Under the pieces are notes generated by a model that made no database searches, had not been told where the DNA came from, and saw only the letters and a program-made list of their open reading frames with translations. This document shows positions 1-49,721 of a stretch of DNA of 49,721 bases, piece by piece; position 1 is the stretch's first letter; every line of letters starts with the position of its first letter. Source of the DNA: an uncultured Oscillospiraceae bacterium (GTDB lineage: Bacteria; Bacillota; Clostridia; Oscillospirales; Oscillospiraceae). The translations under genes and the position numbers were made by a program. The stretch spans positions 1 through 49,721 of the forward strand of contig CAZFGL010000002.1 of assembly GCA_964518645.1 (NCBI GenBank). The letters run 5' to 3'.

Positions 1-502
1 AGAACATATTGCCGGTGGCTTGCAGGATTTTTTCCAGCATGGTCACAACAAACTGTCCGAAAGAAAAAACACAGCAAATGGAGAGATACTGTTCCCCCAT
101 GCAGATAATTTCCGGATCGGACTCAAACAGCCGAAAGAACGGCGTGGTGAAAAATGCGCCAAAGACAGCGAACACCAGCCATGTCATGATACTCAGCATC
201 ACGCCATGCGTTGCAGCTGATTCTGCTTCCTCCCTGCGACCTGCTCCAAGCCGTCGTGACATTAAGGATGTCACACCGGCTGCTGTACCCACTGCAAAAG
301 CGATCAGCAGATTTTGAATAGGATAGGCAAGCGACAGTGCGGATACCGCTTTCTCGCTGACCTGTGCCACAAAGTAACTGTCCACAATGTTATAAAGTGC
401 CTGAATCAGCATAGAAAACATGGCAGGCAGTGACATGGACAGAATCAGAGGGAACATCTTCGCTGTTCCCATACGGTTTTCTTTTTGTGTTTCTATTGGC
501 AT
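1..502 (-). CDS. MATE family efflux transporter, N-terminal part (gene continues past the left window edge)
   Basis: Absent from the ORF track because there is no in-window stop. My translation of the minus strand from ATG 502..500 gives MPIETQKENRMGTAKMFPLILSMSLPAMFSMLIQALYNIVDSYFVAQVSEKAVSALSLAYPIQNLLIAFAVGTAAGVTSLMSRRLGAG..., a typical MATE/NorM-type N-terminus. The ATG lies 1 nt after the stop of the MarR gene, so the two are operonic. Confidence 0.8.
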   Translation of the reverse strand, partial: MPIETQKENRMGTAKMFPLILSMSLPAMFSMLIQALYNIVDSYFVAQVSEKAVSALSLAYPIQNLLIAFAVGTAAGVTSLMSRRLGAGRREEAESAATHGVMLSIMTWLVFAVFGAFFTTPFFRLFESDPEIICMGEQYLSICCVFSFGQFVVTMLEKILQATGNMF

Positions 503-503
503 T

Positions 504-935
504 TTATTGATTCTCACTTTCTATTTTCAAAAGCTTTTGAAGAAGCTTTTGTAACTCTTTTCTTTCCTGTTCTGATAAATGTTCAACCCAGGTATGGTCG
601 ATTTGCGCAACAACTGTTTCAAGCTCCGATTGCATACGTTTCGCTTTTGGGGTTAATGAAATCAGCTTGCTTCTTGCATCTTTGGGATTCACGATTTTTA
701 AAACAAATTCTTTCTTTTCCAGACTTTCCAGCAACCCCAAAACCGTAGGGTGCGTAATTGCACACTCCTTTTCTATATCTACGATTCTTGCACTTTGGTT
801 TTGCTGCATAAACAAAAATTTTAAAACTCTGCATTGGGATGCTGTCAAATCGTAGTCTGCCAAAATCGGATTTGCCATTTTGTCAAATTCAATCGATGCC
901 GTTTTTATTAAAACCGCTATCCTGTCACCGTTCAT
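504..935 (-). CDS. MarR family transcriptional regulator
   Basis: 143-aa ORF. The winged-helix core LTASQCRVLKFLFMQQNQSARIVDIEKECAITHPTVLGLLESLEKKEFV...DARSKLISLT fits the MarR pattern. A GGGAGG RBS precedes ATG 935, and the gene directly precedes a MATE pump. Confidence 0.9.
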   Translation of the reverse strand: MNGDRIAVLIKTASIEFDKMANPILADYDLTASQCRVLKFLFMQQNQSARIVDIEKECAITHPTVLGLLESLEKKEFVLKIVNPKDARSKLISLTPKAKRMQSELETVVAQIDHTWVEHLSEQERKELQKLLQKLLKIESENQ

Positions 936-968
936 AATTTCCTCCCGTTTTTTCGTAGCTTCCTACCA

Positions 969-1000
969 ATTATGCATCAATAATCACTGTTTGTCAACAG
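969..1000 (-). promoter_or_regulatory. Putative sigma70-type promoter of marR-MATE with overlapping inverted repeat (candidate MarR operator)
   Basis: The minus strand reads TTGACA (997..992), a 17-nt spacer, then CATAAT (974..969). The -35 lies inside the inverted repeat CTGTT-N4-AACAG (987..1000). Motif match only. Confidence 0.35.
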
Positions 1001-1124
1001 AGACCTCTCCGCACGCAGAAAGGAGCAATTGCAAAAGGTCAGAGAAAAAACGAGATAACAGGTATCGAATTTTGCAACCGGACGAAAGCCGAAAAAGGTG
1101 GCAGGTAAGAATTCAGCTATAACG

Positions 1125-1165
1125 CAAAAAACCTGCTGCACTCGAAAGCACAGCAGGTTTTTTTA
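1125..1165 (-). terminator. Rho-independent terminator downstream of radC (A-run/T-run on both sides, could act bidirectionally)
   Basis: 8-bp stem ACCTGCTG (1131..1138) / CAGCAGGT (1151..1158) with a 12-nt loop. It is flanked by AAAAAA (1125..1130) and TTTTTTT (1158..1164), immediately after the radC stop at 1166. Confidence 0.75.
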
Positions 1166-1855
1166 TTACAATAATCCGCTCTCCGCCATGGAGACATAAT
1201 CCCCATCGGCCACAACAATGTGATCGGCAAGAGCCACTCCCACCAGATCCAGCGCATGGGAGATGGAATTGGTAGTTTGAATGTCCTCCTGTGAGGGCAC
1301 AGCGATCCCGCTGGTGTGGTTGTGGGCGATCACTACACTTGTCGCCTTCAGCTTCAGCGCCTCCTCCACGATCCGCCGAACGCTGAGGTGAGCATAGTTG
1401 ATGGTGCCGGTGAAAATGTTGACACAGCCCAGACTTTTGCATTTGGCATCCAGCGCCAGAAGATAGATCATCTCATCCGTGGCCCCGTAGAAATAGGGCA
1501 GGAGAAAATCTCCGCATTTCCGGGTGCTGTCCAGGGGTGCGGTTGCATCGTTCCGGGACAGCTGCTGCCGCCGTGCCACCTCGGGGATCAACTTCAGCAG
1601 AATCGCCGCATTTTCCGTCAGTCCACCCTGCTTCATCAGTTCCTCCACAGAGGCATCCATCACCCGGGAGAGGGATCCGAACTGACTCAGCAACCGGTGG
1701 GCGATGGGGTTGGTGTCCTGCCGGGGGATGGCATAAAACAATGCCAGCTCCAGCACGTTGATCTCATTCATGGAATCCAGCCCGTGCATAAGAAACTGCT
1801 GCTTCAACCGCTGCCGATGGCCGCTGTGAATGGGCTTTTTGCCGTCAGTGGGCAT
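1166..1855 (-). CDS. radC: RadC-like JAB-domain protein (UPF0758 family)
   Basis: 229 aa. N-terminal HhH-like region (GHRQRLKQQF...LELALFYAIPRQDTNPIAHRLL..FGSL..V..AS.EEL) and a C-terminal JAMM-like motif (VVIAHNHTSG...PSQEDI..T). Its ATG overlaps the pyrE stop (TAATG at 1853..1857). Confidence 0.85.
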   Translation of the reverse strand: MPTDGKKPIHSGHRQRLKQQFLMHGLDSMNEINVLELALFYAIPRQDTNPIAHRLLSQFGSLSRVMDASVEELMKQGGLTENAAILLKLIPEVARRQQLSRNDATAPLDSTRKCGDFLLPYFYGATDEMIYLLALDAKCKSLGCVNIFTGTINYAHLSVRRIVEEALKLKATSVVIAHNHTSGIAVPSQEDIQTTNSISHALDLVGVALADHIVVADGDYVSMAESGLL

Positions 1856-2535
1856 TATTTTGCAGCACCGTATTCTGCAAGGTATGCTTCCATCCGGGCC
1901 TTCATGGCATCATCAATGTACACCTTGCCGTCAACGGGACGATTGTGGAGGAAATCAATGATCTGACGAACCGTTACAATGGGATACACTGCAATTCCGT
2001 AATCCTCCCGAAGTTCGTCCAGCGCAGACTTCTCCCCTGCGCCCCGCTCCATGCGGTCAACGGAGACAAACAGTGCATTGATCTTAACGTCAGCAATGGT
2101 TTTAAACAGGGCAATGGTCTCCCGGACAGCGGTGCCGGCAGTAACCACGTCCTCAACAATGGCGATACGGTCTCCGTCAGAGATCTTCGCACCCACCAGA
2201 TTGCCGCCCTCACCGTGATCCTTGGCTTCCTTCCGGTTGAAGGCATAGGGGTAATCCAGATTGTGATTCCGGTACAGGCTGGCCGCCGCAGTAACCACCA
2301 GAGGGATGCCCTTGTAAGCAGGGCCAAACAGCACGTCTGCACCACCGGCCTCATCCAGATGCTCCTGAATGCAGGCAGCATAGTAGGTTCCCAGAGCGTC
2401 TGCCTGTGCGCCGGTTTTGTAGTTGCCCGTATTGATAAAATAGGGGGTTTTACGGCCGGATTTGGTGGTAAAGTCCCCGAAGGTCAGCACGCCGGAGCGC
2501 ACCATGAAAAGGATAAATTCTTCCTGATAAGTCAT
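1855..2535 (-). CDS. pyrE: Orotate phosphoribosyltransferase
   Basis: 226 aa. FGDFTTKSGRKTPYFIN..., PAYKGIPL and the PRPP-binding loop IAIVEDVVTAGTAVRET. AGGAGG RBS before ATG 2535. Confidence 0.9.
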   Translation of the reverse strand: MTYQEEFILFMVRSGVLTFGDFTTKSGRKTPYFINTGNYKTGAQADALGTYYAACIQEHLDEAGGADVLFGPAYKGIPLVVTAAASLYRNHNLDYPYAFNRKEAKDHGEGGNLVGAKISDGDRIAIVEDVVTAGTAVRETIALFKTIADVKINALFVSVDRMERGAGEKSALDELREDYGIAVYPIVTVRQIIDFLHNRPVDGKVYIDDAMKARMEAYLAEYGAAK

Positions 2536-2564
2536 AACGGCCTCCTGAATATGAATTTTTCGAT

Positions 2565-2592
2565 ATTATAGCACAAAAAACAGCCCGGTAAA
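2565..2592 (-). promoter_or_regulatory. Putative promoter of pyrE-radC
   Basis: The minus strand reads TTTACC (2592..2587), a 16-nt spacer, then TATAAT (2570..2565), about 30 nt upstream of the pyrE ATG. Motif match only. Confidence 0.4.
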
Positions 2593-2604
2593 AGCGTAAT
2601 ATGG

Positions 2605-2640
2605 AAAAAGACCATGCATTTTTCCTGCATGGTCTTTTTG
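2605..2640 (-). terminator. Rho-independent terminator of the MATE gene 2642..4018
   Basis: Arms AAAGACCATGCA (2607..2618) / TGCATGGTCTTT (2626..2637) with a 7-nt loop and a T-run on the minus strand. It begins 2 nt after the stop at 2642. Confidence 0.8.
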
Positions 2641-2641
2641 T

Positions 2642-4018
2642 TTATGTTGTCATCTGGTTTTCTTCGTTTTTCAGCAGCAGCTGACGTTTCTTCCAGCGCC
2701 CGGAGTAGTAGTATGCCCCCGCCATTATGGTCGTCACAAATCCAGCCAGTGCGTTGCCCAGCCAGTAGCCATCCAGATCCATGAACTTGCCCAGAAGCAT
2801 GCACAGACCGATACGGGCCACAACACCGTCCATTACGGAGATCACCAGTCCCAGCATGGCGGCACCTACACCGTCCAGCACACAGTAGGGAGCCGTCATG
2901 GAGCACATGGACAGCAGCCAGACCACCGCAATCCGCATATACCGGGGTGCCATGGCGATCACAGGCTCTTCGCCGGAGAACAGGGCAAAGATCTGCTCAG
3001 AGAACACCAGATATGCACCGCCCAGTACCACGAAAAAGACCATACACATGGTCGTAACTGCCCGGTAGCAGGACTTCACTCGGTCATGCTTGCCCGCACC
3101 AAAGCACTGCCCCACCATGGTTGCGCCGGAGACAGACATGGCACCAACCACGATGTTCACAATGGAGTTGAGCTTATTGCCAATGGCATCCACTGCAGAT
3201 TCCACCACGCCGTACTGATTCACCATGGCGTTGACATACATCATGGAGCAGGTAATCAGCAGGCACTGGGCGATATAGGGAATACCCAGCTTGGAAATGG
3301 GGATCAGGTGTTTTTTCGAGGGCTTAAAGCTTTTCAGTTTGAAGTCAAATCCAAAGCGCTGCCGGTTTTTGTACAGATAAACCACGGAGATCAGGAAGGA
3401 GACACCCTGGGCAATTACCGTTGCCAGAGCTGCACCGGCAGCGTTCATGCCGAAGCCCTTCACCAAGACCACGTCCAGCACCAGATTCACCACGGAAGCA
3501 ATGGCAATAAACAACATGGGCAGCTTACTTTCTCCCATGCCCCGCAGGATGCCACACACCGCATTATAGCCATAGATAAACACCATACCGCAGCAGCAGA
3601 TGACGGTATAACGCTTTGCCTCATCCAGTGCTTCCATCGGTGTGTTCATCAGCGCCAGAACCGGGTCACAGCACAGAATCCCCAATGCGCCGAAAACCAC
3701 AGCCAGGATTATTTCCATGGAAAACAGGGTGCCGATGGTCGGCTGCAGGTTTTTATCCTGCGCACCCACCTGCTGAGAGATCAGCACCTGGGCGCCGTAG
3801 CTGAACCCCATGCCTACAGACAGGAACAGGTTCAGAATCTGTCCACCAATGCCCACTGCGGAAAGGCCGTGGGAACCAACGACCTGCCCAACCACCACCA
3901 TGTCCACCATGGAATAGACCGCCTGAAGGGCATTCGCCAGTGCCACAGGAATGGCAAACGCAACCAGTCGCCGGAGCACAGGGCCTGTTGTCAGATCCTT
4001 TGCAATTGCATCAGACAT
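2642..4018 (-). CDS. MATE family efflux transporter
   Basis: 458 aa and polytopic. The N-terminus has the MATE pattern (GPVLRRLVAFAIPVALANALQAVYSMVDMVVVGQ). GGAGG RBS. Confidence 0.9.
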   Translation of the reverse strand: MSDAIAKDLTTGPVLRRLVAFAIPVALANALQAVYSMVDMVVVGQVVGSHGLSAVGIGGQILNLFLSVGMGFSYGAQVLISQQVGAQDKNLQPTIGTLFSMEIILAVVFGALGILCCDPVLALMNTPMEALDEAKRYTVICCCGMVFIYGYNAVCGILRGMGESKLPMLFIAIASVVNLVLDVVLVKGFGMNAAGAALATVIAQGVSFLISVVYLYKNRQRFGFDFKLKSFKPSKKHLIPISKLGIPYIAQCLLITCSMMYVNAMVNQYGVVESAVDAIGNKLNSIVNIVVGAMSVSGATMVGQCFGAGKHDRVKSCYRAVTTMCMVFFVVLGGAYLVFSEQIFALFSGEEPVIAMAPRYMRIAVVWLLSMCSMTAPYCVLDGVGAAMLGLVISVMDGVVARIGLCMLLGKFMDLDGYWLGNALAGFVTTIMAGAYYYSGRWKKRQLLLKNEENQMTT

Positions 4019-4105
4019 AATAACCTCCTAATAATTCGTTTGCAAAACATTTGAATTATACAGGAGATTTCCTTATAAAGCAAGGCTTTTTCACAGAACT
4101 CCCCT

Positions 4106-4146
4106 GCAAAAAACACGAACCCGCCGAAACGGATTCGTGTTTTTCA
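4106..4146 (-). terminator. Rho-independent terminator downstream of solute-binding protein 1
   Basis: Stem ACACGAA (4113..4119) / TTCGTGT (4134..4140) plus inner CCG/CGG pairs. A-run 4108..4112 and T-run 4140..4144 flank it, just after the stop at 4154. Confidence 0.7.
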
Positions 4147-4153
4147 AAAAGTC

Positions 4154-5878
4154 TTACTTGGCAAGATAGCGATCCAGCGCATTCTGCTGCTGCTGGATGC
4201 AGGTGTCGATTCCCATGGACTTGATGTTTGCCACATACTCGTCCCAGATGGAGATATCCTCCTCACCCATGATGATCTGGAGGGTGATCTGAGAGACATA
4301 GGTGGAAATATCGTCATACACTGCGCTGAAGGTGGTGGATTCATCGGTGTTCATGCTGGCACCGGTGGGGATGGAGTAGGCATCGTCTGCCATAGACCAG
4401 ATCTCGCCAGCCTCCCACTGTGCATCGGTGAACTCCGCATACATCCGGTAGGGATCCTCCACACCGATCAGGCTGAAGGTGGTGTACTTGGTCAGAGCCA
4501 GCATGGTGGGCATATCCGGGTTGTGCAGGATCAGGTCGCCCAGCTTGGGCTCCCCGTTTTCGTCAAAGTCAAAGGTCTCACCCTCCACGCCGTAGTTGGA
4601 GAGGATCTGGCCTTCCTCGGAGTATACGAAGTCCGCCCAGCGGGCAGCGATCTCCGGATGCTCACAGGCCGTGGAAATACAGTAGCCACCGGCGGCAGAG
4701 GGGCCGCGGTCAGTCCCGAAATGGGTAATATCGCCCTTGACCTCCACAGGGTCATAAGCGCCCACCAGATTCAGGGTGCTGTTTTCGCCTACAACAGAAT
4801 TGTAGCGCTCGGAAATATCGGTGATATTGGCACCAAACACGCCCATCTGATCTCCGGTCACGAGATCATCGGGAGGCATGGTGTTGCTCTCGGTATGGGA
4901 GATAAAATCCTTGTAAATCAGGCCCTCGGAATACCACTTTGCCATGGTTTCCAGGTACTTCTTATACCCCTCTTCCATGGGGCCGTATTTTACTTCGCCC
5001 TCAACCTGATACAGGGGCTTTGCATTGTTCACCAGAGAACCGTTGATGCCAAAGCCGGAGGCAAAGAAATTGCCCTGATAGCTGCCGCAGTTGCTGAGCA
5101 TCATGGGTGCGGAGGCACCCATGTCGTTTTTGAATGCGGTAAGTACATCATAGTATTCATCATAGGTCTGGGGACGCTCCATACCCAATTCATCCAGCCA
5201 GTCCTGCCGGATCAGCAGACCATAGTCTGGGAAACCGGGGTCATGCTTCAAAATCATAAACTGATAGCGGTTGCCCATATCGGAAACGGAATCCACAAGG
5301 AACTCGTCCTCGCTGTACAGAGCAGCCTTATAATTGGGCATCCAGGTGTCAATGAGATCATCAATGGCGATAATGACCTCGTCCTCCCATGCGGTATCCA
5401 GGCCGCCCACATAGTTGGTGTCCACATCGTGGATCAGATCCCGGTAATCACCGGTGGCAACCATCAGATTGAACTGCTCTGCCGCCATCTCCGCATTGAC
5501 CAGAGTAAACTCGGTCTTGATGCCGGTGATTCTCTCCATTTCCTGGAAGAACATGGTGTCGGAGTAGCTTTCAAAGAATGCAGAGAAGAAGGGGAACCAG
5601 CCGTCCCAGATGGTCAGGACAGTCTCTTCCTCGGCAATGGGCCATACGCCTGCATTTTCATCGAAGGTGTCCTCATAGGGCGGTTCTTCCTCAGCGACGG
5701 ATTCCTCCGCTGTGGAGACCTCAACTGCTTCTACAGTCTCCTGCTCCACCGCAGGCGCTTCAGATGCCTGGGTTTCCGTTCCGGACGCAGACTGGGCAGA
5801 CTGAGCCGTGCCACCGCAGGCACACAGGCTCAGAAGCATCACCGCCACAAGGAGCAATGCCATAAGCTTTGTTTTCAT
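4154..5878 (-). CDS. Large extracellular solute-binding lipoprotein (ABC family-1 / LplA-like), paralog 1 of 4
   Basis: Track ORF 4154..5896. The TTG at 5896 lies within the RBS (AGAGGGA). ATG 5878 gives MKTKLMALLLVAVMLLSLCACGG, a signal peptide plus lipobox. An acidic S/E/A-rich linker follows, then an SBP core with the motif MAKWYSEGLIYKDF shared by all four paralogs. Confidence 0.85.
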   Translation of the reverse strand: MKTKLMALLLVAVMLLSLCACGGTAQSAQSASGTETQASEAPAVEQETVEAVEVSTAEESVAEEEPPYEDTFDENAGVWPIAEEETVLTIWDGWFPFFSAFFESYSDTMFFQEMERITGIKTEFTLVNAEMAAEQFNLMVATGDYRDLIHDVDTNYVGGLDTAWEDEVIIAIDDLIDTWMPNYKAALYSEDEFLVDSVSDMGNRYQFMILKHDPGFPDYGLLIRQDWLDELGMERPQTYDEYYDVLTAFKNDMGASAPMMLSNCGSYQGNFFASGFGINGSLVNNAKPLYQVEGEVKYGPMEEGYKKYLETMAKWYSEGLIYKDFISHTESNTMPPDDLVTGDQMGVFGANITDISERYNSVVGENSTLNLVGAYDPVEVKGDITHFGTDRGPSAAGGYCISTACEHPEIAARWADFVYSEEGQILSNYGVEGETFDFDENGEPKLGDLILHNPDMPTMLALTKYTTFSLIGVEDPYRMYAEFTDAQWEAGEIWSMADDAYSIPTGASMNTDESTTFSAVYDDISTYVSQITLQIIMGEEDISIWDEYVANIKSMGIDTCIQQQQNALDRYLAK

Positions 5879-5936
5879 ATTTATCCCTCTTTTCAAGTCG
5901 TTTCAGGGTTTCCGGTTTCACAGAATCCCTGATTGT

Positions 5937-5965
5937 ATCATACCCTTTCTTTTATCTTCGGCCAA
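5937..5965 (-). promoter_or_regulatory. Putative promoter of solute-binding protein 1
   Basis: The minus strand reads TTGGCC (5965..5960), a 17-nt spacer, then TATGAT (5942..5937). It lies between the upstream terminator (6019..6058) and the gene. Motif match only. Confidence 0.3.
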
Positions 5966-6018
5966 GTATCTAATATAGTAAAATGATCATTTTGTGTGGT
6001 CTTGTTACAACTTTTTCG

Positions 6019-6058
6019 TAAAAAGAAGCAGCACACTGCCGTGTACTGCTTCCTCTTT
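6019..6058 (-). terminator. Rho-independent terminator downstream of solute-binding protein 2
   Basis: 12-bp stem with one mismatch, GAAGCAGCACAC (6025..6036) / GTGTACTGCTTC (6041..6052), and a 4-nt loop. The A-run 6020..6024 gives a U-run on the minus strand. Confidence 0.75.
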
Positions 6059-6090
6059 TTCCGGCTTTCACCGGAACACATGTTCAGAAT

Positions 6091-7845
6091 TTACTTTGCG
6101 CCGTGGAACTCGTCATACAGTTCCTGCACACCCGTAAGCCGGTCGGCATACTGATCTACACCCAGCTGACCCAGTTCCATAAACCGCTGAAGGCCACAGC
6201 CCTCCAGCTGATCCAGGAACTCCTGCCAGTCTGTATCCAGATCCTTGTCACCCACAATGAACTTCACCACATATTCCTGATAAACGGTGCTGATGTCCAC
6301 CTGTGCGGTGTAATACTCCGTGGCCTGATCCGTGGTCATGGTAGAAAGAGCCGCTGCGTCTCTGGTGGTCGTCCAAAGCTCTGCCGCCTCCAGCTGGGCT
6401 TCGGAGTAGGATGCCAGATACCGTTCGTTATTGTACAGGAAGGGGCCGTCCTTAAAGAAGTAATAGGTCATCATAATATTGGCGCCCAGATTGTACTCAT
6501 CCTGGGTGATCAGTTCGGTAAACACATGCTTACCGCCATCATCCAGCGTATAGGTCTCCCCTTCGATGCCCCAGTTACAGAAATCGTAGCCATCTTCCGT
6601 ATAGAATTCGTTGAACACTGCACAGAGGGTACCAATGTCCTCACAGGCAGTGGTCACGGAGAATGCACCCATACCGTCTACGCCGCTGTTGTTGGGTGCC
6701 TTGCCGAACTTCTGCTCGTCCCCATGATTCAGCACAGGCCAGGTGATGGGAGAAATGACCGCCTCGGGGACTGTCCCGGTGAGCACATCCTGCTGTGCCT
6801 CCATATAGGACACATAGGTAAAGTATACACCCACATCCCCTGCGGTAATCAGGCTGTTATCCGGGTAATCCGTACCGCCCTGGCTGAGGAAGTCAGGGTA
6901 GATCAGCCCCTCCTGATACCACTGGTGCATCATGGTAAGGTAATCCTTGAAGCCGTCCTCCTTTACGGAGAACTTGAAGGTTCCGTCCTCTACCCAGGTG
7001 GGGAAGCCCGCACCGCCGGCATACTCCGCCACGCCGTAACCACCGGACAGATCTCCGGGAACGCCGCCATAGGCAGTGATCCACAGGGTGGCGTCAAATT
7101 CTTCTTTGAATTTTACCAGCACGTCATGGAGCTCATCATAGGTCTCCGGTGCTTCCAGCCCCAGCTTGTCCAGATAATCCTGACGGATCACCGGGCCGTA
7201 GTCTGCCCGGGCTGCCGGGTCGTTGATGCCATAAAAGGCGGTCAGATTATACTCTGTGGAATATGCCGCCGCCACATTGTTCACATCCTGGAACAGGGTG
7301 TTCATATAATCAGGCATATACTCGGCATATTCTGCAATGTTGGTAAGTACCTCTTCCTCCACAGCGCCGTCCACGCCGCCGGAATAGCTGAGGCTGCCTA
7401 CGATAATGTCGGTGTAATCACCGGAGGCGATCATCAGGTTCTGCTTATCCGTGGAATCCAGGAACGAATACAGATCCACCGTAATGTCTGCACCGGTACG
7501 CTCCTCCAGCCATTTGGCCCAGCCCAGTTCGCTGCCGTCATCGGAAATCAGTGCAGAACCGGTCAGGGACGGGGTCGTGGACATGCTGACGGATATGGGG
7601 AACGCCTCTTCCAGCGGAAAATCCACCAGATGGACGATCTCCGGGGGAGCGGTCTCCTCTTCCGCAAGGGACACCTCAGATCCCTCCTCCACTGTCTCAG
7701 GGGCAGTGGTCTCCGGAAGGGTGCTTTCCGGCACACTGGCGCTTACGGTGCCGGATGCCTGCACCGATTCATTCCCGCCGCAGGCGGAAAACAGGGTCAC
7801 CAGCATGGTCAGTACCAGCAATACGGCCAGGTGTTTCTTTTTCAT
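6091..7845 (-). CDS. Large extracellular solute-binding lipoprotein, paralog 2 of 4
   Basis: Track ORF 6091..8043 is over-extended. The internal ATG at 7845, preceded by AAGGAGGAAG, gives MKKKHLAVLLVLTMLVTLFSACGG (signal peptide plus lipobox). The core contains MHQWYQEGLIYPDF. The extension would overlap the upstream gene and its hairpin. Confidence 0.85.
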   Translation of the reverse strand: MKKKHLAVLLVLTMLVTLFSACGGNESVQASGTVSASVPESTLPETTAPETVEEGSEVSLAEEETAPPEIVHLVDFPLEEAFPISVSMSTTPSLTGSALISDDGSELGWAKWLEERTGADITVDLYSFLDSTDKQNLMIASGDYTDIIVGSLSYSGGVDGAVEEEVLTNIAEYAEYMPDYMNTLFQDVNNVAAAYSTEYNLTAFYGINDPAARADYGPVIRQDYLDKLGLEAPETYDELHDVLVKFKEEFDATLWITAYGGVPGDLSGGYGVAEYAGGAGFPTWVEDGTFKFSVKEDGFKDYLTMMHQWYQEGLIYPDFLSQGGTDYPDNSLITAGDVGVYFTYVSYMEAQQDVLTGTVPEAVISPITWPVLNHGDEQKFGKAPNNSGVDGMGAFSVTTACEDIGTLCAVFNEFYTEDGYDFCNWGIEGETYTLDDGGKHVFTELITQDEYNLGANIMMTYYFFKDGPFLYNNERYLASYSEAQLEAAELWTTTRDAAALSTMTTDQATEYYTAQVDISTVYQEYVVKFIVGDKDLDTDWQEFLDQLEGCGLQRFMELGQLGVDQYADRLTGVQELYDEFHGAK

Positions 7846-7901
7846 ACAACTTCCTCCTTTAATTTGTGGTCTGCTAAGGAAGCTGCAAGTTTGATACCAG
7901 A

Positions 7902-7936
7902 ACGCTGGCATTCCGGAAATTCCGAAATGCCAGCGT
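7902..7936 (-). promoter_or_regulatory. Strong intercistronic stem-loop between oxidoreductase and SBP2 (attenuator or mRNA-stabiliser; no clear U-run)
   Basis: ACGCTGGCATT (7902..7912) pairs with AATGCCAGCGT (7926..7936). Four further inner pairs CGGA/TCCG follow. Confidence 0.5.
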
Positions 7937-7943
7937 GTTGGTT

Positions 7944-9926
7944 TTATCGAATCTGTGCCGCTGCGGACAGTGCCCCCCGGGTACAGGTGTGGATATTCCC
8001 CACCCGGTTGCAATCGCCAATGGCAAAGAACTGATCCGCACAATCCCGGAAGGAGATCGCCTGCTCCTGCAAGGCCTTCATACCGCCGCAGGCCACTACG
8101 CTGTCTCCGGTGACTGTTTTTTCTACACCTTCGTCCAGATAGGTCACACTGTTGGGGGTAATCCCCATGGTTTTCACCTTTGTCAGCGCCTTCAGCTGCT
8201 TCTGCTCCCGGAGGGCATGCTCCAGCCCGCTGTAATAATGGGAGAACTGGGCATCCGTTGCCAGCCGGTCCCGGCGGGTCAGAATGGTCACCTGATGGCC
8301 GTTCTGGGCCAGATACAGGGCCGTCTCCGTGGCGGATTCGGAACCGCCCACCACGATCACATGGCTGCCCAGCTCATTTTCCCGACCGAACACATCCACA
8401 TGGTTCCAGATGCCCTCAGCATCGGCACCCTTTACATCGGGCTTCTTCGGCACTGCCCCCACCGCTGCGATCACAGCGTCGTAGCCCAGAGAGCGGATCC
8501 CCTCCGGGGTGGCCTCTGTCCCCAGATGTACTACGACCCCCTGCTTCTCCAGCTGCCGTTCCAGATACTCTTTGTGACGGCGGATGGGCCATTTGAAGGA
8601 GGCATAGTCCCCGTGCAGCATCTGACCGCCCAGACGGTTTGCCTTTTCATAAAGATCCACCTGATGTCCCCGCTTGCGACACTCCATCGCCGCCCACATG
8701 CCCGCAGGGCCACCGCCGATCACCGCCACCTTCCGGCTTTCTCCCGGGGCAGGCAGCATCCGCTCGATCTTGTGTTCCAGACCCATGGCAGGGTTTACAT
8801 AACAAATAACATTATCCCGACAGTGGCAGCGGTTGCACAGCAGACAGGGCACCACATCCTCACCTCTGCCCTCCCGCAGCTTATCTCCGTACTCGGGATC
8901 ACAGATAAAGGCTCTTGCCACGGCGATCATATCCGCCTTACCCTGGGCGATGCACGCCTCCATCAATTCGGGATCCTGAAAACCTCCGTTTGGGGCGGTC
9001 ACAATGTTAACACCCGCAGCCTTGATTGCAGCAGAATACCGAATAGTCAGAGGCTCCTGAGCCCCAGTATAATTCAGTCCTGTGGGGTGTGCCAGATCCA
9101 TATCCGGAGCACGGAGCTGCAAAATATCCACAAGGCCTTCCCAGCCTTTGCAGTAGCCCACAAAATCCTCCAGCGTATAGCCCCCCAGTTCTTCTCCGGA
9201 GACCTGTGCCTCAATGAGGAAGTCCTGTCCGCACAGTTCCTTGACCCGGCGGAATACACTTCTGGTCAGTTCCAGCTTGTCCCCGTATTTGTCTGTCCGC
9301 CGGTTGTGTACCGGAGAGAGAGACTTTGCCAGCAGGGAGTTTCCGTAGGACATATAGAAGCACACCATGTCAAAGCCCATCTGACAGAAGGCATAGGCCT
9401 TCTGCGCCAGCAGCTCCACCAGATGATCCAGTTCCTCGGTGCTTGCCACATGGGTCTTGACCGGAGGCCCCATCATGGGTCTGCCTGCGGGCATTTCCGA
9501 AAGAGTCAGATTCCGGGGCTCGATCCCCATCATGGATGCGGATGCCAGAGAGCCATAAAAATGGATCTCATCGGTCATATGGGAATAGTACAGCTTACAC
9601 CCCCGGGTCTCCGCCTCCAGATTGCCCATACCCGGGCCGCCGAAGCTGCCCACGCCCCACACATCCGGCCCCCCGGGGCCACCGGGCCCCGGGCCCATTC
9701 CTCCGGAAGTATCCCCGAAGAAGGGGTCGCTTTTCCAGTCTGCGCCCTGACAGGTGACCACCGCAGCTCCGGAACGTGCCAGCTGTGCCATGTGAGAGAT
9801 CATTGCCTCACCTGGGTAATTTTCGTCCCCCTGAAAGGCCCCCGATACACTCCGTGTCACCAGCAGGCGATTTTTTAAAAGTCTTCCACCCACCAGAATG
9901 GGGGAAAGCAGATTTGCGTAACGCAT
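7944..9926 (-). CDS. NADH:flavin oxidoreductase of the 2,4-dienoyl-CoA reductase / BaiCD-BaiH-like family (OYE-type barrel + Cys cluster + FAD/NAD(P) domain), divergent copy 1
   Basis: Track ORF 7944..10043. ATG 9926 follows AAAGGAG and gives MRYANLLSPILVGGRLLKNRLLV (typical OYE start). Cys cluster PCLLCNRCHCRDNVIC. Rossmann motif KVAVIGGGPAGMWAAMECRKRGHQVDLYEKANRLGGQ, plus a second dinucleotide fold HVIVVGGSESATE. It carries a G/P-rich insertion and a non-canonical YMSYGNSLL in place of the H-x-AHG-type motif seen in copy 2. Confidence 0.85.
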   Translation of the reverse strand: MRYANLLSPILVGGRLLKNRLLVTRSVSGAFQGDENYPGEAMISHMAQLARSGAAVVTCQGADWKSDPFFGDTSGGMGPGPGGPGGPDVWGVGSFGGPGMGNLEAETRGCKLYYSHMTDEIHFYGSLASASMMGIEPRNLTLSEMPAGRPMMGPPVKTHVASTEELDHLVELLAQKAYAFCQMGFDMVCFYMSYGNSLLAKSLSPVHNRRTDKYGDKLELTRSVFRRVKELCGQDFLIEAQVSGEELGGYTLEDFVGYCKGWEGLVDILQLRAPDMDLAHPTGLNYTGAQEPLTIRYSAAIKAAGVNIVTAPNGGFQDPELMEACIAQGKADMIAVARAFICDPEYGDKLREGRGEDVVPCLLCNRCHCRDNVICYVNPAMGLEHKIERMLPAPGESRKVAVIGGGPAGMWAAMECRKRGHQVDLYEKANRLGGQMLHGDYASFKWPIRRHKEYLERQLEKQGVVVHLGTEATPEGIRSLGYDAVIAAVGAVPKKPDVKGADAEGIWNHVDVFGRENELGSHVIVVGGSESATETALYLAQNGHQVTILTRRDRLATDAQFSHYYSGLEHALREQKQLKALTKVKTMGITPNSVTYLDEGVEKTVTGDSVVACGGMKALQEQAISFRDCADQFFAIGDCNRVGNIHTCTRGALSAAAQIR

Positions 9927-9949
9927 TGGTTTACTCCTTTCTAAAAGCC

Positions 9950-9980
9950 GGGCGGGAACCGACAGCTGCGGCCCCCGCCC
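9950..9980 (-). promoter_or_regulatory. Intercistronic GC-rich stem-loop between SBP3 and oxidoreductase 1 (partial terminator?)
   Basis: GGGCGGG (9950..9956) pairs with CCCGCCC (9974..9980). On the minus strand GGCTTTTA follows. It lies in the 68-nt gap between the stop at 9995 and ATG 9926. Confidence 0.4.
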
Positions 9981-9994
9981 AGTACAGGATTTGG

Positions 9995-11647
9995 TTAACG
10001 GGAATTGTAGCGATCCAGTGCAGTCTGCTTGATCTCGATGCACTCTTCGATGCCCATGGTCTTCAGAGTTTCCACAAAGGCGTCGTATTCGTCCATGGAG
10101 GTCACGCCGATGACAAAATTGGGCAGCTGCTCGGAAATATAGGTGTCAATGTCGTTGTACTTGCTGTAGAACTGCTCGCTCTCAGCGATGGTCATTTCCG
10201 CAAAGGAGGGGTAGATATTGGCGTTGTCATTGTGATCCGCCCATACGGAACGGGACTTCAGCTGCTGCTCGTTATAGGTGTTGTCCATACGGGTGTTGTC
10301 GTTGACAAAACCGGCGCAGTTGAACAGGGCGTACAGGGCAATGGCCTGATTGAAGCTGATGTCCGGGTTGTTGGCAACCAGATCGGTAAACTGGGGCTTG
10401 CCGTCCACCATCTCATAGCTGAGGCCCTCGATGCCGTAGTTGGCCATCAGGGTACCCTGCTCGGAATACCAGAAATCACACCACTTTGCAGCCAGTTCCG
10501 GATTCTCGCAGTTGCCGGAGATGGCCCACTCAGCGCCTCTGCCTACCTTGCTGGTAATTTCGCTGAAGTGAAGCTGCTGTCCCTCTTCCAGAACAGGCAG
10601 ACCAATGGGTTCTGCGTTCACGGCAAAGTAGCCGTAGGCATTGGATGAGTTCCGCCACAGGCCGGTCTGTGCGTTCTGCACGTCATCGGTGGTGTCGGGC
10701 TTATCCACACCGTCTGCCTGGGTTGCGAAGTCCTGATAAATCAGTCCCTCGGAATACCACTTGCTGATCATAGTCAGATAATCCTTCATGCCGTCCTCCA
10801 GGAAGCCAAACTTCACCTGGCCGTCCTCCTGATAGAAATCAGCAATCACGCCGTATGCTGCGGTCAGATCCGCAGTGGAAGCGGTATTGTCCACCCACAG
10901 GGGCGCCTTTGCCCCCAGTTCATCCCGGAAGGCCACCAGAGTATCATACCAGTCGTCCATGGTAACAGGCATCTCTCTGCCCACTGCATCCAGCATATCC
11001 ACGTTGATCCAGTGACCGCCGCGGATATATACATTCTCGTCATTGATGGTCATAAAGGAAGGGATATTGCCCTCGTTGGTCACAACGCTCTTGGCCACCT
11101 CTTCATCCTCATGAATGATTCCCCAGTAGTTGGGGCATACGGTGTCGATCAGTTCGGTCAGGTCGATAATTGTCTCTTCCTCAATGGCCTGATCGTAAGT
11201 ACCGGTGTAGAAGTTGCCAAAGTCACAGATGATGTCCGTGCAGTCGCCGCCGGCCAGCATCAGGGAGAACTGCTCAGAACCGTTGATAATGGAAACGCCG
11301 GTAATGTCCAGTTCAATGCCGGTAAGCTCCGTCATCTCCACAAACAGAGGCTTTTCCTCAATGGCAATGAAATTGGTCAACCAGGGGGGATAGGTGTACC
11401 ACACAGAAAGGGTGGCATCGTGGTCAGCAAAGGGCAGTTCCATGGGTGCAGGGCCTACAGGCTCCTCCGGTACGGAGGCTACCTGGGTCTCGGTCTCCTG
11501 CTCGGAGGCCGGTGCCACAGATTCTTCCTCCACTGCGGGTGCACTCTCGGTCTGGCTGACAGCAGTCTCAGATTCCTGAGTACCGCCGCAGGCTGCCATA
11601 CCAAGGATCAGGCACAGGGTCAGCAACAGGCAAACAAGTCTCTTCAT
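9995..11647 (-). CDS. Large extracellular solute-binding lipoprotein, paralog 3 of 4
   Basis: 550 aa. MKRLVCLLLTLCLILGMAACGG (lipobox), an acidic linker, and a core with ISKWYSEGLIYQDF. GGAGG RBS. It begins 24 nt after the type-C NTF2 gene. Confidence 0.9.
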   Translation of the reverse strand: MKRLVCLLLTLCLILGMAACGGTQESETAVSQTESAPAVEEESVAPASEQETETQVASVPEEPVGPAPMELPFADHDATLSVWYTYPPWLTNFIAIEEKPLFVEMTELTGIELDITGVSIINGSEQFSLMLAGGDCTDIICDFGNFYTGTYDQAIEEETIIDLTELIDTVCPNYWGIIHEDEEVAKSVVTNEGNIPSFMTINDENVYIRGGHWINVDMLDAVGREMPVTMDDWYDTLVAFRDELGAKAPLWVDNTASTADLTAAYGVIADFYQEDGQVKFGFLEDGMKDYLTMISKWYSEGLIYQDFATQADGVDKPDTTDDVQNAQTGLWRNSSNAYGYFAVNAEPIGLPVLEEGQQLHFSEITSKVGRGAEWAISGNCENPELAAKWCDFWYSEQGTLMANYGIEGLSYEMVDGKPQFTDLVANNPDISFNQAIALYALFNCAGFVNDNTRMDNTYNEQQLKSRSVWADHNDNANIYPSFAEMTIAESEQFYSKYNDIDTYISEQLPNFVIGVTSMDEYDAFVETLKTMGIEECIEIKQTALDRYNSR

Positions 11648-11671
11648 TACAATAATTCCTCCATTCCTTTT

Positions 11672-12559
11672 TTATAACCGGACGCCGCCCTTGACGATGG
11701 ATCGCAGTGCGGAGTACCGTTTTGTGATGTCGTTATGGCCGGGGGCATAGGAATTTTCATCATCCAGCGTTTTATAGGGCTCCGGCCAGGGAACCGTATT
11801 CTGAACCACCTGGGTCATGGATGCATTGTTATGCAGGGGGCCAACATCCGTGCAGGGCGGGCCGCCCAAAGCCCCTCTGGGCTTCACCGGGCGGAATCCA
11901 CCGGGCATTCCCCCGGGGGCGCCCTCCGGCTCCTGCTTTTTCTCCTCCTGAGGGGGTGGTCCGAAACCGGGACGGGGATGCAGTTCCTCGTCATACATAT
12001 TCTGTCCCCAGTTGCTGGTGCCGTATTCGGAACCAATATCCGGACACACATGCTCGTGGAAATAGTACCACTTGCCGTCAGTATCATCGAAGGCAAAGTC
12101 CGAACCGTAGCGTTCCCACAGGAACCCGCCGTTGCGCACCTTATTGGGGCTCATTCTGGCCATCATGGTTCCCGGTGTCAGATAGCAGCTTCGGCCGGTT
12201 TTTCCGTCCTCCGCCACCTCGATCACGCCGGAAGCCAGACAGTGGAGGGCTGTACAGCCCACACTGCGGGCATCGAAATAGGAGGCACCCCGGTAGTTGA
12301 GAATGTGATTGCAGTAGCGCTCATAGTACCCGTCCTCGGGATTGATCACCGAGCCGAACCAGACCTCATCCCAGCCCACCATTCTTCCGAAAAAGTGCGC
12401 CCATGTGACGTCCTCCCCCCGGTACCAGATGGCATCCCACTCTTCCTTGGAGTATCCCATACCGTGGGTATATGCATGCCACGCCTTCACCTGTTCAATT
12501 TCCTGCGCGCCGATAGCATTGTGCAGACGCTGTTCAAAGGTTAAATCCTGATAAATCAT
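11672..12559 (-). CDS. NTF2/SnoaL-like protein, type C, copy 1 (unknown function)
   Basis: Track ORF starts at GTG 12571. ATG 12559 (MIYQDLTFEQRLHNAIG...) aligns residue-for-residue with the start of paralog C2 (MKTHLSLHQRIHNADG...). NTF2-like blocks: IEQVKAWHAYTH, HCLASGVIEVAEDGKTGRSCYLTPG, DGKWYYFHEHVCPD. A G/P-rich tail ends WPEPYKTLDDENSY.... No signal peptide. Confidence 0.8.
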   Translation of the reverse strand: MIYQDLTFEQRLHNAIGAQEIEQVKAWHAYTHGMGYSKEEWDAIWYRGEDVTWAHFFGRMVGWDEVWFGSVINPEDGYYERYCNHILNYRGASYFDARSVGCTALHCLASGVIEVAEDGKTGRSCYLTPGTMMARMSPNKVRNGGFLWERYGSDFAFDDTDGKWYYFHEHVCPDIGSEYGTSNWGQNMYDEELHPRPGFGPPPQEEKKQEPEGAPGGMPGGFRPVKPRGALGGPPCTDVGPLHNNASMTQVVQNTVPWPEPYKTLDDENSYAPGHNDITKRYSALRSIVKGGVRL

Positions 12560-12571
12560 ATGGCATCCCAC

Positions 12572-13339
12572 TTACTTGTAAAGACCGATCTTGTAGCAGG
12601 CGGGCTTGCCCTCTGCATTGTAGGCTTTGGTGGGATCAAAGGAATAGTAGGGACGGGGCAGCCGCTCCCACACATCCACCCAGCCATACAGAGAGTCATA
12701 GGCCACATCCCGGATGGTGGGATCTCCGCAGGCCTGCTCCACAATATCCGCCCCCCAGGGCGCTTCCGGATCTAGCTCTCCGTAGCTTCTTCCGGCGGGA
12801 ATGATATGGTCATAGGTAATCAGCAGGTGCCAGATCTTCCAGTCCTCTCCCTCCTTTTTCAGATCCGCAAAGATCTTTGCAAAGGTGAAATTGCTGTCAG
12901 AACCGCCCTCGCCATCGCCCACGCAGTACAGTCCGCAGTCATAGCCGATATACTTTGCGGTCTGGCCGTCTCCGGCCACCTCAATATAAGGGGTGTTCAT
13001 GGTATGCACAAAGGAGGCACCGTGGCCAAGATTCTTCTCACAGGGTTCTGTTCCCTGCTTTTCCTGATAGTGCTTCAGATTTTCCATGCGGGTCTGGTAC
13101 TGGTCATAGACATAATGCTTTATGATATTCTCCAGCCCCACATAATAGCCGTTGTTGTACCCAAGGGACGCAGATGCCAGATTCTCCTCCCGGGAGACCC
13201 AAAGTTCCGTAATGCAACGGCGGCGGTCATCATTGGCGGTATAATAGGCGTAACGGCACATCAGATCCTTGATCTCTTCCTTGTCCCAAAGCCGCCAGAC
13301 CTGTTCCTCAGGGGTCAGGTGCAAATTCATCTCAGACAT
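12572..13339 (-). CDS. NTF2/SnoaL_4-like protein, type B, copy 1 (unknown function)
   Basis: 255 aa with an AAGGAGG RBS. Blocks EEIKDLMCRYAYYTANDDRRR..ELW, FVHTMNTPYIEVAGDGQTAKYIGY and EGEDWKIWHLL match the SnoaL_4 pattern (as in BaiE-type dehydratases). The tail contains LPRPYYSFDPTKAY. Confidence 0.85.
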   Translation of the reverse strand: MSEMNLHLTPEEQVWRLWDKEEIKDLMCRYAYYTANDDRRRCITELWVSREENLASASLGYNNGYYVGLENIIKHYVYDQYQTRMENLKHYQEKQGTEPCEKNLGHGASFVHTMNTPYIEVAGDGQTAKYIGYDCGLYCVGDGEGGSDSNFTFAKIFADLKKEGEDWKIWHLLITYDHIIPAGRSYGELDPEAPWGADIVEQACGDPTIRDVAYDSLYGWVDVWERLPRPYYSFDPTKAYNAEGKPACYKIGLYK

Positions 13340-13353
13340 ATTTCCCGCCTCCT

Positions 13354-14082
13354 TTATGCGCCGTAGCTGAAGGTCTCAGCAAATGTTCTGTAAGGCTCAG
13401 GCACCCGGGGAGAGGGGGTAAAGGGACGATCTGCCCCATAGGTCTCCCGGAGGGTACAGGCTCGGGTGGGTCTGGGGAATTCCAGGGTTCCCATCTTCGC
13501 AAATGCAGGATCCTCCGGCAGTGGCTGGGGGGTATCCGTCAGATTGATTCCCTGACGGCAGTCCACCTCATGGAGGTCCAGCATGTGCCAGATCTTCCAC
13601 TGGCCATCCTCCAGAATGAAATCCACAGCCCAATAGCTGAAATCCCAGTAGGACACAGGCCCCGCCGTGGTGACCCGCTCCACCAGGCCACGAACCACCC
13701 AGAGTCCCTTGGCGGTCTGAAGGTCATCAGCCACCTCCACCACCGCAGTATCAATGGGACGGTAGGACACCTGCCCCACACCGAAGCATTCCTCCGGGGT
13801 TTTGTCCCCCAGCTTCTCCGGGAACCGGGCCTGAATGAGCCGGCTTGCCAGCGCTGTCTCGGCAGCAATGGCACCATAGTACCCGTCAATGGCTTCTCTG
13901 CCCAGATAATATCCATCGTTGACCCCCAGACTTACATCCGGCCGGCTGCTCCAGAACCGGGGCAGCTGTCCCTCCTGCTTAATGCAGTAGCTCTGGGAAT
14001 ACTTGCCCATAATATTCTGCACCTCCCGGCGAATCTCCCACCGGGTCAGCAGCTGTTCTGCCGTAAACGCTTTTTTCACCAT
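13354..14082 (-). CDS. NTF2/SnoaL-like protein, type A, copy 1 (unknown function)
   Basis: 242 aa with a GGAAGGAG RBS. Blocks REVQNIMGKYSQSY, PIDTAVVEVADDLQTAKGLWVV and EDGQWKIWHMLDL. The Pro-rich tail ends RPFTPSPRVPEPYRTFAETFSYGA. Its closest in-window relative is 17951..18691. Confidence 0.85.
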   Translation of the reverse strand: MVKKAFTAEQLLTRWEIRREVQNIMGKYSQSYCIKQEGQLPRFWSSRPDVSLGVNDGYYLGREAIDGYYGAIAAETALASRLIQARFPEKLGDKTPEECFGVGQVSYRPIDTAVVEVADDLQTAKGLWVVRGLVERVTTAGPVSYWDFSYWAVDFILEDGQWKIWHMLDLHEVDCRQGINLTDTPQPLPEDPAFAKMGTLEFPRPTRACTLRETYGADRPFTPSPRVPEPYRTFAETFSYGA

Positions 14083-14097
14083 AGCGCTGCTCCTTCC

Positions 14098-14949
14098 TTA
14101 CTTCTCCGGAGGTGCCCCAAAGGGGCCGCTTTTCACAGTGGGCTCCATCATAACCGGGGTACGATGGGCATTTTCCGTATCAATTCTCCATGTGCCGCCC
14201 AGCCATGTGTTGCTGTAGCACTTCACCTGGAAGGTAAACAGCTCGCTGCTAGTGGTGCCGGACCAGAGGTTCCAGCACAGATAGCCGTTCTCGATTCTGA
14301 GATCCTGCATGGGCTGGTTGTCATTTTCCGTGGCGTGCATACCCGTAAGGACACCGTCCTTCTCTTCGATCACGATATGATGCTTGGGCACCCCGTCGAT
14401 TCCCAGAATGGTAAGATAGTATTCTCCGGGGATGGTAGGCTCCTTATGAACCATGGGCATCTTCCGGAACCGGGCATAGATGGTCTCATCCACAAATACG
14501 GCGTATTTACCTCCGTCTCCGCCGGACAGCTGGGGATCGGTCACGACAAACATGCCGCCGATGTCCTTGCCCTCTCCGTTTACCATCAGGCCGTTTTCCC
14601 GGGTTTTCAGTCCTCCGTCTGCTTCCACCGCACCAAAGGCAAGGCACAGGGGCTTATATTCCTTTACCGCTTCCCCGGTCAGAATTACAGCATCACAGTT
14701 TACGATTACCTTCCGGCCGTCTCCGGTCTGATGGCCCATCACCCCGGCCACCCGCCCCTCGGGATAGAGAATAATCTTATCCAGTTTTACCCCTTCCACA
14801 ACTTCTGCGCCCTGAGGCACATCCGTAAGCTTTCCGCCATGGAGCATGATTGTCTCTGCACCGGTGTTCATGGATGCCTGAGTCGCAGCGGTGGCCACAG
14901 AACCTGCACCCACCACAAGGGACTGGGTTTTCATAATAATACGATTCAT
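14098..14949 (-). CDS. Hypothetical protein with N-terminal Rossmann-like dinucleotide-binding motif and unknown beta-rich C-terminal half; first gene of the minus-strand operon
   Basis: 283 aa with an AGGAGG RBS 8 nt before ATG 14949. SLVVGAGSVATAATQASMNTGAETIMLHGG resembles a GxGxxA beta-alpha-beta fold. CDAVILTGEA and GLKTRENGLMVNGEGKDIGGMFVVTD resemble the ATG and G-D motifs of FAD-dependent disulfide-reductase-type enzymes, but the protein is far too short for a complete two-domain enzyme. Confidence 0.7.
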   Translation of the reverse strand: MNRIIMKTQSLVVGAGSVATAATQASMNTGAETIMLHGGKLTDVPQGAEVVEGVKLDKIILYPEGRVAGVMGHQTGDGRKVIVNCDAVILTGEAVKEYKPLCLAFGAVEADGGLKTRENGLMVNGEGKDIGGMFVVTDPQLSGGDGGKYAVFVDETIYARFRKMPMVHKEPTIPGEYYLTILGIDGVPKHHIVIEEKDGVLTGMHATENDNQPMQDLRIENGYLCWNLWSGTTSSELFTFQVKCYSNTWLGGTWRIDTENAHRTPVMMEPTVKSGPFGAPPEK

Positions 14950-15142
14950 AAGAATTACCTCCTGTCTCTGATATATTTATTTTACCGAAGCCTGGAACCA
15001 GGAAAAAGAACCAGAATTCTTACGTCACATGCCAAAATCAAAACTGGAAATGAGTTTTCAGTTGTATTTTTGATAGCCCCACCCCCGTCAAACCTGTGTT
15101 ATACTATATTTTGTATATTCCCAGGAAAGGACCTGCACCGCC
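14950..15142. promoter_or_regulatory. Divergent control region between the minus-strand NTF2 operon and the AraC pair
   Basis: 193-nt AT-richer gap. It holds the inverted repeat CCTGG-AA-CCAGG (14991..15002) and the direct repeat GAACCAG at 14995..15001 and 15008..15014. A minus-strand TAAAAT (14984..14979) has only a weak -35, which suggests activator dependence. Plus-strand TATACT/TATATT boxes lie at 15100..15119. Confidence 0.4.
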
Positions 15143-16504
15143 ATGAATGAGACACAATTTGATGTTCCGGAAACCCTGGAGCAGGAGGTACTCCGTCTGC
15201 GCCGGGAAAACCGGGAGCTTTCCGCCCTGTATCAGCGTCTGCGGAAACAGGAGCTGGTGAGTCACCTGCTCCGGGGCAAGTTTCTGGACGTGGACAGAAT
15301 TCTGGAGGATCTCCAAAGCTTTGGGATCTGTCTGAACCGGGATGATTATATTCTTCTGGGGATCACCGTACTTTCAGAGCCTATGGCCCTCGCTTCCGGC
15401 AGTACCGGGGAGGATCAGATGTATTTTGACCTCTATGTCCGAAAGCTGGAACAGATTCTGATGGATACCATTGCCCCCCATTACGAATGCAACGTGGCCC
15501 ATATGGACTCCGGTGCCGTATGTCTGGTGGGCGTGCCCCATCACGGCGATGCTCCGGTGCTTCCGGAGCAGGGAAAGTTCCACATTCAGCCCCCGGGGGA
15601 GAATATCATCAACCGGATGAACCAGCTGGCACTGACCATCTACGACCGGGTCAAGGCTGAGCTGTCTCTGGAAGTATTCATCGCCATCAGCCGTCCCAGC
15701 CGGGGCGTTGACGGAATTCCCGCCGCCTATACCGATGTGCGTCAGATTCTGGATTACAAACAGATGATGCGGGTAGATGTGCCTGTACTGTGCTACCATG
15801 ATTTTGAATTGGAGGAAAACAGCCGAAAATCCGATTACAGCAGCCTTCAGCTGGAGAAGGAGTATCTCCGGCAGGTGGAACTGGGCGATTATGAAAAGGC
15901 CCGGGAAACCATGCACCGGATCCTGAAGCAGGACTTTATCACTGCGCCCCCCTCGCTCCACACCGTCAAGGTAAAAACCAGCGCAAAGCTCCACACTCTG
16001 CTGCTCACGCTGGATCGTTTCACCCCGGATCAGGACTCCGAAACCTATCACCAGATCCTCAGCTGCCTGCAACGGATCGAGGAGGATACCCTCACCACAG
16101 ATCAGCTGGAAAATCTGGTGGATCATGTATTTGACCGGATCCGGCAGTACGCTCTGGAGCTTGACACCGATCCCCGTCCCCGCTGGCTCACGGAGATGAT
16201 GGCCTATATTGAAGAGCACTACCGGCAGCCGGATCTGAACGTCTCCTCCCTCAGCAACCGGTTCCACATGACCCCCTCTTATCTTTCAAAGGAGACCAAG
16301 CGTTTTACCGGCAGCACCCTTTTTGACTATATTCAGAAGCTGCGACTGGAATACGCACAGGTGCTTCTCGCCGCCGGTTACACCACCCAGAGTGCCGCCG
16401 AGGACAGTGGTTTTGGGGACGTGCGTTCCATGCGCCGTGCCTTCCAGAAGTATCTGGGTGCCACCCCCAGACAATACGCCACGCCAAAGCAGACCGACAA
16501 CTGA
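15143..16504 (+). CDS. AraC family transcriptional regulator with ~340-aa non-receiver N-terminal domain (regulator 1)
   Basis: 453 aa. The C-terminal double HTH is YIEEHYRQPDLNVSSLSNRFHMTPSYLSKETKRFTGSTLFDYIQKLRLEYAQVLLAAGYTTQSAAEDSGFGDVRSMRRAFQKYLGATPRQY. The N-terminus has a heptad-like stretch (LEQEVLRLRRENRELSALYQRLRKQEL). No phospho-acceptor receiver motif is seen. Confidence 0.9.
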   Translation: MNETQFDVPETLEQEVLRLRRENRELSALYQRLRKQELVSHLLRGKFLDVDRILEDLQSFGICLNRDDYILLGITVLSEPMALASGSTGEDQMYFDLYVRKLEQILMDTIAPHYECNVAHMDSGAVCLVGVPHHGDAPVLPEQGKFHIQPPGENIINRMNQLALTIYDRVKAELSLEVFIAISRPSRGVDGIPAAYTDVRQILDYKQMMRVDVPVLCYHDFELEENSRKSDYSSLQLEKEYLRQVELGDYEKARETMHRILKQDFITAPPSLHTVKVKTSAKLHTLLLTLDRFTPDQDSETYHQILSCLQRIEEDTLTTDQLENLVDHVFDRIRQYALELDTDPRPRWLTEMMAYIEEHYRQPDLNVSSLSNRFHMTPSYLSKETKRFTGSTLFDYIQKLRLEYAQVLLAAGYTTQSAAEDSGFGDVRSMRRAFQKYLGATPRQYATPKQTDN

Positions 16505-16515
16505 CAGGAGGGCTT

Positions 16516-17751
16516 ATGGGTTTCTCAGATGTTATTTTCTATACCGGAGGGCTCCGGAAGCCAAATCTGGATCTCACCTGTGCCAGAGACATGGCCGACG
16601 AGTTGTTCACCCACTCCGACGGGGTGGATCCCAAATTCCACGAGGAGCTTCGTCAGGCGGGGATCCTGTTGCCGGAGCCTCCATTCCGGCTCATCTCCGT
16701 GTCCCCCGGCATGGGTGGCGCCCGTTTCACCATGGCCCATGCCCTTCAGTTTGCAGAAGAAATGACCCGGCATCTCCCACGCTTTCTCTCCGCCGACGGA
16801 CTGTTCTTTTATAACAACAGCATTATGCAGGGCATCGTCTCCGTAAAGGACAAAACCGAGATGCCCCGGCTTTATCAGGAGCTTCAGCAGATCATCTGGC
16901 AATACAGCGCCGCTGCCCGCCCCCATGCCGCCGTCAGCAACAGCTACGACGACTATCTGTTCATCAGCAGAGCCTGTGCGGAAAATCAGGAAGCTCACCA
17001 GTTTGCCCGGTTCCTCACCTGTCCCATTGACGTGATCGTGCAGCCCGGGGATTTCTATCTTCAGGGCGGTGACCAGCCGGTGGGTGAGGACGAGGAGTTC
17101 TTCGGCCAGATCTCCCAGAAGATCTGCAACGCCCTTCTTGCTCAGGATCCCCAGCGGGCACACCGGGCTCTGGACGAGGGGATCCATTTCACCATAGGGA
17201 AATTTCCACGGGTTTCCGGGGTTCACATGCGTGCCCTCCGGTTCTGTCACGCACTGGAAATGACACTGGTAGGCGCCGACCTGATCGACCGGCTTTTTGT
17301 GCAGAAGTTTCATCTGTTGGAGGACGTGATCGAGGCGGACAATGAACAGGCTCTCCGGGAAACCTTCCACAGGAAGCTGGATGCCATCTTCATCTACTCC
17401 GAGGAGCGAAAAAAGCTCCACCACGGGGCGCAGATGCGTCAGGTGGTGGAGTATATCGGCAGAAATCTGACAGATTCAACCCTGTCTATCTCCACCATTG
17501 CGGAGAATTTCCACATGAACGAGGAGAAGCTTTCCGCCGAATTCCGGGGCTATTTTCAGGAGACCATTCCAAACATGATCCATCAGCGCCGGGTGGAATA
17601 CATCAAAAAACAGCTGATTCACACCGGCAAGACGGTACAGGAAATCTGCACCGACGCAGGGTACATCAGCCTTGCCACCATGAACCGGGCATTTTCCCGG
17701 CTGGAGGGTATGTATCCCGGCCAATACCGCCAGAAATATCGAAATAAATAA
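16516..17751 (+). CDS. AraC family transcriptional regulator (regulator 2), tandem to regulator 1
   Basis: 411 aa with an AGGAGGG RBS. The C-terminal HTH is VVEYIGRNLTDSTLSISTIAENFHMNEEKLSAEFRGYFQETIPNMIHQRRVEYIKKQL..TGKTVQEICTDAGYISLATMNRAFSRLEGMYPGQYR. It starts 11 nt after regulator 1. Confidence 0.9.
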   Translation: MGFSDVIFYTGGLRKPNLDLTCARDMADELFTHSDGVDPKFHEELRQAGILLPEPPFRLISVSPGMGGARFTMAHALQFAEEMTRHLPRFLSADGLFFYNNSIMQGIVSVKDKTEMPRLYQELQQIIWQYSAAARPHAAVSNSYDDYLFISRACAENQEAHQFARFLTCPIDVIVQPGDFYLQGGDQPVGEDEEFFGQISQKICNALLAQDPQRAHRALDEGIHFTIGKFPRVSGVHMRALRFCHALEMTLVGADLIDRLFVQKFHLLEDVIEADNEQALRETFHRKLDAIFIYSEERKKLHHGAQMRQVVEYIGRNLTDSTLSISTIAENFHMNEEKLSAEFRGYFQETIPNMIHQRRVEYIKKQLIHTGKTVQEICTDAGYISLATMNRAFSRLEGMYPGQYRQKYRNK

Positions 17752-17759
17752 TCTGACAA

Positions 17760-17795
17760 GCGTGCTGCAATGTATTTTGCGGCACGCCCTTTTTT
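17760..17795 (+). terminator. Rho-independent terminator of the AraC pair
   Basis: Stem GCGTGCTGC (17760..17768) / GCGGCACGC (17779..17787) with one G-U pair. CC then TTTTTT (17790..17795) follows. Confidence 0.7.
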
Positions 17796-17835
17796 GCTCA
17801 TTTGTCATAAAAACTGCTCATTCTTCCTGGATTTG

Positions 17836-17864
17836 TTTACTTTGTTTTTTGTGGTTTTTATAAT
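17836..17864 (+). promoter_or_regulatory. Putative promoter of the plus-strand NTF2 A2-B2-C2(-SBP4) operon
   Basis: TTTACT (17836..17841), a 17-nt spacer, then TATAAT (17859..17864). The ~85-nt leader contains a GC stem GGGCAGGG/CCCTG(T)CCC (17876..17895). TTCCTGG lies just upstream (17824..17830). Motif match only. Confidence 0.45.
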
Positions 17865-17950
17865 GAAGCTGTAACGGGCAGGGGTCCCCTGTCCCACGCC
17901 GGGATGTATATCGTCTCCGGACACTCCCAACAGAAAGCGAGGCTAAACAA

Positions 17951-18691
17951 ATGAAAGCTTACACAAGCGAGCAGCTGGTAGGTCTGTTTGAAGATCAGCG
18001 TGATCTGAAAAACCTGATGGGCAAGGTCTGCTACACCATGCTGCTGAAGCAGGAAAAGGACATGGTTGCCCGGTTCTGGTCTACCCGGGATGACATCTGC
18101 CTTGGTCTGAATGATGGATACTATGTGGGCGCAGAGGCTGTGAAGGGCTACTATCAGGCCATTCACCAGCACACACTGGAGGCCACAGAGTTTTTAAAGG
18201 ATGCCTTCCCCGACCGGATGGGCAAGCTCACCCAGGATGAGCAGTATGGTGCCGGTTCCATGGATGTGAAGCCCATGGACACCGCCGTGATCGAGATCGC
18301 CGGAGACGGCGAATCCGCCCGGGGCATCTGGTACTCCCGGGGCACTTATAATGACCTGACTCCGCAGGGGCCTCTGGCTTTCTGGAAGCTGGGCGTATAC
18401 GCCTGTGATTTTGTCCGGGAAAAGGGCCAGTGGAAAATTCTAAACATGCTGAATCTGGTGGACATCCACACCCCCGGTGGCAGAAGCTGGGGCGATCCCG
18501 CTCAGGAGTCCTATCCGGATCTGCCGGAGTTTGCCGGTGCCTCCCCCTTCTGTGCACCGGCTCCCACCCATCCAAAAAAGCTGATGGAGGTCTATTACCC
18601 CGGCCGTCCCTTTACCCCCCTGCCGGAGCCGCCGGTTCCCTATGAGACCCTGTCCGAAACGAACACCTACGGATACAGAGAGGAGGCCTGA
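17951..18691 (+). CDS. NTF2/SnoaL-like protein, type A, copy 2
   Basis: 246 aa. Blocks RDLKNLMGKVCYTM, PMDTAVIEIAGDGESARGIWYS and EKGQWKILNMLNL. The tail is RPFTPLPEPPVPYETLSETNTYGY. It is collinear with A1 (13354..14082). Confidence 0.85.
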   Translation: MKAYTSEQLVGLFEDQRDLKNLMGKVCYTMLLKQEKDMVARFWSTRDDICLGLNDGYYVGAEAVKGYYQAIHQHTLEATEFLKDAFPDRMGKLTQDEQYGAGSMDVKPMDTAVIEIAGDGESARGIWYSRGTYNDLTPQGPLAFWKLGVYACDFVREKGQWKILNMLNLVDIHTPGGRSWGDPAQESYPDLPEFAGASPFCAPAPTHPKKLMEVYYPGRPFTPLPEPPVPYETLSETNTYGYREEA

Positions 18692-18693
18692 AC

Positions 18694-19467
18694 ATGAATT
18701 ACTACGAGGATAAGATATTCACCGATGACGAACTGATCGTCCGGGTCATGGATAAGGAAGAGATCAAAAAGCTGATGGCAAAGCGGGCCTTCTACTATGC
18801 CAACAATCAGCGGAGAAGAGAGCTTGACGAGCTTTGGGTAAAAACCCCGGAGTTCACCCGGAGTGCATCCTACGGCCGGAACTGGGGCTACTATGTGGGC
18901 ATGGACTCCATCGCTGACTATTATGTGGTGCAGCATACCAGACGGCAGTATGAGGCGCTGGAGGCCATCCATGCAAACGACCCCACCGTTGCGGTAAACA
19001 ATCTGAATCTGGGGCTGGGCTGCAGCGCATTCCATACCGTCACCACCCCCATGCTGTACATCGCCGGAGACGGTGCCACTGCCCGTGGTCTGTGGTACTC
19101 TGCCGGACAGGAGACCATTATGCAGGCAGACGGCACTGCAAAGGCCTACTGGACCATGGACAACATGGCCGCAGACTTTGTAAAGGAAAACGGCCAGTGG
19201 AAGATCTGGCATCTGGTGGTTTGCAGCGACTTCTTCGTGGAGGCCGGTACCGACTTCAAGACCGGCACACTGGAGCCTCTTACCGGGCCGGATCCCTTCC
19301 GGGACGAGTTCGGCACCCCGGACATTCCCATGACCGTTCACAATCCCCGGTATAATCTCTCCGACAACTATCCCCCCATGCCTCTGCCCTACGACACTTA
19401 TACGGTTCAGGGTTCCCTGGCTCCTGAGGGGCATCCCAACTATAAAAAGGAGGCTGTGAAAAGATGA
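18694..19467 (+). CDS. NTF2/SnoaL_4-like protein, type B, copy 2
   Basis: 257 aa with a GAGGAGG RBS, starting 2 nt after the A2 stop. Blocks EEIKKLMAKRAFYYANNQRRR..ELW, AFHTVTTPMLYIAGDGATARGLWYS and ENGQWKIWHLV. The tail contains MPLPYDTY. Collinear with B1. Confidence 0.85.
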   Translation: MNYYEDKIFTDDELIVRVMDKEEIKKLMAKRAFYYANNQRRRELDELWVKTPEFTRSASYGRNWGYYVGMDSIADYYVVQHTRRQYEALEAIHANDPTVAVNNLNLGLGCSAFHTVTTPMLYIAGDGATARGLWYSAGQETIMQADGTAKAYWTMDNMAADFVKENGQWKIWHLVVCSDFFVEAGTDFKTGTLEPLTGPDPFRDEFGTPDIPMTVHNPRYNLSDNYPPMPLPYDTYTVQGSLAPEGHPNYKKEAVKR

Positions 19468-20300
19468 AAACCCATCTGAGCCTGCACCAGCGCATCCATA
19501 ATGCAGACGGAAGCCAGCAGATCGAAAATCTGAAGGCCATCCACGCCTATACCCACGCCAGAAACTGGCCTGTGGAAGAATGGGACAACATCTGGGATCT
19601 TTCCGACGACTGTTCCTGGGCCCACGGCTTCGGCCGGTGGAGAGGCGGTTTTAAGGTATATCTCAACTCCGTTACCGAGTGGGACATTCCCACCTTCACC
19701 AACTATATGAAGCTGTATAAGCTCTATCCCGATGTAATGGGTATGGATCCCCGTCCCCTCAACTTCTCCCCGGTTCACAATCTTTCCAGCGAGATTATCG
19801 AGGTTGCCGACGACGGAAAATCCGCCCGGGGCGCATTTCTCACCCCCGGTAACATTTATGAGTATCTCAAGCCCCAGCAGCGCCGCCGGGCCATCTTCAT
19901 GTGGGAGCGCTACGGTGCCGACTTCATCTGCGACGAAAACGGCCACTGGAAATATCTCCACGAGCATGTGTGCCCGGACTTCCAGGGCAATTATGACGAT
20001 GTAAACTGGGGTCTGGAAGCGTATCAGGTGGCCACCGATCCCAATCGCCGGAATTCCGCCGCTCCCCCGCCGGATGCAGATTCCGCCGGACATCCCGATG
20101 GGGTAAACGGCCCCGCTCCCGAGGGGCCTCCGCCGGATTCCGCCGGCCCCAGAGATATGGCACTGGATGACCCCGGCCCCCTGCACCGGGAATATGAGTT
20201 CCTGATGCCCATTCAGAACACCTGTCCCTGGCCGGAACCCTATGGGACACTGGACAACAATAACACCTATACCCCCTTTATCGGTAAGGATCGGCTGTAA
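19464..20300 (+). CDS. NTF2/SnoaL-like protein, type C, copy 2
   Basis: 278 aa with an AGGAGG RBS. Its ATG overlaps the B2 stop (ATGA). Blocks IENLKAIHAYTH, VHNLSSEIIEVADDGKSARGAFLTPG and NGHWKYLHEHVCPD. A P/G/D-rich tail ends CPWPEPYGTLDNNNTY.... Collinear with C1. Confidence 0.85.
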   Translation: MKTHLSLHQRIHNADGSQQIENLKAIHAYTHARNWPVEEWDNIWDLSDDCSWAHGFGRWRGGFKVYLNSVTEWDIPTFTNYMKLYKLYPDVMGMDPRPLNFSPVHNLSSEIIEVADDGKSARGAFLTPGNIYEYLKPQQRRRAIFMWERYGADFICDENGHWKYLHEHVCPDFQGNYDDVNWGLEAYQVATDPNRRNSAAPPPDADSAGHPDGVNGPAPEGPPPDSAGPRDMALDDPGPLHREYEFLMPIQNTCPWPEPYGTLDNNNTYTPFIGKDRL

Positions 20301-20455
20301 AGAAAAAACACCCCCTGTGTTCCCGTCTCGGGGCAGGCTCCGGGCAAAAATCCGGATGCATCTGTCCCGGGCCGGAGGGATAACTGTGACTTTTTGAAAA
20401 AGTTCCCGGAGGAAGGGAGCTTATAAGCCGTAACTGTAACGAAAGGAGATCTGTT

Positions 20456-22150
20456 ATGAAAAAACTTCTTGCACTCCTGCTGACCCTGTGTTTGATTTTC
20501 GGGCTGGCTGCCTGTGGCGGAACCACCGATTCCTCCGCCCCCACCTCTGCTGTTTCTGTTGAAGCTGCCTCCGAAGCTCCTGAAACAGAAGTTTCTGCTG
20601 AAGCCTCTGTCTCTGAGGCCGGAGCATCTGTCCCGGAGGAAGTCCCGGAATCTGTCGTTGCACCTGTACCCGTCACCCTCCCCATTGTGGACGAGCCTGT
20701 CACCTACACCATCTGGTACAACGAGCCCTTTACCGAGTACATTGACAACCCGGCGGAGGATGTGGCGATTTTCCGGCTCCTTGCGGAAAAGACCAATATC
20801 TCTCTGGACTTCCACCTTACCACCATTGATGCCGCCAGCGATCAGTTCCAACTTCTGTTTGCGGCAGATTCCCTGCCCAACATCATCACCGATGCCATGG
20901 ACTATTACGCTGGCTCCATTGATGATGCCGTATTCGAGGATGAGTTCCTCTACAACTACGCCGATGATCTGGCCGATATGACCAACTACAACGCCGTTCT
21001 GAATCAGTACATCGAGGCAAAAAAGACCATTACCAGCGCCGACTCCGGTGCCATGGTTTCCTTCCCCGAGCTGTACAAGGACGTAGGCGATGAGGACGGC
21101 TATATGATCCGCAAGGATTATCTGGATCTCACCGGCATGGACGTACCCACCACCTACGACGAGATGCACGACGTGCTTGCAGCCATTCATGAAAAGAACG
21201 GATCCGGTCTGGATCTCACCTCCTCCGGCGGCGATGCACTGCTGGGTGCAGGCTTCGGCATCAACTGCGGACTGGACTCCTCTGACCTTGCCGGCTGGTA
21301 TGTGGTTGACAATGAGGTAAGAATGGGCATCCTTCAGCCCGAGTTCAGGGATTATCTGGAGATGGTAAAGCAGTGGTACTCTGAGGGCATCATCTATGCA
21401 GATTTTATCAACTCCGATAACGGCGACCTCACCAACCTGTTCACCGGTGCTGTTTCCATCACCATGAAGGTGCCTGAGATCATTGACGTGGCTGCTGCTG
21501 TGGTAGGGGCTGAAATGATCCCCATGAAGGCCCCCGTAAAGCAGGCGGGAGACACGATCACCATCTGCGGTGGCGAAAGCTCCTGCCTGATGGATCCCCA
21601 CACCTGGTCCATCAATGTGCAGACCGAAAACATTGATCCCCTGCTGAAGATGATCGACTACATGTACTCCCCTGAAGCCACCGACATGATGAACTACGGC
21701 GAAGAGGGCGTTTCCTTTGAATATGACACCGAGGGCAATCCCCAGTTCACTGCTCTGGTGCTGGACAACCCCGACGATTACGACTATGCCCACGCTGCAT
21801 ATTTCTACGCCACCTCCAACCGCACCCGTCTGCCCTTCGTCTCCGACTACGCCCGCTGCTTCTCCGACTACTCCGAGGCAGCCATGGAGGCCGTGGAGAT
21901 CTACACCGACGACTGCACCCACGAGAATGACTACCCCAACGGGGCAATCATGAACACCGAGCAGACCCAGCAGTACAATACCGTTGCAGCAGATATCTGC
22001 ACCTACATTTCCGAGCATGTTCTCCAGTTCATCTATGGTCAGGAAGACATGGCTCAGTGGGACGCCTTCATTGATACCCTGTATGAAATGGGCATCGAGA
22101 CTGCCATCGAAGCCAAGCAGGCAGCCTATGAGGATTACCTGAACACCTAA
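20456..22150 (+). CDS. Large extracellular solute-binding lipoprotein, paralog 4 of 4
   Basis: 564 aa with an AAGGAG RBS. MKKLLALLLTLCLIFGLAACGG (lipobox), an acidic linker, and a core with VKQWYSEGIIYADF. Same position relative to its NTF2 cassette as SBP3. Confidence 0.9.
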   Translation: MKKLLALLLTLCLIFGLAACGGTTDSSAPTSAVSVEAASEAPETEVSAEASVSEAGASVPEEVPESVVAPVPVTLPIVDEPVTYTIWYNEPFTEYIDNPAEDVAIFRLLAEKTNISLDFHLTTIDAASDQFQLLFAADSLPNIITDAMDYYAGSIDDAVFEDEFLYNYADDLADMTNYNAVLNQYIEAKKTITSADSGAMVSFPELYKDVGDEDGYMIRKDYLDLTGMDVPTTYDEMHDVLAAIHEKNGSGLDLTSSGGDALLGAGFGINCGLDSSDLAGWYVVDNEVRMGILQPEFRDYLEMVKQWYSEGIIYADFINSDNGDLTNLFTGAVSITMKVPEIIDVAAAVVGAEMIPMKAPVKQAGDTITICGGESSCLMDPHTWSINVQTENIDPLLKMIDYMYSPEATDMMNYGEEGVSFEYDTEGNPQFTALVLDNPDDYDYAHAAYFYATSNRTRLPFVSDYARCFSDYSEAAMEAVEIYTDDCTHENDYPNGAIMNTEQTQQYNTVAADICTYISEHVLQFIYGQEDMAQWDAFIDTLYEMGIETAIEAKQAAYEDYLNT

Positions 22151-22159
22151 CATACGAAA

Positions 22160-22202
22160 CGCCCGGAGACTCCACTGCGGTGGATGCCTCCGGGCGCTTT
22201 TT
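22160..22202. terminator. Terminator between convergent SBP4 (+) and VOC-SDR-oxidoreductase operon (-)
   Basis: Stem CGCCCGGAG (22160..22168) / CTCCGGGCG (22188..22196) followed by TTTTT (22198..22202). The U-run is good for the plus strand and weak for the minus strand. Confidence 0.75.
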
Positions 22203-22205
22203 GTT

Positions 22206-22574
22206 TTATTCAGCGGGAATGATCTCGATCTGGTATCCGTCCGGATCCTTGATGAAATACACAGGCTCCGTCTCCGGATCCCGGCAGATCACCCCCATCT
22301 TTTCGTGAAGGGCGTGGGCCTCTTCCATGTTTTCCACGGAAAATGCCACATGGAACTCATTGTCTCCCAAAGCATAGCCGCCGATTCTGCCGGGAACATA
22401 GCCCACCTCCAGCTGATGGGCAGACTCCCCGTCGGAGAGGAACACCAGTGTAGCGTCCATGTCGCTGGGATGCATCACCTTTGCGGTGGTCAATCCCAGT
22501 GCCTCCTCATAGAACTTCAGAGACCGTTCCAGATCAGAAACAAATACACAGTTGTGGGCAAACCGGAATTTCAT
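22206..22574 (-). CDS. VOC (glyoxalase I / epimerase-fold) family protein
   Basis: 122 aa. FAHNCVFVSDLERSLKFYEEALGL...HVAFSVENMEEAHALHEKMG...DPDGYQIEII is the classic paired beta-alpha-beta-beta-beta VOC pattern. GGAGGAG RBS. It starts 15 nt after the SDR stop. Confidence 0.85.
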   Translation of the reverse strand: MKFRFAHNCVFVSDLERSLKFYEEALGLTTAKVMHPSDMDATLVFLSDGESAHQLEVGYVPGRIGGYALGDNEFHVAFSVENMEEAHALHEKMGVICRDPETEPVYFIKDPDGYQIEIIPAE

Positions 22575-22589
22575 TCTGGTCTCCTCCCC

Positions 22590-23369
22590 TTACATCTGCA
22601 TACCGCCGCAAACAGGCAGTGCACAACCGGTGATATGGCCGGACATGTTGGAGCAGAGGAACATCACGGCATCCGCCACATCGGAGGTGGTGCCCAGCTT
22701 GCCCATGGGGATCACGTTCTGCATCAGGAAATCCACATCCTGTGCGCCGGAGGCCTTGCTGTCTGCCATCAGATTGGTGCCATCGGTGGGGCCGGGGCAG
22801 ATTACATTGACACGGATGCCGTTCTTTGCGTTTTCCACAGCAGCGGTCTGGGTAATTGCGATTACGCCTGCCTTGGAGGGGCCGTAAGCACCAAATCCGG
22901 GAGCCATGTTCAGTCCGCCGATGGAGGAGGTGTTTACAATGGCACCGCCGCCCTGCTTGTTCATCTGGATCATCTCATACTTCAGGCAGTGGAACATGCC
23001 GGTCAGGTTGGTGGAGATCACCTTCAGCCAGTCACTCTCAGTCACCTCAGTCAGAGGAGCAAAGGGAATATTCACGCCGTCAGCACCGCATCCGGCATTG
23101 TTGAAGGCATAGTCCAGTGCGCCGAAGGTCTGGACTGTGGTCTCAATGGCATTCTTGACAGATTCCTCGTCGGCCACATCGCAGGGAACGAAGATGGCTT
23201 CGCCGCCGGCCTCTTCCACCATTTTTACAGTCTCAGCGGCTGCTGCGGGCTTTCTTGCGGCAACTGCCACCTTGCAGCCCAGAGATCCGAAACGGACTGC
23301 CACTGCACGGCCCATACCGGAAGCTGCACCGGTAACAAACAGGACTTTACCCTTCATCTCTTCAAACAT
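22590..23369 (-). CDS. SDR family NAD(P)-dependent oxidoreductase
   Basis: 259 aa. TGAASGMGRA (TGxxxGxG), NNAG, NTSS and YGPSKAG (YxxxK) motifs. AAAGGAAG RBS. Confidence 0.9.
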   Translation of the reverse strand: MFEEMKGKVLFVTGAASGMGRAVAVRFGSLGCKVAVAARKPAAAAETVKMVEEAGGEAIFVPCDVADEESVKNAIETTVQTFGALDYAFNNAGCGADGVNIPFAPLTEVTESDWLKVISTNLTGMFHCLKYEMIQMNKQGGGAIVNTSSIGGLNMAPGFGAYGPSKAGVIAITQTAAVENAKNGIRVNVICPGPTDGTNLMADSKASGAQDVDFLMQNVIPMGKLGTTSDVADAVMFLCSNMSGHITGCALPVCGGMQM

Positions 23370-23406
23370 AATAATCTTCCTTTCCGATTATAAAAGTATT
23401 TTATTT

Positions 23407-25356
23407 TTAGATACGCATGGCTGCGTGATAAGCCTCATGATTTGCACGATAGTAAGTACCGCCCTTTGCGGTGCAGTCGCCCACCATGATAACATCCATG
23501 CTGCCGTATTTCTGAAGAAGCATCTTACCCAGACCGTCATCCGGCTTGACACCCAGCGCGTTTACCACGCTGTCAGCGGGGAAGAACCGATCTTCTCCAT
23601 TTTCGTCCAGGGTCTTTACGCCGTTTTCGATGGACTGGATCCGCTGAGAGCCATAGAGTGCAACCCCTCTTTCCTCCAGCTGCGCCAGCAGGTCAGCCTT
23701 GTTGAAGATGGGCATTTCCATTACAAACTGCTCTCTGGGAAGCATATCCACCACGGAAACCTGCTTACCTTCCATGGAAAGTGCCAGTGCGCATTCCAGA
23801 CCGGTGATACCGCCGCCGCAAACCACTACACGCTCCCCGCAGGAGACCTCATGGGCATCCACGTCCCGGACAGGCAGGGCATGCTCAATTCCGGGGATGG
23901 GCGGAGTCATATATACGGAGCCGGTGGCCACAATGATGGCATCCGGATTCACCGTCTCGATCAGTTCCGGGGTCACCTCGGTGTTCAGCACCACTTCAGC
24001 ACCACACTCCATGGTCTCCCGAACGTCCCAGGCCACATATTCCCGCATCAGCTGCTTAAAGGGTACCAGTGCAGCGTCATTGAGCAGGCCACCCAGCCGG
24101 TCGGACTTTTCATACAGCGTGGCTTTATGGCCCCGCTTCACCAGCGTCTGGGCCGCCATCATACCTGCCGGGCCACCGCCGATAACCATAACATTTTTCC
24201 GCTGTGCCTCAGGCACCTTTTCGATCTCGCCGTAGATGCCGCACCGGGGATTGATCGCACAGCTCATGGCCGTACCCCAGGTGTTGGCGTTGCCGCACAG
24301 GTCACAACGGGTGCAGGGACGAACCTTATCCGCCTCACCTGCCAGAGACTTCCGGACAATATCTCCGTCTGCCATAAAGCTCTTGGCCATGGCCACAATA
24401 TCCGCCTTGCCGGAGGCAATGATCTCTTCCGCTTCCGCAAGGGAGGTAATCATACCCACCACCGCAACTGGAATGTGCAGCCGCTGCTTTACGATCTCGG
24501 AATATCCGGTGTTCAGGGGCTTGTGGGGTTCACGGAAATAGGTGGGGATGGTGTACCGGGCGGAGAGGTGGAAAATGGAGCCCTGAGACACATGCATAAT
24601 ATCCACATACTCCTGAGCCAGTTCCATAAAGGCAAGGGATTCTTCAAACTCCAGTCCTCCGGGGATGCCCTCGGTGGCGGATACACGCAGTTCAATCACC
24701 ATGTCATTGCCCACAGCCTCACGGACAGCCTTCAGCACCTCCAGAGGATACTTCCGACGGTTTTCCGGGCTTCCGCCGTACTCATCCGTACGGACATTGG
24801 AATCCGGAGACAGCCACTGCGCCAGGAAGTTGTTATGGGCACAGTGGAGCATGACCATCCGGAATCCGGCATGCTTGCAGCGCACAGCGCAGTCCACATA
24901 CCGCTCCTTCAGATAGTCCATATCCTCCCGGGTCATGGTGCGCACATTATCCTCGGGATCCAGCGGGCGCTCCGCAGAAACCACCGCGGTGGGCGTTCCA
25001 TCCTTCGGTGCCCGGTTGCCCCGTCCGGCATATGCCAGTTCTGCGCTCAGTTCAGCCCCGTTTTTCCGGCACTGCTCTACCAGAGCATTCATACCATGGA
25101 TACAGTCGTCATCACAGACGTTCATTTCACACAGCCAGTGAGAGGTATTGTCATGGGTAACAGGGGTATCGCCCACAGTGACCCAGCCTGCACCGGTCTG
25201 TGCCTGCCACTCCATAAAGTCCATCATATCCTGGCTCATGGTACCGTCGGCATTACATTTGAGCACCACAGTGGGGGAATACTCCAACCGGTTTTTTAAT
25301 GTCAGCCCCCGGATGGTAATGGGCTGGAACAGATGGGGATAGGCATTTGACTTCAT
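23407..25356 (-). CDS. NADH:flavin oxidoreductase of the 2,4-dienoyl-CoA reductase / BaiCD-BaiH / daidzein-reductase-like family, copy 2
   Basis: 649 aa. FQPITIRGLTLKNRL, LHCAHNNFLAQWLSP..N.RTDEYGGSPENRRKY, and the 4Fe-4S-type motif C-TR-C-DL-C-x11-C (RPCTRCDLCGNANTWGTAMSC). Rossmann motif VMVIGGGPAGMMAAQTLVKRGHKATLYEKSDRLGG, plus a second fold VVVCGGGITGLECA. Confidence 0.9.
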   Translation of the reverse strand: MKSNAYPHLFQPITIRGLTLKNRLEYSPTVVLKCNADGTMSQDMMDFMEWQAQTGAGWVTVGDTPVTHDNTSHWLCEMNVCDDDCIHGMNALVEQCRKNGAELSAELAYAGRGNRAPKDGTPTAVVSAERPLDPEDNVRTMTREDMDYLKERYVDCAVRCKHAGFRMVMLHCAHNNFLAQWLSPDSNVRTDEYGGSPENRRKYPLEVLKAVREAVGNDMVIELRVSATEGIPGGLEFEESLAFMELAQEYVDIMHVSQGSIFHLSARYTIPTYFREPHKPLNTGYSEIVKQRLHIPVAVVGMITSLAEAEEIIASGKADIVAMAKSFMADGDIVRKSLAGEADKVRPCTRCDLCGNANTWGTAMSCAINPRCGIYGEIEKVPEAQRKNVMVIGGGPAGMMAAQTLVKRGHKATLYEKSDRLGGLLNDAALVPFKQLMREYVAWDVRETMECGAEVVLNTEVTPELIETVNPDAIIVATGSVYMTPPIPGIEHALPVRDVDAHEVSCGERVVVCGGGITGLECALALSMEGKQVSVVDMLPREQFVMEMPIFNKADLLAQLEERGVALYGSQRIQSIENGVKTLDENGEDRFFPADSVVNALGVKPDDGLGKMLLQKYGSMDVIMVGDCTAKGGTYYRANHEAYHAAMRI

Positions 25357-25404
25357 TCAAGTTCCTCCTAAAGGACGCCATGCGTCCAGTTTTATTTCCC
25401 CTAT

Positions 25405-25433
25405 ATCATACTACATCCATTTGAAAAGTGGAA
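25405..25433 (-). promoter_or_regulatory. Putative promoter of oxidoreductase2-SDR-VOC operon
   Basis: The minus strand reads TTCCAC (25433..25428), a 17-nt spacer, then TATGAT (25410..25405). A small GGACGC/GCGTCC hairpin (25373..25387) sits just upstream of the RBS. Motif match only. Confidence 0.35.
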
Positions 25434-25491
25434 ATCTTATTTCTTTCTCTAATTATAATCCGCAGATTATAACCCTCCGGATCTCCGGCGC

Positions 25492-26109
25492 TTACCGGAT
25501 GAAATTGGTGGCCACATGAGGCTCCTGCGCCGGAAGCCCGAACTGCTCCCGCCCCAGTGCAATGCTCTTCATCAAAAAGGCCATATTTCTTGCAAGGGTG
25601 CGCATGGTCTGAAGTCCCTCTTCATCCTCCGCTGCCTGACCGGGTGCGCCCCCATGAACGCTGTTCCAGTACTGGCTGGAGACAATGGGCATACCGCTGA
25701 TGGTAAAGTATTTATTCAGCTGGTCAAAGGTGGAGGAACATCCGCCCCGTCTTGCCACCGCCACAGAAGCACCCACCTTCATGGTCTTGTCAAACCGGGT
25801 GCTGTAGAACAGCCGGTCAAGAACCGAAATCAGGGTGCCATTGGCAGAGGCATAATACACGGGACTGCCTACCACAAGGCCGTCCGCCCCTTCCAGCTTG
25901 GGTGCAAGCTCATTGACCACATCGTCCAAAACACACGCCCCTTTCCGGAAGCATCCCCCGCAGGCCAGGCAGCCCCGGACATTCTGATTGCCCACATGGA
26001 TCAGTTCCGTCTCTATCCCCTGCTTTTCCAGTTCCTTTCTGACTTCATCCAGCGCCAGAAAGGTATTTCCTCCGGCTTTGGGACTTCCGTTGAGCAGCAG
26101 AACTTTCAT
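25492..26109 (-). CDS. Flavodoxin-like fold NAD(P)H-dependent FMN reductase / iron-sulfur flavoprotein-like protein
   Basis: Track ORF 25492..26397 is over-extended into ung. ATG 26109 follows AGGAAAGGAG and gives MKVLLLNGSPKAGGNTF.... It has a CxxCxxCx5C motif (GCLACGGCFRKGAC) and GSPVYYASANG. Confidence 0.8.
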   Translation of the reverse strand: MKVLLLNGSPKAGGNTFLALDEVRKELEKQGIETELIHVGNQNVRGCLACGGCFRKGACVLDDVVNELAPKLEGADGLVVGSPVYYASANGTLISVLDRLFYSTRFDKTMKVGASVAVARRGGCSSTFDQLNKYFTISGMPIVSSQYWNSVHGGAPGQAAEDEEGLQTMRTLARNMAFLMKSIALGREQFGLPAQEPHVATNFIR

Positions 26110-26144
26110 AAAACGATCTCCTTTCCTGTTTCTGTCCGCCGTGT

Positions 26145-26810
26145 TTACAGCGACCAGTTGATGGGTTTTTCTCCGTGTTCCAGCAGAAAGCTGTTGACCT
26201 TCGAGAAGGGTGCACTGCCAAAGAACCCACGGTAGGCCGACAGCGGACTGGGATGGACACTTTTCAGAACCAGTCTTGGGGCATCGGCGTGAATCAGCGC
26301 TTCCTTTCTGATGGCATAATTCCCCCAGAGCAGAAATGCCACCGGCTGGGGCAGGCTGTTTGTGGCCAAAATCGCCTCGTCGGTAAAGGCCTCCCATCCC
26401 ATGCTCCGGTGAGAACCGGCTTTGTGCGCCTCCACCGTAAGCACGGAATTCAGAAGCAGCACCCCTTCTCTGGCCCAGTTCTCCAAACAGCCATGATCTG
26501 GCACCGGCAGTCCCAGATCGCTGTGAAGTTCTTTATATATATTCCCCAGTGACTTGGGTACAGTCACCCCGGGTCTTACAGAGAAGCTCAGCCCATGGGC
26601 CTGCCCCGGTTCATGATAGGGATCCTGCCCCAGGATCACCACCCGAAGCTGTTCCGGCTGGGTGGCCTGAAAGGCCGCAAACAGATCCTCCCGGGGAGGA
26701 TAAACACAGGAATCCCCATAGGCACTGTCCACCCGCCGGGACAATTCCGCCCATTTCTCCTCCGGGAAGGAAATCAGTTCCCCCCAGCGGCCCAATTCTG
26801 AATATTGCAT
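26145..26810 (-). CDS. ung: Uracil-DNA glycosylase (family 1)
   Basis: Start taken at ATG 26810 (MQYSELG...). Motifs VVILGQDPYHEPGQAHGLSFSV and HPSPLSAYRGFFG are diagnostic of Ung. Confidence 0.9.
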   Translation of the reverse strand: MQYSELGRWGELISFPEEKWAELSRRVDSAYGDSCVYPPREDLFAAFQATQPEQLRVVILGQDPYHEPGQAHGLSFSVRPGVTVPKSLGNIYKELHSDLGLPVPDHGCLENWAREGVLLLNSVLTVEAHKAGSHRSMGWEAFTDEAILATNSLPQPVAFLLWGNYAIRKEALIHADAPRLVLKSVHPSPLSAYRGFFGSAPFSKVNSFLLEHGEKPINWSL

Positions 26811-26955
26811 AAAACCCTTCGCTCCCGTAATAAAGTGATGCTTTATTCTATCATGTTTTCCCGAAAAAGTCGATTCCCCATTGCAGAAAGCACTGGGGCT
26901 GGCGCAAAGCATGCCGCAGCACCCTTGAGCCAGCCCCTTTCGGTTTATGCAGTTT

Positions 26956-29900
26956 TTACTTCTTCAGCCGCTTCACTACGGGAACGATGATCGCCACCAG
27001 AGAAGCCAGCACCACGATCAGACCGATCACAACACCCACGGTGTTGTCTGCTTCTGCGGGTGCTTCCTCTGCGGGAGCCTCTTCCACAACGGGAGCTTCC
27101 TCCACAGGTGCCTCGGAAGGCTCCACAACGGAGGGAACTTCCTCTTCCTCGATCACTTCGGGCTCTTCCTCAGGGATCTCGGGCCACTCGTCCACGCCGG
27201 GGCCAACCAGAGTAACGTTGCCGTAGGTGCCGGCCACAACGGTGGTGGTGGAGTCGAAGGTAATGGTAACAGGCTCGTCAGCAGTGATGTTTTCCACATT
27301 GTAGATCTCCAGGTTGGCAACCTTGGTGTCCCCGGTGACCTTCCAGGAGGACTTGTGGTCAAAGTTCAGGTTGCAGATGCCGGTGATCTCTTCTTCCTCG
27401 CCATAGAGGATGGTGCCTTCCCAGTCGGAGTTCTCAAAGTTCAGAGTAGCACTGTTTGCGCCGGTGCCGATGTCAGGGCTGCCGGTGGACTGGGAGTATG
27501 CGCCGATGAACATATCGCCCACGATTTCAGTGGTATCGGTGGATGCACCGGTGAGATCCCAGGGGGTATTTCTGTTGTTGTTCTTGAAGTTGACGGTGGC
27601 AGAGCCTGCACCCTCAACGGACAGGATCAGGTTGTCCGCAGGGATCTGGCCCTCTTCCAGCTTGGTGGGATCGCCATAGTCCACATAGTTCTGGTTTACC
27701 ATCTTGGAGGACTCCACATACACGGGCGTGGAGGAGTTTTCCACATAGATAACTGCAAACTTGTTGCCGCCGGAGTAGCCGGGGGTCTTAGACTTGTCGG
27801 TGAACCACCAGTCCAGGCTGTCCTCATAGAACTTGGGAGAGTTGGCCTTGTCGATGAACATATTCAGCTCGCCGTAACCGGTGGTGATGTTGTTAACGTC
27901 CAACTCGCCGGAATCCATTTTTGCCTGCATGGTCTCGGGATCTGCCACATCGTAGGCATTCTGCATCTCTTCTGCATCGAAGGATGCTGCAACCCGGGAA
28001 TTGGTGACATAGATACCAGTCTCTTCTGCCTCGGCGTTGCCGCCTGCACGGCACTTGATACCCATAACGCCGTTGATGTCACAGTTGTATGCGTAGATAT
28101 AACCGCCGGATGCGGAGCAGAGGCCTGCATCCAGATAGGAGGTCAGTGCGGAGTTGTAGCAGTATACCCAGCTCTCGTTGGAACCGATGGAGTATACACC
28201 TGCGCAGCGGAGACCGAAGGTCTTGGTAACCACGCTGTTGGCAACGATCACACCGCCGCCGGAGTCAGTCGCAAGGGCAGTGCCTGCCTCATCACCGGTC
28301 ACGACCACGGACACGTTGTCAGGATGGTCTTCGTATACACCCTCCATGGCGCCGTCAGCATTCCGGCTCATGGTGCCAAGATTGGCTGCGGGACGCTCAG
28401 TAGCTGTCAGGGTGGCTGCATCCCGGTTGATAGAGCCGTCCTCACCCAGCAGATTGGTGCCGTCCACGTTCATATAGATCTGGCCACCGGTGGAAACATA
28501 GGGGCCGTGGCCGCCGGAGGAGCAGGAGAAGATGTCGCCGCCCTCAATATAGATCACGCCGGAGCCGGTGGCATAGATGGAGTTTACAGTACCCAGAATC
28601 TGAGGATTCTTCAGGGTCAGTGCAGAGGTAGCCTTATTGAGCAGGTTGGTTGCAGGGGTGGTTGCGTCGCCGCCGTCCACATGGATGGCAGAGCCCAGAC
28701 CGAAGAAGTTACCTGCCTCAGAGGGGCCCTTGCTGGCGGTGTAGCAGTGGGAAACAAAGTCCTCCACCGTCAGGTCGCCACCGCCCTGAACGAAGATGGA
28801 TGCGGTGTTGGTATTGTCGTTGGTAACGGTGTTGTCCTTGTCCATGTCTGCCGGGTCGATCTCCTTATAGAGATAGGTGCAGTACAGGCTGACCACGCCC
28901 CGGGCAGGGCCGTTGGTCACGTTCTCATAGTAGTTGTAAACGCGAACCAGATCATAATCCTTGCCGTACACCAGCTTATCTGCCTTGTAGACGCCGTTAA
29001 TGGCCTCTGCCAGAGACAGATACTCCGGCTCGTCGGTGACCTGATAAGCCTTGACCATCTCATAGGTCTTGCCGTCGGCAGCGTAGTAGTGGCCGGTGGA
29101 AATACCCATGGAATTAATATACTTTGCAGTGGAACCGGTGTTTACACCCAGATACTCGTTCACATTTTCGGGAAGCTCTGCGCCCTCGGCAACTGCCTTC
29201 TTGTTGATCTCGGGGGCGTCATACTCAAACTCCTCGGTCATTTCCGCAGGATCACGGGAATCATCGGGATCTGCCTCAAAGGTCACGTCCACGGAGGCAG
29301 ATCCCGTGGTGAAGGTGTACTCCAGGTCATATTCGTTCTTCCCCGCTGCCTCAGGAACCGGCTGTCCGTCTACGGTCAGAGCTGCGATCTTGAACTGATA
29401 ATCAGCGACAATGTGGAAGGTGATGGTGTGCTTGCCGTCCAGCATGCCGGAGGGCAGATGATAGGTGCCGTTGGGCTGAATGTAGCCCTCTTCCCCGCCG
29501 GTGACCGCAAAGGTGGCAGAGCCGTCTGCATCATAGGTCACAAAGTCACGGGTGGCATCCGTGGATGCATAGGTCTCCGCTGCGGAACCGGTCTCGCCAT
29601 AAAAGGCACCGGGGCAGCTGAGGAAGGATGCAGGCTCGGAGCTGATGGATGTGACAGTGGCAGGAATGGACCAGCCGCTGGTGGAGTTATAGTCATAGAT
29701 CATACGGGGGCTGAGGGTGGTCACGCCCTCAGGAATCAGGAAATAAACATCCTGATTTTTGTTGTTGGAAGAAATGTTCTGAACGCCGTTGCCAATGGTG
29801 GTGACTTCATAGCCGCCCAGTGTGGCAGGGATCATAACCACGTTGCCGGACTTCTCTTCCCCGTTGCCCCAGAGAACAGTTGCAGTGGGGGTGGAACCGG

Positions 29901-30213
29901 CCATGATCATGGCCATGAAAGCATCCAGCTCTTCCTGGGAGACATCTCCGCCGCCGCCTCCGCCACCGCCGCCGGCACCGGGGTCGCCGCCCATACCGCC
30001 GCCGGGGCCACCGGGGCCGCCGCCCATGCCCATCTCGCCGGCGGAAACCTCATAGACCCAGTTTCCTTCCGTCTGGTTGCCGGTGGGAATCTCTTCTTCA
30101 GCAGTCTCCTGTACTGCACCGTCGGGGCCATCTGCCATTACCGGCAGACAAAACAGCCCGACCAGCATTGCCAGCACGAGAAACAGCGCCATAAACCGTT
30201 TGCTGCTTAACAT
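26956..30213 (-). CDS. 1085-aa cell-surface protein: signal peptide, Gly-rich spacer, LRR-like and Ig-like segments, long right-handed beta-helix-like region, acidic P/E/A linker, C-terminal TM anchor
   Basis: Track ORF is over-extended. ATG 30213 follows GGAGGA and gives MLSSKRFMALFLVLAMLVGLFCLPVMA|DG. The G-run is GEMGMGGGPGGPGGGMGGDPGAGGGGGGGGGD. The repetitive G/S/T/N/V-rich beta-strand pattern (..GGVIVANSVV..CAGVYSIG..SWVYCYNSAL..GGYIYAYNCDINGVMGIKC..) is reminiscent of Cthe_2159-type or pectate-lyase-fold proteins. The end ..NTVGVVIGLIVVLASLVAIIVPVVKRLKK has no LPXTG. Confidence 0.8.
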   Translation of the reverse strand: MLSSKRFMALFLVLAMLVGLFCLPVMADGPDGAVQETAEEEIPTGNQTEGNWVYEVSAGEMGMGGGPGGPGGGMGGDPGAGGGGGGGGGDVSQEELDAFMAMIMAGSTPTATVLWGNGEEKSGNVVMIPATLGGYEVTTIGNGVQNISSNNKNQDVYFLIPEGVTTLSPRMIYDYNSTSGWSIPATVTSISSEPASFLSCPGAFYGETGSAAETYASTDATRDFVTYDADGSATFAVTGGEEGYIQPNGTYHLPSGMLDGKHTITFHIVADYQFKIAALTVDGQPVPEAAGKNEYDLEYTFTTGSASVDVTFEADPDDSRDPAEMTEEFEYDAPEINKKAVAEGAELPENVNEYLGVNTGSTAKYINSMGISTGHYYAADGKTYEMVKAYQVTDEPEYLSLAEAINGVYKADKLVYGKDYDLVRVYNYYENVTNGPARGVVSLYCTYLYKEIDPADMDKDNTVTNDNTNTASIFVQGGGDLTVEDFVSHCYTASKGPSEAGNFFGLGSAIHVDGGDATTPATNLLNKATSALTLKNPQILGTVNSIYATGSGVIYIEGGDIFSCSSGGHGPYVSTGGQIYMNVDGTNLLGEDGSINRDAATLTATERPAANLGTMSRNADGAMEGVYEDHPDNVSVVVTGDEAGTALATDSGGGVIVANSVVTKTFGLRCAGVYSIGSNESWVYCYNSALTSYLDAGLCSASGGYIYAYNCDINGVMGIKCRAGGNAEAEETGIYVTNSRVAASFDAEEMQNAYDVADPETMQAKMDSGELDVNNITTGYGELNMFIDKANSPKFYEDSLDWWFTDKSKTPGYSGGNKFAVIYVENSSTPVYVESSKMVNQNYVDYGDPTKLEEGQIPADNLILSVEGAGSATVNFKNNNRNTPWDLTGASTDTTEIVGDMFIGAYSQSTGSPDIGTGANSATLNFENSDWEGTILYGEEEEITGICNLNFDHKSSWKVTGDTKVANLEIYNVENITADEPVTITFDSTTTVVAGTYGNVTLVGPGVDEWPEIPEEEPEVIEEEEVPSVVEPSEAPVEEAPVVEEAPAEEAPAEADNTVGVVIGLIVVLASLVAIIVPVVKRLKK

Positions 30214-30273
30214 TTGTTTATCCTCCTTTTTCCGATTATGCCGCCCACGAGACTCAGCGACACTGACGAGGCA

Positions 30274-30302
30274 AATATACCAGTAAATACAGCACTTTTC
30301 AA
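30274..30302 (-). promoter_or_regulatory. Putative promoter of the surface-protein gene
   Basis: The minus strand reads TTGAAA (30302..30297), a 17-nt spacer, then TATATT (30279..30274). Motif match only. Confidence 0.4.
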
Positions 30303-30414
30303 TTGTTTCTGTGCAAATCAACCAAGTGGGTACAATTGAAACAAACAAATATTTCCGCAACCCACAATCCGCTGTTTCCTGCACAAATGCGCCTTATACC
30401 GCAAGAAGTGTCGC

Positions 30415-30443
30415 TTGTCACAGAACCCATTCTTTTTTATAAT
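30415..30443 (+). promoter_or_regulatory. Putative promoter of the cytosolic beta-helix protein gene
   Basis: TTGTCA (30415..30420), a 17-nt spacer, then TATAAT (30438..30443), 46 nt upstream of ATG 30490. Confidence 0.5.
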
Positions 30444-30489
30444 AAATACATCTTCCTATCATGGAAACAAACAGAAAGAAGGTTTTCAT

Positions 30490-31872
30490 ATGGCAATCCT
30501 GAAAGCAAAAGAAATCACCATCACCCCCAGAGTTCCCTATGTCCCCATTGAGCCCTGGGACTGGTTCAAGGAAAACGGCATTGAGGACAAGGCCGGTGGC
30601 CCTCCTCCCATGGGCGAAGGCCCCAAGATGGTTCCCTCCGTATACATCAAGGACGGCAAGCGGATCCCGGGCAACGACAAGACTATTTACGGCGGTGAGA
30701 TCACCGATGAGGACGCAGCAGACCTCCGGATCGTCTCCTACGACGGCACTGTCGGCGGTGTTTATGCCGAAGGTGCAGGTACCGATTACACCGTGGAGGG
30801 CGCAGTCATCTCCCTGTCCGGCGACGGCAGCGGTCTGGGCGAGAAGTCTGCCGGTGCAGGTGTCTCCGATCACGCTACCCTGACCCTGAAGGACTGCCTG
30901 ATCGACGTATACGGTCTGAGCCGTACCGCCACCTCCGCCAGCGGTGGCAGTGTTCTGAAGGTCTATGACTCCGCACTGATCAGCCACGGTGCTCCCTACG
31001 GTGAGGATGCCCCTGAGGGCAGCCCCAAGATGAGCCCCCCGGCACCCCTTGAAATTCAGGGCAACAACCGTACCCACTGCACCGTGCAGAATTCCTACAG
31101 CTACTTCTACAACACCCTTGTCACCTGTGACGGCTGGGCTGCACTTTCCACCGATGCCTCCAACGGCTTTGTTTATCTGGAGGCCAACGACTGCAAGGTG
31201 GTCGCCACCAAATCCGGCTACGGTGCTTATGCAGACTGGGGCTGCCATGATGTGTTCAACGACTGCAAGTTTGATGTGGCCTGCCAGGCAGCCATCGTTG
31301 CAGGCGAGGCCTCTGTGAAATTTACCGGCAGTGAGCTGAACTGCGGCACCTACCTTGCACTTATGCACTGCGTCATGGGTCGCCACACAGAGGTGGGCGA
31401 ACTGACCCTTACCGACTGCTATGTTAAGACCGGCAAGAACGCCGTTGAAGTTCACGGTCAGAACGTGATCGTCTCCATGGAGAACTGCCAGATCGAGACC
31501 GCCGGTGCTCTGATGCGCACCTGCAAGAATCTGGATCCCAACGCCGCCCGTGTCAACGGCCGTCCCACCCCCGGCGACGAGCTGCACCTGAAGGATATGA
31601 CCGTCAAGGGCGACATCCTCCACGAGGACCCCGAGCGTGACTGCCGTGTCTACCTCACCTCCACCTGTCTCACCGGCGCTGTGCTGAACGCTGCACTGAT
31701 TATGGATCAGGGCTCCCGCTGGTACGCCACCGGGGATTCCACCGTCCTGATCGCAGGAGATGTGGATATTGCCCAGATCGACGCCCCTGCCGGTGTCACC
31801 ATCACCGCTTCCGCAGCAGACGGTCAGGGCACCTACACTCTTGCCTCCGGCGGCACTCTGGTGGTAAAGTAA
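30490..31872 (+). CDS. 460-aa beta-helix-like protein without signal peptide (unknown function)
   Basis: Start taken at ATG 30490 (MAILKAKEITITPRVPYVP...) after GAAAGAAGG. The Cys-rich repeating pattern (..GAVISLSGDGSG..ATLTLKDCLIDVYG..GSVLKVYDSALISHG..CTVQNSYSYFYNTLVTCDG..FVYLEANDCKVVATKSG..) is typical of parallel beta-helices. A strong terminator follows. Confidence 0.75.
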   Translation: MAILKAKEITITPRVPYVPIEPWDWFKENGIEDKAGGPPPMGEGPKMVPSVYIKDGKRIPGNDKTIYGGEITDEDAADLRIVSYDGTVGGVYAEGAGTDYTVEGAVISLSGDGSGLGEKSAGAGVSDHATLTLKDCLIDVYGLSRTATSASGGSVLKVYDSALISHGAPYGEDAPEGSPKMSPPAPLEIQGNNRTHCTVQNSYSYFYNTLVTCDGWAALSTDASNGFVYLEANDCKVVATKSGYGAYADWGCHDVFNDCKFDVACQAAIVAGEASVKFTGSELNCGTYLALMHCVMGRHTEVGELTLTDCYVKTGKNAVEVHGQNVIVSMENCQIETAGALMRTCKNLDPNAARVNGRPTPGDELHLKDMTVKGDILHEDPERDCRVYLTSTCLTGAVLNAALIMDQGSRWYATGDSTVLIAGDVDIAQIDAPAGVTITASAADGQGTYTLASGGTLVVK

Positions 31873-31889
31873 GCTTCAGAATTTAAAAC

Positions 31890-31925
31890 AGGACGTGCTG
31901 CAAGATGCAGCACGTCCTTTGTTTT
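31890..31925 (+). terminator. Rho-independent terminator
   Basis: 12-13-bp perfect stem AGGACGTGCTGCA (31890..31902) / TGCAGCACGTCCT (31906..31918), followed by TTTGTTTT. Confidence 0.85.
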
Positions 31926-31974
31926 CCGTGGGTCTCAGGTTATACAAACGGTCTTGTTTTGATTCACTTTTCTG

Positions 31975-32003
31975 TTGACACTTTTCCGATTTAGTGGGAT
32001 AAT
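31975..32003 (+). promoter_or_regulatory. Putative promoter of proBA
   Basis: TTGACA (31975..31980), a 17-nt spacer, then GATAAT (31998..32003), 32 nt upstream of the proB ATG. Confidence 0.55.
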
Positions 32004-32035
32004 ATATCAAATTATCCTCGAAAGAAGGGGCTCTT

Positions 32036-32806
32036 ATGAGAATCTGCATCAAGGTTGGCACCTCCACACTGGCCCATGCCACCGGCCACCTGAATATCCG
32101 TCAGGTGGAGAAGCTCTGCCGGGTGATCAGCGACCTGAAAAACGCCGGACACGAGATCATCCTGGTATCCTCCGGCGCCATCGGCATGGGCGTTGGAAAG
32201 CTGGGGCTGAAAAGCCGTCCTACAGACATTCCAACCCGTCAGGCCGCCGCCGCTGTGGGTCAGTGCGAACTGATGTATGTATATGATAAATCCTTTGGAG
32301 AATACAATCACACCGTAGCCCAGATGCTGCTGACCCGGGACGACTTTGACCATCCCCAGCGGCTTCAGAATTTCCACAACGCACTGGGGCAGTTGCTGGA
32401 AATGGGGGTTCTCCCCATTATCAATGAAAACGACACGGTGGCAACTGAGGAACTGGGCATCGGTGATAATGATACGCTGGGTGCAATTGTGGCGGTCAAT
32501 GCCAATGCTGACCTGCTGGTGCTTCTGTCCGACATTGAGGGACTTTATACCGCCGACCCCCGGAAGCATCCGGAGGCAACTTTGATCCCGGTGGTTCCCG
32601 AGATTACACCGGATGTTATGGCTCTGGGCGAAGGAAAAGGCTCGGAGCTGGGCACCGGCGGAATGGCCACAAAACTCTCCGCTGCCATGATCGCCACCAG
32701 CCGGGGCTGTGATATGATCATCACCAACGGAAAAAATCCCGAGGTGCTCTACGACATTGCCGAGGGCAAAGCTGTCGGCACCCGCTTTTTGAGAAAGGAG
32801 TCCTGA
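32036..32806 (+). CDS. proB: Glutamate 5-kinase (short form without PUA domain)
   Basis: 256 aa. KVGTSTL..., [18 protein letters not shown] and GDNDTLGA motifs of the amino-acid kinase fold. It is followed 1 nt later by proA. Confidence 0.9.
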
Positions 32807-32807
32807 T

Positions 32808-34064
32808 ATGACCACCAGAGAGATACTGGTTCAGGCAAAGAAAGCCGTTCCCCTCCTTTCCGGCGCTTCCCCGGAACTGAAAAATCAGGCACTTTACGCC
32901 ATGGCCGACGCACTCCTTGCCGGAACAGAAGAGATTCTTCAGGCCAACCGGCAGGATCTGGAGGCCGCAAAGGGGAAAATCAGCGAGGTAATGCTGGATC
33001 GGCTGGCTCTCAGCGAGAACCGCATTGCAGATATGGCCGAAGGCATCCGTCAGGTGGCCGCGCTACCGGATCCTGTGGGAAAGCTCCTCCGGCGGGTGGA
33101 ACGCCCCAACGGTCTGGTGATCGACAAGGTCGCCGTCCCCATGGGCGTGGTGGCCATCATCTATGAATCCCGCCCCAATGTGACCTCTGACGCAGCTGCC
33201 CTGGCGCTGAAAAGCGGAAACGTGTGTGTCCTTCGGGGTGGCAAAGAAGCATTCTCCTCTGCTTCCGCCATTGTCCGTTCCATGCACCGGGGACTTGCAT
33301 CCGTTGGTCTTCCCGCAGCCCTGATCAATCTGGTGGAGGACACCAGCCGTCAGAGTGCCCGGGAACTTATGGAGGCTGTGGGCTATGTGGATCTGCTGAT
33401 CCCCCGGGGCGGCGCCGGTCTGATCCGGGCAGTCACGGAGAACGCCAAGGTCAACTGCATTCAGACCGGTACAGGCATCTGCCATGTCTATGTGGACAGG
33501 GAGGCCGATCAGGTCATGGCCCTTTCCATCATTGAAAATGCAAAAACCAGCCGTCCCTCCGTGTGCAACGCCGAGGAGGTACTGCTGGTACATGAATCCA
33601 TCGGGGCAGAGTTTCTGCCCAAATTAAAGGCGCTGCTTCAGGACGACCGTATTGCTGCCGGGAAGCCCCCGGTACGGCTGCTGGCAGATCCCGCTGCAAA
33701 CCGGTTCCTTCAGACAGAACCTGCCGGGCCGCAGGATTTCGACACGGAATTTCTGGACTATATTCTGGCCGTAAAGCTTGTATCCGGCGTGGAAGAGGCC
33801 ATCGGTCATATTCTGGAGCACTCCACCGGCCACTCTGAGGCCATTATCACCGGGAACCCCCAAACGGCACAGCTGTTCACCCGGTGTGTAGACAGCGCCG
33901 CGGTGTATGTCAACGCCTCCACCCGATTCACCGACGGAGGCGAGTTTGGTCTGGGCTGCGAGATGGGCATCTCCACCCAGAAGCTCCACGCAAGAGGCCC
34001 CATGGGACTTGAGGAACTGGAAACCTACAAATATGTCATTCACGGAACGGGACAGATCCGCTGA
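32808..34064 (+). CDS. proA: Glutamate-5-semialdehyde dehydrogenase (gamma-glutamyl phosphate reductase)
   Basis: 418 aa. [15 protein letters not shown], the catalytic [11 protein letters not shown], and [20 protein letters not shown]. Confidence 0.92.
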
Positions 34065-34080
34065 TCCCCATAAACGGCAG

Positions 34081-34110
34081 GACGCCGGGCAATTTGCCCG
34101 GCGTCTTTGT
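34081..34110 (+). terminator. Terminator after proA (between convergent proA and lipid kinase)
   Basis: 10-bp stem GACGCCGGGC (34081..34090) / GCCCGGCGTC (34096..34105), followed by TTTGTTT. Confidence 0.75.
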
Positions 34111-35016
34111 TTATTTCCACGCATCCACAGGGGAGAAGAACCGCAGCTTTCCCGGCAGCAGGGAGATGGTAAGGTCATTGGTTCTGAGCAGTTCCCCATC
34201 CAGATTCATAGGCTCCGGCTCCGGAGTTATCAGCCGGACAGAGGTTACCCGGTGATGGTCGATCAGGTGGGGATAATCTGCATAAAGCCCCTTCTTATAG
34301 GCCGCGATCACCCGTGCCACCGTCAGACGGGACACCTTCTTGACCACCAGCACATCCAGCAGTCCATCCTGCATATTGGCCTCCGGCACAGGGTGATAGC
34401 CGCCCCCGTACCAGCTTCCGTTACAGACGCAGACCAGCGTCATTTTTTCATCATAAACCGTCCCATCAGGCAGCTCCACCCGACAAGGCTTCACCACGCC
34501 CTTGATCAGATTCACCACCACACTGGCAGTATATGCCCGGGAGCCGGACAGGAAGGGATGGCGGCGGTAAGCATCAATGGCGGTGCCGATTCTGGCGTCA
34601 AAGCCCACAGAGCAGATATTGGTCGCCAGATGGTCCCCCGCCTGCATCAGATCCATCTGGTCAGTCCGGACATTCTGAAAGTTTTCAAGCCGGAAGAACG
34701 CCTCCGGATTCTGAAACTGCTTGATATAGTCATTTCCCGATCCACAGGGAACGCTGGTAAAGGAGAGGTTCTCATACCCCACGCCCCCGGCGATCACCTC
34801 GTTAAAGGATCCGTCGCCACCGCAGGCATAGACCCGGGTCTCCACACAGGTCTGACCGGCTTCCTTCGCCATGCGTTTCAAATCTCCCGGGCAAGCAGAG
34901 ACCTTGATCTCATAGCTCTCCCCCAGTGCGGCACAGAGCTTCTGCGCCCCCTCGGTAATCATCTGTGTTTTATCTGACTTGCCCGCAACGGGATTCACAA
35001 GGAAGAGATGGTGCAT
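34111..35016 (-). CDS. Diacylglycerol kinase-family lipid kinase (DagK/YegS/BmrU-like)
   Basis: 301 aa. MHHLFLVNPVAGK..., the GGDGSFNEV motif, and VPCGSGNDY. Confidence 0.85.
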   Translation of the reverse strand: MHHLFLVNPVAGKSDKTQMITEGAQKLCAALGESYEIKVSACPGDLKRMAKEAGQTCVETRVYACGGDGSFNEVIAGGVGYENLSFTSVPCGSGNDYIKQFQNPEAFFRLENFQNVRTDQMDLMQAGDHLATNICSVGFDARIGTAIDAYRRHPFLSGSRAYTASVVVNLIKGVVKPCRVELPDGTVYDEKMTLVCVCNGSWYGGGYHPVPEANMQDGLLDVLVVKKVSRLTVARVIAAYKKGLYADYPHLIDHHRVTSVRLITPEPEPMNLDGELLRTNDLTISLLPGKLRFFSPVDAWK

Positions 35017-35035
35017 ATTAACATCCTCTTTCGTT

Positions 35036-36388
35036 TCAATTTTTCTCCAGTTTTCTGTATACGGTCAGCAGCATGGTCACAAAGCAGCATGTACCGCCCA
35101 CCACATTGGATATGGCTTCAGCCCAGAACACCCCGGACACCCCGATGAACCGGGGCAGGAAAATGGTCAGGGGAACCACAATGATCACCTTGCGGAAGAT
35201 GGAGAAGAACACCGCCTGCTTGCTCTTGCCCAGAGAGACAAATGTACTCTGCCCGGCAAATTGCAGCGCCATCATAAAGAAGGTGATAAAATACAGATTC
35301 AGTGCAGGGACCGTCGCCTCAATCAGGGCCGGTTCGTCATTAAACAGGGAGATCATAAACTCCGGGAACAGCCGCAGCAGCAGCCACACCAGAAGGGAAT
35401 AGACAATGGCACACAGGGTAATGAACCGGATGCCGGTTTTGACCCGTTTGGGCTTTTTCGCACCGTAGTTAAATCCCAGCACCGGTTCCGCCGCTCCGGT
35501 CAGACCGGTGACCGGCATGGACACGATCTCACGGATAGAGGAGATCACCGTCATGACACCCACATACAGGTCTCCCCCATAGATGGACAGCACCGAGTTG
35601 GAGGCCACTTGCACCACAGAATTGGTCAGCGCCATAACAAAGCCGGAGAACCCCAGAGACAGGATCCGTTTGACCCGTCCCCCCTCCAGCACCATGCAGG
35701 AGAGCTTCAGCCGAAGCTGCGCCTTTTTCCCGGTCAGGAACACCATGACCCACAGCGCCGAAAGTCCCTGGGAGATCACCGTTGCCAGTGCCGCACCCCG
35801 CACCCCCATATCCAGCACAAAAATGAAAATGGGATCCAGCAGAATATTGGCCACTGCACCCACCAGCGTGGTGACCATCCCTGTCCGGGCAAAGCCCTGG
35901 GCGTTGATAAAGCTGTTCATACCCAGAGAAACCAGCACAAACAGGTTGCCCAGCAGGTAGATCCGGCCATAATCCATGGCGTAACCGATGGTGCTGTCAC
36001 TGGCACCGAAGGCGTAGAGCATGGGTCTGAGAAATATCTCTCCCAGCACCGTAAGCATCACCGAAAAGATCAGCAGCAGGGTGAAGGAGTTGCCCATGAT
36101 CTTCTCCGCTTCCTCATAATCCCCCCGGCCCCGTTCAATGGAGCACAGTGGCCCGCCGCCCATGCCGGAAAGCCGGGCAAAGGCCATGACGATGGAGATG
36201 ACCGGCAGACACAGTCCCAAGCCGGTGAGCGCCAGTGCGCCCGCTCCGGGAATATGTCCGATATACATACGGTCTACCACGTTATAGAGAATATTGATGA
36301 GCTGCGCCGTGGTGATCGGCACTGCCATGCGCAGGATGATCTTCCACACGCTGCCCTGAGAAAAGTCATTGGTATTATGTTCTGCCAA
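35036..36388 (-). CDS. MATE family efflux transporter (third in window)
   Basis: Track ORF 35036..36502 runs through a terminator hairpin. I prefer TTG 36388, preceded by AAGAGGGG, which gives (M)AEHNTNDFSQGSVWKIILRMAVPITTAQLINILYNVVDRMYIGH, a typical MATE N-terminus. The exact start is uncertain. Confidence 0.8.
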   Translation of the reverse strand: MAEHNTNDFSQGSVWKIILRMAVPITTAQLINILYNVVDRMYIGHIPGAGALALTGLGLCLPVISIVMAFARLSGMGGGPLCSIERGRGDYEEAEKIMGNSFTLLLIFSVMLTVLGEIFLRPMLYAFGASDSTIGYAMDYGRIYLLGNLFVLVSLGMNSFINAQGFARTGMVTTLVGAVANILLDPIFIFVLDMGVRGAALATVISQGLSALWVMVFLTGKKAQLRLKLSCMVLEGGRVKRILSLGFSGFVMALTNSVVQVASNSVLSIYGGDLYVGVMTVISSIREIVSMPVTGLTGAAEPVLGFNYGAKKPKRVKTGIRFITLCAIVYSLLVWLLLRLFPEFMISLFNDEPALIEATVPALNLYFITFFMMALQFAGQSTFVSLGKSKQAVFFSIFRKVIIVVPLTIFLPRFIGVSGVFWAEAISNVVGGTCCFVTMLLTVYRKLEKN

Positions 36389-36418
36389 GGAAAACCCCTC
36401 TTTTGGTTTTGATATTGC

Positions 36419-36450
36419 AAAAAGACACACCGGAAATCGGTGTGTCTTTA
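36419..36450 (-). terminator. Rho-independent terminator of the thiolase/CoA-transferase operon
   Basis: 12-bp stem AAAGACACACCG (36421..36432) / CGGTGTGTCTTT (36438..36449) with a 5-nt loop. The A-run 36419..36423 gives a U-run on the minus strand. Confidence 0.75.
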
Positions 36451-36478
36451 TCATACATGAAACCTGTGGGAATTGCAA
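36450..36478 (-). promoter_or_regulatory. Putative promoter of MATE-lipid kinase, abutting the preceding terminator
   Basis: The minus strand reads TTGCAA (36478..36473), a 17-nt spacer, then TATGAT (36455..36450). The predicted start site falls inside the 5' arm of the terminator hairpin. Confidence 0.4.
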
Positions 36479-36501
36479 CGGATTTCTGTCCCGAAATCCC
36501 A

Positions 36502-37185
36502 TTATCCCGGCAGTACCATAGGCTTCAGGTCAGGACTGATCTGAAGCTTTGCGCCGGTATTTTTCCGGATTTCCTCCACTGCCGCATCCCGGTCGCCCAG
36601 TTCCGGATTATACTCCATAAGCACAAGGCCACTGGGTGTTACGTCCATAACCGCCAGTTCCGTGACGATCTTATGGACTACCTTGTAGCCGGTAAGGGGC
36701 AGTGTGCATTTTTCCACAATTTTCGGTTTCCCGTTCTGTGCGTGGGTCATGGCGAGGATCACGGATCTTGCACCGTTGACCAGATCCATAGCGCCGCCCA
36801 TGCCGGTGATCTTCTGCCCGGGAATCAACCAGTTACCAAAGCTGCCCTCGCTGTCTGCTTCCAGCGCCCCCAGGACGCAGGCATCTATATGGCCGCCCCG
36901 GATCAGTCCGAAGTTGGTGGCAGAATCCACGATTGCAGCTCCGGGAATGCAGGAGGCGGGCTTACCGGAAGCATCCACCAGATGCATGGGATCCGCAGTC
37001 TCCGGTGTAGGCGCAGGTCCCTGCCCCACAAGTCCCAGCTCTGCATGGAGGGTAATGTCTACCCCCTCCGGGAAGAACCGGGCACACTGGGTGGGAATGC
37101 CGATTCCAAGATTGACCACATAACCGTCCTTCAGTTCCTGAGCGCAGCGGTTTGCGATAATATCCTTTGCACGCTGTTTATCCAC
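36502..37185 (-). CDS. 3-oxoacid / acetate CoA-transferase subunit B (AtoA/CtfB/ScoB-like)
   Basis: 227 aa. GTG start 37185 after GGAGGAG, overlapping the subunit A stop by 8 nt. YVVNLGIGIPT, GGAMDLV and KIVEKCTLPLTG motifs. Confidence 0.9.
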   Translation of the reverse strand: MDKQRAKDIIANRCAQELKDGYVVNLGIGIPTQCARFFPEGVDITLHAELGLVGQGPAPTPETADPMHLVDASGKPASCIPGAAIVDSATNFGLIRGGHIDACVLGALEADSEGSFGNWLIPGQKITGMGGAMDLVNGARSVILAMTHAQNGKPKIVEKCTLPLTGYKVVHKIVTELAVMDVTPSGLVLMEYNPELGDRDAAVEEIRKNTGAKLQISPDLKPMVLPG

Positions 37186-37873
37186 GGCTGCACTCCTCCT
37201 TCACCACAATGTAATCCACCAGCAGTCCGGGGGTCACCACGTTCTCCGGCTCGATCTCACCGGGCTCCACCAGATGCTCCGCCTCCACAATGACGGTATC
37301 CGCTGCCATCGCCATCAGAGGATTGAAGTTCCTGGTGGTGCCTTTATACCAGACGTTGCCCCGGCGATCCACCTTATAGCCGGAGATCACTGCAAAATCT
37401 GCCCGGATGGGCTTCATCAGCAGATAATCCCTGCCCCGGATATTCATCTTCCGGTCTACCCAGGGACTCTCCTCCACCAGCGTTCCCACACCGGTGGGGG
37501 TCAGGATTCCCGGAATTCCCATGCCTCCTGCCCGAATCATCTCCGCAAGGGAGCCCTGAGGCAGCAGTTCCAGCTCCAGTTCCCCTCTGGCCCAGCGGGC
37601 ACTTGCATCGGGATTGGAGCCCACATGGGAACCAATATACTTTTTGATTTTGCCGGAATGGATCAATCTGGCCCAGGCATAATACTCTGAACCATCCGGC
37701 CCGCCTACCAGCGAGCCATCGTCGAAAACACCGATGATGTTCTCCGCGTCACCCTCGTCGATGGCACGGATCACTTCATGGGCGGCCCCACAACCAATAA
37801 ACCCGCCGAACATCACGGTGGAATTGGAGGGGATCAGGGCAGCAGCCTCCCTGGGGGTAATAATTTTGGGCAT
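37178..37873 (-). CDS. 3-oxoacid / acetate CoA-transferase subunit A (AtoD/CtfA/ScoA-like)
   Basis: The track start GTG 37885 lies in the RBS AAGAGGTG. ATG 37873 gives MPKIITPREAAALIPSNSTVMFGGFIGCGAAHE..., the typical subunit A N-terminus. Confidence 0.9.
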   Translation of the reverse strand: MPKIITPREAAALIPSNSTVMFGGFIGCGAAHEVIRAIDEGDAENIIGVFDDGSLVGGPDGSEYYAWARLIHSGKIKKYIGSHVGSNPDASARWARGELELELLPQGSLAEMIRAGGMGIPGILTPTGVGTLVEESPWVDRKMNIRGRDYLLMKPIRADFAVISGYKVDRRGNVWYKGTTRNFNPLMAMAADTVIVEAEHLVEPGEIEPENVVTPGLLVDYIVVKEECSRG

Positions 37874-37949
37874 CGAAAAAAACACCTCTTAATGATATGT
37901 AACTGAAAAAAGGAGGCAGGGTGTCCCGCCTCCAATGTATCCGATCAGA

Positions 37950-39257
37950 TTAGCACTTCTCGAAAATGGTAGCAACACCCATACCGCCACCGATGCACAG
38001 GGTAGCAAGACCCTTCTTAGCCTCGGGACGCTTCTGCATTTCGTGCAGGAGGGTGACAATGATACGAGCGCCGGATGCGCCAACGGGGTGACCGATGGAG
38101 ATAGCGCCGCCGTTTACGTTGACCTTGTCCATGTCGAAGTGGAGCTCACGGGCAACAGCGATGGACTGAGCAGCGAAAGCCTCGTTAGCCTCGATCAGGT
38201 CGATGTCGTCGATGGTGAGGTCAGCCTTCTTCAGAGCGTTACGGGTAGCGGGGATAGGACCGGTGCCCATGATCTTGGGATCAACGCCGCCCTGGCCCCA
38301 GGCAATCAGCTTAGCCATGGGCTTCAGGCCGTACTTCTCAACAGCTTCACCGGAAGCCAGAACGATAGCAGCAGCACCGTCGTTAACGCCGGAAGCGTTA
38401 CCAGCGGTAACTCTGGGCTGACCAGCATCCTCAGCGGGTCCCTTGATCTCGGTAGCGTCGAAGGTCAGCTCAATGGGGCCTTCCACGTTCTTCTCGCCAG
38501 CGGCGATCTTCTTAGCCTGCTCCTGGATAGCAGCGGACTCGGGGCCAACAGGGAAAGCGCCCTTCAGCTTGGACAGGGACTCCATGTTGGTGGAAGCACG
38601 GGGGAACTCGTCAACCTTGAACTCAACGATCTGCTTCTTAACCTTTACGGGAACGGGAACGATCTCGTCGTCGAACTTGCCGGCAGCCTGAGCAGCAGCA
38701 GTCTTAGCCTGAGAAGCAGCAGCGAACTCGTCCAGATCGGTACGGGTGATGCCCCACAGGTCGCAGATGTTCTCAGCGGTGGTGCCCATGTGGTAGTTGT
38801 AGTAAGCATCCCACAGGCCGTCCTTAACCATGGTGTCAACCATCTTGGTGTCGAACATACGAGCGCCGCCACGAGCGGAAGGCATAGCATAGGGAGCCAT
38901 GGTCATGTTCTCAGTGCCGCCACAGACAACAACGTCAGCGTCGCCGGCGAGAATGGAACGACCAGCCTCGATAACAGACTTCATGCCGGAGCCGCAGACC
39001 ATGCCTACGGTGTAAGCGGGAACGGACAGGGGCAGACCAGCCTTGATGCAGACCTGGCGAGCCACGTTCTGGCCCTGGTTTGCAGTCAGGATGGAGCCGA
39101 ACATAACCTCGTCCACGTTCTCGGGAGCGATGCCGGCGCGCTTTACAGCTTCTTTTACAACAATTGCGCCCATGTCAGCGGGAGCAACATTGGTCAGGCT
39201 GCCCTGGAACTTGCCAACAGCAGTTCTGCAGCAGCTTACGACGTATAATTCTTTCAT
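37950..39257 (-). CDS. Acetyl-CoA C-acetyltransferase (thiolase II) with an internal ~45-aa insertion
   Basis: 435 aa. VCGSGMKS (nucleophilic Cys), NEAFAAQ, GGAISIGHPVGASGARI and CIGGGMG. It is longer than the ~390 aa typical of this family. Confidence 0.92.
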   Translation of the reverse strand: MKELYVVSCCRTAVGKFQGSLTNVAPADMGAIVVKEAVKRAGIAPENVDEVMFGSILTANQGQNVARQVCIKAGLPLSVPAYTVGMVCGSGMKSVIEAGRSILAGDADVVVCGGTENMTMAPYAMPSARGGARMFDTKMVDTMVKDGLWDAYYNYHMGTTAENICDLWGITRTDLDEFAAASQAKTAAAQAAGKFDDEIVPVPVKVKKQIVEFKVDEFPRASTNMESLSKLKGAFPVGPESAAIQEQAKKIAAGEKNVEGPIELTFDATEIKGPAEDAGQPRVTAGNASGVNDGAAAIVLASGEAVEKYGLKPMAKLIAWGQGGVDPKIMGTGPIPATRNALKKADLTIDDIDLIEANEAFAAQSIAVARELHFDMDKVNVNGGAISIGHPVGASGARIIVTLLHEMQKRPEAKKGLATLCIGGGMGVATIFEKC

Positions 39258-39320
39258 TGGAAACTACCTCCATATTCATTTGCCTCAAAAAAGGGCACTA
39301 TTTAGGTTTTACCACAGATT

Positions 39321-39349
39321 ATTATACGGCACAATTCCTCAAACGTCAA
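39321..39349 (-). promoter_or_regulatory. Putative promoter of the thiolase/CoA-transferase operon
   Basis: The minus strand reads TTGACG (39349..39344), a 17-nt spacer, then TATAAT (39326..39321), about 64 nt upstream of ATG 39257. Confidence 0.55.
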
Positions 39350-39390
39350 CTATTCTTCCTTGACCGCTCCTATTTTTTGTGACCGGAGAG

Positions 39391-39436
39391 AAAAAGAGGC
39401 GCCCTCCCCCGGTTTCCCGAGGGACAGCGCCCCATT
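39391..39436 (-). terminator. Probable terminator of the ABC exporter pair
   Basis: GC-rich interrupted stem GGCG+CCCTC (39398..39406) / GAGGG..CGCC (39419..39431). The A-run 39391..39395 gives a U-run on the minus strand. It follows the stop at 39444. Confidence 0.5.
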
Positions 39437-39443
39437 TTTTCGA

Positions 39444-41180
39444 TTATCGCTCCCGAAGCTGAAGATCGTAAAGCTTTTTGTAAATACCGTTCTCCCGGAG
39501 CAGCTCCTGATGGGTTCCCTGCTCCCGCAGTTTGCCCTTGTGCATGACCATGATTTTGTCTGCATGCTGAATGGTGGAAAGCCGGTGCGCCACCACAATG
39601 GTGGTACGGCCTGCCATCAGTCTTGCCATGGCATCCTGAATCAGCTGTTCGGTCTCCGTGTCGATATTGGCGGTGGCCTCATCCATTACCAGAATAGCGG
39701 GGTCATAGGCCAGGGTTCTGGCAAAACTCAGCAGCTGCCGCTGACCAGCGGAAAGGGTAGAGCCACGCTCGGTGACGGCCTCCTCATAGCCGTGCTCCAG
39801 ATTCCGGATGAAGCTGTCTGCATTGACAAATTTGGCCGCAGCCACAACATCCTCGTCAGAGATGGAATCATCATTGAGCCGGATATTGCTCTTAATGTCC
39901 CCGGTGAACAGGAATACATCCTGCTGCACCTGTCCCACGGCCCGGCGGATGCTGTCTGTATCCAGCTCCCGAATATCCACGCCGTCAATGGTAATGCTGC
40001 CCTTCTGAATGTCGTAATACCGGCCGATCAGATTCAGAATGGAGCTTTTGCCTGCGCCGGTGGCACCCACAAATGCAACGGTCTGTCCCGGCTCGATCAC
40101 AAAGCTCACATCCCGCAGCACCCACTCCTCGTTGTCATAGGAGAACCACACATGGTCGAATACGATTCTTCCCTTCGGCTCTGTGAGCATTTTGGGATGC
40201 TCCGGAGGAACCACCTGAGGCTCCTCGTCCAGCAGGGCGAAGATCTTCTCACCGGAGGCAATGGCAGACTGAAGGGTGCTGAACTGGTCAGACAGAGACT
40301 GGATAGGCTCAAAGAAGGAGCGAACATAGCTCTGGAAGATATACAGCGTACCAATGGAAATGGTGCCGTCCAGCACCTGAATGCCACCTATCCCCAGCAC
40401 TGCTGCCAGAGAGATGATGGAAATCAGATAGATCAGGGGACGGAAGGTTCCGTATACCACAATTTCCCGAAAATTGGACTGGAAGAGGTCCTCAGAGCGC
40501 TGCCGGAACTCGTGCTGCTTCTCCTTTTCCCGGTCGAACACCTGGATCAGTTTCATGGCAGAGATGTTCTCAGACAGATAGGTATTCAGGGCAGACACCT
40601 TGGTACGGGTGATCCGGTGGGTGGAACGATACAGCCCTGTAAATATCCGGGTCAGATACGCCACCAGCGGGAGCAGTACAAACGAAACCAGCGCCAGCTT
40701 CCACTGAAGGTAGAGCATGACCCCTGCGATTCCCAGAATCATGACCACATTCTTGATCATGCTCACCAGAATGGAGGAGAACAGTTCGTTCAGAGTCTCC
40801 ACGTCATTGGTGATCCGGGTTACGATCCGTCCCACCGGGGTAATATCGAAGAACCGGAGGGAGAGCTTGTGGACATGCTGGAACAGCTCGTTCCGCAGAT
40901 CATAGATGATCCCCTGCCCCAGCTTTTGCAGCAGGAGCATCTGGGCCGCATTGCACACACTGCCCAGAAGCAGCAGTCCAATATAGACCGCAAAGTATTT
41001 CACAATGGTGGAGAACACCCCGCCGCCAGTGATGGCATCCATGGCATCACCGATGAGAATGGGACGGATCAGATCCGCCACTGTAACGATCAGTACCAGA
41101 GCCAGAGTTCCCAGCAAATAGGCAATATGGGGCTTTAAATATTTCAGAAGCCGCAGGAGTACGCTTTTCTTATTCTGCAT
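39444..41180 (-). CDS. ABC transporter permease/ATP-binding protein (exporter half, type ABCB-like)
   Basis: Start taken at ATG 41180 (MQNKKSVLLRLLKYLKPHIAYLL...), overlapping the upstream gene's stop region (41170). Six-TM domain, Walker A GATGAGKSS, signature LSAGQRQLL and Walker B ILVMDEAT. Confidence 0.9.
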   Translation of the reverse strand: MQNKKSVLLRLLKYLKPHIAYLLGTLALVLIVTVADLIRPILIGDAMDAITGGGVFSTIVKYFAVYIGLLLLGSVCNAAQMLLLQKLGQGIIYDLRNELFQHVHKLSLRFFDITPVGRIVTRITNDVETLNELFSSILVSMIKNVVMILGIAGVMLYLQWKLALVSFVLLPLVAYLTRIFTGLYRSTHRITRTKVSALNTYLSENISAMKLIQVFDREKEKQHEFRQRSEDLFQSNFREIVVYGTFRPLIYLISIISLAAVLGIGGIQVLDGTISIGTLYIFQSYVRSFFEPIQSLSDQFSTLQSAIASGEKIFALLDEEPQVVPPEHPKMLTEPKGRIVFDHVWFSYDNEEWVLRDVSFVIEPGQTVAFVGATGAGKSSILNLIGRYYDIQKGSITIDGVDIRELDTDSIRRAVGQVQQDVFLFTGDIKSNIRLNDDSISDEDVVAAAKFVNADSFIRNLEHGYEEAVTERGSTLSAGQRQLLSFARTLAYDPAILVMDEATANIDTETEQLIQDAMARLMAGRTTIVVAHRLSTIQHADKIMVMHKGKLREQGTHQELLRENGIYKKLYDLQLRER

Positions 41181-43068
41181 CACGAAGCGCCTCCTTTTCC
41201 GCCTGGAGCTGAAGCTCCAGCTGCTGCTGCTCAAACAGACGGGCATAGCGTCCATCCAGCTTCATCAGTTCCTCATGGGTACCGCTTTCAGCGGACACCC
41301 CATCCTCCAGCATAATGATCTTATCCGCATTTTTTACGGTGGAAACACGGTGGGCAATGAGGATGGTGGTTTTGCCCCGGCGCAGTTCCTTCAGTGCGGA
41401 CAGGATCTTTTCCTCCGTATCCGTATCCACTGCCGAAAGTGCATCGTCCAGAATCAGGATCTGTGCATCCTTCATCAGTGCCCGGGCAATAGAGGTACGC
41501 TGCTTCTGTCCGCCGGACAGGGTAACGCCCCGTTCGCCCACCACGGTGGCATATTGTCTGGGGAAGTCCATAATATTATCATGAACATCTGCCGCCTTCG
41601 CCGCGGCCACAGCCTGATCGTAGTCGCCCCAGGCCTGATCGATCCGGCTCTCCCGCTCGCTCATCTCCTGCTCCACCCACTGCTCGGCCGCCTCACTCTG
41701 GCGAATGAAGATTTTCAGTTTTTTGGTCTCCTCCGGAGGTGCCTTGTCCAGGGTTCTGGTGCCAAAGGCAATATTGCTCTGAATGGTATCAGAAAACAGC
41801 AGATTCTCCTGGGGTACATAGGCAATGTTTTCCCGGAGCACCGACAGGGGAATTTCCCGAATATCCCTTCCGCCGATGAAGATCTGCCCCGGTTCCACAT
41901 TGTAAACCCGGGTGAGCAGACTGGTCAGAGTGGACTTTCCGCAGCCGGTACGGCCCAGAATACCCACCGTTGTTCCCGGCTCCATGACCTCGGTAAAACC
42001 GGAGAACACCTCCGGCAGTGCAGGACTGTAGCGGAAGTGCAGATCCTGAAAACGGATTCCGCTGCCCAGCGTATCAATGGTGGTGTCCGTATTTTCATCA
42101 TCCACGATCTCAGGCTGCTCCTGAAAAATGCTCTTGACCCGTTTCCAGGATGCCAGTCCCTGAGAGAACATGTTGATGGATTCACCGGCAGCCATCATAG
42201 GCCAGACCAGCGTCATAACATAGGAATTGAAGGCCACAAATTTGCCCAGGGTGATCTTCCCTTCGATCACCAGATACCCACCGTAAAGGAGGGTCAGCGC
42301 CACCGCAAGACCAATCAGGGCATCCAGCAGAGGCATAACCACCGCACGCAGTCTGACCACATGGAGATTTGCCTCTTTGGCCTCCCGGCTTCTCTCCCGG
42401 AACGCCTCCATCTCTTTCTCTTCCTGTACAAATGCCTTCACGATCCGGACACCGGAGATGCTCTCCTGCACCCGGTCGGACAGTCTTGCAAATACAGCCT
42501 GTTTCTTTTCAAATCTCCGGCTGATGGCTTTGCCGTAGCTGCTGCCCCCAAACAGGATCACCAGCAGGGGGATCATGGCCAGCAGGGTCAGCTTCAGATC
42601 CACATACACGATCATTTTAATGACCACCATCAGGGTCATAACAACTGCATCAAAGGTGGTCAGGATTCCGGGTCCCACCGCCATTCTGATGGCATCCATA
42701 TCGTTGGTAAAATAGGCCATCAGGTCACCGGTTTTATTGTGCTGATAGAACTTGGTGGAAAGGCCTGTCAGATGCTCATACAGCTGTTCCCGGATGTCCC
42801 GCTCTACCCGGCGGGAAGCGCCGAACATCAGCACACGCCAACCGAAGCGCATCAGCGCCACCACCACCGCAACGGCGACGATCAGCCCCACATCGGTAAA
42901 CAGCATTTTCATGGTAAAGCCGCCGGCAGTCAGTCCGTCTGTGATCTCGCCGGTAAACTGGGGGATATAAAGCTCCAGAAAGTCCACCAGCAGCAGACAC
43001 AGGAGGCCGCCTGCGTACTGACCGCCGTATTTCAGCATACTGCGGATCAGAGAAGGGCCCTTGTTCAT
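41170..43068 (-). CDS. ABC transporter permease/ATP-binding protein (exporter half; partner of 39444..41180) with insertion in the NBD
   Basis: 632 aa. TM domain, Walker A GRTGCGKST, signature LSGGQKQR and Walker B ILILDDALS. About 45 extra residues lie between the Q-loop region and the signature helix. Confidence 0.9.
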   Translation of the reverse strand: MNKGPSLIRSMLKYGGQYAGGLLCLLLVDFLELYIPQFTGEITDGLTAGGFTMKMLFTDVGLIVAVAVVVALMRFGWRVLMFGASRRVERDIREQLYEHLTGLSTKFYQHNKTGDLMAYFTNDMDAIRMAVGPGILTTFDAVVMTLMVVIKMIVYVDLKLTLLAMIPLLVILFGGSSYGKAISRRFEKKQAVFARLSDRVQESISGVRIVKAFVQEEKEMEAFRERSREAKEANLHVVRLRAVVMPLLDALIGLAVALTLLYGGYLVIEGKITLGKFVAFNSYVMTLVWPMMAAGESINMFSQGLASWKRVKSIFQEQPEIVDDENTDTTIDTLGSGIRFQDLHFRYSPALPEVFSGFTEVMEPGTTVGILGRTGCGKSTLTSLLTRVYNVEPGQIFIGGRDIREIPLSVLRENIAYVPQENLLFSDTIQSNIAFGTRTLDKAPPEETKKLKIFIRQSEAAEQWVEQEMSERESRIDQAWGDYDQAVAAAKAADVHDNIMDFPRQYATVVGERGVTLSGGQKQRTSIARALMKDAQILILDDALSAVDTDTEEKILSALKELRRGKTTILIAHRVSTVKNADKIIMLEDGVSAESGTHEELMKLDGRYARLFEQQQLELQLQAEKEALRDAE

Positions 43069-43165
43069 AGATGCAAAACTCCTTTCAAAATATCCATTAA
43101 AAGATATTGTAGCACGGGCAATTGGGAATTACAAGACAGTTTCCCCCGTCAAAGGGCAAAGAAAT

Positions 43166-43200
43166 CAGGACGTGCTACAAAAACTTCACAGCACGTCCTG
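43166..43200 (-). terminator. Terminator-like hairpin downstream of the amino-acid ABC operon
   Basis: 11-bp stem CAGGACGTGCT (43166..43176) / AGCACGTCCTG (43190..43200) with a 13-nt loop. The minus strand continues ATTTCTTTG. It follows the stop at 43231. Confidence 0.55.
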
Positions 43201-43230
43201 TATGTTCTTTCCATGGTACACGGACAGTTT

Positions 43231-43971
43231 TCAGTCCTCTTTGTTCACTGCCCGAAGGAACTGCCGGGTACGGGGATTCTGGGGATGATCCAGCACATCC
43301 TCCGGTCGTCCCTGCTCCACCACAACGCCACCGTCCATAAACACCACCCGGTCTGCAACCTCCCGGGCAAAGCCCATCTCATGGGTCACCACTGCCATGG
43401 TGATGCCTGTTTTGGCCACATCCTTCATGGTGTTAAGTACCTCGCCTACCAGTTCCGGATCCAGCGCCGCCGTAGGCTCGTCAAAAAGAATGGCGTGGGG
43501 CTTCAGCGCCAGCGCCCGGGCGATTCCCACACGCTGCTGCTGACCGCCGGAAAGCTGGGAGGGATAGTGATTCATCCGGTCGGACATGCCCACCACATTC
43601 AGATAGTATTCCGCGATCTCTCTGGCCTCTACCTTGGACTTTTTCTGCACCACAGTCAGACCGGCCATCACGTTCTGAATGGCAGTCTTGTTCCGGAACA
43701 GATTATAGTTCTGGAACACCATGGTAGAAAGCTTCCGGAGGGACTGAACCTCCTGCCGGGTATGGTTGGCAGCATCAATGGTCAGGTCTCCCACGGTAAT
43801 AAGGCCCTTTGTGGGGGTCTCCAGATAATTGGTACACCGGAGCAGCGTGGTTTTGCCGCTGCCGGAGGGTCCAAGGATACAGACCACCTCACCGGTGCCG
43901 ATCTCGAAATCAATGCCCTTGAGGACTTCCACCTCGCCAAATACTTTGTGGACGTTTTCGTATTTAATCAT
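43231..43971 (-). CDS. Amino acid ABC transporter ATP-binding protein (GlnQ/HisP-like)
   Basis: 246 aa. [24 protein letters not shown] and [13 protein letters not shown]. Confidence 0.92.
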
Positions 43972-43986
43972 TTTCGCGCCCTCCCA

Positions 43987-44655
43987 TTAATACTTGGCAT
44001 TGGCTTTTTTCTCAATGACCTTCTGAATGGAAACAAAGACCATATTCAGCAGCCAGTAGAGAATCAGCACACAGAGGTAGACCTCCATAAAACGATAGGA
44101 CTTGTTCGCCAGCATTTTCGCTTTGAGCATCATGTCCATGACACCCACCACGGAGCACATTGCACTGCCCTTGAAGCACTCGATGAAATTGTTCATCAGA
44201 GAGGGCACTGCCAGCCGGAACGCCTGGGGCAGCACCACATGGATATATCCCTGAAGGGTGGTCATACCGCAGGTAATGCAGGCCTCCATCTGCCCCTTGT
44301 CCACAGACACGATGGCACCGCGGATAGTCTCTGCCATAAATGCGGAATAGCTCAGTGCCAGACACATAATGGCCTTGGCCGCCAGACTCAGTTCCCCAAG
44401 CCCGGGGATCAGGGGAAACACGCCATAGACAAACAAAAACAGCTGGGCAATAAGGGGGGTGCCCCGGAACAGAGACAGCCACACCTTCATGATAAACTGG
44501 ATCACCCGGTTTTTCACCATGCCAATGACCGCCAGCACAATGGCCAGAATAAAGGCCGCCACAAAGGAGCAGAAAGTGACCATCATGGTCATGCCAAGGC
44601 AGCTCAGAATCGGTTGAAATGCCTCGTAGAAGTATTCAGGCGCAAAATTGTACAC
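43987..44655 (-). CDS. Amino acid ABC transporter permease (His/Glu/Gln/Arg/opine family)
   Basis: 222 aa and polytopic. The EAA-like loop is YSAFMAETIRGAIVSVDKGQMEA. Confidence 0.9.
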   Translation of the reverse strand: MYNFAPEYFYEAFQPILSCLGMTMMVTFCSFVAAFILAIVLAVIGMVKNRVIQFIMKVWLSLFRGTPLIAQLFLFVYGVFPLIPGLGELSLAAKAIMCLALSYSAFMAETIRGAIVSVDKGQMEACITCGMTTLQGYIHVVLPQAFRLAVPSLMNNFIECFKGSAMCSVVGVMDMMLKAKMLANKSYRFMEVYLCVLILYWLLNMVFVSIQKVIEKKANAKY

Positions 44656-44727
44656 AGGAGCGCTCTCCCTTCATAGTGTTTGGGGCTGCCTCACGGGAAG
44701 GCAGCCCCTTCATTTTGTTGTTCAGTA

Positions 44728-45726
44728 TCAGCCTTCGAAGCTGTTCCAGGCGTTCTCGCCGGTGGGCTCAACATAGTTGACGCAGCCCTCGGGGAGGCCG
44801 GTAACGTCCATGCCGAACCACTTGTTGGACATCTCAGTGAGGGTGCCGTCAGCATGCATCTGATCCAGCAGCTCATTGATGGCAAGGATGGTGTCCTTGT
44901 TCTCTTCCACACGGTTCCATGCATAAACGATGGGCATGTTCTTCTTCTGGATGTCCTGAATGTTCAGAACATCGGAGTAGCCCAGCTGCTGGATCTTATA
45001 AGCACAGGTAGAGGTGGTCATAAGCGCAGCGTCGGTCTCCTTGTTGATCACGTTCTGAATCAGAACGGCGGAGGAGTCGGGGTACATACCGGTGATCTCC
45101 ACGCCGTTCTCCTTCTGCTCAGCGATGATCTCTTCCAGCAGCAGGGCGGGGTTGGAACCGGCGGGGGTGCAGATGGTCTTGCCATCCCAGAAGCTCAGAT
45201 CGCCAGCCTCAGGAACACCATCCTCAGTACGGGAAACCATGGAATAGGACTCCCATGCATAGGTGTTGGAGAACCAGTAAGCCTCAAGGCGGTCAGCATT
45301 GGTGGTGGTCAGGCAGGCGATGGTATCGACCTCGCCGCTCTGGAGCATACCCCAGAGGCCGGTGGGGTCAGCCACACGCCACTCAAGGTTAATGCCGTAG
45401 TAGTCGCAGATATAGTTCATGACATCAATGTCCATGCCCTCAACGCCGCCGTTCTCGTCGTCCTGGCTCCAGCCGGCCTGCTGGCCGGAGGTTGCCACCG
45501 TCAGAGTGGTGCCGGCAAGGGCAGCCCACTTGGTCTTAAGATCAACGCCATCACCGGCTGCCACAGAAGCCTCAGCCTCGGAAGCCCCTGCTTCGGGAGC
45601 CTCAGGTGCCTCGGACACTGCATCAGATACAGGTGCGGAACTCTCAGTGGCGGACTCGGCGCCACCGCAGGCTGCCAGACCCAGCACCATGACCATGGCC
45701 AGCAGCAGGCAAAGAAGTTTCTTCAT
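44728..45726 (-). CDS. Amino acid ABC transporter substrate-binding lipoprotein (family 3)
   Basis: Start taken at ATG 45726 after GGAGGAAAT, giving MKKLLCLLLAMVMVLGLAACGG (lipobox). An acidic linker is followed by a type-2 periplasmic-binding fold. Confidence 0.85.
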   Translation of the reverse strand: MKKLLCLLLAMVMVLGLAACGGAESATESSAPVSDAVSEAPEAPEAGASEAEASVAAGDGVDLKTKWAALAGTTLTVATSGQQAGWSQDDENGGVEGMDIDVMNYICDYYGINLEWRVADPTGLWGMLQSGEVDTIACLTTTNADRLEAYWFSNTYAWESYSMVSRTEDGVPEAGDLSFWDGKTICTPAGSNPALLLEEIIAEQKENGVEITGMYPDSSAVLIQNVINKETDAALMTTSTCAYKIQQLGYSDVLNIQDIQKKNMPIVYAWNRVEENKDTILAINELLDQMHADGTLTEMSNKWFGMDVTGLPEGCVNYVEPTGENAWNSFEG

Positions 45727-45979
45727 TTGAATTTCCTCCAAACATAAATAATCTCTTTTCTTTCACCGAAAAGAACCGGGGATTCCCCCGGATTTTGTTA
45801 GGTAGCTTAATTTTAGGTGTTTTTTTCCGGCCTGTCAAGTCATAGTTGTGATTATGGCACTTTATTTCAGCATTTGATAAAATTTTCTTTCGAATATAGT
45901 GGAATTCCGTCTATATTATGTGGTAAAATGAGGATGATGAGCCTTCAATGCTCAAAAGAACACACTTGTGGTGATATTC

Positions 45980-47041
45980 ATGGATACATCCTTCCGTTCC
46001 ATTCTTTCTTTTCAGTTTTCCCGGTATCCCCTGATGGAACCACGGGACGTGATGAAGCTCTGCTTCCAGAGCGAATTTGGCCCGGAACACATGATTCTTC
46101 AGCCGGATCAGATGGAACACTATCTGCTTCAGGAATGGTCATCCCTGCCCGACACCACCCCGGACATCCCCCCGGAGGACATTGGAAACGGGCTGGTTCG
46201 GTTTCATCTTACAACACAATATACCCCTTCCGAAGCCGTCCCCCTGCTCTCCCGGCTGTTTACATGGACTGCCCGGCAGCACAGGGGCACCACCCAGGGG
46301 CTGGAACAGCGGCTCCGGATCGCCCGGGATTTTTCCCGGGAGCATCAGAGCGCTGATTTTGTTCAGGCACTGGATCAGGCCTTCTCCCAGTGGCAGCAGG
46401 CCGGATACCCGGCGGTTCATCACAGCGACCCTTTCCGGGAGGCCTACGCCCCCCATTACCGGCTGCTGCGCCGGGACTATGCCTGCTATTTCCCCCTTCT
46501 GGTTGAGCTCTCCCGCATAAATCAGGGGATCATCGCCATCGACGGCTGCTGTGGCAGCGGCAAGACCCATCTGGCAGAACTGCTGAAAGAGCTGCTTGGA
46601 TGTCCCCTGATCCATATGGACGATTATTATCTGCCCCTCTCCCGGCGGCAGGGAGACTGGAAAAGCATCCCCGGCAGGAATATGGATTTCCGCCGTCTCC
46701 GGGAGCAGGTGCTGGAACCTGCCACAAATCAGCTTCCCCTGACCCTTCAGGCATATGACTGTCGCCGGGATTCCCTGAGTCCCCCGGAGGTTCTTCCCCC
46801 CGCTCCCCTGATTCTTCTGGAGGGCAGCTACAGTCATCACCCGGAGATCGCCCTCTGGATTCGAAAAAAGGTTTTCCTGACCTGTGATCCCCAGACCCAG
46901 AACCGGCGGCTTGCCCGGCGGGAGGGCGACTATATTTCTGTCTTTCAATCCCTCTGGATCCCCATGGAGCAGCGGTATCACGCCGCATGCCCCCCTGCCG
47001 GGGATGTACTGAGGGTGGATACCAGTGATTTTTTCAACTGA
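45980..47041 (+). CDS. P-loop kinase (uridine kinase/PRK-like) fused to an uncharacterised ~185-aa N-terminal domain
   Basis: Track ORF starts at GTG 45968. ATG 45980 (MDTSFRS...) is more plausible. Walker A IAIDGCCGSGKTHLA, then HMDDYY and LILLEGSYSHHPE, typical of the uridine-kinase fold. Confidence 0.7.
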   Translation: MDTSFRSILSFQFSRYPLMEPRDVMKLCFQSEFGPEHMILQPDQMEHYLLQEWSSLPDTTPDIPPEDIGNGLVRFHLTTQYTPSEAVPLLSRLFTWTARQHRGTTQGLEQRLRIARDFSREHQSADFVQALDQAFSQWQQAGYPAVHHSDPFREAYAPHYRLLRRDYACYFPLLVELSRINQGIIAIDGCCGSGKTHLAELLKELLGCPLIHMDDYYLPLSRRQGDWKSIPGRNMDFRRLREQVLEPATNQLPLTLQAYDCRRDSLSPPEVLPPAPLILLEGSYSHHPEIALWIRKKVFLTCDPQTQNRRLARREGDYISVFQSLWIPMEQRYHAACPPAGDVLRVDTSDFFN

Positions 47042-47058
47042 CATAAGGAGTTGACATT

Positions 47059-49047
47059 ATGTTTTGTAAGTATTGCGGCAAACAGATCCCCGATCACTCC
47101 CGTTTTTGCAGATTCTGCGGCAAGGATATCGCACCGGCCGCCGAAGCCCCCGTCATTCCCCCGGACAACAGCACCCAGAACGACACCCTCAGCGGCACTG
47201 TCCCCGTGATTCCGGATCTGTCCTCGACCTTTTCCGATCCGGGCACATTCGGTGCAAACTATGTGGATCCGGGCGCTCCGGCTTACGGCACCACCCCCGA
47301 CTACAGCGATGGATTCAGTTCCGAGTATGACGTTTCCCCTGACGGTGGCTATGCCAGCGGAGGAAACTATGTGAACAGTACCTACTACGGGGGCTATGGG
47401 TCAGATGATGTTGGCTCCTACGAGGACATTATGAAGGAATTCGGCACCGACACCTCCGATGATGTTCCCCCGCTGATATATGATGTTCCCCCGGCAGCCC
47501 CCGCAAAGGCCTCCGGCACCTCCAATAAAAAGATTCTGGTGCTGATCTCTGCGGCGGTGACGCTGGTTCTGCTGTCAGTAACGGTATTTCTCTGTATAAA
47601 GATGCTGGTTCCCGACCCGGAGGACGACCCCATTGTACAGGAGCATGAGCATTCGGAATATGTCAGTCCTTCCCCCTCTGCTACACCTACTCCGTCACCC
47701 TCACCCACGCCCAGCACGAAGCCCTCGGCAAAGCCTTCTCCCACCAATCAGATTCAGCCTCAGATCAGCCCTCCGAAGGCATCCCCTTCTCCGTCGGCTT
47801 CCCCCTCCCCTTCCACAAAGCCTTCCCCGTCTCCTTCCGCAACCCCCACCCCTGCCCCCTCTGCAACGCCGAAACCCACTCCCACTCCGGCACCTACCCC
47901 CACACCGGTGGTAAATAACACCGTTGTGGGCTACCGGTATGTGGACTATGTTCCCAACAGCATTTATCTGCTGGATTCCATGAACGACCAGAGTGGCAAG
48001 GTGCTTGCCACCATTCCCGTGGGCACCAAGGTGGATTTCGTGGAGAGCTATGTTAACGGCTATTCCCGGATCCGCTACAACGGCACCTACGGTTATTCCA
48101 AGAGCGATTATCTCTCCCAGAGCAAGCCCAATCTCACTGTTACAAGATCGGTATATGTGGCCAACGTGGACATGTGCGCATATTTCCGCACCGCCCCTGC
48201 CGCCTCTGACAGCAATGTGCTGACCTATGTATATCTGGATCAGGAGCTTGGCTATATCGAGACCACCTCCAACGGTTATATGAAGGTGAAATACGGGGAT
48301 TATTACGGCTATGTCCATTCCGATTACATCTCCTCCTTCGCCCCCAACACCACCGTGGTCTCCACCAAATACATATCCGGGGTGAGCTACGGCGCATATC
48401 TGCTGTATTATCCCGCTCCCGGCTCTTCCGCCATTCTGACCATTCCCGTAAACACTCCTGTGGACTTTATTCAGGATCAGGGCAACGGCTACTGCAAGGT
48501 CAGCTACAACGGCTACATCGGATATGTACTGAAGGATTATCTCTCCGACACAGATCCCGTTGTTGAGGCTGCCGAAAAGGCACACAACGCTCTTCTGGGT
48601 TACACCGGCATGAGCAACTACTGCTTCATTGACATCAACGGAGATGGGGTTGACGAGATGCTGGCATGTGACTCCACCAAGACCATGGACGGCATGACCG
48701 TAAGCAACTCTGCCCCTCATCTGTACGTCTATAAAAACGGCTCCGTGAGCGACAAGGGCGTGCTTGGCGACAGCTCCAGCACCGCAGCCACCCGCTTCCG
48801 TAAAATGTCCGACGGCACTTACAAAATCGTCACCGAGTCTGCCGATGCAGACACCTACATCTGCACCATCTATACCCTCGGTTGGGACGGCACCCTCAGC
48901 TATGATGAATGGCGTACCTTCCCGGTGGACGGAGTCACCAAATACTATCTGAACCAGAACGGTTTTGAGATCGAGATGACCCAGGCAGATTATGATGCCG
49001 CTGTAACGGCCCCCAGCTTCTCCTATGTGGAGTATCAGAAAAAGTAA
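47059..49047 (+). CDS. Membrane protein: N-terminal zinc-ribbon, one TM helix, P/S/T-rich linker, three SH3b-like repeats, unknown C-terminal domain
   Basis: 662 aa. MFCKYCGKQIPDHSRFCRFCGK has two CxxC pairs. The TM helix is ILVLISAAVTLVLLSVTVFLCIKMLV. Three repeats of ~65 aa end in ..NGY.(K/R)(V/I).YNG..GY....Y(L/I)S. Confidence 0.85.
   Translation: MFCKYCGKQIPDHSRFCRFCGKDIAPAAEAPVIPPDNSTQNDTLSGTVPVIPDLSSTFSDPGTFGANYVDPGAPAYGTTPDYSDGFSSEYDVSPDGGYASGGNYVNSTYYGGYGSDDVGSYEDIMKEFGTDTSDDVPPLIYDVPPAAPAKASGTSNKKILVLISAAVTLVLLSVTVFLCIKMLVPDPEDDPIVQEHEHSEYVSPSPSATPTPSPSPTPSTKPSAKPSPTNQIQPQISPPKASPSPSASPSPSTKPSPSPSATPTPAPSATPKPTPTPAPTPTPVVNNTVVGYRYVDYVPNSIYLLDSMNDQSGKVLATIPVGTKVDFVESYVNGYSRIRYNGTYGYSKSDYLSQSKPNLTVTRSVYVANVDMCAYFRTAPAASDSNVLTYVYLDQELGYIETTSNGYMKVKYGDYYGYVHSDYISSFAPNTTVVSTKYISGVSYGAYLLYYPAPGSSAILTIPVNTPVDFIQDQGNGYCKVSYNGYIGYVLKDYLSDTDPVVEAAEKAHNALLGYTGMSNYCFIDINGDGVDEMLACDSTKTMDGMTVSNSAPHLYVYKNGSVSDKGVLGDSSSTAATRFRKMSDGTYKIVTESADADTYICTIYTLGWDGTLSYDEWRTFPVDGVTKYYLNQNGFEIEMTQADYDAAVTAPSFSYVEYQKK
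47665..47907 (+). repeat. Low-complexity P/S/T/A/K-coding tract inside 47059..49047
   Basis: It encodes SPSPSATPTPSPSPTPSTKPSAKPSP...ASPSPSASPSPSTKPSPSPSATPTPAPSATPKPTPTPAPTPTP. These are imperfect short CCn/TCn/ACn repeats, in frame. Confidence 0.8.
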
Positions 49048-49050
49048 CGC

Positions 49051-49085
49051 AAAACGCCCGCTGCATCCGGCAGCGGGCGTTTTTA
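49051..49085 (+). terminator. Rho-independent terminator
   Basis: 11-bp stem ACGCCCGCTGC (49054..49064) / GCAGCGGGCGT (49070..49080), followed by TTTTT. Confidence 0.85.
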
Positions 49086-49124
49086 TGATTGCAATGTATT
49101 TTTCGGTGGTTTTCTGTCCGGATA

Positions 49125-49157
49125 ACAAAAGAGCTGCCGCTTTCGCGACAGCTCTTG
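49125..49157 (-). terminator. Terminator downstream of the second CoA-transferase B gene
   Basis: Stem AGAGCTG (49130..49136) / CAGCTCT (49149..49155) plus inner CGC/GCG pairs. The A-run 49127..49130 gives a U-run on the minus strand. Confidence 0.6.
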
Positions 49158-49167
49158 CCTGATCAAA

Positions 49168-49721
49168 TTACACCATGCAGCCTACGTTCTCGGGGATGAT
49201 GAGCTTTGCGCCAGTCTTGGCAACAACCTCGTCCACGGTTACGCCGGGAGCAACTTCCAGGAGCTTTGCGCCTTCGGGAGTGATCTCAATGAGAGCCAGC
49301 TCGGAAACAACATAGTTGATGCAGTGATAGCCGGTGAGGGGCATGTTGGTCTTTTCAACGATCTTGGGATTGCCCTTCTTGTCGCAGTGGGTGGTCATAA
49401 CGATGGTAACCTTGGAGCCGGTTACCAGGTCCATAGCGCCGCCCATGCCGGCAGCAGTCTTGCCGGGGATCATCCAGTTGGCCAGGTTGCCCTCAGCGTC
49501 AACCTCGTATGCGCCCAGAACGGTAGCATCAATGTGACCGCCACGGATAAAGCCGAAGGAACGGAAGCTGTCGAAGCAGGAGCCACCCACACGCAGTACG
49601 GAGGGCTTGCCGCCAGCGTCAACAACGTTGGGGTCAGCGTACTCCCCTTCCTTGGGAGCGCCGGTGAGGCCAACGACACCGTTCTCGGAGTCAACCCAAA
49701 CGTCCACGCCCTCGGGCAGGT
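49168..49721 (-). CDS. CoA-transferase subunit B, second copy (5' end beyond the right window edge)
   Basis: The reading frame stays open upstream of the track start (..LPEG-VDVWVDSENGVVGL). It has the SENG active-site motif, GGAMDLV and KIVEKTNMPLTG. It is a paralog of 36502..37185. Confidence 0.85.
   Translation of the reverse strand, partial: LPEGVDVWVDSENGVVGLTGAPKEGEYADPNVVDAGGKPSVLRVGGSCFDSFRSFGFIRGGHIDATVLGAYEVDAEGNLANWMIPGKTAAGMGGAMDLVTGSKVTIVMTTHCDKKGNPKIVEKTNMPLTGYHCINYVVSELALIEITPEGAKLLEVAPGVTVDEVVAKTGAKLIIPENVGCMV

Follow-up and report, generated by a model that had tools for sequence, protein, structure and literature searches.

The 22-kb gene cluster at positions 4154-26109 of the window, as we call the whole analysed stretch of 49,721 nucleotides from an uncultured Oscillospiraceae bacterium, probably transforms a small molecule and is more aptly viewed as three or four neighbouring operons than as a single pathway. 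It carries two copies of a trio of NTF2-fold proteins that belong to a rare family without a name. We give about an even chance to the explanation that these operons are inducible modules, in which a heteromeric NTF2-fold lyase or dehydratase is paired with ene-type reduction. All 18 genes listed for this region in an earlier note, which was made by a model from the sequence alone, were recovered among the open reading frames and Pfam matches at the same positions or within a few codons of them, and we agree with the note that the architecture is unusual. Identical gene order and identical calls by an independent gene caller were found in contigs of five sequencing runs, hence the arrangement is no assembly artefact, and the whole 18-gene order is stable across at least five independent assemblies of the species. 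The term island, also used in the note, is valid only in the sense of a gene cluster, because the base composition does not differ from that of the flanks and no tRNA or mobile-element genes were found.

The six NTF2-like proteins (242-295 aa) reported in the note are all present; what its author missed is that they form two paralogous cassettes, each with the order N1-N2-N3 and each followed by the gene for a solute-binding protein (SBP). The cassettes diverge from two AraC-type regulatory genes. Cassette a lies on the minus strand and comprises N1a (13354..14082, 242 aa), N2a (12572..13339, 255 aa) and N3a (11672..12559, 295 aa), while cassette b on the plus strand comprises N1b (17951..18691, 246 aa), N2b (18694..19467, 257 aa) and N3b (19464..20300, 278 aa). 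The counterparts are 42% (N1), 36% (N2) and 41% (N3) identical. The Pfam domain SnoaL_4 is matched weakly by four of the six proteins (N2a 6.9e-8, N1b 9e-8, N2b 9e-10, and N1a under the cut-off at 1.3e-4). N3a and N3b, the putative catalytic subunits, are silent in Pfam and were tied to the other four by BLASTP, which found all three types related to one another. The start of N3b overlaps the stop of N2b (ATGA at 19464-19467), and the remaining gaps between trio genes measure 2-15 nt.

The N3 family has 467 matches among 1.84 billion (1.84e9) representative proteins, yet both trios lie within 9 kb, hence their occurrence in one cluster is far beyond chance. The trio is almost confined to uncultured gut and rumen Oscillospiraceae, with metagenome-assembled genomes (MAGs) from rumen, deer, human gut and Hadza gut, often with four or more copies per MAG. 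In the 82 related loci 82 trios were found, and 70 of the 77 N2 genes with enough flanking sequence have N1 upstream and N3 downstream. The three subunits co-evolve, as indicated by mirror-tree correlations of r 0.89-0.93. Conservation is strongest in N3, with 92-96% in orthologs versus 74-87% for N1 and N2, and about 20 residues, most of them polar, are invariant in its family, among them H27, H31, H105, E113, D117, E148, R149, Y150, D153, H166, D172 and H241; N3a carries this invariant His/Glu/Asp/Tyr set as well as a Gly/Pro-rich linker.

Judged from profiles and from the N2b model, the closest solved relative of the trio is LdpA, a cofactorless lyase of lignin-derived diarylpropane dimers from sphingomonads (PDB 8abt, 8abu, 8abv and 8abw), ahead of LinA and BaiE. 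The AF2 model of N2b (pLDDT 84) retrieved LdpA as best Foldseek match (3e-9), then LinA and later BaiE (2e-6, ranks 16-20), and the N3 and N2 profiles matched essentially LdpA alone in the PDB (4.4e-5 and 5.5e-4), a likeness that is remote with 15-17% identity, TM scores of 0.52-0.62 and partial profile matches. H105 of N3b and H114 of N2 are aligned with LdpA His97, the residue mutated in entry 8abu. A His occupies this position in 100% of the N3 and 85% of the N2 sequences, whereas N1 has no conserved His and N1b lacks one there. LdpA also resembles the trio in its SnoaL_4-type NTF2 fold, length of about 250 aa and long C-terminal extension, and shares the strand motif WExY..D with N3. However, LdpA is a single gene product of aerobic Proteobacteria and forms a homo-oligomer, whereas the trio consists of three ordered, co-evolving paralogs in anaerobic Firmicutes and has binding proteins and reductases as partners; moreover, N3 possesses additional invariant His residues and a Gly/Pro-rich tether.

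The three paralogs would form a cytoplasmic heterotrimer, as suggested by the genetics and by the trimeric state of relatives, in which N3 would provide the main active site, N2 a second and often degenerate one, and N1 a structural subunit. In Pseudomonas phenazine synthesis the adjoining paralogous NTF2/KSI-fold genes PhzA and PhzB give rise to a hetero-oligomer in which only one subunit is fully catalytic. This is a precedent by likeness of arrangement, and it differs in having two subunits instead of three, each of about 160 aa, and in being a biosynthetic condensation enzyme. Like its structural relatives, the complex would catalyse an elimination or isomerisation without a cofactor: LdpA generates a quinone methide and then deformylates, BaiE and scytalone dehydratase dehydrate their substrates, and LinA removes HCl. 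We consider it unlikely that the trio is instead a complex for ligand binding, sequestration or chaperoning, or that it accompanies the reductases without catalysis of its own, as beta subunits with the NTF2 fold do in Rieske dioxygenases. The NTF2 fold is frequently non-catalytic, the catalytic-type His is missing in N1 and variable in N2, and trios often adjoin binding proteins and transporters, all of which would suit such a role. However, the strongest constraint acts on N3, whose invariant, mostly polar residues include the His at the position of LdpA His97 and which shares a motif with LdpA, and most trios have no reductase nearby.

The soluble regulator AraC1 (15143..16504, plus strand, 453 aa; HTH_18 5e-17, GGDEF_2 2e-5) is followed by AraC2 (16516..17751, plus strand, 411 aa; HTH_18 1.4e-18). 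An AT-rich intergenic control region of 193 bp (14950..15142) separates the AraC genes from the divergent cassette-a operon and contains an AGGAGG upstream of the first gene of this minus-strand operon. That gene encodes an orphan two-domain protein (14098..14949, 283 aa) with no match in Pfam or NCBIfam and only 12 homologues. In its AF2 model (pLDDT 86), a Rossmann-like domain of the flavoprotein type at the N-terminus is combined with a beta-rich C-terminal half, and G14 is the sole invariant residue of its dinucleotide motif. On the other side (17760..17864, plus strand), the AraC genes are split from cassette b by a terminator-like hairpin at 17760-17787 (11-bp stem, 7 GC pairs, T-run) and a promoter-like site at 17836-17864 (TTTACT-17-TATAAT, 10/12 matches). 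In relatives, AraC1 adjoins cassette a or the genes for the orphan, SBP3 and the reductase RED1, and AraC2 stands directly 5' of cassette b in L005-L010. We infer that AraC1 would control the orphan gene, N1a, N2a, N3a, SBP3 and RED1, perhaps with SBP2 and SBP1, while AraC2 would control N1b, N2b, N3b and SBP4.

The four SBPs are 28-34% identical in pairwise BLASTP, and all carry a signal peptide as well as a lipobox. SBP1 (4154..5878, minus strand, 574 aa; SBP_bac_1 2.9e-6; lipobox LSLCAC) is preceded by a promoter-like site at 5965-5937. SBP2 (6091..7845, minus strand, 584 aa; lipobox LFSAC) matches SBP_bac_8 (4e-6) and weakly DUF3502. SBP3 (9995..11647, minus strand, 550 aa; lipobox GMAAC), which is 34% identical to SBP1 and SBP4, gave no Pfam match in the scan of this cluster; a near-identical gene in L088 carries a precomputed SBP_bac_1 assignment. 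SBP4 (20456..22150, plus strand, 564 aa; SBP_bac_1 4e-8) has its best PDB relatives in AlgQ1/AlgQ2 and other large family-1 SBPs (about 2e-20). The nearest solved relatives of the SBPs bind acidic oligosaccharides of the alginate or glycosaminoglycan type and AraC regulators commonly control sugar operons, which could speak for a locus devoted mainly to oligosaccharide or glycoside uptake, whose four AlgQ-like SBPs feed a shared ABC translocator and whose redox enzymes are incidental. We regard this as very improbable. Glycoside hydrolase, lyase, sugar kinase, isomerase, permease and ATPase genes are all absent from the 22 kb, and SBPs of this class are found again specifically next to trios and reductases (36 of 82 loci). 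The note had already described a cluster devoid of glycoside hydrolases, CoA ligases and permeases, and the Pfam scan of 4154-26109 bears this out. An ABC permease or ATPase for family-1 SBPs was found neither in the window nor near the SBPs elsewhere.

The two Fe-S flavin reductases both combine Oxidored_FMN and Pyr_redox_2 domains and are 29% identical. The best solved relatives of both are the 2-naphthoyl-CoA reductase NCR (PDB 6qkg) and the E. coli 2,4-dienoyl-CoA reductase FadH (1ps9), which likewise possess an FMN barrel, a 4Fe-4S motif and a FAD/NAD(P)H domain. The likeness is distant, with E-values of 5e-56 and 2e-63 over about 650 aa, and the cluster lacks a CoA-activating gene. RED2 (23407..25356, minus strand, 649 aa; Oxidored_FMN 1e-55) is a canonical two-domain ene-reductase with the His pair HCAHNNF, the Arg and four Cys (NCR 1.9e-63, DCR 4.7e-58). 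The atypical RED1 (7944..9926, minus strand, 660 aa; Pyr_redox_2 4e-24) can be aligned with NCR along its entire sequence (4.8e-56) and retains four Cys, the FMN-phosphate loop and GGGPAGM, but it is without the OYE Gln, His pair and Arg, hence its chemistry may differ from ene-reduction. Where classical OYEs have the His pair, a Tyr of RED1 aligns with a Tyr in the corresponding NCR strand. The Oxidored_FMN match of RED1 is limited to the C-terminal half of the barrel, and a Gly/Pro-rich insert lies at about residues 70-100; the RED1 clade differs from NCR and DCR by such inserts and by the missing Gln and Arg.

The note had likened the cluster to the bile-acid (bai) and equol systems, and its general logic holds: an NTF2-fold eliminating or isomerising enzyme together with Fe-S flavin ene-reductases, an SDR, dedicated regulators and uptake-type SBPs. 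BaiE and BaiCD/BaiH follow the same logic, since an NTF2-fold dehydratase generates a conjugated enone for Fe-S flavin reductases with an SDR alongside. Specific kinship with these systems is not supported, and it is improbable that the cluster is a variant of bile-acid 7-dehydroxylation or of equol/isoflavone reduction acting on a steroid, bile acid or isoflavone. The enzyme classes match, namely two-domain Fe-S flavin reductases, SDR, VOC-fold and NTF2-fold proteins, BaiE is among the Foldseek matches of N2b, and BaiCD is the highest-scoring NCBIfam model for RED2. However, RED2 reaches 396 bits against BaiCD and 361 bits against the long BilR model, and RED1 237 bits against either; none of these scores comes to half of the respective curated cut-off, 825 bits for BaiCD and 750 bits for BilR. 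The cluster is without CoA ligase, CoA transferase, other CoA-handling genes and a bile-acid transporter, and Pfam revealed no BaiB, BaiF, BaiG or THDR-type genes in it. BaiE is a single gene product of about 170 aa, whereas the trio proteins reach about 250-295 aa and N2b, the sole modelled one, is nearer to LdpA and LinA. The equol cluster encodes daidzein reductase, dihydrodaidzein reductase, tetrahydrodaidzein reductase (THDR) and dihydrodaidzein racemase; three of these four enzyme classes are matched by RED2, SDR and VOC in one operon, a likeness of enzyme class, but a THDR-type flavoprotein is missing here and the VOC protein resembles glyoxalase I. Finally, the trio hosts include rumen and deer MAGs.

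The third part of the cluster consists of RED2, a classical SDR (22590..23369, minus strand, 259 aa; adh_short_C2 8e-61) for which no NCBIfam model reached its cut-off, and a VOC or glyoxalase-I-like protein (22206..22574, minus strand, 122 aa; Glyoxalase 2e-13). The latter scores 84 bits against the GloA model (cut-off 165) and has a His/Glu/His/Glu set, which we take to be the metal-binding positions of glyoxalase I. These genes form a separate operon convergent on SBP4, and RED2 has its own promoter-like site. The flavodoxin-like FMN_red protein (25492..26109, minus strand, 205 aa; FMN_red 1e-28; CX2CX2CX5C motif) may lie outside the cluster; a gap of 35 nt separates its gene from the uracil-DNA glycosylase (UDG) gene on the upstream side and one of 135 nt from RED2 on the downstream side, and no homologue was found near trios in other related loci.

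It is conceivable, though we hold it for the less probable view, that the genes are independent modules within a shared, recombination-prone neighbourhood by pyrE and a MATE gene, without a single pathway and with RED2-SDR-VOC and the flavodoxin-like gene being unrelated and possibly serving housekeeping or detoxification. The convergent RED2-SDR-VOC operon with its own promoter-like site, the glyoxalase-like VOC protein and the UDG-adjoining flavodoxin-like gene fit such a patchwork, as do the different combinations of modules in relatives: in L005 and L006 a different set, LysR and a solitary NTF2-like gene, comes after SBP4, and L063 and L066 have other trio and reductase sets adjoining a MATE gene. 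On the other hand, RED2 and SDR orthologs (77-78% nucleotide identity, 78% for SDR) occur again among NTF2-like genes inside the trio cluster of another MAG lineage (L061 and L065), the 18-gene order is constant in five assemblies of the species, and L011 and L012 have the genes for the orphan, SBP3 and RED1 joined to N1b, N2b, N3b and SBP4 in one collinear series on the same strand. This patchwork view partly overlaps with the modular explanation we prefer.

Within 3 kb of the 82 trios, an SBP was found in 36, a reductase in 26, either of them in 53 and an AraC regulator in 16 cases; the wider neighbourhood includes LysR (18) and PucR-type (11) regulators, Opp-type and TRAP importers, and MATE and ABC exporters. 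Because a reductase is this near to no more than 26 of the 82 trios and SBP-plus-reductase modules without a trio exist (L085), the coupling of trio and reductase is facultative.

According to the preferred explanation of inducible lyase-reductase modules, the three or four separately regulated operons would represent one recurrent kind specific to uncultured gut and rumen Oscillospiraceae, built from some of three parts: a surface lipoprotein SBP capturing a small molecule, the N1-N2-N3 complex, and an Fe-S flavin reductase with or without SDR. RED1 or RED2 would then use NAD(P)H to reduce the activated C=C or quinone-methide product of the trio, the SDR would deal with a carbonyl, and the anaerobe would thereby gain an electron sink or a detoxified product. 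We read the host range and the several paralogous copies per genome as a hint of varied, probably dietary plant compounds and not of bile acids; if we may guess, the substrates might be plant phenolic or phenylpropanoid-type compounds.

The cluster at 4154-26109 comprises 18 genes, and every gene listed in the earlier note was borne out by six-frame ORFs, their translations and Pfam scans. What had been missed is that the six NTF2-like proteins represent two paralogous sets of three, here named N1, N2 and N3 in cassettes a (minus strand) and b (plus strand). In an all-against-all BLASTP comparison, identities between the sets amount to 42% (N1a/N1b), 36% (N2a/N2b) and 41% (N3a/N3b), while N1, N2 and N3 are related to each other more distantly than the a/b pairs. 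Each set is followed by a gene for a lipoprotein solute-binding protein (SBP), and both sets diverge from a pair of AraC regulator genes. The four SBPs are likewise mutually paralogous (28-34% identity by BLASTP), and the two-domain Fe-S flavin reductases RED1 and RED2 share only 29% identity in the same comparison. On the minus strand, the order of transcription is a Rossmann-like orphan (14098-14949), N1a (13354-14082), N2a (12572-13339), N3a (11672-12559), SBP3 (9995-11647), RED1 (7944-9926), SBP2 (6091-7845) and SBP1 (4154-5878), with spacings of 12-24 nt among the first five genes from the orphan to SBP3 and then of 68, 98 and 212 nt. On the plus strand, AraC1 (15143-16504) and AraC2 (16516-17751) are set apart from cassette b by a strong terminator-like hairpin (17760-17787) and a promoter-like site (17836-17864); then come N1b (17951-18691), N2b (18694-19467), N3b (19464-20300), the start codon of which overlaps the N2b stop codon, and SBP4 (20456-22150). 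Convergent toward SBP4 are the minus-strand genes for RED2 (23407-25356), a short-chain dehydrogenase (SDR, 22590-23369) and a VOC protein (22206-22574). Upstream of RED2, the minus strand encodes an FMN_red protein (25492-26109) that bears a CX2CX2CX5C motif, alongside a uracil-DNA glycosylase gene, with which it may be co-transcribed; no counterpart of this FMN_red gene was found near the N1-N2-N3 genes of other loci.

The flanks consist of housekeeping genes (radC, a pyrE-like phosphoribosyltransferase, MATE, proB/proA-like genes, thiolase and CoA transferase, ABC exporters). A horizontally acquired island could be ruled out, because the base composition of the cluster is uniform with GC and skew as in the flanks, and neither tRNA genes nor an integrase were found by scanning the window; the same scans gave no Rfam element, be it a riboswitch or another RNA. 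An assembly chimera was also ruled out. The complete gene order recurs in contigs of five sequencing runs and independent gene calls agree, hence the cluster is real and stable in the species. Our preferred explanation, to which we assign as a whole a probability of about 0.5, is that the region represents a set of juxtaposed inducible modules, in which the N1-N2-N3 trio would act as an enzyme.

The trio family is rare and unnamed. A word-indexed search with N2b returned 334 relatives, which are unnamed or annotated as 'nuclear transport factor 2 family protein'. Out of 126 loci obtained by a profile scan of the GTDB species genomes, 80 were kept; the hosts are nearly all uncultured Oscillospiraceae, Clostridiales or Eubacteriales MAGs from human gut (including Hadza), rumen and deer, and at least four separate loci occur in several MAGs. 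Comparison of the window proteins with the six-frame ORFs of all loci (numbered with the prefix L in the following) revealed 82 N1-N2-N3 trios of invariant order. N1 is situated upstream and N3 downstream in 70/77 N2-type genes with enough flank, the remaining cases being ORF-calling artefacts or low-scoring solitary paralogs. Correlating the pairwise-distance matrices of the three subunits across 72 trios gave r = 0.89-0.93, and 0.72-0.86 when divergent pairs only were considered. N3 is the most conserved subunit, with orthologs 92-96% identical versus 74-87% for N1 and N2. A profile of N3a and N3b searched exhaustively by HMMER against 1.84 billion representatives found only 467 matches at E <= 1e-3, of which 63 had E <= 1e-30; among ten N3-family clusters sampled, none is named and all are metagenomic. 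Searches of NCBIfam gave no match for N1b, N3b, the orphan or SBP4.

Typical Oscillospiraceae-type cassettes were also seen in the group L005, L029, L058 and L078 (record labelled Barnesiella intestinihominis), in L012 (Bacteroidaceae) and in the pair L033 and L079 (Flexilinea sp.); the cassettes in these Bacteroidota- or Chloroflexota-labelled bins most likely reflect binning contamination rather than true occurrence there. Solitary NTF2-like genes of N1- or N2-like type (about 245-250 aa) lie near trios in L005 (14616-15362), L006 (12684-13430), L011 (18493-19224) and L065 (6216-6971).

Regarding function, the closest solved structures are those of LdpA, a lignin-dimer lyase which deformylates 1,2-diarylpropane-1,3-diols to stilbenes. 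The N2 family profile found convincing PDB matches only among LdpA entries (8abt, 5.5e-4), and LdpA was the sole match of the N3 profile (8abv, 4.4e-5). The AF2 model of N2b (pLDDT 84, pTM 0.85) displays a cone-shaped alpha+beta NTF2 core with a C-terminal extension of about 70 residues, and its top seven Foldseek matches are LdpA entries (NaLdpA and SpLdpA; 3e-9 to 2e-7, TMq 0.52-0.56, TMt 0.55-0.62). These are followed by LinA, an uncharacterised NTF2-like protein, BaiE, a fungal gallate decarboxylase and scytalone-dehydratase-like proteins; BaiE appears at ranks 16-20 (2e-6 to 7e-6, TMq 0.44-0.47), behind LdpA and LinA. Judged from profiles and model, the trio proteins share with LdpA the NTF2/SnoaL_4 fold, a size of about 250 aa and a C-terminal extension, the homology being remote only. 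According to their PDB titles, the LdpA structures include complexes with erythro- and threo-DGPD and the product analogue resveratrol as well as an H97Q variant (8abu). In the HMM alignment, H105 of N3 coincides with LdpA His97, and the N3 residues W147-E148-x-Y150-x-x-D153 coincide with WES..YEND of LdpA. A joint alignment of about 240 sequences shows that the counterpart of His97 is kept in N3 (100%) and N2 (85%, H114) but not in N1, where the position is mostly Lys and otherwise variable. Moreover, N3 has a set of invariant polar residues that are absent from N1 and N2 (H27, H31, H54, R58, D95 and R97), and the same applies to E148, R149, Y150, E167, C170 and H241.

A C-terminal P-x-P-Y-x-T...Y tail is common to N1, N2 and N3; in N3, it is linked to the core by a Gly/Pro-rich linker of highly variable length, from short to roughly 100 residues. 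LdpA, LinA, BaiE and scytalone dehydratase all form trimers, and heteromeric NTF2-type enzymes in which one subunit is degenerate have a precedent in PhzA/PhzB. Taking together the LdpA homology, the His pattern, the N3-specific residues, the tails and the trimeric relatives, we infer that N1, N2 and N3 would assemble into a heterotrimer that carries out an elimination or isomerisation without a cofactor, with N3 as the main catalytic subunit. A trio without any catalytic role, for which the mostly Lys-bearing N1 leaves room, seems rather improbable beside the invariant His and polar residues of N3.

Gly/Pro-rich low-complexity stretches (GGPGGPGG, GMPGG) occur at differing positions in both N3 proteins (11672-12559, 19464-20300), in RED1 (7944-9926) and in the product of 26956-30216, and likewise in L009, L057, L058, L066 and L075. 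They could be lineage-specific slippage-prone sequence or a functional flexible tether. The gene at 26956-30216 (minus strand), which also adjoins the cluster in L089, encodes about 1,086 aa with an N-terminal signal/anchor, a C-terminal hydrophobic anchor followed by KRLKK, poly-Gly/Pro and no Pfam match; its product is probably a cell-surface protein.

The neighbourhoods of the trios point to a modular organisation. Within 3 kb, 36/82 trios have an SBP of this class, 26/82 a two-domain reductase, 53/82 either of them and 16/82 an AraC regulator. A Pfam census within 5 kb also found LysR (18) and PucR-type HTH_30 (11) regulators, and recurrent Opp-type permeases with SBP_bac_5, TRAP transporters, MATE, ABC exporters and FAD_binding_2 flavoproteins; beta-helix proteins of 609-850 aa recur near trios, too. 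The picture is one of many small modules, each with a one-component regulator, an uptake or efflux component and a trio, often joined by a reductase. The check among close relatives called for in the earlier note showed that parts of the cluster are kept in the closest MAGs at 76-81% nucleotide identity: AraC2-N1b-N2b-N3b-SBP4 in L005-L010, N1b-N2b-N3b-SBP4 with other genes upstream in L011-L013, and cassette a in L006 and L008. N1b-N2b-N3b-SBP4 is directly preceded on the same strand by the orphan, SBP3 and RED1 in L011 and L012. Orthologs of RED2 and SDR (77-78% nucleotide identity) were found in L061 and L065 together with a second SDR, an MFS transporter, LysR, a solitary SnoaL_4 gene, another reductase and a trio. 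The relatives of RED1 comprise orthologs with 70-99% identity and then fall to 49% or less, and a reverse search from RED1 homologues found RED1-like genes outside trio loci as well; L085 has one in an AraC-SBP-reductase module without a trio, and in L086 one adjoins AraC, glyoxalase-fold and MFS genes. Hence, the sub-modules recombine and their coupling is facultative. These arrangements also bear on the possibility of independent modules at a variable locus, which is partly compatible with our preferred explanation and which we regard as a possible, less probable reading. 

Several further observations concern the neighbours. RED2/SDR of L061/L065 show 76-78% nucleotide identity to window positions 22588-24914, yet the N2 proteins of their trios only about 46% protein identity, so that the RED2-SDR pair is either unusually conserved or horizontally exchanged. 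L005 and L006 have LysR and a solitary NTF2-like gene downstream of SBP4, where the window has VOC-SDR-RED2. Beta-helix proteins (weak right-handed matches) lie beside trios or RED1-like reductases in L001 (1512-3341), L004 (13707-15536), L037 (14053-16005) and L085 (2539-5091), and the window has none. MATE and paired ABC exporter genes are situated near trio or reductase modules in the window (2642-4018, 35036-36502, 39444-43068) and in L063, L066 and L085, which would fit the handling of toxic hydrophobic compounds or may be coincidence. In L001-L003 (3424-7579), a trio-plus-reductase module adjoins a TRAP transporter, a PucR-type regulator and an Amidohydro_2 protein, a family that includes aromatic-acid decarboxylases, which hints at an aromatic acid as substrate of this trio paralog.

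In both reductases, Pfam detects an Oxidored_FMN barrel and a Pyr_redox_2 FAD/NAD(P)H domain, and the four Cys of a 4Fe-4S motif are present as well; their nearest PDB entries are NCR (6qkg), a 2-naphthoyl-CoA reductase, and then E. coli 2,4-dienoyl-CoA reductase. The reductases near trios split into two clades, both of which keep the Cys motif and GGGPAGM. Of the residues that mark FMN and substrate binding in OYE-type enzymes, the RED2-like clade shows an H-x-x-H pair of the classical type and the strand-5 Arg (HCAHNNF and IELRVS in RED2 itself). The RED1-like clade has YMSYGNS-type and IEAQVS sequences, lacks the Gln of the Q.H.GR-type motif and the His and Arg hallmarks, keeps the FMN-phosphate loop and carries Gly/Pro-rich inserts at positions that vary by lineage; a Tyr in YMSYGNS of RED1 aligns with a Tyr in NCR. 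Since the hallmark Gln, His and Arg are missing, the chemistry of RED1 may differ from ordinary ene-reduction. Members without the hallmarks occur in the window (7944-9926) and in L005, L011, L012, L029, L033, L039, L052, L057, L058, L066 and L083, and the FMN-site chemistry may be altered across this clade.

The scores for named families were far below the cut-offs: RED2 and RED1 reached 396 and 237 bits with BaiCD (NF041087, cut-off 825), 361 and 237 bits with the long form of BilR (NF045599, cut-off 750), and 168 and 76 bits with the BilR N-terminal model (NF045592, cut-off 425). By these profiles, both reductases are placed outside the BaiCD and BilR families. A BilR/BilS-like flavodoxin pairing for RED2 and the FMN_red gene was ruled out by the scores as well. 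Of the bai- and equol-like character proposed in the earlier note, the operating logic stood, which in the preferred explanation would match that of BaiE with BaiH/BaiCD, but the scores and missing genes spoke against BaiCD, BilR and the full equol set. Pfam scans of all 18 genes found no BaiB CoA ligase, BaiF/BaiK CoA transferase or BaiG bile-acid transporter, and the sole CoA transferase genes of the window reside at 36.5-37.9 kb beside a thiolase gene. BaiE, the 7-alpha-dehydratase, is a single NTF2-fold protein of about 170 aa, whereas the N proteins comprise 242-295 aa and come in fixed trios. The equol set consists of the OYE-type DZNR, the SDR DHDR, the flavoprotein THDR and the VOC-type racemase DDRC; the cluster has an OYE-type reductase, an SDR and a VOC protein, but Pfam revealed no THDR-type (FAD_binding_2) gene within 4154-26109. 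Literal membership in either pathway is accordingly very unlikely, and the cluster genes should not be given bai, BilR or equol labels on class resemblance alone, which guards against misannotation. The enzyme classes themselves are already known; the fixed NTF2 unit of three paralogs, its tethered tails, the partnership pattern and the re-tooled RED1 clade appear to be undescribed in the databases searched.

The SBPs are family-1 proteins with a lipoprotein signal (SBP_bac_1 or SBP_bac_8 matches, lipoboxes). Their nearest solved relatives are the large family-1 proteins AlgQ1/AlgQ2 (about 2e-20), which bind acidic oligosaccharides and thereby lend some credit to a sugar-uptake locus. However, such a locus is the least probable of the readings considered. 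No cognate permease or ATPase was found in 4154-26109 or nearby in the related loci, the sole importer genes of the window form an amino-acid system (43.2-45.7 kb), and the trio-adjacent permeases of other loci are Opp-type. A shared translocator encoded elsewhere has thus to be assumed. Among the remaining single genes, the orphan has only 12 homologues, and its confident model shows an N-terminal half that is Rossmann-like and of flavoprotein type, its dinucleotide motif being degenerate, joined to a C-terminal half rich in beta structure. The VOC protein is small-glyoxalase-I-like with an NCBIfam score under the cut-off, and the SDR is of generic type.

In the preferred explanation of inducible modules, a lipoprotein SBP would capture a compound, the heteromeric NTF2-fold lyase or dehydratase would activate it, and the Fe-S flavin reductases and SDR would reduce the activated product. 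The distribution in rumen, deer and Hadza samples, the multiplicity of paralogs and the link to LdpA lead us to guess at plant phenylpropanoid-type compounds as substrates. A bolder and rather doubtful version assumes an obligate heterotrimer, with catalytic N3 and two scaffold or half-site subunits, that would cleave plant phenolics anaerobically in uncultured gut and rumen Oscillospiraceae. Gly/Pro-tethered C-terminal arms would lock N1-N2-N3 together, and the many paralogous copies, each equipped with its own regulator, its own SBP or transporter and in many cases an Fe-S flavin reductase, would act as a so far unrecognised toolkit by which lignan-, stilbenoid- or lignin-dimer-type phenolics are cleaved or reductively processed without oxygen. 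Such processing would parallel, in an anaerobe, the LdpA step of sphingomonads, and reduction of the resulting stilbene or quinone methide would serve as an electron sink.

The trio provides a concrete and testable unit, i.e. an unnamed three-gene NTF2 family with fixed partners and a candidate catalytic subunit and residue. If true, the heterotrimer would to our knowledge represent a new quaternary design for NTF2-fold enzymes. Among the Fe-S flavin reductases, the RED1 clade would stand as a branch that has been re-tooled. In the guts of humans and ruminants, where uncultured Oscillospiraceae are abundant, the several trio copies per genome may explain several unassigned transformations of dietary phenolics or host lipids.

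Follow-up and report, generated by a model that had tools for sequence, protein, structure and literature searches.

Two inverted cassettes of three NTF2-fold paralogs, probably encoding one mixed three-part enzyme, in an uncultured Oscillospiraceae bacterium

Organization of the locus

The stretch analysed (the window) comprised 49,721 nucleotides of DNA from an uncultured Oscillospiraceae bacterium. ORF calling in the window gave six ORFs arranged as two inverted A-B-C cassettes, running from 14082 to 11672 on the minus strand (cassette 1) and from 17951 to 20300 on the plus strand (cassette 2); all six, 242-295 aa in length, were present where an earlier interpretation made from the nucleotides alone (the sequence-only reading) had placed them. 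Cassette 1 consists of A1 (13354-14082, minus strand, 242 aa), B1 (12572-13339, minus strand, 255 aa) and C1 (11672-12559, minus strand, 295 aa), the last being the predicted catalytic subunit. The ATG of C1 at 12559 starts the same 295-aa gene that is called on identical contigs, and its product carries the invariant residues of C-type proteins. Cassette 2 consists of A2 (17951-18691, plus strand, 246 aa), B2 (18694-19467, plus strand, 257 aa) and C2 (19464-20300, plus strand, 278 aa), the latter with a disordered Pro-rich linker (residues 200-227) N-terminal to a conserved C-terminal tail.

The genes are tightly coupled, as previously proposed: the A2 stop and B2 start are separated by 2 nt, with GAGGAGG upstream, and B2 and C2 share an ATGA overlap that is preceded by AAGGAGG. 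The spacers in cassette 1 are 14 and 12 nt long, as had been reported, and that between A1 and B1 contains AGGAGG, but the B1-C1 spacer (GTGGGATGCCAT) is not a ribosome-binding site of the AGGAGG type that had been assigned to both.

Each C gene is followed by a solute-binding lipoprotein gene, at 9995-11647 (minus strand, 550 aa) and 20456-22150 (plus strand, 564 aa; Pfam SBP_bac_1). The last gene of the cassette-1 operon encodes a BaiCD/2,4-dienoyl-CoA-reductase-like Fe-S flavoenzyme (7944-9926, minus strand, 660 aa; Pfam Oxidored_FMN and Pyr_redox_2), with its ATG at 9926 and with 660 aa also called on identical contigs. Convergent with cassette 2, a VOC/glyoxalase-like protein (122 aa), an SDR (259 aa) and a second BaiCD-like flavoenzyme (649 aa) are encoded at 22206-25356 on the minus strand. 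Two AraC-family regulators (453 and 411 aa; Pfam HTH_18/HTH_AraC) lie between the cassettes at 15143-17751 on the plus strand, and a terminator-like hairpin (17760-17787) and a promoter-like site (17836-17864) precede A2. In copy 1, a fourth gene of the same orientation, gene X (14098-14949, minus strand, 283 aa), directly precedes A1 at a distance of 15 nt. It belonged to no Pfam or NCBIfam family, and its only strong matches were in two closely related loci (L007 and L015), together with one marginal match of 27.7 bits in L028.

For the flavoenzymes of the window the BaiCD model was the best or nearly the best match; scores were 236-396 bits against a cut-off of 825, so these are not BaiCD orthologs. 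The enzyme at 7944-9926 matched both the NCBIfam BaiCD and bilirubin reductase models far under cut-off.

Paralog types and duplication

BLASTP identities between same-type proteins were 42 % for A1/A2 (E 6e-70), 36 % for B1/B2 (2e-47) and 41 % for C1/C2 (1e-69), compared with 28-30 % for A against B (E 1e-15 to 2e-26) and 22-29 % for C against A or B (E 4e-3 to 8e-15). The sorting into three types is therefore correct and far beyond chance, and the range of roughly 35-45 % estimated by eye for same-type pairs narrowed to 36-42 %. The types are anciently diverged, and their gene order is equal in both copies. The view that the whole cassette was the duplicated unit held for A-B-C, but the unit reaches one gene further: the lipoproteins that follow C1 and C2 are paralogous (34 % identical) and joined by an inverted DNA repeat (I1). 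The two copies are members of a large multi-copy family and not a private local duplication; in other MAGs there are relatives of cassette 2 at 81-95 % identity, and among the loci retrieved those of cassette 1 stand at only 39-54 %.

Fold and superfamily membership

With the Pfam SnoaL_4 model (PF13577, cut-off 24 bits) significant matches were obtained for B1 (33.0 bits), A2 (32.5 bits) and B2 (39.1 bits); A1 fell just under the cut-off (22.4 bits), and C1 and C2 gave no SnoaL_4 match. Several C-type and A-type homologs carry a precomputed PF13577 annotation. The claim that all six proteins bear NTF2/SnoaL_4 hallmarks stands for the fold, while the Pfam family itself is assigned in three of them. 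The link of type C to A and B rests on profile-profile comparison and structure: hhalign gave E-values of 7e-45 for A-B, 2e-24 for A-C and 3e-26 for B-C, tying type C to the other two with a probability of 99.6-99.7 %, and the A-C match spans the full length including the tail.

AlphaFold2 models of A2 (pLDDT 93) and C2 (pLDDT 75.5) have an equal order of elements, and both show the alpha+beta cone with three helices on a curved antiparallel sheet by which the NTF2 fold is defined. Foldseek searches of the PDB returned 154 matches for A2 and 44 for C2 at E<=1e-3, and those among the matches listed (top 50 for each) were NTF2-fold proteins. The best were LdpA structures, 8ABU/8ABT for A2 (E 1e-10, approximately 246 columns) and LdpA again for C2 (E 5e-7), followed by the homotrimeric LinA, Rv3472, BaiE and scytalone dehydratase. 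LdpA/PcfL are sphingomonad lignin-dimer gamma-formaldehyde lyases of the NTF2 superfamily (PDB 8ABT, 8ABU, 8ABV, 8ABW), and LdpA was the best sequence and structure match for every type tested, the sequence match of B2 being weak. The NTF2 fold anticipated from the sequence was thus recovered by profile and structure searches alike; of the relatives that had been named for it (BaiE, ketosteroid isomerase and others), the superfamily was right, but the nearest clade is that of the LdpA lyases. The three cassette types are best read as ancient paralogs in an LdpA-like branch of the NTF2/SnoaL_4 superfamily.

Co-inheritance in other genomes

The cassette was surveyed in 79 loci from other genomes, mostly of uncultured Oscillospiraceae. 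Every A gene with enough downstream sequence was followed by B and then C (80/80), and 88 of 89 B genes had A upstream. None of these 80 testable cassettes had lost, reordered or split off a member, despite divergence to 21-30 % identity. The A:B:C gene ratio was 1:1:1, and overlaps of 4 nt were found at 34/86 A-B and 34/86 B-C junctions. Invariant co-occurrence, fixed order, an equal gene ratio and coupled translation, which the frequent overlaps indicate, are what would be expected of an obligate hetero-oligomeric enzyme encoded by co-transcribed paralogs. Pairwise-distance matrices of A, B and C were correlated (r 0.88-0.91, against <=0.18 in permutations). The three types are equally conserved (median pairwise identity 45 % for type A and 44 % for type C). 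Strict synteny and correlated divergence of this kind also fit three separate enzymes that are inherited together.

In two loci (L035 and L085) A and B are fused in frame and followed by C; the two fusions share only 31 % identity and their linkers are unrelated. Other tandem NTF2 fusions occur among more distant relatives.

Recurrent neighbours were SBP, LysR/AraC, FAD_binding_2 and SDR genes. SBP_1-type relatives lay directly 3' of C in 11/86 cassettes, and SDR relatives were found <=6 kb from 6/86 cassettes and at 7 other loci. A BaiCD-like Fe-S flavoenzyme was encoded <=6 kb from 31/86 cassettes, and in 14 its gene immediately preceded the cassette in the same orientation; over that distance approximately 60 % of cassettes lack a flavoenzyme, which counts against the function proposed below.

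The co-occurrence predicted by the sequence-only reading was borne out, and none of the outcomes it had named as adverse, among them the lack of an NTF2 fold and clear orthology to a characterised enzyme, was encountered. Its remark that no characterised three-paralog NTF2 cassette was known to it also holds, no counterpart of or publication on the A-B-C cassette having been found by name or in the literature.

Residue patterns by type

In LdpA, motif I is formed by His97 (NaLdpA; His93 in SpLdpA) and Asp36, and motif II by Glu139-Tyr161-Gln166. The column of the catalytic His is occupied by His in 87/88 C proteins and 70/88 B proteins (80 %), and by Lys (52/88) or Arg (18/88) in type A. Residues H105, E148 and Y150 of C2 align with LdpA His97, Glu139 and Tyr143; the equivalents of Glu139 and Tyr143 are each present in 86/88 C proteins and absent in A and B. 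The invariant polar residues of type C are H27, H31, H54, H105, E148, R149, Y150, D153, H166, C170 and D172, and type A has an invariant polar set of its own, including R17, N21, N54, D119 and D153. The many invariant His and Cys residues of C could form a metal site in place of cofactor-free catalysis.

None of the three types conserves the Asp of the canonical His-Asp dyad. At the Asp36 position in helix 1, type A has Leu/Ile in a low-confidence HMMER alignment to LdpA, and a hand register across types places Ala there in B and Gly/Ala in C, with an invariant His in type C one residue before it. As the position lacks Asp and type A lacks the His, the LdpA motif I dyad as defined is absent, and the chemistry may differ from that of LdpA, LinA and BaiE. 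A C-terminal tail motif, 'P-E-P-Y-x-T...[ST]-Y', is conserved in all three types.

Proposed assembly and function

Together, A, B and C probably make up a single mixed enzyme of three parts, of a hitherto undescribed kind. Somewhat on the probable side, in our judgement, is an LdpA-like hetero-oligomeric, cofactor-free lyase, dehydratase or isomerase that works with ene-reductases. The proteins would come together in a single hetero-oligomer, in the simplest case a pseudo-symmetric A-B-C trimer, each subunit being a cone-shaped alpha+beta barrel with a long C-terminal arm, and the arms carrying the tail motif would hold the trimer together as in the LdpA homotrimer. The main active site would be that of type C, comprising His105, Glu148 and Tyr150 together with other invariant residues (His, Cys and Asp); a second site may be present in type B; and type A, with Lys/Arg in the position of the catalytic His, may serve as a binding or scaffolding subunit. 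Type A is as well conserved as type C, more than a pure scaffold might need. By acid/base chemistry the complex would produce or consume an intermediate with an activated C=C bond, an enone or a quinone methide, which the BaiCD-like Fe-S flavoenzymes and the SDR could reduce or prepare. A small molecule of plant or host origin, imported via the adjacent solute-binding proteins, is the presumed substrate, and expression would be under AraC control.

The main competing explanation is that each of A, B and C is a homo-oligomeric NTF2 enzyme in its own right, the three catalysing consecutive or parallel (e.g. stereoisomer-specific) steps of one pathway. Homo-oligomers are formed by every close structural relative that has been characterised (LdpA, LinA, BaiE, scytalone dehydratase), sets of stereospecific paralogs are known from sphingomonad lignin-dimer pathways (PMC12997858), the catalytic-type His of B and the invariant polar residues of A would suit independent active sites, and conservation is equal across the types. 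Set against this are the 80 testable cassettes in which no member was ever lost, reordered or separated, the 1:1:1 ratio with overlapping junctions, the existence of A-B fusions, and a type A that has neither the catalytic His nor the Glu/Tyr motif. The A-B fusions and the Lys/Arg of A as opposed to the His of C are indirect evidence read from sequences, and they favour an A-B-C hetero-oligomer over three separate enzymes, which we consider rather unlikely.

Lower still we place non-catalytic NTF2-fold ligand binders, acting as carriers, substrate-presenting partners or regulators of the flavoenzymes or the transport system. Many NTF2-like proteins are non-enzymatic (PMC3924330), the canonical His-Asp dyad is incomplete here, and regulators and binding proteins are constant neighbours; yet the nearest structural relatives are all enzymes, and the invariant polar set of C is unusually dense and partly aligned with LdpA catalytic residues, which makes this explanation improbable. 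Chance resemblance or spurious ORFs had also to be considered, given a window of approximately 55 % GC rich in long spurious antisense ORFs. This was ruled out, its probability being practically negligible, by between-copy E-values down to 1e-70, hundreds of homologs with matching gene calls, confident structure models and conserved synteny.

Within the hetero-oligomeric reading, a bolder version is put forward tentatively: A-B-C may be the first obligate heterotrimeric NTF2-fold enzyme, in which an ancestral homotrimer was split into a catalytic C, a semi-catalytic B and a non-catalytic A, and which together with the flavoenzymes makes up an unrecognised anaerobic system. If so, dozens of cassette variants per clade would be paired with BaiCD-like Fe-S flavoenzymes, and in uncultured gut and rumen Oscillospiraceae ene-reduction would come after a cofactor-free step of dehydroxylation or C-C cleavage, with plant phenylpropanoids (lignans, lignin dimers, flavonoids) or steroids as targets.

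Comparison with known systems

Obligate or preferred hetero-oligomers of paralogous NTF2-fold domains are exemplified by NXF1-NXT1 (p15), and Nxf1/Nxt1 were among the Foldseek matches; that complex, however, is a non-enzymatic heterodimer and not a trimer, with no three-paralog operon. PhzA/PhzB of phenazine biosynthesis are an obligate or preferred heteromeric NTF2-fold pair, but a heterodimer of close paralogs that lacks the C-terminal arm and likewise has no three-paralog operon. The gallate decarboxylase AGDC1 and PEP2 (PDB 7KD9, 6W54, 7JMR) were the second-best structural group for type C; they are cofactor-free, act on phenolics and have approximately 220-230 aa, but are fungal, are encoded by single genes and share 8-14 % identity, no sequence-level relationship to the cassette proteins having been detected. 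LinA, scytalone dehydratase and Rv3472, a group of dehydratases and a dehydrochlorinase, belong to the same fold and its trimer-forming subclass, gave significant structural matches, and have their catalytic His on the strand that also bears the His of C and B. They differ in being single-gene homotrimers of 150-170 aa with a His-Asp dyad whose Asp is not conserved here, and they offer no heteromeric precedent.

BaiE, the bile-acid 7alpha-dehydratase of gut Clostridia, is an NTF2-fold homotrimer encoded in the Clostridium scindens bai operon beside BaiCD/BaiH-type Fe-S flavoenzymes and SDRs, and by analogy the cassette neighbourhood may amount to the same 'oxidise, dehydrate, reduce' toolkit. 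Its Foldseek matches were significant (E 2e-6 to 2e-4) at the level of the fold only. BaiE has approximately 167 aa, is encoded by a single gene and lacks the C-terminal arm; no sequence match between it and the cassette proteins was found in NCBIfam or PDB sequences, and no other bai genes were found in the window. Orthology of A, B or C to BaiE was rejected on these grounds (sequence, size and the missing operon).

The closest system is that of LdpA, which deformylates lignin-derived dimers to stilbenes and forms a homotrimer in which the C-terminal arm has a stabilising role (PMC9942872). With approximately 250 aa, an NTF2 cone and a long C-terminal arm it resembles the cassette proteins in size and plan, and alignments of the A2 model with LdpA chains extend over 232-246 columns. 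Both have an 'I-x-[IV]-A-x-D-G-x-T-A-[KR]-G' hairpin and a 'DG-x-WKI' strand, type C retains equivalents of the catalytic His97, Glu139 and Tyr143, and the LdpA pathway also includes SDR enzymes. On the other hand, identity is only 16-22 % in structural alignments, and the dyad Asp and the Tyr and Gln of motif II are not evidently conserved in the cassette proteins. LdpA is a single-gene homotrimer, whereas here three paralogs of 22-30 % mutual identity are always co-encoded, in strict gut and rumen anaerobes and with Fe-S flavoenzymes rather than dioxygenases as partners.

Organization of the two cassettes

All six open reading frames (ORFs) claimed by the sequence-only reading for the three NTF2/SnoaL-like paralog types were present where it had placed them. 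Cassette 1 comprised A1 (13354-14082), B1 (12572-13339) and C1 (11672-12559) on the minus strand, and cassette 2 comprised A2 (17951-18691), B2 (18694-19467) and C2 (19464-20300) on the plus strand. The sorting into types, made by eye, was borne out by BLASTP: identity was 42% for A1/A2 (E 6e-70), 36% for B1/B2 (E 2e-47) and 41% for C1/C2 (E 1e-69), and 22-30% between types (A versus B, 28-30%; C versus A or B, 22-29%, E 4e-3 to 8e-15). Of the tight coupling described, the distances stood: 2 nt separated the A2 stop from the B2 start, the B2 end and C2 start shared ATGA, and the A1-B1 and B1-C1 gaps were 14 and 12 nt. AGGAGG-type sites had been assigned to both gaps of cassette 1, and the B1-C1 spacer, alone among the four junctions, did not contain one. 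The observation is confirmed; its interpretation as an obligate hetero-oligomer or three consecutive enzymatic steps is partly supported and sharpened.

At the DNA level, the 'IEIAGDGxxA[KR]G' hairpin recurred as three repeats at ~750-nt spacing within cassette 2, and a series of inverted repeats connected the two cassettes; the Rfam search of the window gave no match. Genes for solute-binding lipoproteins (SBPs) lay directly 3' of C1 (9995-11647) and of C2 (20456-22150), and the two products were paralogs with 34% identity. Because a paralogous SBP adjoins each cassette, the ancient duplicated unit was A-B-C-SBP. Together with 4154-5896 and 6091-8043, the window encoded four family-1 SBPs of 550-650 aa, 28-34% identical to one another, within a 22-kb island, and no ABC permease or ATPase gene was seen next to any of the four. 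These proteins are orphans sharing a translocator encoded elsewhere, or else sensors.

Just upstream of A1 lay gene X, a 283-aa ORF (14098-14949, minus strand). At its N-terminus, VVGAGSVATAAT resembled a Rossmann/FAD-binding motif in degenerate form; the sole Pfam match was a sub-threshold one to GMC_oxred_N. Strong relatives were confined to L007 and L015, the two nearest loci, with a marginal one (27.7 bits) in L028, and gene X may be an accessory of the cassette 1 lineage.

Fold and family of the A, B and C proteins

Pfam SnoaL_4 matched B1, A2 and B2 significantly and A1 marginally, with no match in C1 or C2, and NCBIfam assigned neither the six cassette proteins nor gene X to a family. 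Profiles of A, B and C were built from 88 cassettes and joined by profile-profile comparison (A-B, E 7e-45; B-C, E 3e-26; A-C, E 2e-24, aligned from end to end with the C-terminal tail). A2 and C2 were modelled as monomers using AlphaFold2, with pLDDT of 93 and 75.5, respectively; NTF2 topology was common to both models, and a Pro-rich linker (residues 200-227) was disordered in C2. The best Foldseek match in the PDB was the diarylpropane lyase LdpA, a lignin-dimer lyase of this superfamily (A2, E 1e-10; C2, E 5e-7), followed by LinA, Rv3472, BaiE and scytalone-dehydratase-like proteins; the gallate decarboxylase AGDC1 also ranked high for C. LdpA was the sole PDB match at the sequence level. 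The NTF2 fold proposed earlier was thus recovered by both profile and structure searches, and A, B and C belong to the NTF2/SnoaL_4 superfamily, nearest the LdpA/PcfL clade by fold and sequence.

Gly/Pro-rich low-complexity insertions (e.g. GGMGPGPGGPGGP) were seen in the C1 and C2 linkers, in the N-terminal third of the flavoenzyme at 7944-9926 and in FAD_binding_2 proteins of L022. Recurring in unrelated enzymes, they seem to be a general tendency of the lineage.

Distribution and synteny

A scan of species-representative genomes gave 337 matching stretches, and 79 loci were retrieved, almost all from MAGs of uncultured Oscillospiraceae or other Clostridia, with record titles naming human gut, deer rumen and similar samples. 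Many MAGs held two to four loci each and many loci two or three cassettes. When 1.84 billion proteins were searched using the type C profile, 754 cluster representatives were obtained at E<=1e-3 and 92 at E<=1e-30, and one type C cluster alone was represented on 360 contigs. Homologs in the protein collection were all unnamed, 'hypothetical' or 'nuclear transport factor 2 family protein'. The A-B-C family is a real and uncharacterized one, found widely among uncultured Clostridia of gut and rumen; it is large, multi-copy within genomes and largely limited to these hosts. Typical Clostridia-type cassettes filed under Bacteroidaceae, Barnesiella or Prevotella bins (L006, L015, L026, L032, L034, L043, L053) are probably MAG binning errors, not true Bacteroidota occurrences.

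The expected co-occurrence of the three types in other genomes was found. B and then C followed in 80/80 A genes for which 1.5 kb or more was available downstream, and A lay upstream in 88 of 89 B genes; the two exceptions for C were one A-B fusion and one tandem second C. Overlaps of 4 nt, typical of translational coupling, were present at each junction in 34/86 cassettes. Across cassettes, the matrices of pairwise distances for A, B and C correlated with r of 0.88-0.91, against <=0.18 with permuted labels. Given this strict synteny and correlation, the members are not shuffled and cassettes evolve as units. Relatives of cassette 2 in other MAGs were 81-95% identical, and those of cassette 1 among the retrieved loci only 39-54%, so the two copies are old distinct lineages of a multi-copy family and not a recent local duplication.

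Some type C proteins (P0188, P0241; L012, 7763-9367; L013, 8274-9854) carried an extra C-terminal domain of ~200 aa, attached in L012 and L013 via a long Gly/Pro-rich linker and free-standing in L071 (4635-5309). It had no Pfam family and was absent from the window.

Gene neighbourhood and likely chemistry

Genes within 6 kb of 86 cassettes were counted. Another cassette was present in 37, a BaiCD/2,4-dienoyl-CoA-reductase-like Fe-S flavoenzyme in 31 (14 directly upstream on the same strand), a family-1 SBP in 25 (11 directly downstream), LysR in 24, an Opp-type ATPase in 19, AraC in 13, an FAD_binding_2 flavoprotein in 11 and an SDR in 6. One recurrent operon order was SDR - single NTF2 - flavoenzyme - A-B-C, and the most prevalent human-gut variant was hydrolase - divergent trio - 443-aa protein - flavoenzyme - A-B-C. 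The single NTF2-type gene, a fourth and much more distant type (score ~50-60 against type A), was found in L021, L032, L036, L043, L044, L048, L055, L059, L077 and L079, ~0.1-3 kb from the A gene and upstream on the same strand, except in L043 (divergent); where mapped, it stood in the order just named or directly before A (L036). The trio preceding canonical A-B-C in L084 (3008-5091; a 'Coprococcus sp.' MAG and the most prevalent human-gut relative, its type C protein being on 360 contigs) consisted of shorter NTF2 proteins of 244, 221 and 216 aa without clean sorting into A, B and C.

In the window, cassette 1 was co-oriented with gene X, one SBP and one flavoenzyme. Cassette 2 had its own promoter-like site, 3' of a terminator-like hairpin, and faced a convergent group (22206-26397, minus strand): a VOC/glyoxalase-like gene, an SDR gene (22590-23369), the gene for a BaiCD-like flavoenzyme (23407-25356) and an FMN-reductase-like gene. 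Relatives of this SDR adjoin cassettes in other MAGs (e.g. L044, L048), and their recurrence suggests a shared pathway. The window flavoenzymes had BaiCD and bilirubin reductase as best or nearly best match; scores were less than half the curated cut-offs, and they are therefore treated as family members without assigned specificity. Further out, 26956-30384 (minus strand) encoded a ~1080-aa protein without a Pfam match, apparently a surface protein with a signal peptide and a membrane anchor at its C-terminus, and 30415-31872 (plus strand) a 485-aa Cys-rich protein, also without a Pfam match. The latter was 23-34% identical to proteins near cassettes in L008, L044, L050, L054 and L082, and some of its relatives were right-handed beta-helix proteins.

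Two known pathways were considered. Loci for daidzein-to-equol conversion combine, as the window does, an OYE-like enzyme with an SDR and a VOC protein. Here glyoxalase I was the best match of the VOC protein, at a score well under the cut-off, the flavoenzyme matched BaiCD/bilirubin reductase far below cut-off and the SDR was generic; as no orthology can be claimed, the equol cluster was kept as an analogy only. Membership of a bai operon was rejected, and the A-B-C proteins are not BaiE orthologs. By analogy, the grouping of an NTF2 acid/base enzyme with ene-reductases and an SDR resembles both the logic of BaiA, BaiCD, BaiE and BaiH and the dehydration to a quinone methide by LdpA. A-B-C may act as a cofactor-free lyase, dehydratase or isomerase with an activated C=C compound, as product or substrate, on which the adjoining flavoenzyme would act; plant phenylpropanoids, steroids or comparable small molecules are the suggested targets. 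Flavoenzymes of this class perform bile-acid, bilirubin, steroid and flavonoid reductions, and since the same class adjoins this large gut family, the unassigned A-B-C loci probably transform dietary or host small molecules. They are concrete candidates for expression and screening.

Candidate catalytic residues and proposed subunit organization

LdpA, of ~250 aa, is a homotrimer in which an extended C-terminal arm wraps the neighbouring monomer and stabilizes the trimer, and its mechanism combines a His-Asp dyad with a Glu-Tyr-Gln triad, by which the substrate is dehydroxylated to give a quinone methide (PMC9942872). His97 of NaLdpA is catalytic, the H97Q mutant being inactive. In the C profile alignment the invariant His105 aligned with His97, Glu148 with the motif-II Glu139 and Tyr150 with Tyr143. 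The catalytic-His column held His in 87/88 C and 70/88 B proteins, and Lys (52/88) or Arg (18/88) in A; equivalents of Glu148 and Tyr150 were conserved in C only. Further invariant polar residues of C were H27, H31, H54, R58, D95, R97, R149, D153, H166, C170, D172 and H241. With this His/Cys-rich site, C could instead use a metal-dependent mechanism rather than the cofactor-free one proposed here.

Whether A, B and C form one complex or work as three separate enzymes was weighed using gene fusions, residues and tails. In L035, A and B were fused in frame through a linker into a 523-aa protein, with C behind it, and L085 encoded a 499-aa A-B protein with C next at a 4-nt overlap; the fusions were only 31% identical with unrelated linkers, and other tandem two-domain proteins occurred among more distant relatives. 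A 'P-E-P-Y-x-T...[ST]-Y' tail was conserved at the C-terminus of A, B and C, and that of C2 was tethered by the long disordered linker in the AlphaFold2 model, as would be expected of an arm docking on a neighbouring subunit. Type A was as conserved as type C, which counts against A as a pure scaffold and to that extent suits separate enzymes. The A-B fusions, the division of catalytic residues and the conserved tails indirectly favour a single mixed assembly, of which an A-B-C pseudo-trimer would be the simplest form.

Comparison with known NTF2-fold systems

NTF2-fold enzymes are textbook small homo-oligomers, and the heteromeric assemblies known to us, NXF1-NXT1 and the PhzA/PhzB pair, are dimers only. 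In the literature searched on heteromeric and three-paralog NTF2/SnoaL enzymes, no three-paralog or heterotrimeric NTF2 enzyme was described, and this gut family was not found in work on gut NTF2-like enzymes with ene-reductases, including gut-reductase papers. The A-B-C proteins differ from LdpA in two respects: the Asp of the canonical His-Asp dyad was missing from the A, B and C alignments, and the homotrimer of LdpA is set against three obligatorily co-encoded paralogs. A-B-C is best described as a candidate heteromeric form of the NTF2 enzyme fold and, if confirmed, would show clearly, in a natural system, how a homotrimer can become a heterotrimer whose subunits divide the work.
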